Below, one piece after another: positions 1 through 25,094 of a stretch of DNA of 25,094 bases. Source of the DNA: Methanobacteriota archaeon (lineage in GTDB: Archaea; JAADCQ01; Methanopyri; Methanopyrales; Methanopyraceae); assembly GCA_027064305.1 (NCBI GenBank), contig JAMOPY010000050.1, forward strand, positions 1 to 25,094, read 5' to 3'. The notes below the pieces were generated by a model, which was given only the letters and a program-made list of their open reading frames with translations, was not told where the DNA came from and searched no databases. Within the stretch, counting starts at the first letter, position 1; each line of letters opens with the position of its first letter. The translations under genes were made by a program, and so were the position numbers.

Positions 1-96
1 CGTGCCGCGACCCCGGCTGGGGCAACCGCGGCGGGCTGGCTCCGTGGGCAGGACTCAAGTTTCGCGCCGGTCCGGGATTGACCGGGGGTGGTCGCG

Positions 97-987
97 GTGG
101 ACCTGCGGGAGCACGTGTTGCGGTACGCGGTGGACGACGTGCGGGTGGTGAAGCGGCTGTTGCCGGGGGAGTCGGAGGCGTGGGTGGGGTTGGCGGACTT
201 CGATGACGCGGCGGTGGTGAGCGTGGAGAACGGGCTGGTGGTGAGTGCGGATGGTCCCTACGCGTTTCGGCTGGTGCGGAAGTCGGCGGTGGTGCACGCG
301 GCGACGGACGTGCTGGTGGCGGGTGGGCGGCCGCGGTTCGTGGTGGATACGATCATCGCGCCGTCGTGGGAGGGGGCGTTGGAGGCGGCGGAGTGCATCG
401 GGCGGCAGGCGCGGGAGTTGGGGTTGGAGGTGCTGGGTGGGAACACGATGGTGGAGGATGACGTGGGGGAGCCGAAGGTGTCGTTGACGGTGATGGGGGA
501 GCTGGTGGCGCCGGAGCCGATCACGGATAGGGGGGCGGAGCCGGGGGACGTGGTGTTGCTCGTGGGTGAGCCGATTCACGGTGGGTTTCGGGAGCGGATG
601 GAGCGGGCTCGGAGGTTGTTTCGGGCGTTTCCGGAGGTGGCGCGGCTGGGGTTGGTGAAGGCGGCGAAGGATGTGACGAAGGGGGGTCTGGTGGCGATGG
701 CGGCGTTGGTGTGCGCGAAGTCGGGGGTGGGGATGCGGTTGGACTCGGTTCCGTACGCGTCGATCACGAGGAATTGGGACAACGTGCTGGCGGTGGTGGG
801 AGAGGAGGACGTGGGGGAGGTGCTGGAGGTGTGCGTGGAGCGTGGGTGTCCGGTCTCGGTGATCGGTCGGGTGGTGGAGGAGCCGGTGTTGGAGGTGGCG
901 GGTCGGGTGTTGGTGGACGAGGATTTAATGGGGGAGTTGGTGGAGAGGCTGGGTCAGTTGGAGGGTGGTGGGGTCGGTTCGTCGTGA
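97..987 (+). CDS. AIR synthase/PurM-fold protein (ThiL/SelD/HypE superfamily), function unknown
   Basis: Motifs DDAAVV, ADG, DVLVAGGRP, LGGNT, GAEPGD, AAKDVTKGGL and IGRV are typical of the AIRS/AIRS_C domains. GTG at 97 follows an RBS-like GGGGGTG at 84-90; the ORF track starts at 88. Confidence 0.75.
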   Translation: MDLREHVLRYAVDDVRVVKRLLPGESEAWVGLADFDDAAVVSVENGLVVSADGPYAFRLVRKSAVVHAATDVLVAGGRPRFVVDTIIAPSWEGALEAAECIGRQARELGLEVLGGNTMVEDDVGEPKVSLTVMGELVAPEPITDRGAEPGDVVLLVGEPIHGGFRERMERARRLFRAFPEVARLGLVKAAKDVTKGGLVAMAALVCAKSGVGMRLDSVPYASITRNWDNVLAVVGEEDVGEVLEVCVERGCPVSVIGRVVEEPVLEVAGRVLVDEDLMGELVERLGQLEGGGVGSS

Positions 988-1439
988 GCGTGACGGTGTG
1001 GATGTTGCTGGCGGAGTTGTGCCTGGTGTTGGCGGCGGTCTCGTTGTTGTCGGGTTTGCTGTTGGAGCGGCGGATTGAGGCGTCGACGTGGTTTACGGTG
1101 GCGGATCTGCTCGTGTGCGCGGCGGCGATCTACGTGGGGATGACGGGCGGTCAGTTCTCGAGCGTGCTGCCGGATTGGGGGGTGGTGGCCGCGATCGTGG
1201 GGGCGTTGGTGCACATCACGTACACGTGGGTGCGGAAGACGCTGTGGCTGTTGTTGGGTTGGTTGGGGTGGTTTCGTCGGGGTGAGGAGGAGGTGGAGTT
1301 GGAGCGGCCGAGTCGGGCGAGGGCGTGGTTGACGCGGGTGTTGGAGCGGTTGGGGGTGGAGGAGCGGGTGGATCGTGGGGACGTGGAGGCGGCGCGTCGG
1401 GTCCTTAAGGTGTGTAGGCGGTGGGGTTGGAGGGAGTAG
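984..1439 (+). CDS. Hypothetical membrane protein (about 3-4 hydrophobic segments, charged C-terminal tail)
   Basis: The GTG start overlaps the upstream stop (GTGA at 984-987). Hydrophobic stretches include WMLLAELCLVLAAVSLLSGLLL and VVAAIVGALVHIT. It is the 3' part of ORF 711..1439. Confidence 0.6.
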   Translation: MSVTVWMLLAELCLVLAAVSLLSGLLLERRIEASTWFTVADLLVCAAAIYVGMTGGQFSSVLPDWGVVAAIVGALVHITYTWVRKTLWLLLGWLGWFRRGEEEVELERPSRARAWLTRVLERLGVEERVDRGDVEAARRVLKVCRRWGWRE

Positions 1440-1451
1440 GGGGGTGTTCTC

Positions 1452-1979
1452 GTGACGGAGCCCACGGTGGCGGGGTCGTTGTGTCTGTACGTGGGTGGTC
1501 GGTTGGCGCCGAGTCGGCGGCGTTGGAGGGAGTTGGGGGCGCGGGTCTCGGAGGTGGGTGCGGTGCTGTACGTGGTGGGGTTGGGGTTGTCGGGGGAGCC
1601 GGTGGAGCGGGAGGTGGCGTTGCCGGCGTTGCGAGGGTTGGAGTACGTGCACGCGTACGGTCGGCGGGCGGGGTTCGACGCGAGGGAGTTGGCGGGGGCG
1701 GTGCGGGCGTCGGTGGAGGATCCGGAGGGTGCCTTTTCGGAGGCGTTGGAGTGTTTGGGGCATCGGTTGCGGGGGTACGTGAACGCGCTGTTGAATCACG
1801 AGGAGTGGGTGGTGCGGCGGTTCTGTCGGGAGTTGGTGGAGGAGCTGCGGGGGACGCGGGGGTTGTCGCCGGGGGTGGCTCGGGCGTTGAGTTTGGTGGA
1901 GGGGTCGGTTGGGGAGGGTGGTCGGTCGTGGTCCTCGGTGTTGGGTGGTCTGTTTCGGTGGTTACCGGGTCGTCGGTGA
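1452..1979 (+). CDS. Hypothetical protein
   Basis: 175-aa ORF with an RBS-like GGGGGGTG upstream and protein-like composition. No family recognised. Confidence 0.55.
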   Translation: MTEPTVAGSLCLYVGGRLAPSRRRWRELGARVSEVGAVLYVVGLGLSGEPVEREVALPALRGLEYVHAYGRRAGFDARELAGAVRASVEDPEGAFSEALECLGHRLRGYVNALLNHEEWVVRRFCRELVEELRGTRGLSPGVARALSLVEGSVGEGGRSWSSVLGGLFRWLPGRR

Positions 1980-2984
1980 GCGCTCGGCGATGGAGAGGAT
2001 GTCGCTCATGACGGCGCTGGCGGTCTCGAGGGGGCCGGCGCCGCGGCCGGAGACGTAGATGGTGCCGGCGAGGTCGGTTTCGAGGCGGACGACGTTCATG
2101 ACGCCGCGGACGCGGGCGATGGGGTCGGATTTGGGCACGAGGCAGGGTCGGACGAGGAGGTCGCCGTCTCGGTCGGCGCGGCCGATGAGTTTGATGCGGT
2201 AGCCGCGCTCGTTGGCGATGCGGATGGCCTCGGGCGTGAGGTCCTCGATCCCGGTCACGTCGACGTCGTCGATGGTGCAGCGGACGCCGAGGATGGAGTT
2301 GGCGAGGATGACGATCTTGCAGGCGGTGTCCCAGCCCTCGATGTCCATGCTGGGGTCGGCCTCGGCGATGCCGCGGGACTGGGCGTCGGCGAGGGCGTCG
2401 TCGAGGGAGAGTCCCTCGGTCTCCATGCGGGTGAGGACGTAGTTGACGGTGCCGTTCAGGACGCCCTCGATGGAGAGCACGTCCACGCTCTTGAGGGTCT
2501 CGCGGACGAGGTTGAAGACGGGCATGGCGCCGCCGGCGGTGGCCTCGTAGCGGATGATGACGTCGCGGCGCTCGGCCGCGCGCATGATCCGGTCGTAGGC
2601 GACGGCGAGGGGGCCCTTGTTGGCGGTGACGACGTGGCGGCCGAGCTCGATCGCCTTGAGGATGTGGGAGAGGCCGGGCTCTCCGGTCTCGATGTCGGTG
2701 GGGGTGAGTTCGACGAGGACGTCGAAGTCCGCGTCCTCCATCGCCTCGAGGGCGTCGCGCTCGTCGCCGGCGGCGGCGACCGTGCCGTGCCGTTCCTTGA
2801 CGCGGAGGACCTCTTCGGGGTCGAGGTCCTCGCCGATCCAGGCGCCCCGGGAGTCGGCGACGCCGGTGAGCTCGACCCGGACGTTGAGCCGGCGGGCGTA
2901 CTGGTCGCGTTTTTCCCTGAGCAGTCGCATGAGGCCGCGGCCGACGGCGCCGAGGCCGATCACGAAGAGTCGGACGACGCGCAC
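1962..2984 (-). CDS. hom: Homoserine dehydrogenase
   Basis: Rossmann motif GLGAVG, plus HVVTANKGP, YEATAGGAMP, GVLNGTVNY, AEADPSMDIEGWDTACK and GRGAGPLETASAV. Confidence 0.95.
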   Translation of the reverse strand: MRVVRLFVIGLGAVGRGLMRLLREKRDQYARRLNVRVELTGVADSRGAWIGEDLDPEEVLRVKERHGTVAAAGDERDALEAMEDADFDVLVELTPTDIETGEPGLSHILKAIELGRHVVTANKGPLAVAYDRIMRAAERRDVIIRYEATAGGAMPVFNLVRETLKSVDVLSIEGVLNGTVNYVLTRMETEGLSLDDALADAQSRGIAEADPSMDIEGWDTACKIVILANSILGVRCTIDDVDVTGIEDLTPEAIRIANERGYRIKLIGRADRDGDLLVRPCLVPKSDPIARVRGVMNVVRLETDLAGTIYVSGRGAGPLETASAVMSDILSIAERSPTTR

Positions 2985-3475
2985 CGTACCACCTCCAGGG
3001 GGAAGAGGACGGTGAGGTCCTTCTCCTCGGCGATCTCTTCGATGACGCGGACCGCCTCGCGGAGGGCGCCCTCGTCCTCGTAGATGACGGTGAAGCCGGC
3101 GGAGGAGCGGCGCTCGGGGTCGGGCATCTCCAGGTCGACGTCCACGACCTGGACGCCCCGTACCGCGTTGACGCGGTCGATCGTGTCCTTGATGTCCGTG
3201 TCCACGATGTGCCCGATGAGGACGACCTCCATCTCGTGCCCGGGACCGCGGCCGAAGCGGAGGATCTTGACGTCCTCCAGCTCGCTGACGCGGCGGGAGT
3301 ACTCCCGGGCCGCCCGCTCGTCCGCCTCGAACACGAGGTGCACGCGCGCCCGGTCTCCCTCGCGCGAGTGTGAAATGCTAATAACGTTCCCGCCGACCTC
3401 GGACAGCGGCTCGAGGATGCGCACCAGCTGCCCGGGCTTGTCGGGGAGGATCACGTCCAGCTCGAACCGCTTCAT
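2960..3475 (-). CDS. Tandem ACT-domain amino-acid-binding protein (putative allosteric regulator of homoserine dehydrogenase)
   Basis: LPDKPGQL..IL..L...GGNVISISHSR and LIGHIVDTDIKDTIDR. It overlaps the hom start, the usual archaeal ACT-hom pair. ATG at 3475. Confidence 0.88.
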   Translation of the reverse strand: MKRFELDVILPDKPGQLVRILEPLSEVGGNVISISHSREGDRARVHLVFEADERAAREYSRRVSELEDVKILRFGRGPGHEMEVVLIGHIVDTDIKDTIDRVNAVRGVQVVDVDLEMPDPERRSSAGFTVIYEDEGALREAVRVIEEIAEEKDLTVLFPLEVVRCASSDSS

Positions 3476-3506
3476 CCGGGCGCTCCCCCCGGGGTGGATC
3501 GTCGCC

Positions 3507-4709
3507 ATGCTCGCCCCACTCATCGCCTTTCTGCTTCTCACCGCGCCGGCCGCGGGCGTGCGGGTGGAGGAGTACGACTGGACCGTCACGGCGGTGAAGC
3601 TGGAGACGGGTCAGGGCGAGATGAAAGTGCCACTGATGCACCCAACGCGCCTGAGGTTCATGGTGGCGAGCCCGGACTACGGGCAGGCGGAGTTCGGAAG
3701 GGACGTGGATGGGGACGGGGTGCCGGACCACACGTGGTGCGGCGAGGTGGCCGCGCTCACCCTGTACAACATCGCGGTCGCGAAGGGGTTCTGGCGGCCC
3801 ACGGCGGGGACGGACGTGAACCCGCTGAACCTGGAGCTGCGGGAGTCCTGGTTCGCCCGGATGACGGGGATACCGGTGGAGGACCGGGAGACGGACGGAC
3901 CGATGGCCGCGACCTCGCCGCCCTGGTTCCCGACCCTGCTCTCCCTGGCCGCGGACTTCCAGGATCCCAACGGGATCGGGGTCGTGATCTACGCGCCGCT
4001 GGCCACGGTGAGCCGGTGGTTCGTCATCGTACCCCCCGCCCTGCACGCGGTCCTGCTCGCGGGCGTCTCGGACGACGGTCGGTACTTCGTCGTCAAGGAC
4101 TGCTCCGCCCTGCAGGGGAGGGATTACTCGTGGGAGAAGGACTACTACCTCGTCCCCTCCTACTCGCTGGAGTTGAACGTCGCGGAGGCCGTGGAGGCGG
4201 TCTCGAACCCGCTGCAGGAGTCGTCCGGCGCGATGGTACCGGTGCTGTTCTTCCCGGTGCCGCGGTTCGGACTCCCGGAGGACCTGAAGCCTTTCGCCGT
4301 CGGGGGTAAGGAGGTCGACCTGGGTGGCGGGCTGAAGGCGCGCTTCCACATCCTGCTGGCCTCCACGATCTCCGACGTGCTGGAGATCGCCCGGATCCTG
4401 CTCAGGCACGGGATTCCGGTCGAGTGCCTGGTGCGAAAGCCCTTCGCGAGCCTGGCCTTCACCGGTCAGATCGTGGAGATCCCGCTGGTCCACCTGAGGG
4501 TTCTACGCATACTCTCCGTGCCGGTGCGGTGCGTGGTGACCGGGACCGGCGGCGGCTCCGGGGCCAGCCGGCCCGCCCCCTCCTCACGGTCCACCCCCAC
4601 CGAGGAGACCCGGGAGGTCGGCAAGCCCACCCGTAGGCACCTACCCATACTACCGATGGTTCCGCTCTGGGGAGGGTTCGGTTGTCGGAGACTCCGACGG
4701 TCCGGTTGA
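3507..4709 (+). CDS. Secreted protein with a putative papain-like (peptidase C39-like) Cys-His-Asp domain
   Basis: Signal-peptide-like MLAPLIAFLLLTAPAAG. WCGEVAAL (Cys), LHAVLLAG (His) and FVVKD (Asp). DVDGDGVPD loop, S/G/T/P-rich linker and a Pro-rich hydrophobic/basic C-terminus. ATG at 3507 follows GGGGTGG. Confidence 0.6.
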   Translation: MLAPLIAFLLLTAPAAGVRVEEYDWTVTAVKLETGQGEMKVPLMHPTRLRFMVASPDYGQAEFGRDVDGDGVPDHTWCGEVAALTLYNIAVAKGFWRPTAGTDVNPLNLELRESWFARMTGIPVEDRETDGPMAATSPPWFPTLLSLAADFQDPNGIGVVIYAPLATVSRWFVIVPPALHAVLLAGVSDDGRYFVVKDCSALQGRDYSWEKDYYLVPSYSLELNVAEAVEAVSNPLQESSGAMVPVLFFPVPRFGLPEDLKPFAVGGKEVDLGGGLKARFHILLASTISDVLEIARILLRHGIPVECLVRKPFASLAFTGQIVEIPLVHLRVLRILSVPVRCVVTGTGGGSGASRPAPSSRSTPTEETREVGKPTRRHLPILPMVPLWGGFGCRRLRRSG

Positions 4710-4993
4710 AGGGCAAGGATCGTGTCGTGGTCTGGCCCGTGTACTTCGACGCCGAGCGGTCGCGCTCGGAGGGCAGGAAGGTGCCCAAACGGCTGGCCGT
4801 GAAGAACCCGAGGCTCCGGGAGATAGCGGAGGTGGCGGAGGAGCTAGGTCTGAATCCCGAGGTGCAGAGGGACAAGCGGTACCCGAAGCGCTGGTGGCAG
4901 GATCGGGGCCGGTTGATCGTGGACAAGGTGGAGTCCAAGCGGAAGACGCTGCTGATGATCGCCGAGAGGCTTCGGGAGCGGCGGGAGCGTTGA
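4682..4993 (+). CDS. srp19: Signal recognition particle 19 kDa protein
   Basis: VVWPVYFD..RSRSEGRKVPK..AV..P and KRYPKRWW..GR....SK..LL..IA. TTG start. Confidence 0.95.
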   Translation: MSETPTVRLKGKDRVVVWPVYFDAERSRSEGRKVPKRLAVKNPRLREIAEVAEELGLNPEVQRDKRYPKRWWQDRGRLIVDKVESKRKTLLMIAERLRERRER

Positions 4994-5691
4994 GGGCGCT
5001 CGCCGTTCGGGCGCCCGGGCTGGATCGAGAGACGCGTCGGGCGTTCGCTCGAGCGGGCATGGAGGTGGAGATCGCGCACCCGGTGCGGCTGGTGCCCCTC
5101 CCCCGTCCCCGGCTGACCGTGGGGTTCCTGCGCCGGTACGACGTCGTCGCGTTCACGAGCCCGCGGACGGTTGAGTTCCTCGAGGGGGGCGAGCTGAGGG
5201 CGCTGAGGGAGTCGGGGGTGGACGTGGCCGCGGTGGGTCCGAGGACGGGGAGGGCGTTGGAGAGGTGCGGGCTGGACGTGGACGTGATGCCGGAGCGGTT
5301 CACGACGGGGGCGCTGGCGGACGCCCTTCGCGGTTACTCCCGCGTGCTCGCGCTGCGGTCCCGGCGGAGGACGGGTGAGCTACGGGAGCGGTTGGAGCGG
5401 TTCGGGGTGCGGGTGAGGGAGCTGGAGGTGTACGATCTGGAGCCCCGTTGGGTACGCGTGGATCCGTGGGACTTCGACGTGGTCTGCTTCTTCAGCGCGA
5501 TGACCGCCCGGTGTTTCCTGAGGTCGGTGGGAACCGACCTGCCGGAGCCGGTGGTCAGCATCGGGCCGGTGACCTCGAGGGAGCTGGAGCGGGCGGGGTT
5601 GGAGGTGGTCACGGCCCGGGAGTCCTCGCTGCGTGGGGTGGTGAGGACGGCGGTCCGGGTGGCTAGATCTCGGTCCCGAAGACCTCCTTGA
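4990..5691 (+). CDS. hemD: Uroporphyrinogen-III synthase
   Basis: YDVVAFTSPRTV, AAVGPRTG.AL, VYD, FFSA and SIGPVT. The TTG start overlaps the srp19 stop (TTGA). Confidence 0.88.
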   Translation: MRALAVRAPGLDRETRRAFARAGMEVEIAHPVRLVPLPRPRLTVGFLRRYDVVAFTSPRTVEFLEGGELRALRESGVDVAAVGPRTGRALERCGLDVDVMPERFTTGALADALRGYSRVLALRSRRRTGELRERLERFGVRVRELEVYDLEPRWVRVDPWDFDVVCFFSAMTARCFLRSVGTDLPEPVVSIGPVTSRELERAGLEVVTARESSLRGVVRTAVRVARSRSRRPP

Positions 5692-6820
5692 GCACCTCCT
5701 CGTGGGTCATGTCGACGCCGATCAGGATGCCCATCTCCTCCAGGGCCTCGATGATGCGCTTTCGGTCCTCCTCGCGCCGGACGACGATCCTGTGGGAGTG
5801 CACGTCCTTGGACAGCTCGTGGAGCCGCTCCAGGGCCCGTCGGGTGCGGGTCTCCCGGTGGAGCTCGTGTCGGGACTTCACGTCCTTCTCGTCCTCGATC
5901 CACAGCTCCTTCTTCAGCGGCTCCGGCAGGGAGGGGACGTGGTAGCGCACGTCCACGACGATCCCGCCGTTGCGGACGATGGTGAGCAGCTCCTCCTTCG
6001 TCCGCTCCAGGGGGTGTCGGACGGTCACGGTGAAGGAGAGGGGTTCGATGAGCAGGTCCGAGATGGCCGTGCCCGCCGCCCGGTAGATGTTGACCACCTC
6101 GTCCGCGCCCGCCCGCTTGAGGGTGCGGACGCCGGTGCGGGACTTGGCGGCGGCCACGATCCACACGTCCGGGTTGAGGTCCCGGATCAGGACGCAGGCG
6201 AAGACGTTGGTCTCGTCCGAGCCGGTGACGAGGGCCACGGCCTGGGAGCGCCTCACCCCGGCCTTCTCCAGGGTCCGCTCCGAGGTCACGTCCCCCTGCA
6301 CGGCCAGGTAGCCCCTGCGGAAGGCCCGCTCGCACTTCTCCGGGTCCTTGTCGACGACGACCACGTCGAACCCGAACTCCCGGAGGTTCTCCGCGATCTC
6401 GCGGCCCTCGCGGCCGTAACCGCACACGATCACGTGGTCCCGCAGGCGCTCGATCCTGGCGAGCGCGTCGCTCTCCTTGAGCCGCAACAGCACGTCGCCC
6501 CGCAGCAGGGCCCCGAAGACGCGGGAGATAACGTGAACGAGCGCGCCGAGCCCCGCGGCCAGGAGGATGATCGTGAAGAGCTTGCCGGAGGGGGTCCGCG
6601 GGGGGTTCGCGCACCCGACCCCGGTGAGGATCAGCACGGTCGTGTAGAGGGCGTCGACTAGGGGGCGATCCTCCAGCCACCAGAAGCCGAGGGTGCCGAG
6701 GAGTAGCAGGAAGGAGACGTACAGGATCGCGTACCGGACGGTGGTGACCGTGGCGGTCTCCTTGAGGAGGTTCCACACGTACCTCCACGCGTACAGCAGG
6801 GCGCGTATCTTAACCCTCAA
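5663..6820 (-). CDS. 2-TM potassium-channel-like protein with an RCK (TrkA-N) domain and a C-terminal 3H-like domain
   Basis: TM1, then DALY..V..LT-GVG pore region, then TM2 (GKLFTIILL..GLG). RCK motifs HVIVCGYGREG, GDVT....LEKAGV and AGADEVV. C-terminal V.H...E.EL..IV..GG.VVDV...H...HSH pattern. Confidence 0.82.
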   Translation of the reverse strand: MRVKIRALLYAWRYVWNLLKETATVTTVRYAILYVSFLLLLGTLGFWWLEDRPLVDALYTTVLILTGVGCANPPRTPSGKLFTIILLAAGLGALVHVISRVFGALLRGDVLLRLKESDALARIERLRDHVIVCGYGREGREIAENLREFGFDVVVVDKDPEKCERAFRRGYLAVQGDVTSERTLEKAGVRRSQAVALVTGSDETNVFACVLIRDLNPDVWIVAAAKSRTGVRTLKRAGADEVVNIYRAAGTAISDLLIEPLSFTVTVRHPLERTKEELLTIVRNGGIVVDVRYHVPSLPEPLKKELWIEDEKDVKSRHELHRETRTRRALERLHELSKDVHSHRIVVRREEDRKRIIEALEEMGILIGVDMTHEEVLKEVFGTEI

Positions 6821-7556
6821 CGCGCCCTTGACCCGCCAGATCGCGCCACCATCGTACCACCTCTCCGACGACGATGACGGCGGGCGGGTTCGCCCGCACG
6901 CGGCCGGAGGCGGCGTCGGACACCCTGCAGACGCGGATCCTCTCGTCTTCGGTCGTGCCGCGCTCGATGATCGCCATCGGCGCGTCCCCGACCGCGCGCT
7001 GCACGTCCCGGGCGATCTCCCGGAGCCGGCGCGCGCCCATGAGGATGACGAGCGTGTCGGCCGCCCGGGCGAGCGCCTCGAAGTCGACCCGGGGCTCCTC
7101 CTTGCTCGGGTCCTCGTGGCCGGTCGCGACGGCGAAGCTGGAGGCGTACCGGCGGTGGGTGAGCGGAAGGCCCACGGAGGAGGGGACGCCGACGGCCGAG
7201 GTGACGCCCGGGATCACCTCGACCTCGATCCCGTGCCGGAGGGCGGCCTCGAGCTCCTCCGCGCCGCGGCCGAAGACCATCGGGTCCCCGCTCTTCAGCC
7301 GGACCACGGTCCGGCCCCGGCGCCCCTCGCGCACGATCACCTCGTTGATCTCCTCCTGCGTCCACCCGCGGCCCCCGGGCCGCTTGCCCACGTCGATGAT
7401 CTCCGCCTCGTCGGGCGCGTACCGTTCCACCACGTCGTCCGGCACGAGCCGGTCCTTGAGCACCACGTCCGCCTCCGACAGGGCCCGGACGGCGCGCAGG
7501 GTGAGGAGCTCGGGGTCCCCGGGGCCCGCTCCGACCAAAACGAGTTTACCCGGCAA
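6810..7556 (-). CDS. cobA: Uroporphyrinogen-III C-methyltransferase
   Basis: GKLVLVGAGPGDPELLTLRA, VRLKSGDPMVFGRGAEE, IPGVTS, PLTHR and TGHED. Confidence 0.95.
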   Translation of the reverse strand: MPGKLVLVGAGPGDPELLTLRAVRALSEADVVLKDRLVPDDVVERYAPDEAEIIDVGKRPGGRGWTQEEINEVIVREGRRGRTVVRLKSGDPMVFGRGAEELEAALRHGIEVEVIPGVTSAVGVPSSVGLPLTHRRYASSFAVATGHEDPSKEEPRVDFEALARAADTLVILMGARRLREIARDVQRAVGDAPMAIIERGTTEDERIRVCRVSDAASGRVRANPPAVIVVGEVVRWWRDLAGQGRVEG

Positions 7557-7581
7557 CGGCCCGGTACCCCTGGGGGCGAGC

Positions 7582-8001
7582 TTGCACGAGCTGAGCCTCG
7601 CTCAGTCGATCCTGGACGCCGTTTTAGAGGTCGCGGAGGAGCGCGGGGCGGAGCGCGTGCTCGGGGTGAGGATCCGGGTGGGCGAGTTCACGATGGTGAA
7701 CCCGGAGCAGCTGCGGTTCTGCCTGGAGGCGCTGGCCGAGGGGACCCCGGCCGAGGGGGCCGAGTTCGAGATCGAGCTGGAGCGGGGCCGCCTGCGGTGC
7801 CGGGAGTGCGGGGAGGAGTGGAGCACGGACGAGGAGGAAGCTTTAAAGGACGCTCGGGACCCGGCCCTCCACGCCGCGTTCGGCTCGGAGGAGCTGCCGT
7901 CGCTGCTGGGCTTGAGGTGTCCGCGGTGCGGGTCCAGGTCGGTGGAGATCCGCGGCGGGGACTCGTGCGAGGTGCGCACCATCAGGCTGGAGTTTGGGTG
8001 A
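7582..8001 (+). CDS. hypA: Hydrogenase maturation nickel metallochaperone HypA
   Basis: TTG start gives MHELSLAQSI. Two CxxC motifs (CRECG, CPRCG) with a long spacer, and C-terminal GGDSC.V..I. Confidence 0.93.
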   Translation: MHELSLAQSILDAVLEVAEERGAERVLGVRIRVGEFTMVNPEQLRFCLEALAEGTPAEGAEFEIELERGRLRCRECGEEWSTDEEEALKDARDPALHAAFGSEELPSLLGLRCPRCGSRSVEIRGGDSCEVRTIRLEFG

Positions 8002-8007
8002 TTTTTC

Positions 8008-8670
8008 ATGCACCGGGTAGAGGAGGTCGACGCGTCGGAGGACCTGTTGAAGGTGAACGAGAACCTGGCGAGGGACGTGCGGGAGCACCTGGACGATCAC
8101 GGGGTTCGGGCCGTCGAGTTCCTGGGTTCGATCGGCTCCGGCAAGACGTCGATCATCGAGTGGATCATCCGAGAGTACGGGGACGAGTACTCGTTCGCCG
8201 TGCTCGCCGGGGACGTGGTGAGCGAGTACGACGAGCGGCGGTTCAGGCGCCTGGACGTGCCGGTGGTGGGGCTGAACACCGGCCGGGAGTGCCACCTGGA
8301 CGCGCACCTGGTGCGGCACGGGCTGGAGCACCTGGAGGAGGAGACGGACCTGGACGAGATCGACGTGCTGTTCATCGAGAACGTGGGGAACCTGATCTGC
8401 CCGGTGGACTTCCCGGTCGGGGCGCACGAGCGGGTGGTGGTCGTGTCGGCCCCGGAGGGCGAGGACGTGGTCGGCAAGCACCCGATGATCATCCGGGAGG
8501 GGGACGTGCTGGTCATCAACAAGGTGGACCTGGCGGAGCCGTGCGGGGTCTCGGTGGACCGGATGGTGGAGACGGCGCGGGAGATCAACCCGGACATCGA
8601 GGTGTACCGGACGAGCGTCAGGACGGGGGAGGGGCTCAGGGAGCTGGCCGAGCGGTTACTCCCCGCCTGA
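8008..8670 (+). CDS. hypB: Hydrogenase nickel-incorporation GTPase HypB
   Basis: GSIGSGKTS, TGRECHLDA, FIENVGNLICP, NKVD and S..TGEG. Confidence 0.96.
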   Translation: MHRVEEVDASEDLLKVNENLARDVREHLDDHGVRAVEFLGSIGSGKTSIIEWIIREYGDEYSFAVLAGDVVSEYDERRFRRLDVPVVGLNTGRECHLDAHLVRHGLEHLEEETDLDEIDVLFIENVGNLICPVDFPVGAHERVVVVSAPEGEDVVGKHPMIIREGDVLVINKVDLAEPCGVSVDRMVETAREINPDIEVYRTSVRTGEGLRELAERLLPA

Positions 8671-9066
8671 CTCCTCTTCCTCCTTCTCGATCAGCACCGC
8701 GTTCACGACCGGCTCCTGACCGGGCCGGTTGGTGACCTTCGCCAGCCCGATCTCCGTCCGGATGATGGCTCCCTTGGTGATCACCCCGTGCCGCTCGTAG
8801 TACTGCGAGGCCGGGTTCTTCACCACCTCCAGGATGCGGACGTTCTTGACCTCGCCCGTCTCGGGGTCCGCGACGTTGGCGTGCGTGGCGAACTTCAGCC
8901 CCTGCTTGACGTTGCCACCCATGCCGCGGCGCTCGCGCAGCCGCACCTCGTCCCCGACCAGCGTCTCGGTGGGCGGGTTGCCCATCTCGAATTTCCGCTT
9001 CTTCCGGTGCGGCCGGATCCTGCCTCCCGTCGGCTTCCGCAGCGACCTACCGTGCCACACACCCAT
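8656..9066 (-). CDS. rps8e: 30S ribosomal protein S8e
   Basis: GRS.RKPTGG...HRKKRKFEMG, ITKGAII.TEIG.AKVT.RPGQ...VNAVL. Confidence 0.97.
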   Translation of the reverse strand: MGVWHGRSLRKPTGGRIRPHRKKRKFEMGNPPTETLVGDEVRLRERRGMGGNVKQGLKFATHANVADPETGEVKNVRILEVVKNPASQYYERHGVITKGAIIRTEIGLAKVTNRPGQEPVVNAVLIEKEEEESGGE

Positions 9067-9127
9067 CCGCTCGCACCCCCGGGCCCGCGGGTGAGTCGGG
9101 GTAAAAAAGCTGCCGGGGGACGGGACC

Positions 9128-10123
9128 GTGTCCGAGGTGCGCCGCGAGCACGGCGCCGGCGGGGAGCTGATGGAGGAGCTGCTGCGGGAACTCCTGCCTC
9201 AGATCTCCCGGACCGGGGAGGGCTCGGTCACGCTGGAGGACCTGGACGACGGGGCCACGTTCCCGGCCGGCGAGGGCGAGATGGTCCTCACCACGGACGC
9301 GCACATCGTGGACCCGCCGTTCTTCCCCGGCGGGGACATCGGCCGGCTCGCGGCGGCCGGCACGGCCAACGACCTGGCCGTGATGGGGGCGAAACCGGTC
9401 GCGTTCGCCTGCTCCCTCGTCGTGCGGGAGGGGTTCCCGATCGAGGATCTGAAGCGCATCTACCGGTCGATCGACGAGGTGCTGAAGGAGGTGGACGCGC
9501 ACCTGATCACGGGCGATACGAAGGTGGGTGACACGGGCGAGGTGGACGTGATCGTGACCATGACCGGGGTCGGCCGGGTGGTGCGGCTCGTCCGCGACTC
9601 CGGGCTGCGGCCCGGCGACGTCATCCTGGTCACGGGGACGATCGGCGACCACGGGATGACGATCCTAGCGGCCCAGCAGGGGCTGGAGACGGACCTGGAG
9701 TCCGACGTGGCCCCGGTCTGGGAGGCGGTCGAGGCGGCGCTCGAGGTGGGCGGCGTCACCGCGATGAAGGACCCGACCCGGGGCGGGCTGGCGGGCGCGC
9801 TGAACGAGATGGCGGAGAAGTCGGGGGTCAGGATCGTCATCGAAGAGGAGCGGATCCCGATGCGGGAGGAGGTGCGGGTCCTCTCCGAGATGCTCGGGGT
9901 GGACCCGCTGCACGTGGCCAACGAGGGTAAGGCCGTGATCGGGGTCCGGGAGGAGCTGGCGGAGGACGTGCTCGAGGCCGTCCGGTCGACGAGCGTGGGT
10001 AGGGACGCGGAGATCATCGGACGGGTGGAGGAGGGCCCGCCTCGGGTCGAGATGGAAACGGAGGTGGGCGGAACCCGGATCGTGGAGAAGCCGGTAGGGG
10101 ACCCGGTGCCCCGGGTGTGCTAG
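9128..10123 (+). CDS. hypE: Hydrogenase maturation carbamoyl dehydratase HypE
   Basis: HGAGG, TTD..IVDP.FFPGGDIG.LA..GT.NDLAVMGA, GDTKV, MKDPTRGG, ANEGK and C-terminal PRVC. Confidence 0.96.
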   Translation: MSEVRREHGAGGELMEELLRELLPQISRTGEGSVTLEDLDDGATFPAGEGEMVLTTDAHIVDPPFFPGGDIGRLAAAGTANDLAVMGAKPVAFACSLVVREGFPIEDLKRIYRSIDEVLKEVDAHLITGDTKVGDTGEVDVIVTMTGVGRVVRLVRDSGLRPGDVILVTGTIGDHGMTILAAQQGLETDLESDVAPVWEAVEAALEVGGVTAMKDPTRGGLAGALNEMAEKSGVRIVIEEERIPMREEVRVLSEMLGVDPLHVANEGKAVIGVREELAEDVLEAVRSTSVGRDAEIIGRVEEGPPRVEMETEVGGTRIVEKPVGDPVPRVC

Positions 10124-10836
10124 CGTTGCGGGTGAGCCTATCACCCAGGGCGCGTCGGGTTTGGGATCACCTCACCGGGGGCCGGATGGGGCTGGAGGAG
10201 GCGCTCCGGAGAGCGACACCGGAGGGCGTGGAGGAGGTCCGGGCCCTGGGCTGCCGCCGGTCCGTGGGCGTCGTGCGCCGGGTAGACCAGCTCTGGGTCG
10301 TGGTCAAGGGGAACGAGCGGGAGGCGCGGGAGCTGGAGGACCGGCTGATCGATCTGCTCTCCAAGGTCACGGGGGAGCGGAGGATGGGCTGGGGAGGCCG
10401 CGTCTTCCTCCGGGTGACCGCGGTCGGGGACTTCGAGCGACCCGAGGCCGTCCGATCGACCCTGGAGCGTCGGTGCCTGGCGTGCACGGCGGTTTCGGGG
10501 GCGCTCGCCCTACTCGAGGCCGCGTGGCACCCGCTGAACTCCTCCCTGTACGCGGGGATCGCGATCGTCTCCGCCCTGTCGGGGTACCTGCTGCCGTGGC
10601 GGTCCGGGTCCTTCGAGCTGATGCGGGAGTGCCTGGGGGAGGGGGGCCGGTTGACGGCCCTGGTCTCGACGGCGATGGCGTCGTTGACCTTCGCCGGGCT
10701 GGGACTCGCGTTCGCACTCCTGGAGGCCGGGGCGGGCCTGCTGGGGCTGATCCTAACGGCCTGCGGCGTCGGCGTGGTCTCCGTCCGGTTCCTGGACCGG
10801 GTGAACCGGGAGCTGGTGCGGGCCGGAGGTAGGTGA
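10117..10836 (+). CDS. Hypothetical protein with a soluble N-terminus and about 4 C-terminal hydrophobic helices
   Basis: 239-aa ORF overlapping the hypE stop, with a hydrophobic C-terminal half. No family recognised; start uncertain. Confidence 0.55.
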   Translation: MLALRVSLSPRARRVWDHLTGGRMGLEEALRRATPEGVEEVRALGCRRSVGVVRRVDQLWVVVKGNEREARELEDRLIDLLSKVTGERRMGWGGRVFLRVTAVGDFERPEAVRSTLERRCLACTAVSGALALLEAAWHPLNSSLYAGIAIVSALSGYLLPWRSGSFELMRECLGEGGRLTALVSTAMASLTFAGLGLAFALLEAGAGLLGLILTACGVGVVSVRFLDRVNRELVRAGGR

Positions 10837-10844
10837 GGGGAGGA

Positions 10845-10905
10845 CCGGTCAGACCCGACAGCGGTCCTCACGCGGGCTCGGTTGGAAAGGTGCTCATCAT
10901 ACCGG
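10845..10905 (-). ncRNA. Box C/D methylation-guide sRNA (dual guide)
   Basis: The minus strand reads ccggt-ATGATGA(C)-GCACCTTTCCAA-CCGA(D')-gcccgc-GTGAGGA(C')-CCGCTGTCGGGT-CTGA(D)-ccgg. It has two 12-nt guides and a terminal CCGG/CCGG stem, and is intergenic. Confidence 0.88.
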
Positions 10906-10914
10906 GCAGGGTTG

Positions 10915-11616
10915 TTAGAGCTCGTACGACTCGCCGGGCTCCAGGATCACGACCTCCGTGTCCACGTCGAGCCGCTCCACCTCCCGCTTGAACTCCTCCG
11001 GGTCCTGCTCGATCGGCGGGAACGTGCCGTAGTGCATCGGGATCGCCACGTCCGGCTCGATCAGCTCCACGGCCTTCGCGGCCTCCTTGGGGCCCATGGT
11101 GAACCGGCTGCCGATGGGCAGCAGCGCCACGTCCGGCTCGTAGAGCTCACCGATCAGCTTCATGTCCATGGACAGGCCCGTGTCGCCGGCGTGGTACACG
11201 GTGCCCTCCTCGCCCGAGACCACGTAACCCACCGGGGTGCCGCCGGCCACGATCTCCCCGTCCTCCACGATCTCGGACGAGTGCCAGGCGGGCACCTGGG
11301 TGATCTCGAGCCCCTCCACCTCGATCGTGCCGCCGATGTTCATCTCCTCGACGTTCTCAACGCCCTGATTCTGGGCGTGGACGGCGATCTCGTAGATCCC
11401 GACCAGGGTCGCCCCGGTTCGCTTGCAGATGTCGATGGCGTCACCCAGGTGGTCCGAGTGCCCGTGCGTGACCAGGACCAGGTCGGGCTCCACCTCGTCG
11501 GGCGACTTGGCCGCCTTGGGGTTCCCGCTCAGGAACGGGTCGATCAGCACGGTGACCCCGTCCAGCTCGAGCTCGAAGGCGGCGTGACCCAGCCACGTGA
11601 TCTTCATCCTCGGCAT
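10915..11616 (-). CDS. UPF0173-type metal-dependent hydrolase (metallo-beta-lactamase fold)
   Basis: KITWLGHA, LIDPFL, THGHSDH, AWHSS, YHAGDT, LLPIG..FTM and IPMHYGTFP. Start at ATG 11616 or 11607. Confidence 0.9.
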   Translation of the reverse strand: MPRMKITWLGHAAFELELDGVTVLIDPFLSGNPKAAKSPDEVEPDLVLVTHGHSDHLGDAIDICKRTGATLVGIYEIAVHAQNQGVENVEEMNIGGTIEVEGLEITQVPAWHSSEIVEDGEIVAGGTPVGYVVSGEEGTVYHAGDTGLSMDMKLIGELYEPDVALLPIGSRFTMGPKEAAKAVELIEPDVAIPMHYGTFPPIEQDPEEFKREVERLDVDTEVVILEPGESYEL

Positions 11617-11674
11617 CCCCGGAACCACCGTTCTCGAGTTGAGAATAAAAGTTCACCGAAGCGGGAACCAGAAA

Positions 11675-11695
11675 CGTTATGGATCTCATAACGAT
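11675..11695. repeat. Palindromic element in the tRNA-Tyr 3' trailer (copy 1 of 2)
   Basis: CGTTATG-N5-CATAACG. On the tRNA strand it reads ATCGTTATGAGATCCATAACG, starting 6 nt after the CCA. 17/21 identical to 19097-19117. Confidence 0.75.
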
Positions 11696-11701
11696 CTTCG
11701 G

Positions 11702-11779
11702 TGGTCCGGCCGCCGGGATTTGAACCCGGGACCACGGGATCTACAGTCCCGCGCTCTAGCCAGACTGAGCTGCGGCCGG
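11702..11779 (-). tRNA. tRNA-Tyr(GTA), intron-less, CCA encoded, C at position 8
   Basis: Acceptor CCGGCCG/CGGCCGG (C1-G72), A73, CCA. D-arm GCTC/GAGC. Anticodon arm CGGGA-CTGTAGA-TCCCG. T-arm CCGGG-TTCAAAT-CCCGG. Position 8 is at nt 11772. Confidence 0.97.
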
Positions 11780-11805
11780 TTCCCCGGGCGCGGGATCACG
11801 GCAGC

Positions 11806-11815
11806 TATATAAAAA
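11806..11815. promoter_or_regulatory. TATA box, likely for tRNA-Tyr (minus-strand TTTTTATATA) and possibly bidirectional
   Basis: The only AT-rich tract between the divergent tRNA-Tyr and VanW-like genes, about 27-36 nt upstream of the tRNA 5' end. Confidence 0.65.
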
Positions 11816-11862
11816 TGTATCGGACATCCCGCCCGGGGGGAGACGCGCGTGGGAAAAGGCCG

Positions 11863-13053
11863 GTGACCCCATCGACGAGCGCCGTCAACCCCTGGGACCG
11901 GCTGAGGAGGCTGCCCGAGTGGATGCGGAGCGTCGGGTACGCCAAGTCCGTGCCGGTGCTGCTGGCCATCGTCATCGGGGTGGGGCAGGCGGTCGGCCAC
12001 CTCTCGCTGATCTCGCTGCCGGACAGGCCGCACTACCGGGTCCGCAACGGTGACACCGTGTGGGGCGGGCAGCGAATCATCAGCGTCTACTCCCTACCCT
12101 GGTACAGCGCCTGGGCGCACCCCGAGTACGCCGACCGGGCCTTCCGCGAGTACGGGACGCCGGCGGTGCTCTCAGCCGTGTTCCTTGGCGTCGTCCCGTC
12201 CCCGGCCGAGGTCTGGGTGCACGGGGACTACCGGGTGCAGGGAGGCTGGATCGTCGCCGACTACCGGGGGCCCGGGGTGGCCCTGGTCCGCGACGGGCAC
12301 CTGCACGTGAAGCGGCCCGGACTGGTGGTGTGGGGCCGCAAGGTGCCGAAGGTGGTGGCCGTTAAGGTGGGCGAGAACGAGGTGGAGGTCAACGGTCGTC
12401 GGATGTCGATCGACGAGGTCGCGCGCCGGTACGGTGAGGACAAGGTGAGGTTCCTGCGGGAGGCCGGCGTCGGCGAGCGGGCGGTGCTCGTGTCCGAGCT
12501 GCGGTTCACCGACGGTCGCCGACCGATGACGGAGGGGGAGGTGCGGAAGGTCTTCGGGGAGCGGGCGTACCGGAGGATGATGGAGATGGCGGATCAATCG
12601 GCGGTGGTGGTGTGGATCGGCCGGTACCGGAAGAAGCTGATCGGCGAGGCGGAGACGACCATGGAGGGGATCGGTGAGCACGACGACATGCGCCTCCGGA
12701 ACGCCGTCCGGATGTGCCAGGGCTGGAACGGGGTGATCGTGCCACCGCACACCTGGACGCACGGGAAGCGCCAGTACTTCGACGTGTTCGAGGTGCCCGG
12801 GTACAAGAAGGCCGCGCACGGCTGCTGCCCGCCGGCCCGGGCGCTGCGGGACGCCTGCCTGAAGGCCGGGCTGCCGTGGCCCCGAGGGATCGGTCCCGGG
12901 ATCCACCCGATGGAGTACGAGTACCACCCGACCGAGGGGGTGATCGTGTACAACAACAAGCCGTACCCCATCCTGATCGAGATGGGGTTCAAGGGTAAGC
13001 CCGAGATCGGTGGCACCATTTACTGCCGCATCTACGCGCTCCTCCCCGCCTGA
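11863..13053 (+). CDS. Membrane-anchored hypothetical protein with a C-terminal VanW-like domain
   Basis: N-terminal hydrophobic segment VPVLLAIVIGVG. C-terminal WNGVIVPP, AHGCCPPARALRDA and VIVYNNKPYPILIEM resemble VanW motifs. The ORF-track start at 11701 overlaps the tRNA, so GTG 11863 is chosen; start uncertain. Confidence 0.6.
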   Translation: MTPSTSAVNPWDRLRRLPEWMRSVGYAKSVPVLLAIVIGVGQAVGHLSLISLPDRPHYRVRNGDTVWGGQRIISVYSLPWYSAWAHPEYADRAFREYGTPAVLSAVFLGVVPSPAEVWVHGDYRVQGGWIVADYRGPGVALVRDGHLHVKRPGLVVWGRKVPKVVAVKVGENEVEVNGRRMSIDEVARRYGEDKVRFLREAGVGERAVLVSELRFTDGRRPMTEGEVRKVFGERAYRRMMEMADQSAVVVWIGRYRKKLIGEAETTMEGIGEHDDMRLRNAVRMCQGWNGVIVPPHTWTHGKRQYFDVFEVPGYKKAAHGCCPPARALRDACLKAGLPWPRGIGPGIHPMEYEYHPTEGVIVYNNKPYPILIEMGFKGKPEIGGTIYCRIYALLPA

Positions 13054-13074
13054 TTTTTCCCCGGGGGAGGGTCG

Positions 13075-14010
13075 GTGAGGGATGCCCTGGGCCGTCGCGT
13101 CGACAGCGTTCGCGCGACGCTCACCCTCCGGTGCAACATGAACTGCGTGTACTGTCACCGGGAGGGCGAAGGGCGCTCGGGCCGGGAGCTCACGTGTGAG
13201 GAGTGGGTGCGCGTGCTCCGGGCCTGCGCCCGGCTGGGCCTCCGTCGGGTGAAGTTCACCGGCGGCGAGCCCACCCTGAGGGAGGACCTCCCCCGCATCA
13301 TCGAGGGCATCCGGAACCGCTTTCGGGACGTGTCCCTGACCACGAACGGGAGCCTGCTGCGCCGGAGGGCGGACGAGCTCCGGGAGTCGGGTTTGGACCG
13401 GGTTAACGTCAGCCTCGACACGCTCGACCCGTCCCTGTACAGGATCATCACCCGGTCCCGGTACTCTCCGAGGGAGATTCTGCGGGGGATCGAGGCCGCG
13501 ATCTCGGTCGGGCTGACCCCGGTGAAGGTGAACGTAGTACTCTTCCGGGAGACGCTTGAGGGCCTTCGGGAGCTCGCGGAGGAGCTGACCGACGAGTGTG
13601 GGTGCGCGAGGCTGCAGCTGATCGAGCCGATGCTGGACGCTGAGGTGGGGATGCAGCCCGCGACGGTGCGGGAGGCGCTTCGGGAGCTTTCGGATTTGAA
13701 ACCAAGGCTCGTACGAGTTAGGAAGTTCCAAAACAGGAGCGTGTATCGACTTGAGAATGGGGTTACCATTGAGGCTATAAAGCCGAAATCCGGGGAAATG
13801 TGCCGGGCGTGCTCCAGGATCAGGATAACGCACGATGGGAGGTTTAAGGGGTGCATCCTGGGTCGGCCCAGGAGGCTACCGGTGGACAGCTATCGGGCCC
13901 TCCTGAGCGCCCTCCGGCGGTACATTCGGGAGCGTGACGACACGATGTCGGGGAACCGGCGGCGGGGGGTGAGGGGTGGCCGTGCCCGGGGTCGACGAGA
14001 CCTACCGTGA
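13075..14010 (+). CDS. moaA: GTP 3',8-cyclase (radical SAM, molybdopterin biosynthesis)
   Basis: D.LGR....R.TLT.RCNMNCVYCH.EG, KFTGGEP, TTNG, RVNVSLDTL, VKVNVV and C-terminal CRACSRIRIT.DG.FKGC. Confidence 0.9.
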   Translation: MRDALGRRVDSVRATLTLRCNMNCVYCHREGEGRSGRELTCEEWVRVLRACARLGLRRVKFTGGEPTLREDLPRIIEGIRNRFRDVSLTTNGSLLRRRADELRESGLDRVNVSLDTLDPSLYRIITRSRYSPREILRGIEAAISVGLTPVKVNVVLFRETLEGLRELAEELTDECGCARLQLIEPMLDAEVGMQPATVREALRELSDLKPRLVRVRKFQNRSVYRLENGVTIEAIKPKSGEMCRACSRIRITHDGRFKGCILGRPRRLPVDSYRALLSALRRYIRERDDTMSGNRRRGVRGGRARGRRDLP

Positions 14011-15361
14011 GGCCGTGGAGGTCGTGCTGAGGACGATGGTGAAGGCGGAGAAGGTCAAGCCGACGCAGTACGCCCGTCGGCTGGTGCTGAAGGAGGTGAA
14101 CCCCTCCCGCGAGGCCCGCTCCATCTCCGCGGGCATGCTGTACACGATCATGCAGAAGCGGGGACTGCTGGACGAGATCGTGACGGACGTGCTGGAGCTG
14201 GCGGACGACGTGGCGGACCTGGATCGATGGGTGCGCAACGCCTGCCGGATCGCGGCCAACGAGGTCGTGTTCGAGGGTAAGGACGCGCGGGAGGTCGCGG
14301 AGGTCCTGCACGATCTCGTCCGGAGGCTGGACAACCCGGGCGCCGCGGCCATCGTGAAGGCGTTCACCCTGGACCTGGAGGGGTACGAGCCGCCGGAGCC
14401 GGAGGACGAGCTGGACCGCCTTAAGTGGGAGTACTACCATCCTCGGTGGCTCATCGAGCGCTGGCTGGAGATGCTGGGAGACGAGGAGGAGGTTCTGCGG
14501 CTGCTCGAGGCCAACAACACCGAGCCGCCCCTGTGCATCCGCGTGAACACGCTGAAGATCGAGCCGAAGGAGCTGGCGGAGCGCCTGGAGGAGAAGTACG
14601 GCGTGACGGTCAAGCCCGGCCGGTTCCTGGAGGAGATCCTGCGCATCCCGGAGGGGCTCCCAATCGCGGTGATGGACGAGTGGGACGAGGGGCTGTTCGT
14701 CGTCCAGGACGAGGCGGCCGCACTCGCCTCCGCCGTCCTGAACCCGAGGCCCGGGGAGGTGGTGGTCGACCTGTGCGCGGCCCCGGGCGGGAAGACCACG
14801 CACATGGCGCAGCTCATGGGTTGCGAGGGTCGGATCATCGCCATCGACGTCGACGAGACCCGCATGGACAGGCTGGTGGAGATCGCGGACCGGCTCGGGG
14901 TCCTGGACTGCATCGAGACGCACCTGATGGACGGCCGGGAGGCGCCGGAGGAGCTCGGTGAGGAGTTCGCCGACGCCGTCCTCGTGGACCCGCCCTGCTC
15001 CGCCGACGGGACGATTCGGAAGAACCCGGAGCGACGGTGGAGGATCACCCCGGACGAGCTCGAACGGCTTCCCGATTTCCAGCTGGAGCTGCTGGAGGCT
15101 GGGGCTCGGCTCGTCAGGCCCGGGGGCCGGCTCGTGTACTCGACGTGCTCGATGTTCCCGGAGGAGGACGAGGAGGTCGTGCGCCGGTTCCTGGAGCGTC
15201 ACCCGGACTTCGAGCTCATCGACGTGGACGTCGGGGACCCCGGGTTCGACATGCCGGAGGCGTGCCGGCTCTTCCCGCACCGGCACGACACGTGCGGGTT
15301 CTTCATCGCCCTCCTAGGACGGACGGGACGGGGTGAGGCCCGTGCGGATAGCGAGGCCTAA
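13976..15361 (+). CDS. RsmB/NOP2/Sun-family RNA m5C methyltransferase with an N-terminal NusB-like domain
   Basis: [39 protein letters not shown] and PH.H...GFFIA. Confidence 0.9.
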
Positions 15362-16595
15362 GGGCACCCGGGACTTCGAGCCCGAGGAGATGCGGGCGCG
15401 ACGGTGGCTGGAGGGGTTCCTGCGGGAGCGCTTCCGCTCGTACGGGTACGAGGAGGTACTCACCCCGACCTTCGAGCACGCCCGGCTCTTCGAGGAGAAG
15501 TCCGGTGAGGAGATCCTCGAGGAGATGTACGTGTTCGAGGACAAGAAGGGCCGCCGGCTGGCCCTCCGACCCGAGATGACGGCGCCCGTGGTCCGCATGT
15601 ACAACGACTCGCTGAAGACCCGGCCGCACCCGCTCAAGCTGTGCTACTTCGTGAACTGCTTCCGGTACGAGCAGCCCCAGCGCGGTCGGTGGCGGGAGTT
15701 CTGGCAGGCGGGGGTCGAGATCCTAGGCTCCTCCGAGCCCGAGGCGGACGTCGAGGTGATCGAGCTCACCCACGGGATCTTCGACGACCTGCTCCCGAGC
15801 GACGCCTTCGAGACCCGGGTCGGCCACCTCGGCATCCTCCGGGGACTCCTAGAGGAGCACGGGATCGGGGAGGAGCGGCAGAACCGGGTCGCGCACCTGG
15901 TGGACAAGGGCGAGCTGGAGGGAGTCCGAGAGCTCCTGCCCGAGGATGTGACGGAGCGCGTGCTGGGGATCGTCACCGCGGAGTCCGTGAGCGAGGTGGA
16001 GGAGGCCATCGCCGGGGCCGAGCCGGCCGAGGAGGCGCTCGAGAACCTGCTCACGATCTCCGACCAGCTGAAGGAGGCGGGCGTCGAGCACGAGCTGGAC
16101 TTCTCCGTCGCCCGGGGCCTCGACTACTACACGGGCATGGTCTTCGAGGTGCACGTCCCGGAGCTGGGCGGGGGCTCCCAGTGCGCCGGTGGGGGCCGGT
16201 ACGACACCCTGGTTCGGGATCTGGGGGGTCCGGACGTGCCGGCCGTGGGGATGGCGATCGGGTTCGACCGGCTGCTAATGGCGCTCGAGCTCTACGACCG
16301 GGTCCCGGGGGAGGAGCTGGAGGGCACGCGCGCCCTGCTCATCCCGCTGACCCGCTCCGGTAAGGTGTGGGAGGTGGCCCGGGAGCTGCGGGAGCTGGGT
16401 TGGATCGTGGACGTGGAGGTGTCCGGTAAGAGCCTGCGGAAGGCCCTCTCCATGGCGGACTCAAAGGGGTACGACTACGCCGTGATCGTAGGGGACCGGG
16501 AGCTTGAAGGAGGGTACGTCTCGGTGAAGAACCTGGAGACGGGCGAGCAGGAGGAGGTCCCGCTGAACGAGCTCGAGCGGGCGGCGGAGGTATGA
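15333..16595 (+). CDS. hisS: Histidine--tRNA ligase
   Basis: [54 protein letters not shown] and G.AIGFDR. Confidence 0.97.
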
Positions 16596-17026
16596 GCGGG
16601 TTCGAGCCCCCGCTGGACGAAGAGGCCGCGCGACGCCTGGCCTCCCGGCTCAATTACCGGTTCGAGATTAACGGGGAGCCCCTGGTCGTGGTGGTCACGC
16701 AGGACGTGGAGTCCGGCAAGGTGCTCATGACCGCGTTCGCGAACGAGGAGGCCGTGTACCGTACGCTGGTGACCGGATACGCCCACTACTGGAGTACCTC
16801 GCGGGGAGAAATCTGGAAAAAGGGAGAGGACTCGGGACACGTGCAGCGAGTTCGGGAGGTCCGCGTGGACTGCGATGAGGACGCCCTGCTCTACCGGGTG
16901 GAGCAGGAGGGGGGAGCCTGCCACCGGGGCTACGAGACGTGCTTCTACCGGCGCGTCACCCGGGACGGCCGCCTGTCGGTCGTGGAGGAGCGGGTCTTCG
17001 ACCCCGATAAGGTCTACGGGCGTTGA
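16592..17026 (+). CDS. hisI: Phosphoribosyl-AMP cyclohydrolase
   Basis: [25 protein letters not shown] and GACH.GY.TCFYR. Confidence 0.96.
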
Positions 17027-17053
17027 AAAGGCGCAAGGGATGGTGTGCTCATC

Positions 17054-18961
17054 ATGGAGATCGAGGTCAAGACCGAGCACGTGGTGCCGGACACGAGCGT
17101 CGTCGTGGACGGTCGTATCTCCCGGCTGGCCGAGGAGGGGTACCTGGAGGACAAGACCGTGGTGATCCCGCGGGCCGTGGTGGCCGAGCTGGAGTACCAG
17201 GCCAACCGCGGGCGCGAGACCGGGTTCGCGGGCCTCCGGGAGCTCCAGGAGCTCCAGCGGCTGGCCCGGGAGGGTATCATCAAGGTCGAGTTCGCGGGCG
17301 AGCGTCCCGGGCTCGAGGAGATCCGGCTGGCCCGGAGCGGCGAGATCGACGCGATGATCCGCGAGGTGGCGCGGGAGTACGACGCGACGCTGATCACCAG
17401 CGACAAGGTGCAGGCCGAGGCGGCCAAGGCGGAGGGGATCGAGGTCGTCTACTTCGAGCCGATCACGAGGACGGGCGAGACCGAGATCGAGCGGATGATG
17501 CCGGAGAACGCCATGTCCCTGCACCTCAAGGAGAACGTGCCCCCCAAGGCGAAGGTGGGGCGCCCGGGCGACTGGAAGCTCGTCGAGCTGCGGCCCGAGC
17601 CGTGCACGCGGGAGGAGCTCGAGCGATGGGCCCGGGAAATCATCGAGAAGGCGCACGCGGACGAGGACAGCTTCGTCGAGATCGACCGGGGCGGGGCCAC
17701 CGTCGTACAGCTGCGCGACCTCCGCGTTTCCATCGCGCGGCCCCCGTTTTCGGAGGGCTGGGAGATCACCGCGGTGCGGCCCGTGGTCAAGGTCACCCTG
17801 GACGACTACGACCTCTCGGACAAGCTGAAGCGGCGGCTGAAGGAGCGGGCGGAGGGCATCCTGGTCGCCGGCCCGCCCGGCTCGGGCAAGTCCACCTTCT
17901 GCGCGGCGCTCGCCGAGTTCTACGCCGAGCAGGGTAAGATCGTCAAGACCATGGAGAGCCCGAGGGACCTACAGGTGAGCGACGAGATCACGCAGTACGC
18001 CCCGCTGGAGGGGGACATGGAGAAGACCGCCGACATCCTCCTCCTCGTCCGCCCGGACTACACCATCTACGACGAGGTGCGCAAGACCCGGGACTTCGAG
18101 GTCTTCGCCGACATGCGGCTCGCCGGCGTGGGCATGATCGGCGTCGTGCACGCGACCCGACCCATCGACGCGATCCAGCGCCTCATCGGCCGCGTCGAGC
18201 TCGGACTCATCCCCCAGGTCGTCGACACGGTCATCTTCATCGAGGATGGCCAGATCAAGAAGGTGTACGACGTGTCCATGACCGTCAAGGTGCCCACCGG
18301 CATGACCGAGGAGGACCTCGCGCGCCCCGTCGTCGAGGTGCGCGACTTCGAGACCGGGGAGCTCGAGTACGAGATCTACACGTACGGCGAGGAGGTCTTC
18401 GTCGTCCCCGTCAAGGAGACCGAGGAGCGCGAGACCCCCTCCGAGCGCCTCGCGGCCGAGGTCATCGAGCGCGAGGTCCGCCGGTTCGTCGGCGGCCGGG
18501 TTCCCGTGGAGGTCGAGGTCAAGGGCTCCCAGGCCACCGTCTACGTGCCCGAGAACGTCGTGCCCATGGTCATCGGCAAGCGCGGCCGCAACGTCGAGCA
18601 GATCGAGCGGCGCACCGGTCTCAAGATCGTGGTCAAGCCGCTCGAGGAGCGCGAGGGAAAGGGGGAGGGAGAGGCCCCAAAGCCCCCGGGCCCCCAGCGG
18701 GCGGACGGAAGGGTGGTCGAGGTCGAGTCGGGCGAGGAGTTCCCGATGGAGGTCGTGGACGACGGTGAGTACATCCGGCTGCGCGTGGGCGAGCGGTTCG
18801 CGGGCCGACCCGTGAAGGTGTTCGTGGAGGACGAGTACGTGTTCACGGCCACCGTGGGCTCGAGCGGGGAGGTCCGGGTGAACAAGGAGACCTCCGTGGG
18901 CGAGCGGCTCGAGCGGGCGCTCCACCAGGGTCGGGAGATCCGGGTGCAGACGATCCCGTAA
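17054..18961 (+). CDS. PINA: PIN-domain + PilT/VirB11-type ATPase + KH domain protein
   Basis: PIN motif VPDTSVVVDG. Walker A GPPGSGKST, ESPRDL, TIYDEVR, DMRLAGVGMIGVVHA. KH motif VIGKRG. ATG at 17054 follows GGTG; the ORF track starts at 17045. Confidence 0.92.
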   Translation: MEIEVKTEHVVPDTSVVVDGRISRLAEEGYLEDKTVVIPRAVVAELEYQANRGRETGFAGLRELQELQRLAREGIIKVEFAGERPGLEEIRLARSGEIDAMIREVAREYDATLITSDKVQAEAAKAEGIEVVYFEPITRTGETEIERMMPENAMSLHLKENVPPKAKVGRPGDWKLVELRPEPCTREELERWAREIIEKAHADEDSFVEIDRGGATVVQLRDLRVSIARPPFSEGWEITAVRPVVKVTLDDYDLSDKLKRRLKERAEGILVAGPPGSGKSTFCAALAEFYAEQGKIVKTMESPRDLQVSDEITQYAPLEGDMEKTADILLLVRPDYTIYDEVRKTRDFEVFADMRLAGVGMIGVVHATRPIDAIQRLIGRVELGLIPQVVDTVIFIEDGQIKKVYDVSMTVKVPTGMTEEDLARPVVEVRDFETGELEYEIYTYGEEVFVVPVKETEERETPSERLAAEVIEREVRRFVGGRVPVEVEVKGSQATVYVPENVVPMVIGKRGRNVEQIERRTGLKIVVKPLEEREGKGEGEAPKPPGPQRADGRVVEVESGEEFPMEVVDDGEYIRLRVGERFAGRPVKVFVEDEYVFTATVGSSGEVRVNKETSVGERLERALHQGREIRVQTIP

Positions 18962-18963
18962 TC

Positions 18964-18972
18964 GTTTAGTAT
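18964..18972 (+). promoter_or_regulatory. Putative TATA box for tRNA-Ser
   Basis: An AT-rich TTTAGTA tract about 30 nt upstream of the tRNA 5' end at 19000, in a GC-rich background. Confidence 0.45.
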
Positions 18973-18999
18973 CCCCTCCAAAAGGACGGGCCCGGAGAC

Positions 19000-19090
19000 G
19001 CCGGGGCGGCCGAGCCCGGTCCAAGGCGCGGGATTGGAGATCCCGTGGCCCGTATGGGCCGCCCGGGTTCAAATCCCGGCCCCGGCGCCA
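19000..19090 (+). tRNA. tRNA-Ser(GGA), long variable arm, CCA encoded, C at position 8
   Basis: Acceptor GCCGGGG/CCCCGGC, G73, CCA. Anticodon arm CGGGA-TTGGAGA-TCCCG. Variable arm GGCCC-GTAT-GGGCC. T-arm CCGGG-TTCAAAT-CCCGG. Position 8 is at nt 19007. Confidence 0.97.
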
Positions 19091-19096
19091 GCCAGA

Positions 19097-19119
19097 ATCG
19101 TTACGAAAATCATAACGAT
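19097..19119. repeat. Palindromic element in the tRNA-Ser 3' trailer (copy 2 of 2)
   Basis: ATCGTTACG-AAAAT-CATAACGAT, starting 6 nt after the CCA. Confidence 0.75.
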
Positions 19120-19134
19120 ACGGCGGGAGCCGCG

Positions 19135-20424
19135 ATGGAGGTGCACAAGTTCGGCGGCACCTCCGTCTCCTCCGAGGAGGGACTCCGCACCCTCGAGGCC
19201 TCCGCCGCCTCGGGCAACGTCCTCGTCGTCTCCGCCCTCGCCGGGGTCACCGACGCCCTCGAACGCTTCCTCCACGACGCCTGCCGGGGCGCCGCGGACC
19301 CCGACCCCATCATCGACCGGCATGAGCGCTTCATCGCCGAGCACCTGGAGGAAGACCACCGAGAGGTCCGCGAGTTCCTGCGACAGATGCGCACGATCCT
19401 CGAGGGCGTCGCCCCCGTCCTCGAGCAACTGGAACGCCCCGAGGACCGCCTCCGAGACCTCGTCCTCTCCCTCGGAGAGCGCGCCTCCGCCCGACTCATC
19501 GCCGCCTACCTCCGCGAGCGGGGCATCCCCGCCCGCGCGTACGACGCCTGGGAACTGGGCCTCATCACCAACGACCGGCCCGGCAACGCGGACATCATCC
19601 GCTGGGAGGGCACCCGCTCCAAGCTACTGAGGGACCTCAGGGCCGGCCGCATCCCCGTCGTCACCGGCTTCATCGGCCGCTCCGAGCGCGGTCACATCAC
19701 CACCCTGGGCCGCGGCGGCTCCGACTACACGGCCACCATCCTCGCCGGCATCCTGGGCACCCGAGCCCTGATCTGGACCGACGTCGACGGGATCATGACC
19801 ACCGACCCCGACCTCACCGAGGCCCGCGTCGTCGAACGCCTCTCCTACGACGAGGCCATGATGGCCGGCGCCTCCGGGGCCGAGGTCATCCACCCCAAGG
19901 CCGTCGAGGCCGCTAAGAACCTCGAGGTGAAGATCCTCATCGGCAACTCCCACACGGCCACCGTGGGCACGCTGATCTCCGAGAAGACCGAACCCGGACC
20001 CAAGGTCGTCGCCGCCCGCGAGGACGTCGCCCTCATCCAGATCACCGGCGCCCGCATGATGGACGAGCCCGGCGTCATCGGCGCCGTCACCACCCGACTC
20101 GGCGACCACGACGTCAACATCCTCGCCCTCCTTACCACCGCCTCCGAACCCCGCATCAACATCCTCATCGAGGAGGGGGAGGTGGACCGAGCCCGCGAGG
20201 CCCTCCGCCACCTCGACTACGAGTGCAAGGTACGGGAGGACGTGGGCCTCGTCACCGTCGTCGGCGAGGGCATGTCCCACCAGGACGTGTCCACGTTCCT
20301 CGCCTCCTGCCCCGGGTTCGAGCTACTGGGCAGCGCCTACGGGGCCGTCGCCGTCAGCGTCGCGGTCCCCCGCGAGCACACCTCCCGCACCGCCCGCGCC
20401 CTCGCCGAAGCCCTCCTAGGCTGA
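19135..20424 (+). CDS. lysC: Aspartate kinase
   Basis: VHKFGGTSV, VVSALAGVTD.L, SLGER.SA, TTLGRGGSDYTA, WTDVDGIMTTDP and C-terminal ACT domains. ATG at 19135. Confidence 0.95.
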   Translation: MEVHKFGGTSVSSEEGLRTLEASAASGNVLVVSALAGVTDALERFLHDACRGAADPDPIIDRHERFIAEHLEEDHREVREFLRQMRTILEGVAPVLEQLERPEDRLRDLVLSLGERASARLIAAYLRERGIPARAYDAWELGLITNDRPGNADIIRWEGTRSKLLRDLRAGRIPVVTGFIGRSERGHITTLGRGGSDYTATILAGILGTRALIWTDVDGIMTTDPDLTEARVVERLSYDEAMMAGASGAEVIHPKAVEAAKNLEVKILIGNSHTATVGTLISEKTEPGPKVVAAREDVALIQITGARMMDEPGVIGAVTTRLGDHDVNILALLTTASEPRINILIEEGEVDRAREALRHLDYECKVREDVGLVTVVGEGMSHQDVSTFLASCPGFELLGSAYGAVAVSVAVPREHTSRTARALAEALLG

Positions 20425-23400
20425 CTACCAGCGCGGCCCCCGGGCGACCACCCCGCGCCTCGCGGCCACCCACCCCGACACGATCAGCACCGTGAGCACC
20501 AGCGCCAGCACCCACTCCCAGATCCTGCGCACCGACGAGGCGGCCTGAGCCGCCGCCCTCGATAGCGTGCTGGCCGCCCTCGCCGCCGCCTTCCCGCTCG
20601 CCGCCGACCTCCCGACGGCGCCCCGGGCCGCCGAGACCGACCCGACCGCCGAGGCGCGGGAGACCGAACCCGACGAACCGGCCGCGCCACCGCCGACCCG
20701 ACCCGCACTCAGCCGACCGGAGATCGGGGCCCCACGGACGCCGATCGTCACCGTCCGGCCCCCACGACCACCCAGACCCGAGCCCGCGCGACCCGACGGC
20801 CCCGAGGCCCCACCGGAGACACTCACCGACCCGGCCCGAACGACCGCCCGGACCGCCGTCGTGACCGCCTGAGCCGCCGCACCGAGGGCCGAGCGGAAGG
20901 ACGAGGACGGGGACAGCCGCGCCGCCGATCCCGGGGACCCACCACGGGCCCGGGCCACCCCGTGCCTCCCGACGGCCGTGGGGGCGACCCCGGAGGGACC
21001 GGACCGAGCGCCCTGAACCGAGGCGCTCCGGGCTCCCGGTGACGCGGACCCGGGGGCGGCCGTTCCGGGCCGGCCGTACCTCCGCAGCACCTCCCTCAGC
21101 AGGGAGCGGATCTGCCGCACGATCTCCGGGTTATCCAGCCGCCGGTACCACTCCAACACCCGGTTCACCAGGCCCGCGACCTCCGAGTACGAGTACCCCG
21201 CCTCCAGCAGGACCCGGACGGCGTACGCGACCAGGGCCGGGTTCGGGCTCGTGTGGTGGCACGTGGCTGGTCCGTGCCGGGCCATGACCCGCAGCAGCGT
21301 CTGGGCCACCCTGACCAGCACGGAGCGGTCCCGAGGTTGCCAGACGCCCAGCCGGGCCAGCTCCACGAACCAGGCCAGGGAGGAGACGACCGACGCCCAC
21401 CCGTACTCCGTGCTCGGCGGATGCCTTGAGAGCTCCTCCAGCAGCCGGCTCGCCACCCGGGTGTACAGCCCGTTGAGCGGGGCGCGCAGGGACGGGACGG
21501 TGATCCCCCAGCCGGCCAGGAACTCGATCCGACGGGCGACGCGTGACCACCCGTAGTCCCCGTGCCGAAGCATCGCGTTCCACCAGGACGGGCTCAGCAG
21601 CTTGGTGTAGACCTCGCCCGCCAGCTGCTCGAACGCGGACCGGGTGCGGGCCGCGGTCGGGTCGATCGCGTTGGCGATGTACACCTCCGGGGCGCGCCCG
21701 GAGGCGAACGTGGCGTACAGGGCCATCCCGCCCACCCAGTCGTAGAAGTCGTCCGTGTCGATCAGGCCCCAGGTGTTCACCACGCTGTGCACCACGGCCC
21801 GCACCTTGGACATGAGGTACCGGAACGCGGTGACCGACGGGATCGCGTGGTACACCTCGCCCGTGCTCGTCCGCAGCACCATCACACGGACCCGCTCGCC
21901 CTGACGCACGACCACGATCCGCGCCCGCGCCGAGTACACGTACGCCATCCGCGCCTCGCACGCCTCCCGGAACCGCTCCCAGAACCGCTCCTGGAACCGC
22001 CGCAGCGCCTCCGAGGGACCCTCGAGCACCCCCACGGTCCCCGACACGTCCGTCCACGCGTGCTCCACCACGTCCGAGGCGCCCGCCCCCGTGAAGACCC
22101 CCGGCGGCTGCGCGAAGTACCCGCTGGAGGCGATCACGTCCGCCAGCTCCCGCGCCTCCCGGGCCGAGTAACCCAACCGCCGCAGCTCCTCCTCCACCCG
22201 GGGCCTCAGCTCCAGGTAGTGCCGCCGACGGTAGTTCAGCTCCGACGGCTCGTCCACGTGCGAGACCAGGTAGAACGCGTCGGCGAGCAGCTTCAACGGC
22301 GCCTCCATGTGCAGCGCGGCCCACACGACCACGTCGATCCGCGGCCGGCGGAGCCACCGCCCGTCCACCCGCACCCTCAGATCCCGCAGCGGGATCAGCT
22401 CCACCCCGATCACCCGACCCGAGTCCGGATCCCACACCGGGCGCACGCCCAGCAGGTACAGCGCCATCGCGATGTTCAGCCCGCCCGTGCAGAGCTCGTG
22501 CACGCCCCAGATCACCACGCCGACGGCCTCCGGCCAGGACCGGTGCTCCCGGTAGTACCGGGCCAGGAACTCATCCACCAGCCGCTTGGCCACCTCCCAC
22601 GCCTCCGGCGTCGGCAGCATGTTAGGATCGATCGGGTACCCGTCCCGACCCGTGGGCAGCACGGCCGGGTTCCACATCGGCTCCCCCAGCAACCCCGGCG
22701 GCACGAACCGCCCGTCCAACCCCCGGAGCAGGTGCTCCAGCTCCGACTCCCCCGACCGCAGGTAGTGCGCGTAGATCCGGTAGACCCGGGCCGCGGCCTC
22801 CGCGAGCAGGTGCTCGTACTCCCGATCCTCCCGCACCGCCCCGAACGTCTCTAACACCGCCCGCCGGGCCAGCTCCACCAACCGATCCCGGAAGCCCCGG
22901 AACGCCCGGGTCGCGGGGTTGGTGAGCCGGGGCCGCCACCCGTAGTACTCCTCCAGATCCTTCCACCGAACGTACTCGTCCAGTCCCCTCACCAGGCCCG
23001 GATCCAGCAGGATCTCCCGGAGCAGCCGGGCGAGGCACTCCCTCAGCCGCCGCTTGAACCCGGCGAACGCGTCCGGGTGCTCCGCCCGAAACCGCTCCAG
23101 CTCGCCCGGATCCGGCTGCTCGATCAGGCCCGCGTAGTAGGCGAACACGGCGTTCACGTCCGGCATCGAGGAGGCCAGCACGCCCGCCTCCCGGATCGCC
23201 GCCTCCCGGTCCGGGCCCCGACCGTACACGTGCAACCCGTACGCCACGTTGCTCAGCGCCAGGTCCAGCAGGAAGTCGTGCAGCTTGCTCACGAACTCGT
23301 CGAAGTGCTCGAGCGCCCACCGCCTCGGGTCCCGAGCCGCACCACCCCGCTCCGACAGGATCGCGTCGACCACGGTCCGCAGCAGCCCCAACCGACCCGC

Positions 23401-25092
23401 CTCCTCCACGATCCTCTCCCGAAGCTCGCCCAGCATCCTCGGGTCTCCGCCGATCATCCGCAGCTGCAGGTAGCGCGTGACCTCGCGCCACAGCCGATCG
23501 TACCGCTCGAAGTCCCGGAAGTAGCTCCAGGCCGGGGGCAGGTGGGTCAGCAGCACCGGGCCCGACCGGTACTTGGCGACCATGGCCTCGCCCGGGTTGC
23601 TGACGATGTAGATGTAGAAGTGCGGAACGTCCGGCAGCAGCACGTGCGGCCAGTCCACCCCCAGCAGCCCCACCTGGTGCCCCGGCAGCCACTCCAGCGT
23701 CCCGTGCGTGCCCACGTGCACCACCGCGTCCGCCCGGAACACGCGCCGCAACCACTCGTACGCCGCGATGTACTGCCACTGAGGCGGCAGGTCCGGCGAA
23801 TGGTACACGAGCTCCGGGGAGCCCGACCAGCCCCGCACGGGCTGCAGCGTGATCACCACGTTCCCCAGCCGGAGCGCCGGGATCACATAGTACCGATCCC
23901 ACCGCATGATCCCCCGGTTGTCCGACGGCGGCCCGAAGCGCTCCTCCACCGCCCGCATCCACCGCTCCAACGCCTCCCGCGCCCGCCGCACCCGCTCGTC
24001 GTCACCCCGCAGCAGGGACAGGTAGTACCGGAACCGGGAGAGCACGTCCTCCCGGTACCACCGCTCGAGCTCCTCCACGGGCACCAGCCGATCCGGCCCC
24101 ACCGTCCCCAGCACGTACGAGCGCCCGTCCACGTCCACCCAGACCACCCGACCGCCCTCCACGATGACCCTCATCTCACCCGACTTCCAGCGAATCGCGC
24201 GCTCGGCGCGCCCACCCCGGTACAGCCGGACCATCCCCGCGAGCTCACCCTTCGCCCACGGACCCACGTTCTTCAGCACCAGGTCCGCGGCCTCCATCAG
24301 GGCGTGCGCGAGCCGATCCTCGAACGCCTCCGCCTCCCTAGGATCCCGACGCCGCAGCTCCACCACCCGGCGGAACACCTCCCCCGCCGGCCCCAGATCG
24401 TACCCCCGCTCCACCATGGCCGCCAGCACGTTGATCAGCGAGCGGAACACGTCCAGGTACGCGGCCCCGATCGCGTCCCGACCCGGCGGGTAACAGTAGA
24501 GCACGAACGCCACCCGCTTCCGCGACTCCGGCAGGTACCGCAACCGCACGAACCCGACCACCAGCCGGGCCAGATCCCGCACCATGTCCCGCAGCGGAAA
24601 GACGCTCATCCGATCCGACCGCTTCAGCGCGCACAGCTTGAACCAGAACGCGCCCTCCGCCTCCGGACCCCCGATCACCTGATAACCCCACTCGAACACG
24701 GCCCCCACGAGCCCCGAGTTCGGCGCATCCTTCTCCAGATCCAGGTAGTGCCAGGGCTCGCAGGCCCAGTCCGACCAGAACGGGTACACCACCTTGATCA
24801 CGGGCGCGTCCAGCTCCCGGAGCGCCCACGCGGCCGAGTACGGGTAGTTCATCGTGAACGCCCACAACGAGACGACCGCCGCCACCTCGTACCCCAACCG
24901 CCGCAGCTCCTGCAGCACCCCACGACCCTCGAAGTCCACCGGCGGGACCACGTTCCCGTCGCACAGCAGGGCCACCACGCCCACGTCCCGCAGCCCGGAC
25001 CGCGCCAGCTCCCCCCGGATCTCCTCCACCACCCGCTCCACCAGCCCCGACTCACCCTTGTAAAGGGCGTCAACGTAACCGAGCACCACCAC
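20425..25092 (-). CDS. CobN/Mg-chelatase H-subunit-like protein with a low-complexity linker and C-terminal TM anchor (5' end lies outside the window)
   Basis: YCYPPG...IGAAYLDVF.SL, QPVRG, PP..QYIAAY.WL, ADAVVHVGTHGTLEWLPG, GLHVYG, LPTGR, LLGVRPVWD, RPRIDV and DTDDFY. Ser/Gly/Ala/Arg-rich stretch followed by WEWVLALVLTVLIVSGWVAARR. Confidence 0.9.
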   Translation of the reverse strand: MVVLGYVDALYKGESGLVERVVEEIRGELARSGLRDVGVVALLCDGNVVPPVDFEGRGVLQELRRLGYEVAAVVSLWAFTMNYPYSAAWALRELDAPVIKVVYPFWSDWACEPWHYLDLEKDAPNSGLVGAVFEWGYQVIGGPEAEGAFWFKLCALKRSDRMSVFPLRDMVRDLARLVVGFVRLRYLPESRKRVAFVLYCYPPGRDAIGAAYLDVFRSLINVLAAMVERGYDLGPAGEVFRRVVELRRRDPREAEAFEDRLAHALMEAADLVLKNVGPWAKGELAGMVRLYRGGRAERAIRWKSGEMRVIVEGGRVVWVDVDGRSYVLGTVGPDRLVPVEELERWYREDVLSRFRYYLSLLRGDDERVRRAREALERWMRAVEERFGPPSDNRGIMRWDRYYVIPALRLGNVVITLQPVRGWSGSPELVYHSPDLPPQWQYIAAYEWLRRVFRADAVVHVGTHGTLEWLPGHQVGLLGVDWPHVLLPDVPHFYIYIVSNPGEAMVAKYRSGPVLLTHLPPAWSYFRDFERYDRLWREVTRYLQLRMIGGDPRMLGELRERIVEEAGRLGLLRTVVDAILSERGGAARDPRRWALEHFDEFVSKLHDFLLDLALSNVAYGLHVYGRGPDREAAIREAGVLASSMPDVNAVFAYYAGLIEQPDPGELERFRAEHPDAFAGFKRRLRECLARLLREILLDPGLVRGLDEYVRWKDLEEYYGWRPRLTNPATRAFRGFRDRLVELARRAVLETFGAVREDREYEHLLAEAAARVYRIYAHYLRSGESELEHLLRGLDGRFVPPGLLGEPMWNPAVLPTGRDGYPIDPNMLPTPEAWEVAKRLVDEFLARYYREHRSWPEAVGVVIWGVHELCTGGLNIAMALYLLGVRPVWDPDSGRVIGVELIPLRDLRVRVDGRWLRRPRIDVVVWAALHMEAPLKLLADAFYLVSHVDEPSELNYRRRHYLELRPRVEEELRRLGYSAREARELADVIASSGYFAQPPGVFTGAGASDVVEHAWTDVSGTVGVLEGPSEALRRFQERFWERFREACEARMAYVYSARARIVVVRQGERVRVMVLRTSTGEVYHAIPSVTAFRYLMSKVRAVVHSVVNTWGLIDTDDFYDWVGGMALYATFASGRAPEVYIANAIDPTAARTRSAFEQLAGEVYTKLLSPSWWNAMLRHGDYGWSRVARRIEFLAGWGITVPSLRAPLNGLYTRVASRLLEELSRHPPSTEYGWASVVSSLAWFVELARLGVWQPRDRSVLVRVAQTLLRVMARHGPATCHHTSPNPALVAYAVRVLLEAGYSYSEVAGLVNRVLEWYRRLDNPEIVRQIRSLLREVLRRYGRPGTAAPGSASPGARSASVQGARSGPSGVAPTAVGRHGVARARGGSPGSAARLSPSSSFRSALGAAAQAVTTAVRAVVRAGSVSVSGGASGPSGRAGSGLGGRGGRTVTIGVRGAPISGRLSAGRVGGGAAGSSGSVSRASAVGSVSAARGAVGRSAASGKAAARAASTLSRAAAQAASSVRRIWEWVLALVLTVLIVSGWVAARRGVVARGPRW

Positions 25093-25094
25093 CA

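Follow-up and report, generated by a model that had tools for sequence, protein, structure and literature searches.

Strand skew in a Methanobacteriota archaeon follows chromosomal position and is organized in short, one-handed dipoles

The window analyzed here is a 25,094-nt stretch of DNA from a Methanobacteriota archaeon. Its left end is occupied by an arm (positions 1 to 2984) whose + strand is rich in G and T, with a third-codon-position GC skew of +0.5 to +0.8. The arm spans three + strand genes, namely an AIR synthase–related gene of the PurM superfamily (88 to 987; Pfam AIRS/AIRS_C and NCBIfam matches) and two hypothetical genes without a family match (984 to 1439 and 1452 to 1979), and the − strand gene for homoserine dehydrogenase (hom, 1962 to 2984; Pfam). 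Positions 1 to 127 form an assembly-graph junction and match, with full (100%) identity, the final 127 bases of C53 and C50, two short contigs binned in the relative G003 that bear alternative versions of the central island described below. The middle of the window (2985 to 18,000) carries genes on both strands and has a third-position GC skew of ~+0.11. A tRNA-Tyr gene (11,702 to 11,779, − strand) is followed by a 19-nt palindrome (11,675 to 11,693), and the same arrangement is seen on the + strand for tRNA-Ser (19,000 to 19,090; palindrome at 19,099 to 19,117); such palindromes are located 8 to 12 nt past tRNA 3′ ends. Directly past the tRNA-Ser unit begins a C/A-rich block that consists of a single + strand gene, the aspartate kinase gene lysC (19,135 to 20,424; Pfam), whose skew is also present in G003. 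A CobN-type chelatase gene (20,425 to 25,092, − strand; Pfam) then runs off the contig, with the third-position GC skew of the + strand going from −0.05 to −0.40 rightward.

A first-pass annotation of the window had described a gradient from a G/T-rich left end to a C/A-rich right end. Its base counts for individual 60-nt lines are exact at 1501–1560 (G35 C10 T11 A4), 19,441–19,500 (C28 G15), and 20,701–20,760 (C27 G18 A10 T5); at 2041–2100, our recount gave G26 C15 rather than G27, with agreement otherwise. In 1-kb windows, bulk GC skew is +0.48 to +0.52 and AT skew −0.24 to −0.44 over positions 1 to 2000, GC skew lies between about 0 and +0.25 in the middle, and the values between 19 and 25 kb are −0.09 to −0.28 for GC and +0.11 to +0.29 for AT. 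Positions 1 to 2000 are the most extreme among 2243 2-kb windows genome-wide, the binomial SD of GC skew for 2 kb being 0.027. The strong, opposite-signed ends of the window were thus borne out, as was the mixed middle (3 to 18 kb sits near +0.1), but the profile consists of blocks and not of a gradient. At third positions, a plateau of +0.5 to +0.8 extends from 1 to ~2850 and then collapses over ~300 nt at the start of hom, while lysC by itself forms a block of −0.55. The proposed inward decay from the edges was therefore not seen; arms are plateaus with abrupt ends.

To control for amino acid content, we used fourfold-degenerate sites. The fourfold GC skew of the three left-end + strand genes is +0.87 to +0.94 (+0.94, +0.87, and +0.92 in map order), while the sense-strand values are −0.78 for hom and −0.71 for lysC. 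In hom, it is the + strand that is G-rich, i.e., the same DNA strand as in its opposite-strand neighbors. Codon tallies for genes whose strands are confirmed by Pfam matches agree with the positional codon contrast noted earlier: the GTG/GTC (Val), GCG/GCC (Ala), and CGG/CGC (Arg) counts are 50/3, 30/0, and 19/0 in the AIR synthase–like gene; 6/30, 4/31, and 6/24 in hom; 6/29, 4/45, and 5/26 in lysC; and 122/45, 102/69, and 137/24 in the CobN-type gene.

The dependence on DNA strand rather than on transcription holds beyond the window. Among 1208 genes, the sense-strand skew of same-strand neighbors is positively correlated (r = +0.64, n = 801), while that of opposite-strand neighbors is anticorrelated (r = −0.59, n = 355), as expected if skew is a property of position. 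The sign does not follow each gene’s coding strand, sense skew being reversed in hom and lysC, and the signal persists when coding strand and amino acid composition are controlled for by fourfold sites and strand-based neighbor correlations. Of 57 genes located in extreme regions, 47 have their called reading frame supported by Pfam. The mean sense-strand skew genome-wide is positive (+0.135).

The skew is organized as 1- to 6-kb arms that form one-handed “dipoles,” in which the strand going 5′→3′ outward from the center is G/T-rich. Silent-site amplitudes in arms reach 0.7 to 0.9, and replacement sites are also partly shifted to G and T, with Val, Gly, and Trp increased and Thr, His, Gln, and Pro decreased. 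In the genome G000, sign-reversing dipoles are located at 19.1 kb of C15 and 12.0 kb of C40 (3-kb contrast of at least 0.8: two up, none down); in G003, contig C15 has them at 183 and 345 kb (3-kb contrast of at least 0.6: two up, none down). Further dipoles changing from − to + were found at 112 to 118 kb in G003, on C201 of G005, and across C39 and C46. Every sign-reversing dipole inside contigs changes from − to + on the top strand.

The suggestion that window edges are G-rich when read inward is upheld by contig-end segments with |skew| of at least 0.3, of which 15 of 16 are inward G-rich and 1 is inward C-rich. This is not a property of all contig ends, whose mean inward skew is only ~0.05, and many of the 24 contig joins made via 127-nt overlaps are unskewed. 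A starting point just beyond the left edge also agrees with the relatives G003 and G005, in both of which a center directly adjoins the orthologous arm and is followed by an arm of opposite skew on its far side. The partner of the left arm is located at 12.0 to 16.6 kb of C10 in G000. No partner of the arm at the right end of the window was found; the CobN end may belong to a second dipole, as one of its arms, with an unassembled center. The genome-wide saw-tooth profile that had been anticipated is absent. It is missing from G002, a complete genome of the same genus, and G003 shows just three dipoles on a flat background over 400 kb; replichore-wide skew is likewise absent from both. Arms are single copy: 23 arms (55.9 kb) gave non-self matches to tRNA genes only, save for a 203-nt internal match of 69% and one contig-end overlap.

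Arms consist of housekeeping DNA and keep their synteny in five other genomes of the genus, which speaks against horizontally acquired islands; the variable island is the center of one dipole only and does not include the arms. Matching arm skew is present in G005, G003, and G004. Dipoles are conserved in relatives with ~62 to 70% GC and are weak in two relatives with ~58 to 61% GC. Contigs from four public runs of two studies carry the left arm at ~99% identity with undiminished listed depth. We conclude that the skew is a real, inherited footprint of a strand-specific DNA process.

The center of the window’s dipole, which is assembled in G003 and G005, is a strain-variable island of orphan genes. 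It has a lower GC content (0.51 to 0.68) and occupies 6 kb in G003 and 11 kb in G005, with alternative versions in addition. Among its 21 ORFs, 17 have no Pfam family, and the others match transglutaminase-like families (two), DUF1678 (one), and, below the cut-off, a winged-helix family (one); no replication genes were found among the 21. No rRNA was found at 100 to 140 kb of G003 that could serve as this center. Other centers are a 16S rRNA gene, an intron-bearing tRNA gene beside an intein-like/LAGLIDADG ORF, and a small RNA–like intergenic spacer. Reading of two centers revealed no repeated boxes. The Cdc6_C domain was not found in G000 and G003, and only a sub-threshold match was obtained in G002.

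The DUF1678 gene varies in presence at one center, and a mobile single-gene insertion is found in two. DUF1678 was rejected as a cause of skew: the C15 dipole of G000 lacks it, a copy at 244 kb of G003 has no dipole, and the 18 copies tested in G002 show no association with skew jumps (P about 0.06). No fold match was obtained for the predicted DUF1678 structure (pLDDT 77.5; best Foldseek E value of 0.07, best VIA Z score of 4.5). The 19-nt palindrome also failed as a marker of jumps, with a mean |jump| of 0.240 at 57 motif sites versus 0.182 at 367 other spacers (P = 0.19); at the boundaries of arms, its enrichment is modest in a post hoc comparison.

To characterize the process, silent substitutions in 18 extreme and 24 background genes were polarized by parsimony with one outgroup and expressed relative to the G-rich strand. 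G>A changes were threefold less frequent in extreme genes [31 of 1728 (0.018)] than in background genes [93 of 1633 (0.057), P = 1e-9]. G>C was also decreased (0.012 versus 0.026, P = 0.002) and C>G increased (0.039 versus 0.022, P = 0.04). The difference in T>C was not significant (0.069 versus 0.109). Neither C>T [24 of 512 (0.047) versus 87 of 1654 (0.053)] nor A>G (0.049 versus 0.079) was raised. In background genes, C>T (0.053) and G>A (0.057) show no sense/antisense difference. The total silent rate was lower in arms (0.057 versus 0.094 changes per site). A raised mutation rate in arms is not supported by fourfold divergence to G003 either, which is lower there (0.21 versus 0.31), in part reflecting a compositional ceiling. 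Deamination of C on an exposed strand had been put forward as a source of the skew; since the asymmetry stems from fewer G>A and G>C changes without additional C>T on the G-rich strand, the spectrum disfavors a simple model of single-strand exposure and deamination.

We tentatively favor, at a probability of roughly one in three (0.35), the explanation that arms are recombination tracts begun at the centers and filtered by the keto-mismatch nuclease NucS/EndoMS. Centers would be recurrent break or nick sites, at which 5′→3′ resection would leave 3′ tails of the − strand on the right and of the + strand on the left. Pairing of these tails with another genome copy would create heteroduplexes of fixed polarity for a few kilobases on each side. 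NucS/EndoMS would abort transfers that place a G or T of the invading strand in a mismatch and let A and C pass, so that the invading strand would become A/C-rich and its complement G/T-rich over time. Such filtered transfer would account for the observed polarity, coupled GC and TA skew, kilobase-scale arms, and abrupt, lineage-variable arm ends.

EndoMS cleaves G/T, G/G, and T/T mismatches, whereas it hardly acts on A/C, A/A, and C/C (PMC4838380). NucS_C was detected in five of five genomes of the genus and MutS_V in none of the five, making NucS/EndoMS the sole mismatch system found. The three significant spectrum shifts (G>A, G>C, and C>G) match the sign expected from NucS filtering, a post hoc fit, as the model was built after the spectrum was known. 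The three genes at 88 to 1976 are equally distant from G005 and G003 (ratio of 0.93 to 1.0; usually ~0.3 to 0.4), while hom is normal (0.26), which suggests that recombination may have occurred beside the center of the window’s dipole. No correlation between this G005/G003 divergence ratio and |skew| is seen across the 40 genes with three-way orthologs (Spearman 0.10, P = 0.52), and another recombined stretch, at 7.5 to 9.4 kb of C15, has no skew. Under NucS filtering, C>T and A>G should also be more frequent on the G-rich strand, yet neither is raised. Since NucS is present in low-GC relatives with weak dipoles as well, it alone leaves the difference between relatives unexplained.

A less likely, though serious, alternative is that centers are local starts of DNA synthesis, such as extra origins, R-loop–primed or recombination-dependent initiation sites, or captured mobile elements firing in situ. 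Arms would then be the first kilobases copied outward in one direction, with skew written by differences between leading and lagging polymerases or repair. Every sign-reversing dipole, along with the 15 of 16 strongly skewed contig-end segments, has the polarity of bacterial origins, three centers are strongly transcribed stable-RNA genes, and one is a variable island of the kind that captured elements leave; the Cdc6_C results suggest that the genus may start replication unusually. Uracil-sensing polymerases that protect one template could yield a G>A deficit on the leading-type strand. However, forks from true origins should skew whole replichores, while arms end abruptly at 1 to 6 kb and no long-range pattern is seen in 400 kb of G003 or in complete G002. 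The lower total silent rate also counts against initiation, as does the outcome of the island search, in which no replication genes were found apart from the sub–cut-off winged-helix match. A specific version, in which centers serve as chromosome replication starts of an Orc1/Cdc6-poor archaeon, is doubtful. It would involve roughly ten or more zones at stable-RNA genes or captured islands, with R-loop– or break-primed synthesis proceeding outward for a few kilobases before ordinary forks take over and skew remaining as the evolutionary trace.

We consider it improbable that the skew is linked to transcription, i.e., that stable-RNA genes are strongly transcribed divergently or with read-through, leaving the nontemplate strand exposed or the template strand preferentially repaired across neighboring genes of either orientation. 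The positive genome-wide sense-strand mean, the 16S rRNA and tRNA genes among centers, and the G>A deficit on the G-rich strand, which is expected of preferential template-strand repair, fit this explanation, as does the location of 6 of 35 extreme-segment boundaries within 300 nt of a tRNA-type terminator-like hairpin, versus 4.5% of gene junctions (P = 0.004, post hoc). Yet opposite-strand genes in arms (hom, Fe-ADH, PIN_5, a TPP enzyme, and a KaiC-like gene) are reversed in sense skew, so antisense transcription would need to exceed sense transcription. In addition, lysC, downstream of the + strand tRNA-Ser gene, is C-rich on the + strand, the opposite of what read-through would produce; background genes have similar C>T and G>A; and most hairpin copies lack a jump (the 57-versus-367 comparison above). 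Finally, a nonpositional origin (gene-specific codon choice, horizontal transfer, one inversion, or an assembly or sequencing artifact) is very improbable and already largely refuted: although the window signal is carried by few genes, hom and lysC belong to one pathway, and the strongest skew coincides with contig ends, the neighbor correlations, the synteny and repeated skew among relatives, the public contigs, and the fourfold sites all speak against it, and inverted ordinary DNA, with a background skew of ~0.1, cannot reach 0.7.

The dipoles resemble the origin skew of bacteria and some archaea in the joint enrichment of G and T, the − to + flip at a point, the independence of gene direction, and the strongest effect at silent sites. 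They differ in having short, abrupt arms of 0.7 to 0.9 silent amplitude, several per 400 kb on a flat background without a replichore-wide trend. Among origin hallmarks, the Cdc6_C family search gave at most the sub-threshold match in G002. In vertebrate mitochondria, strand asymmetry arises from deamination of the displaced strand, a model that requires the exposed strand to accumulate excess C>T and A>G. The silent-site G/T versus A/C bias is comparably strong there whatever the gene direction, but arms show no increase in C>T or A>G and a decrease in the complementary changes. Co-conversion tracts flank homing-endonuclease and intein genes and are break-initiated, kilobase-scale, and directed outward from a center beside selfish insertions. 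Similarly, one dipole center adjoins the intein-like LAGLIDADG ORF, and two have the mobile single-gene insertion; we know of no report of strand skew written by co-conversion.

GRINS, which are commonest in Streptomyces, have intense coupled GC and TA skews linked to gene conversion; they are defined in the source study as duplicated stretches (>500 bp, >80% identical) within one gene cluster, and their generating mechanism is not established there (PMC8256042). Like them, arms show coupled, abruptly changing skews that are strongest at third positions, with the same amino acid shifts. The left arm (GC ~0.5, AT −0.24 to −0.44) exceeds the mean |GC| and |TA| skew of 0.15 set for GRINS, with the two correlated. 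Unlike GRINS, arms are single copy (no nearby duplication of >500 bp and >80% identity in the 23 arms), reside in archaeal housekeeping genes, and form one-handed dipoles. Strand asymmetries that run in both directions from human CpG islands, together with skew N-domains, are another parallel [Polak & Arndt 2009 (PMC2817419)]. There, too, complementary substitution rates differ with opposite sign on each side of a point feature, and replication, transcription, or recombination could each be the cause; the asymmetries in humans are weak and span 100 kb to 1 Mb, while the archaeal dipoles are extreme and kilobase-scale. Full-text literature searches, including GRINS- and EndoMS-directed ones, returned no description of such dipoles in this genus or in archaea within the portions of text they gave access to.

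A one-handed silent-site skew of 0.7 to 0.9 over a few kilobases, independent of gene direction, is far beyond ordinary replication or transcription skew, and the dipoles mark fixed chromosomal points of a recurring strand-specific DNA transaction. If these are NucS/EndoMS-filtered recombination starts, such filtering might also account for GRINS in actinobacteria, and a mismatch nuclease would shape codon usage and protein composition. If DNA synthesis is initiated there instead, the centers would reveal where replication starts in a lineage without known start sites. Arms mislead predictors of codon usage and horizontal transfer, and gene calls via shadow ORFs. Since strongly skewed contig ends fall in arms and the centers are left unassembled, dipole centers are also points at which assemblies break.

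Both ends of the window, an entire contig (C50) of the 1.21-Mb, 50-contig, ~70% GC genome G000, are compositionally skewed. The four lines counted by hand in the first-pass annotation proved right on recounting, with a difference of a single G in one of them. The bulk GC skew is ~+0.5 at positions 1–2000, the highest among 2243 2-kb windows genome-wide, and −0.1 to −0.28 at 19–25 kb; at both ends, the bulk AT skew is opposite in sign to the GC skew. Gene identities and strands were taken from Pfam matches. At fourfold-degenerate sites, the sense GC skew is +0.94, +0.87, and +0.92 in the three left plus-strand genes, which include an AIR-synthase-like gene (88–987), −0.78 in hom on the opposite strand (1962–2984, minus), and −0.71 in lysC (19045–20424, plus); over all third positions, it is +0.29 in CobN (20425–25092, minus). 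For alanine, GCG/GCC codon counts are 30/0 (first gene), 4/31 (hom), and 4/45 (lysC). The skew had been described as a gradient. Its end-to-end change of sign is real; its smoothness is not, since the profile consists of blocks. The left plateau extends to ~2.85 kb and stops at the 5′ end of hom, the skew is ~+0.1 at 3–18 kb, lysC is a block of one gene, and the CobN skew climbs to −0.4 at the right window end. The middle of the window encodes HemD, a TrkA_N/3H protein, a tetrapyrrole methylase, HypA, HypB, S8e, a second AIRS protein, a metallo-beta-lactamase, MoaA, RsmB, HisRS, HisI, and a PIN-ATPase-KH protein.

The proposal that skew is independent of gene orientation was borne out genome-wide. 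Genes were called by a procedure blind to G versus C at the third position (1322 genes in G000), and neighbors were compared among the 1208 that encode 100 aa or more. Sense skew was correlated between same-strand neighbors (r = +0.64, n = 801) and anticorrelated between opposite-strand neighbors (r = −0.59, n = 355), i.e., it is strand-based. As a control for shadow ORFs, which could mimic such anticorrelation, 57 genes in the most strongly skewed regions were scanned against Pfam; 47 of the 57 matched a family in the called frame, all ordinary housekeeping. Segmentation of third-position G/C yielded 159 segments, with |skew| of at least 0.5 at 2.5% of sites and at least 0.3 at 10%. At 0–57 kb of contig C23, the top-strand fourfold skew is ~−0.3 to −0.4 across genes of both directions, a stretch far longer than the arms described below.

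Strong skew is arranged in dipoles, pairs of oppositely skewed kilobase-scale arms whose outward 5′→3′ strand is G/T-rich. Every sign-reversing switch within a contig runs from minus to plus, as in G000:C15 at 19.1 kb (−0.62/+0.60), G000:C40 at ~12 kb (−0.80/+0.65), and contig C15 of the relative G003 at 183 and 345 kb. Jumps were 2 up and 0 down both in G000 at a contrast of at least 0.8 and in G003:C15 at a contrast of at least 0.6; at a lower contrast (0.5), they were nearly equal (8/9), as the outer edges of the arms then count too. Contig-end segments with |skew| of at least 0.3 are likewise one-handed (left ends, 8 plus and 1 minus; right ends, 0 plus and 7 minus), and assembly breaks therefore tend to fall at dipole centers. 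Contigs C39 and C46, joined via a 127-nt overlap, form a further minus/plus dipole, whose sign flips at an intron-bearing tRNA. This tRNA adjoins an ORF (G000:C46 414–2117, 568 aa) whose residues 244–532 match inteins (Hint plus LAGLIDADG) of RtcB, RFC, and VMA proteins. The center of the G000:C15 dipole is a spacer of 247 nt containing small-RNA-like strings and a hairpin also found after tRNA genes; in G003, this spacer bears a DUF1678 insertion of 1035 nt at a place occupied by 51 nt in G000. Boundaries of extreme segments lie near this hairpin in 6 of 35 cases versus 4.5% of gene junctions (P = 0.004, post hoc test), and most hairpin copies show no skew jump. The C40 center is the 16S rRNA gene. 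Many RUGAUGA...CUGA-like strings flank this gene at 10.3–11.2 and 12.7–13.0 kb, as expected for putative C/D-box small RNA genes; Rfam called none there at gathering score.

The left end of the window is, as comparison with relatives shows, half of such a dipole. In G003:C15 (430 kb, 86% identity to the window), the orthologous left arm at 109.2–111.9 kb gives way to 6 kb of orphan ORFs with low GC3, including a DUF1678 gene, and, beyond this center, to an arm of opposite skew at 118–122.4 kb that corresponds to G000:C10 12.0–16.6 kb (91% identity). G005:C201 carries the complete dipole, with an 11-kb center of GC 0.51 to 0.68. Positions 1–127 of the window are identical to ends of the short contigs G003:C53 and G003:C50, which carry alternative versions of the center. 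Exact 127-base overlaps also connect other contigs, with 24 inside G000; the one linking the window to contigs binned in G003 suggests that both bins derive from one assembly graph (k = 127), and it is possible that G003:C53 and G003:C50 are mis-binned. From G005, a close relative, the three center-side genes (88–1976) diverge as much as they do from G003, a more distant one. The G005/G003 divergence ratio is 0.92 to 1.0 here and at G000:C15 7574–9423, where skew is absent, versus ~0.3 to 0.4 elsewhere. Both intervals look like recombinational replacements; hom has the usual ratio, which places a recombination breakpoint near 1.98 kb. For the right-end arm, no partner arm was found; in G003, this region keeps its sign with weaker skew.

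Among the five same-genus genomes compared, the arms are alike in skew in G005, G003, and G004, and only weakly skewed in G001 and G002, where GC in the orthologous regions is 58 to 61%. Dipoles are a property of the higher-GC lineage. The arms resemble GRINS (PMC8256042) in their coupled GC/TA skew and amino acid shift. A similarity search found no second copy of the arms; being single-copy, they lack the defining feature of GRINS.

Fourfold divergence from G003 is 0.21 in genes of strongly skewed segments (n = 41) versus 0.31 in others (n = 121); at positions 1 and 2, the two groups are equally divergent. Substitutions along the G000 and G005 branches were polarized with G003 as the outgroup and oriented to the G-rich strand. 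The extreme set comprised 18 genes (138 changes over 2431 sites) and the background set 24 (337 changes over 3582 sites). G>A was lowered in extreme genes (31/1728 versus 93/1633, P = 1e-9), as was G>C (0.012 versus 0.026, P = 0.002); C>G (0.039 versus 0.022, P = 0.04) and T>G (8/130 versus 2/156, P = 0.05) were raised. C>T did not differ significantly (24/512 versus 87/1654). The asymmetry is therefore upheld by fewer losses of G rather than by added damage to C on that strand. This speaks against simple cytosine deamination of an exposed single strand, a source considered in the first-pass annotation, and favors strand-specific protection or repair, or transmission bias. At the fourfold sites compared among G000, G005, and G003, recent silent changes run heavily from GC to AT (224 versus 33 in reverse in background genes) despite a GC3 of ~0.95; GC3 is either decaying now or maintained by something besides mutation.

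Our leading, still tentative reading, to which we give a probability of roughly 35%, is recombination from breaks at the centers, filtered by the mismatch nuclease NucS/EndoMS. Breaks would recur at dipole centers; resection would leave 3′ tails, with the strand fixed per side, and heteroduplex of fixed polarity would result. A keto-only mismatch nuclease would stop G and T on the invading strand while admitting A and C, giving the observed polarity and coupled GC/TA skews. NucS_C was detected in all five genomes G000 to G004, and MutS_V in none of them. EndoMS is reported to cleave G/T, G/G, and T/T mismatches and hardly A/C, A/A, or C/C (PMC4838380), and Takemoto et al. tied EndoMS to strand-specific mutation preferences (PMC6159521). 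The scheme, conceived post hoc with the data already known, matches the lower G>A and G>C, the higher C>G, and a nonsignificantly lower T>C; the raised C>T and A>G that it also predicts were not seen in the polarized set (18 extreme versus 24 background genes).

The strongest alternative, unlikely in our estimate, is local initiation of DNA synthesis at the centers. In profile searches, Cdc6_C was not found in G000 or G003 and was below cutoff in G002. The complete G002 genome (1.69 Mb, 61% GC) lacks both a two-replichore pattern and the saw-tooth profile that had been anticipated: its 50-kb bins are all within ±0.07, a single 3-kb contrast reaches 0.5, and neighbor skew correlations are weak (+0.24 and −0.20). 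Transcription-linked asymmetry is more doubtful still. In its favor, centers include tRNA and 16S rRNA genes, and there is a small sense-strand effect (mean skew, +0.135). Artefact or gene-specific causes are very improbable: the left arm recurs at ~99% identity in contigs of four runs from two studies, which argues against misassembly, and the arms are syntenic throughout the genus, which argues against horizontal transfer.

The hairpin, a 19-nt palindrome, (A)ATCGTTACG-N5-CGTAACGAT(T), occurs in the window at 11675–11693 and 19099–19117. The genome has 62 copies with up to two mismatches versus 4 in a shuffled genome. By coordinates, it starts 8 to 12 nt past the 3′ end of 19 of 26 ARAGORN tRNA genes, and copies lie beside the 16S rRNA gene as well. 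The hairpin probably serves in termination or processing of stable RNAs. DUF1678 (PF07913) is a mobile multicopy gene of ~200 aa, with no match outside the genus in the searches made; its confidently predicted structure (pLDDT 77.5) had no fold match by structure search (Foldseek, VIA). Copies lie at G000:C10 17130–17690, G000:C31 36026–36589, and G003:C15 117.3, 244.0, and 344.75 kb. At E ≤ 0.001, there are 2 matches in G000, 10 in G003, 10 in G005, 19 in G002, 2 in G001, and 3 in G004, and one spacer contains DUF1678 in one species and lacks it in another.

Follow-up and report, generated by a model that had tools for sequence, protein, structure and literature searches.

Palindromes behind the tRNA genes of the window

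The window, a stretch of 25,094 nucleotides (contig JAMOPY010000050.1), carries two tRNA genes that encode their CCA and have a C at position 8, each followed by a copy of the same palindromic element. The tRNA-Tyr(GTA) gene (11702..11779, minus strand; called by ARAGORN) lies behind a BRE/TATA-like promoter box, CGATACATTTTTATAT (11807..11822, minus strand), which begins at position -43 relative to the tRNA 5' end and belongs to a motif found in 24 tRNA upstream regions. Past its CCA come the 6-nt spacer CCGAAG (11696..11701, minus strand) and copy 1 of the element (11673..11695; minus-strand read ATCGTTATGAGATCCATAACGTT; weight matrix score 38.3 bits). Read from 11695 down to 11673, the succession CCA, CCGAAG, ATCGTTATGAGATCCATAACG(TT) agrees with the preliminary description of this DNA, which had placed a 21-nt palindrome 6 nt past the CCA of both tRNA genes. 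The next gene, for a metallo-beta-lactamase-fold protein (10918..11616, minus strand; Pfam Lactamase_B_3, E = 9e-33), is preceded by an AT-rich box of its own, AACTTTTATTC.

The tRNA-Ser(GGA) gene (19000..19090, plus strand) has its BRE/TATA-like box, CGTAATCGTTTAGTAT, at 18957..18972 (plus strand; position -43), overlapping the end of an ORF (17045-18961). Its CCA is followed by the 6-nt spacer GCCAGA (19091..19096, plus strand) and by copy 2, ATCGTTACGAAAATCATAACGAT (19097..19119, plus strand; 44.5 bits), and the order CCA, GCCAGA, ATCGTTACGAAAATCATAACG(AT) is again the one first reported. Copy 2 directly adjoins a G-rich, Shine-Dalgarno-like run, ACGGCGGGAGCCGCG (19120..19134, plus strand), and an aspartokinase-like gene with AA_kinase and ACT domains (19135..20424, plus strand; Pfam AA_kinase, E = 5.6e-42) starts 15 nt past the 23-mer. 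Since this leaves no space for a separate promoter after copy 2, the aspartokinase-like gene is probably read through the element. The two 21-mers are 17/21 identical, with three of the four differences in the 5-nt spacer of the palindrome, and lie 58 nt (ATG at 11616) and 17 nt (ATG at 19135) from the next start codon, all as originally noted. The full motif (pattern CGTTAYG-N3-7-CRTAACG) indeed occurs in the window at these two sites alone, and 100 dinucleotide shuffles of the window gave no match.

Distribution of the element in the genome and the genus

The genome of the window (G000) comprises 1.21 Mb and is 89% complete; G001 and G002 are sister genomes from the same genus. The consensus element is an AT-rich palindrome of 23 nt, ATCGTTAYG-N5-CRTAACGAT, with about 70-85 copies per genome. 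A weight matrix made from the tRNA trailers has 77 matches above 14 bits in the 1.21 Mb of G000; the reversed sequence of the same genome yields no match exceeding 10 bits. All 25 complete CCA-ending tRNA genes of G000 are followed by the element at an offset of 5-10 nt (mode 6), and in G001 and G002 it likewise follows 32 of 32 examined tRNA genes. Across the tRNA trailers of the three genomes (57/57), the spacer between CCA and 23-mer measures 5-10 nt, most commonly 6. The preliminary description had made its proposal depend on the motif recurring in other tRNA trailers; it recurs in all of them and at the orthologous loci of the sister genomes. By contrast, the claim that its placement is keyed to tRNA ends as such does not stand, as copies also lie behind the genes for 5S rRNA and SRP RNA (12 nt downstream in each case), RNase P RNA (15 nt) and 16S rRNA (78 nt), and behind about 30 protein genes. 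A C/D-box sRNA gene likewise has a copy behind it.

Of the 68 strong copies in G000, 43 have no ARAGORN-called tRNA gene beside them, though a few of these 43 follow tRNA-like 3' ends. Among the 43 copies, 28 lie 12-39 nt past an inward-pointing stop codon, a position shared by 771 of 5000 random non-genic positions; two of the 28 serve convergent gene pairs. The element is general to transcript ends and specific neither to tRNAs nor to C8 tRNAs: every stable-RNA gene uses it, and so does a conserved subset of the protein genes, of which many can be expected to be highly expressed. Ahead of the element lies a C-rich tract, and about 13 copies are immediately followed by a Shine-Dalgarno-like run and a start codon. 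The copies that stand between co-oriented genes (mcrB and mcrD, or a tRNA and an mRNA) suggest that the element is leaky; promoter-like boxes belong to mcrB, to mcrG and to mcrA, mcrD has none, and the element is located between mcrB and mcrD. The DNA of the genus is G+C-rich, with almost no T-runs behind genes: TTTTT within 60 nt of the stop codon was found at none of 27 element-bearing gene ends and at 5% of 280 others. The consensus of the element itself contains no T5.

The strict pattern is present in 5/5 other genomes of the genus and in 0/15 archaeal genomes of other families, which are a sample and not all archaea. The genus is taken to be Methanopyrus on the strength of its C8 tRNAs and of the agreement with a published motif (PMC5217627). 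For 17 of 30 element-linked genes of G000, the G002 orthologue also has the element behind it; these include the genes for thermosome, McrB, L7Ae, S10, S15, EF-1beta and GlnA. One copy, identical in three genomes, overlaps a start codon. The preliminary description had regarded the element as undescribed, but its core was already printed in 2017 (PMC5217627; BMC Genomics 2017;18:27). The accessible text of that paper gives CGTTA(N)9TAACG as a palindromic, organism-specific motif about 10 bp past M. kandleri AV19 tRNA genes; in that text it is given for about half of the tRNA genes, no non-tRNA copies appear and a tRNA-maturation target is guessed. This core lies within both window copies and has 28 strict copies in G000 (control, 0). 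The published placement downstream of tRNA genes is matched here in 57/57 trailers. Unlike in the accessible text of PMC5217627, however, the element is found here, across six genomes of the genus, behind all tRNA genes, behind the remaining stable-RNA genes and at conserved ends of protein genes, and these data speak against the tRNA-only role guessed there. Beyond the core motif, known from the same text (PMC5217627), what is new is the generality of the element, its independent half-sites, the predicted melting of its hairpin, the C-rich tract, the RNA ends upstream of it and its leakiness.

RNA 3' ends and variation of the arms

In G002, non-templated A-runs put the RNA 3' ends of two tRNAs at the CCA, 6-7 nt before the element, and A-runs in the RNase P RNA occur at position 4091 in 4/4 runs, exactly 6 nt before a degenerate copy. 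Contigs of mRNAs end 6 and 7 nt before two more copies, with 22-24 unaligned letters there. Measured to the invariant GTTA, the RNA ends lie at a distance of 9-10 nt. For one copy, an RNA contig covers the distal half and continues for 350 nt past the element. This evidence comes from assembled contigs of two samples from a single study, a kind of data in which termination and cleavage look alike.

What is conserved in the arms is their sequence, and compensatory changes are absent, as had been proposed from the two window copies. Positions 8/16 and 9/15 vary independently of each other: pair 8/16 in G002 has 16 matched TT, 11 matched CC and 25 mixed states (expected 15.6, 10.6 and 25.8), and p = 0.47 in G000. 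At pair 3/21 alone, matched states are mildly overrepresented in G002 (p = 0.013), though many of the trailers concerned are paralogous. An RNA stem-loop would be expected to keep its pairing by compensation or wobble on the transcribed strand; apart from the mild signal at 3/21 this was not found, and G.U wobbles (19) are fewer than A.C mismatches (35) on the sense strand. This independence of the half-sites and the lack of compensatory change fit, at the level of sequence, a site for a dimeric protein. In tRNA-linked copies, deviations are fewer in the tRNA-proximal half than in the distal half (47 vs 106), a bias that gene-linked copies do not show.

The genus grows at 84-110 °C, according to the accessible text of PMC5217627. 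Among 57 hairpins the predicted folding energy reaches zero at a median of 63 °C and none is negative at 98 °C, so that a bare trailer hairpin, the alternative offered in the preliminary description, is implausible; at growth temperature the prediction is a melted hairpin.

A candidate transcript-end signal and its alternatives

We favour the reading, at a probability of roughly 45%, that the palindrome is the general transcript-end signal of the genus: a terminator, or an element that defines 3' ends, which is specified by its sequence, works in both directions and is leaky. Most likely it is a site in duplex DNA for a dimer. A dimeric sequence-specific protein would occupy the duplex DNA at the element and halt RNA polymerase, and the RNA would end 6-7 nt ahead of it. 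Where a tRNA gene encodes its CCA and the spacer is 6 nt, the halt would directly yield the mature 3' end, and polymerases passing the site would express the genes behind it, such as mcrD/mcrC downstream of mcrB, or an mRNA that follows a tRNA. A roadblock terminator of this kind was among the options of the preliminary description. The placement of the element, its conservation, the independence of its half-sites and the RNA 3' ends ahead of it are observed; that a protein binds, that its target is DNA rather than RNA and that transcription is terminated rather than the transcript cleaved is what we infer.

Among protein roadblock terminators, Reb1/Nsi1 and TTF-I act behind rRNA genes, and mTERF1 acts in mitochondria. 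The position statistics and the half-site independence point to a sequence-specific site just downstream of the transcription unit. As with those terminators, the site would be duplex DNA behind heavily transcribed stable-RNA genes, it would be leaky, and the RNA would end a short fixed distance upstream. The element differs from them in its perfect dyad, its use in both directions, its archaeal host and the 6-7 nt gap to the RNA end, which is shorter than the 11-16 nt of Reb1/TTF-I-type roadblocks and counts against the terminator. So do the places where the element is transcribed (the Shine-Dalgarno-adjacent copies, the start-codon overlap, the RNA contig through a copy), the mild excess at 3/21 in G002 and the better-kept tRNA-proximal half, which a symmetric dimer does not predict. 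A further difference, and another point against the terminator, is that no homologous protein was found: G000, at 89% completeness, gave no mTERF or Myb homologue (the mTERF control also matched 0/14 control genomes), and any binder would therefore belong to another family. We know of no roadblock-type termination described in an archaeon. The archaeal signals that do the same job at the ends of transcription units are oligo-T intrinsic terminators and FttA/aCPSF1-dependent termination, whereas the element is a defined 23-nt sequence without a T-run.

The serious rival, a possible but less probable explanation, is processing at the RNA level. In that case, a sequence-specific RNA-binding protein or nuclease would recognise the transcribed element, clamp the hairpin and cut 6-7 nt on its 5' side; the upstream piece would be released with its final 3' end, and the downstream piece would be destroyed, possibly in torpedo-style termination, or kept as an mRNA with a 5' element. 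The fixed RNA 3' ends of tRNAs, RNase P RNA and two mRNAs suit this scenario, as do the contig that starts inside a copy and continues downstream, the well-kept tRNA-proximal arm and the mild 3/21 covariation in G002. Moreover, many copies stand between co-oriented genes with no promoter space and must therefore be transcribed, and a maturation signal was already proposed in 2017, as the accessible text of PMC5217627 has it. Yet the inner pairs do not covary, mismatches exceed wobbles, prediction leaves the AU-rich stem unpaired at growth temperature in 57/57 copies, and a single-stranded RNA site would not need a palindrome. Nor do we know of a nuclease that cuts at a set distance 5' of a stem-loop, which also counts against processing. 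The histone mRNA 3' stem-loop with SLBP and CPSF73 is similarly a short, sequence-conserved dyad at RNA ends with 3' ends at a measured distance, but there the cut falls 3' of the loop, which is retained in the RNA, whereas here the RNA ends lie on the 5' side of the dyad, and covariation does not maintain the stem.

It is improbable that the DNA site has another main job, as an operator or promoter element of the next gene or as a site for a nucleoid or boundary protein, with the link to RNA ends secondary. Half-site independence would suit any DNA-binding dimer, the start codons of outward-pointing genes are concentrated 12-17 nt beyond the edge of the element (9 cases), and there is a loose likeness between the half-site and the BRE/TATA region in some tRNA promoters, for example AATCGTTAAG. 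Nevertheless, the half-sites score a median of only 1.4 bits on the genome's own tRNA-promoter matrix, against 19.2 bits for 24 real tRNA promoters (AT-rich random 24-mers: median -1.5 bits, 95th percentile 11.7 bits). The Shine-Dalgarno-like runs begin right where the element stops, too early to be served by a transcription start behind it. Most copies face the end and not the start of a gene, with many between convergent genes, and the tight 5-10 nt spacing from the CCA has no promoter logic. Even less credit can be given to a protein-free intrinsic terminator, in which the transcribed hairpin alone would release the polymerase. A dyad does lie behind genes, and TT or TTT follows some copies; but a hairpin-plus-U-tract terminator has a stable G+C-rich stem with RNA ends after it, whereas this AT-rich stem is in no copy predicted stable at 98 °C, has no U-tract, has its mapped RNA 3' ends upstream, and keeps its arms as sequence. 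The least probable alternative is a tRNA-specific 3'-maturation signal linked to the C8-to-U8 editing pathway, which joins the guess of 2017 to the alternative in the preliminary description, despite the near-fixed distance of the element behind every tRNA gene and the accessible text of PMC3695527, where this genus is the one known for C8 tRNAs. A correlation with C8 tRNAs, which the preliminary description had wanted tested, is absent because the three T8 tRNAs also carry the element; a selenocysteine tRNA (eighth base G according to ARAGORN) carries it too, and the non-tRNA copies contradict the idea. Uptake-signal dyads double as terminators in Haemophilus and Actinobacillus, according to the accessible text of PMC5217627. 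Like the element, they are genus-specific short sequences found as inverted pairs behind genes. Uptake signals are nevertheless far more numerous than the 70-85 or so copies per genome seen here, and the element differs also in its fixed distance to stable-RNA 3' ends.

The ends of archaeal transcription units are only partly understood, with oligo-T runs and FttA as the known signals. A defined 23-nt mark at the end of every stable-RNA gene offers a handle on an unexplored mechanism of termination or 3'-end formation, with some 70-85 natural test sites per genome, and a single oligonucleotide could capture the binder. The element may also serve as a marker for unannotated small RNA genes in genomes of the genus, and it could explain how the 3' ends of CCA-encoding tRNAs arise. 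More tentatively, and rather unlikely in this full form, Methanopyrus may end stable-RNA transcription by a dedicated DNA-bound factor on a symmetric site, with tRNAs and RNase P RNA born mature. The logic would be that of Pol I with TTF-I or of mitochondrial mTERF, but archaeal and on a symmetric site. If so, 3' processing would be largely or wholly dispensable for CCA-encoding tRNAs, RNase P RNA and others, and the dosage of genes farther on, mcrD/mcrC among them, would be determined by partial read-through.

The element at tRNA 3' ends

The window contains two copies of the element, a 23-base palindrome of the form ATCGTTAYG-N5-CRTAACGAT. The first, ATCGTTATGAGATCCATAACGTT, runs on the minus strand from 11695 down to 11673, after tRNA-Tyr (11702-11779) and the spacer CCGAAG; the second, ATCGTTACGAAAATCATAACGAT, occupies 19097-19119 on the plus strand, after tRNA-Ser (19000-19090) and the spacer GCCAGA. 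Re-reading of the sequence showed that the preliminary description had placed both copies correctly, and its statement that the window holds no further full copies also stands: the strict dyad pattern matches these two places only, and was found in none of 100 shuffles. Regarding the neighbouring genes, the ORF at 17045-18961 (PIN, T2SSE-type ATPase and KH domains) terminates within the tRNA-Ser promoter box (18957-18972). A 233-aa metallo-beta-lactamase-fold protein, a fold common to RNase Z-type enzymes, is encoded directly after tRNA-Tyr (10918-11616, minus strand), with nothing that connects it to the element.

The survey was extended to the whole assembly to which the window belongs (G000; 1,208,994 bases, 50 contigs including the window as C50, 69.8% G+C). 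With a symmetrised weight matrix, 77 sites exceed 14 bits, 68 of them exceeding 22 bits; in the reversed genome no site exceeds 10 bits. ARAGORN, with introns of up to 116 nt permitted, made 34 tRNA calls, and the element follows all 25 that have a CCA or near-CCA tail and enough downstream sequence. These trailers match the consensus at 15-18 of 18 positions, and the element starts 5-10 nt past the tRNA end (14 at 6 nt, four each at 7 and 8 nt, and one each at 5, 9 and 10 nt). Two other calls are cut by contig ends, although for the tRNA-Leu on C22 the opening 11 nt of the motif are still present; the seven long-intron calls without CCA, whose best matches reach only 7-11 of 18 and vary widely in offset, were excluded from the tRNA count as false. 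Two tRNA genes (C30:11026-11102 and C33:1-44) lack a complete CCA, ending in ACC and then G or C, yet carry the element at the usual distance. A tie between the element and the editing of C8 tRNAs was tried and rejected.

Other gene ends and the rest of the genus

The positioning by the tRNA 3' end that had been proposed holds for these 25 trailers, but not for the element in general, as 43 of the 68 strong sites do not adjoin an ARAGORN tRNA. Some follow structured RNAs identified with Rfam: the element lies 12 nt after the 5S rRNA, 12 nt after the SRP RNA, 15 nt after the RNase P RNA (a match of 82 bits, slightly below the 84-bit cut-off, E = 1.9e-23) and 78 nt after the 16S rRNA, where another copy follows at a further 136 nt, past a C/D-box-like sequence. 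This last arrangement, with about 136 nt of C/D-box-like sequence separating the two copies behind the 16S rRNA, is found at C40:12726-12985; the 16S rRNA is not linked to tRNA-Ala(TGC), which is on C5 with its own promoter and its own element. The 23S rRNA is absent from the assembly. On a gene map made from a crude GC3-filtered ORF list, 28 of the 43 sites are located 12-39 nt past the stop codon of a gene that points towards the site; of 5000 random non-genic positions, 771 are so placed. According to Pfam, the element-linked genes encode the thermosome, McrB, L7Ae, L32e, S10, S15, EF-1beta, GlnA, rubrerythrin, PdxS and NrdD, among others, as well as several signal-peptide proteins without a Pfam family. 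Of the remaining 15 sites, several are preceded by a short ORF, a small RNA or a tRNA-like 3' end.

The strict pattern is present in all five other genomes of the genus (5-39 copies each) and yielded 0 copies in 15 genomes from other archaeal families; the controls also gave 0. In the sister genomes G001 and G002, the element follows all 32 tRNA genes examined, starting at +5 to +9, and frequently takes the variant form ATTG...CAAT. A relaxed pattern matches 83 sites in G002 and 2 in the control. We retrieved 55 of the G002 sites, 52 of them away from tRNA and three that turned out to follow tRNA 3' ends; 40 have an inward-pointing stop codon at most 80 nt away, and others come after 5S rRNA, a C/D-box sRNA or a family of small RNAs. 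For 17 of the 30 element-linked genes of G000, the 3' end of a G002 orthologue adjoins a site in that genome; since the retrieved loci reach no more than about 450 nt to either side of the element, the other 13 do not indicate absence.

A family of units of about 70-75 nt, each with its own TATA-like box, begin with ATGA(A/G)CTCGCT and end at a copy of the element (G002 loci L114:~330-404, L115:~350-424, L122:~350-422 and, on the reverse strand, L121; G000 C31:39728-39794). Small RNAs and leaderless mini-ORFs of 5-12 codons are both possible readings of these units. An identical copy, ATCGTTACGGGGGTCGTAACGTG, is found in three genomes (G000 C4:8455-8477, G002 L111:465-487, G001 C1:1232033); it ends in the GTG start codon of a PF04013 RNA methyltransferase gene, and the GGGGG of its spacer falls where an SD would be expected.

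DNA site, RNA hairpin and RNA ends

Several observations favour a DNA site rather than an RNA hairpin. As first noticed in the two window copies, the arms are conserved as sequence without compensatory change: G4, T5, A19 and C20 are invariant in all 57 tRNA-linked copies, at positions 8/16 and 9/15 each half-site varies independently of the other, and the transcribed strand has more A.C mismatches (35) than G.U wobbles (19). The trailer hairpin put forward as an alternative fares badly, as ViennaRNA predicts a stable hairpin at 98 C in none of the 57 copies, the median temperature of zero folding energy being 63 C and the highest 87 C (with 1 M salt parameters extrapolated to high temperature). 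The C-rich upstream and G-rich downstream flanks were considered as a G+C clamp and this was rejected: they pair no better than shuffled flanks, most 63-mers have no predicted structure at 98 C, and in tandem cases the G-rich side consists mostly of the next gene's SD. A mimic of BRE/TATA was also discarded, since some tRNA promoters hold AATCGTTA, yet the promoter matrix scores the half-sites no higher than AT-rich background. A symmetric site does not explain why the tRNA-proximal half is better kept: tRNA-linked copies have 47 deviations in this half against 106 in the distal one, and the worse half is the distal one in 40 copies and the proximal one in 5 (14 against 3 in G000 alone). No such bias was seen in gene-linked copies.

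RNA ends were studied on 19.9 kb of G002 with assembled contigs from four small-RNA runs (one study, two samples). For tRNA-Ala, tRNA-Ile and an intron-bearing tRNA, non-templated A-runs mark the CCA end (L051 15123, 15313 and 18723), 6-7 nt ahead of the respective elements. A-runs at 4091, found in all four runs, mark the 3' end of the RNase P RNA (Rfam 3718-4075), exactly 6 nt ahead of the degenerate copy ATCGTCACGGGTGTCGTAACAAA. Two mRNA contig ends, at 936 (three runs, one sample) and 615 (one run), lie 7 and 6 nt before two more copies, with 22-24 unaligned letters at that point. In one contig, the distal 11 nt of the tRNA-Ile element are followed by another 350 nt, which shows that part of the element is present in some RNA. 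Among the longest contigs listed, none spans an element, and certain elements fall in bins that show no depth; with a further 230 pieces outside that list, this has no bearing on whether the element is transcribed. The 'tmRNA' match at L051:18609-18722 (33.6 bits, cut-off 47) is really the 3' part of the intron-bearing tRNA, missed by the tRNA model.

Transcript ends and probable read-through

The element had not been recognised as a described one, but a 2017 paper (PMC5217627) already prints 'Methanopyrus kandleri AV19 CGTTA(N)9TAACG tRNA downstream', terms the motif palindromic and organism-specific, with similar patterns at about half of tRNA genes, and offers as speculation that it is the target of a 3'-maturation enzyme. 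A literature search with motif strings, supplementary files aside, found only this paper describing it among those inspected; others that contain both strings list oligonucleotides. The strings shared with a topoisomerase V paper (PMC9489208) are crystallisation oligonucleotides, a coincidence. A term search of the text of a 2013 small-RNA study (PMC3695527), supplementary tables aside, found no trailer, downstream motif or terminator element. The motif is thus already in print; its generality, its anatomy and its link to RNA ends are new here.

We infer that the element requires a sequence-specific protein. Homologues of mTERF or Myb-type terminators were not found in G000, which carries little weight because the mTERF control matched none of the control genomes. 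The reading we prefer, to which we give a probability of roughly 0.45, is that a dimer bound to duplex DNA stops the polymerase. Its chief rival, a cut at the RNA level, is akin to the published speculation and we regard it as a serious alternative, though a less probable one; minor readings share the remaining probability. Only about 5% of G000 gene ends are followed by TTTTT within 60 nt, which makes the usual archaeal oligo-T terminator a rarity in this genome. T5 runs are rare both at 27 gene ends with the element and at 280 without it, and C makes up 63% of the first 12 nt past the stop codon in the former against 36% in the latter. A C-rich tract followed by a promoter box occurs after mcrG and mcrA and is a candidate general terminator, only four gene ends clearing a strict filter.

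The element is a real, genus-wide signal marking transcript ends. About 13 copies run straight into an SD-like G-run and a start codon, such as those of the aspartokinase-like gene in the window and of mcrD. The mcrBDCGA cluster (G000 C25:4748-9800) seems to consist of several units, each with its own promoter. Promoter-like boxes are found ahead of mcrB, mcrG and mcrA, whereas mcrD has none and is separated from mcrB by the element. Lacking such a box, mcrD and, with it, mcrC probably depend on read-through of the element.
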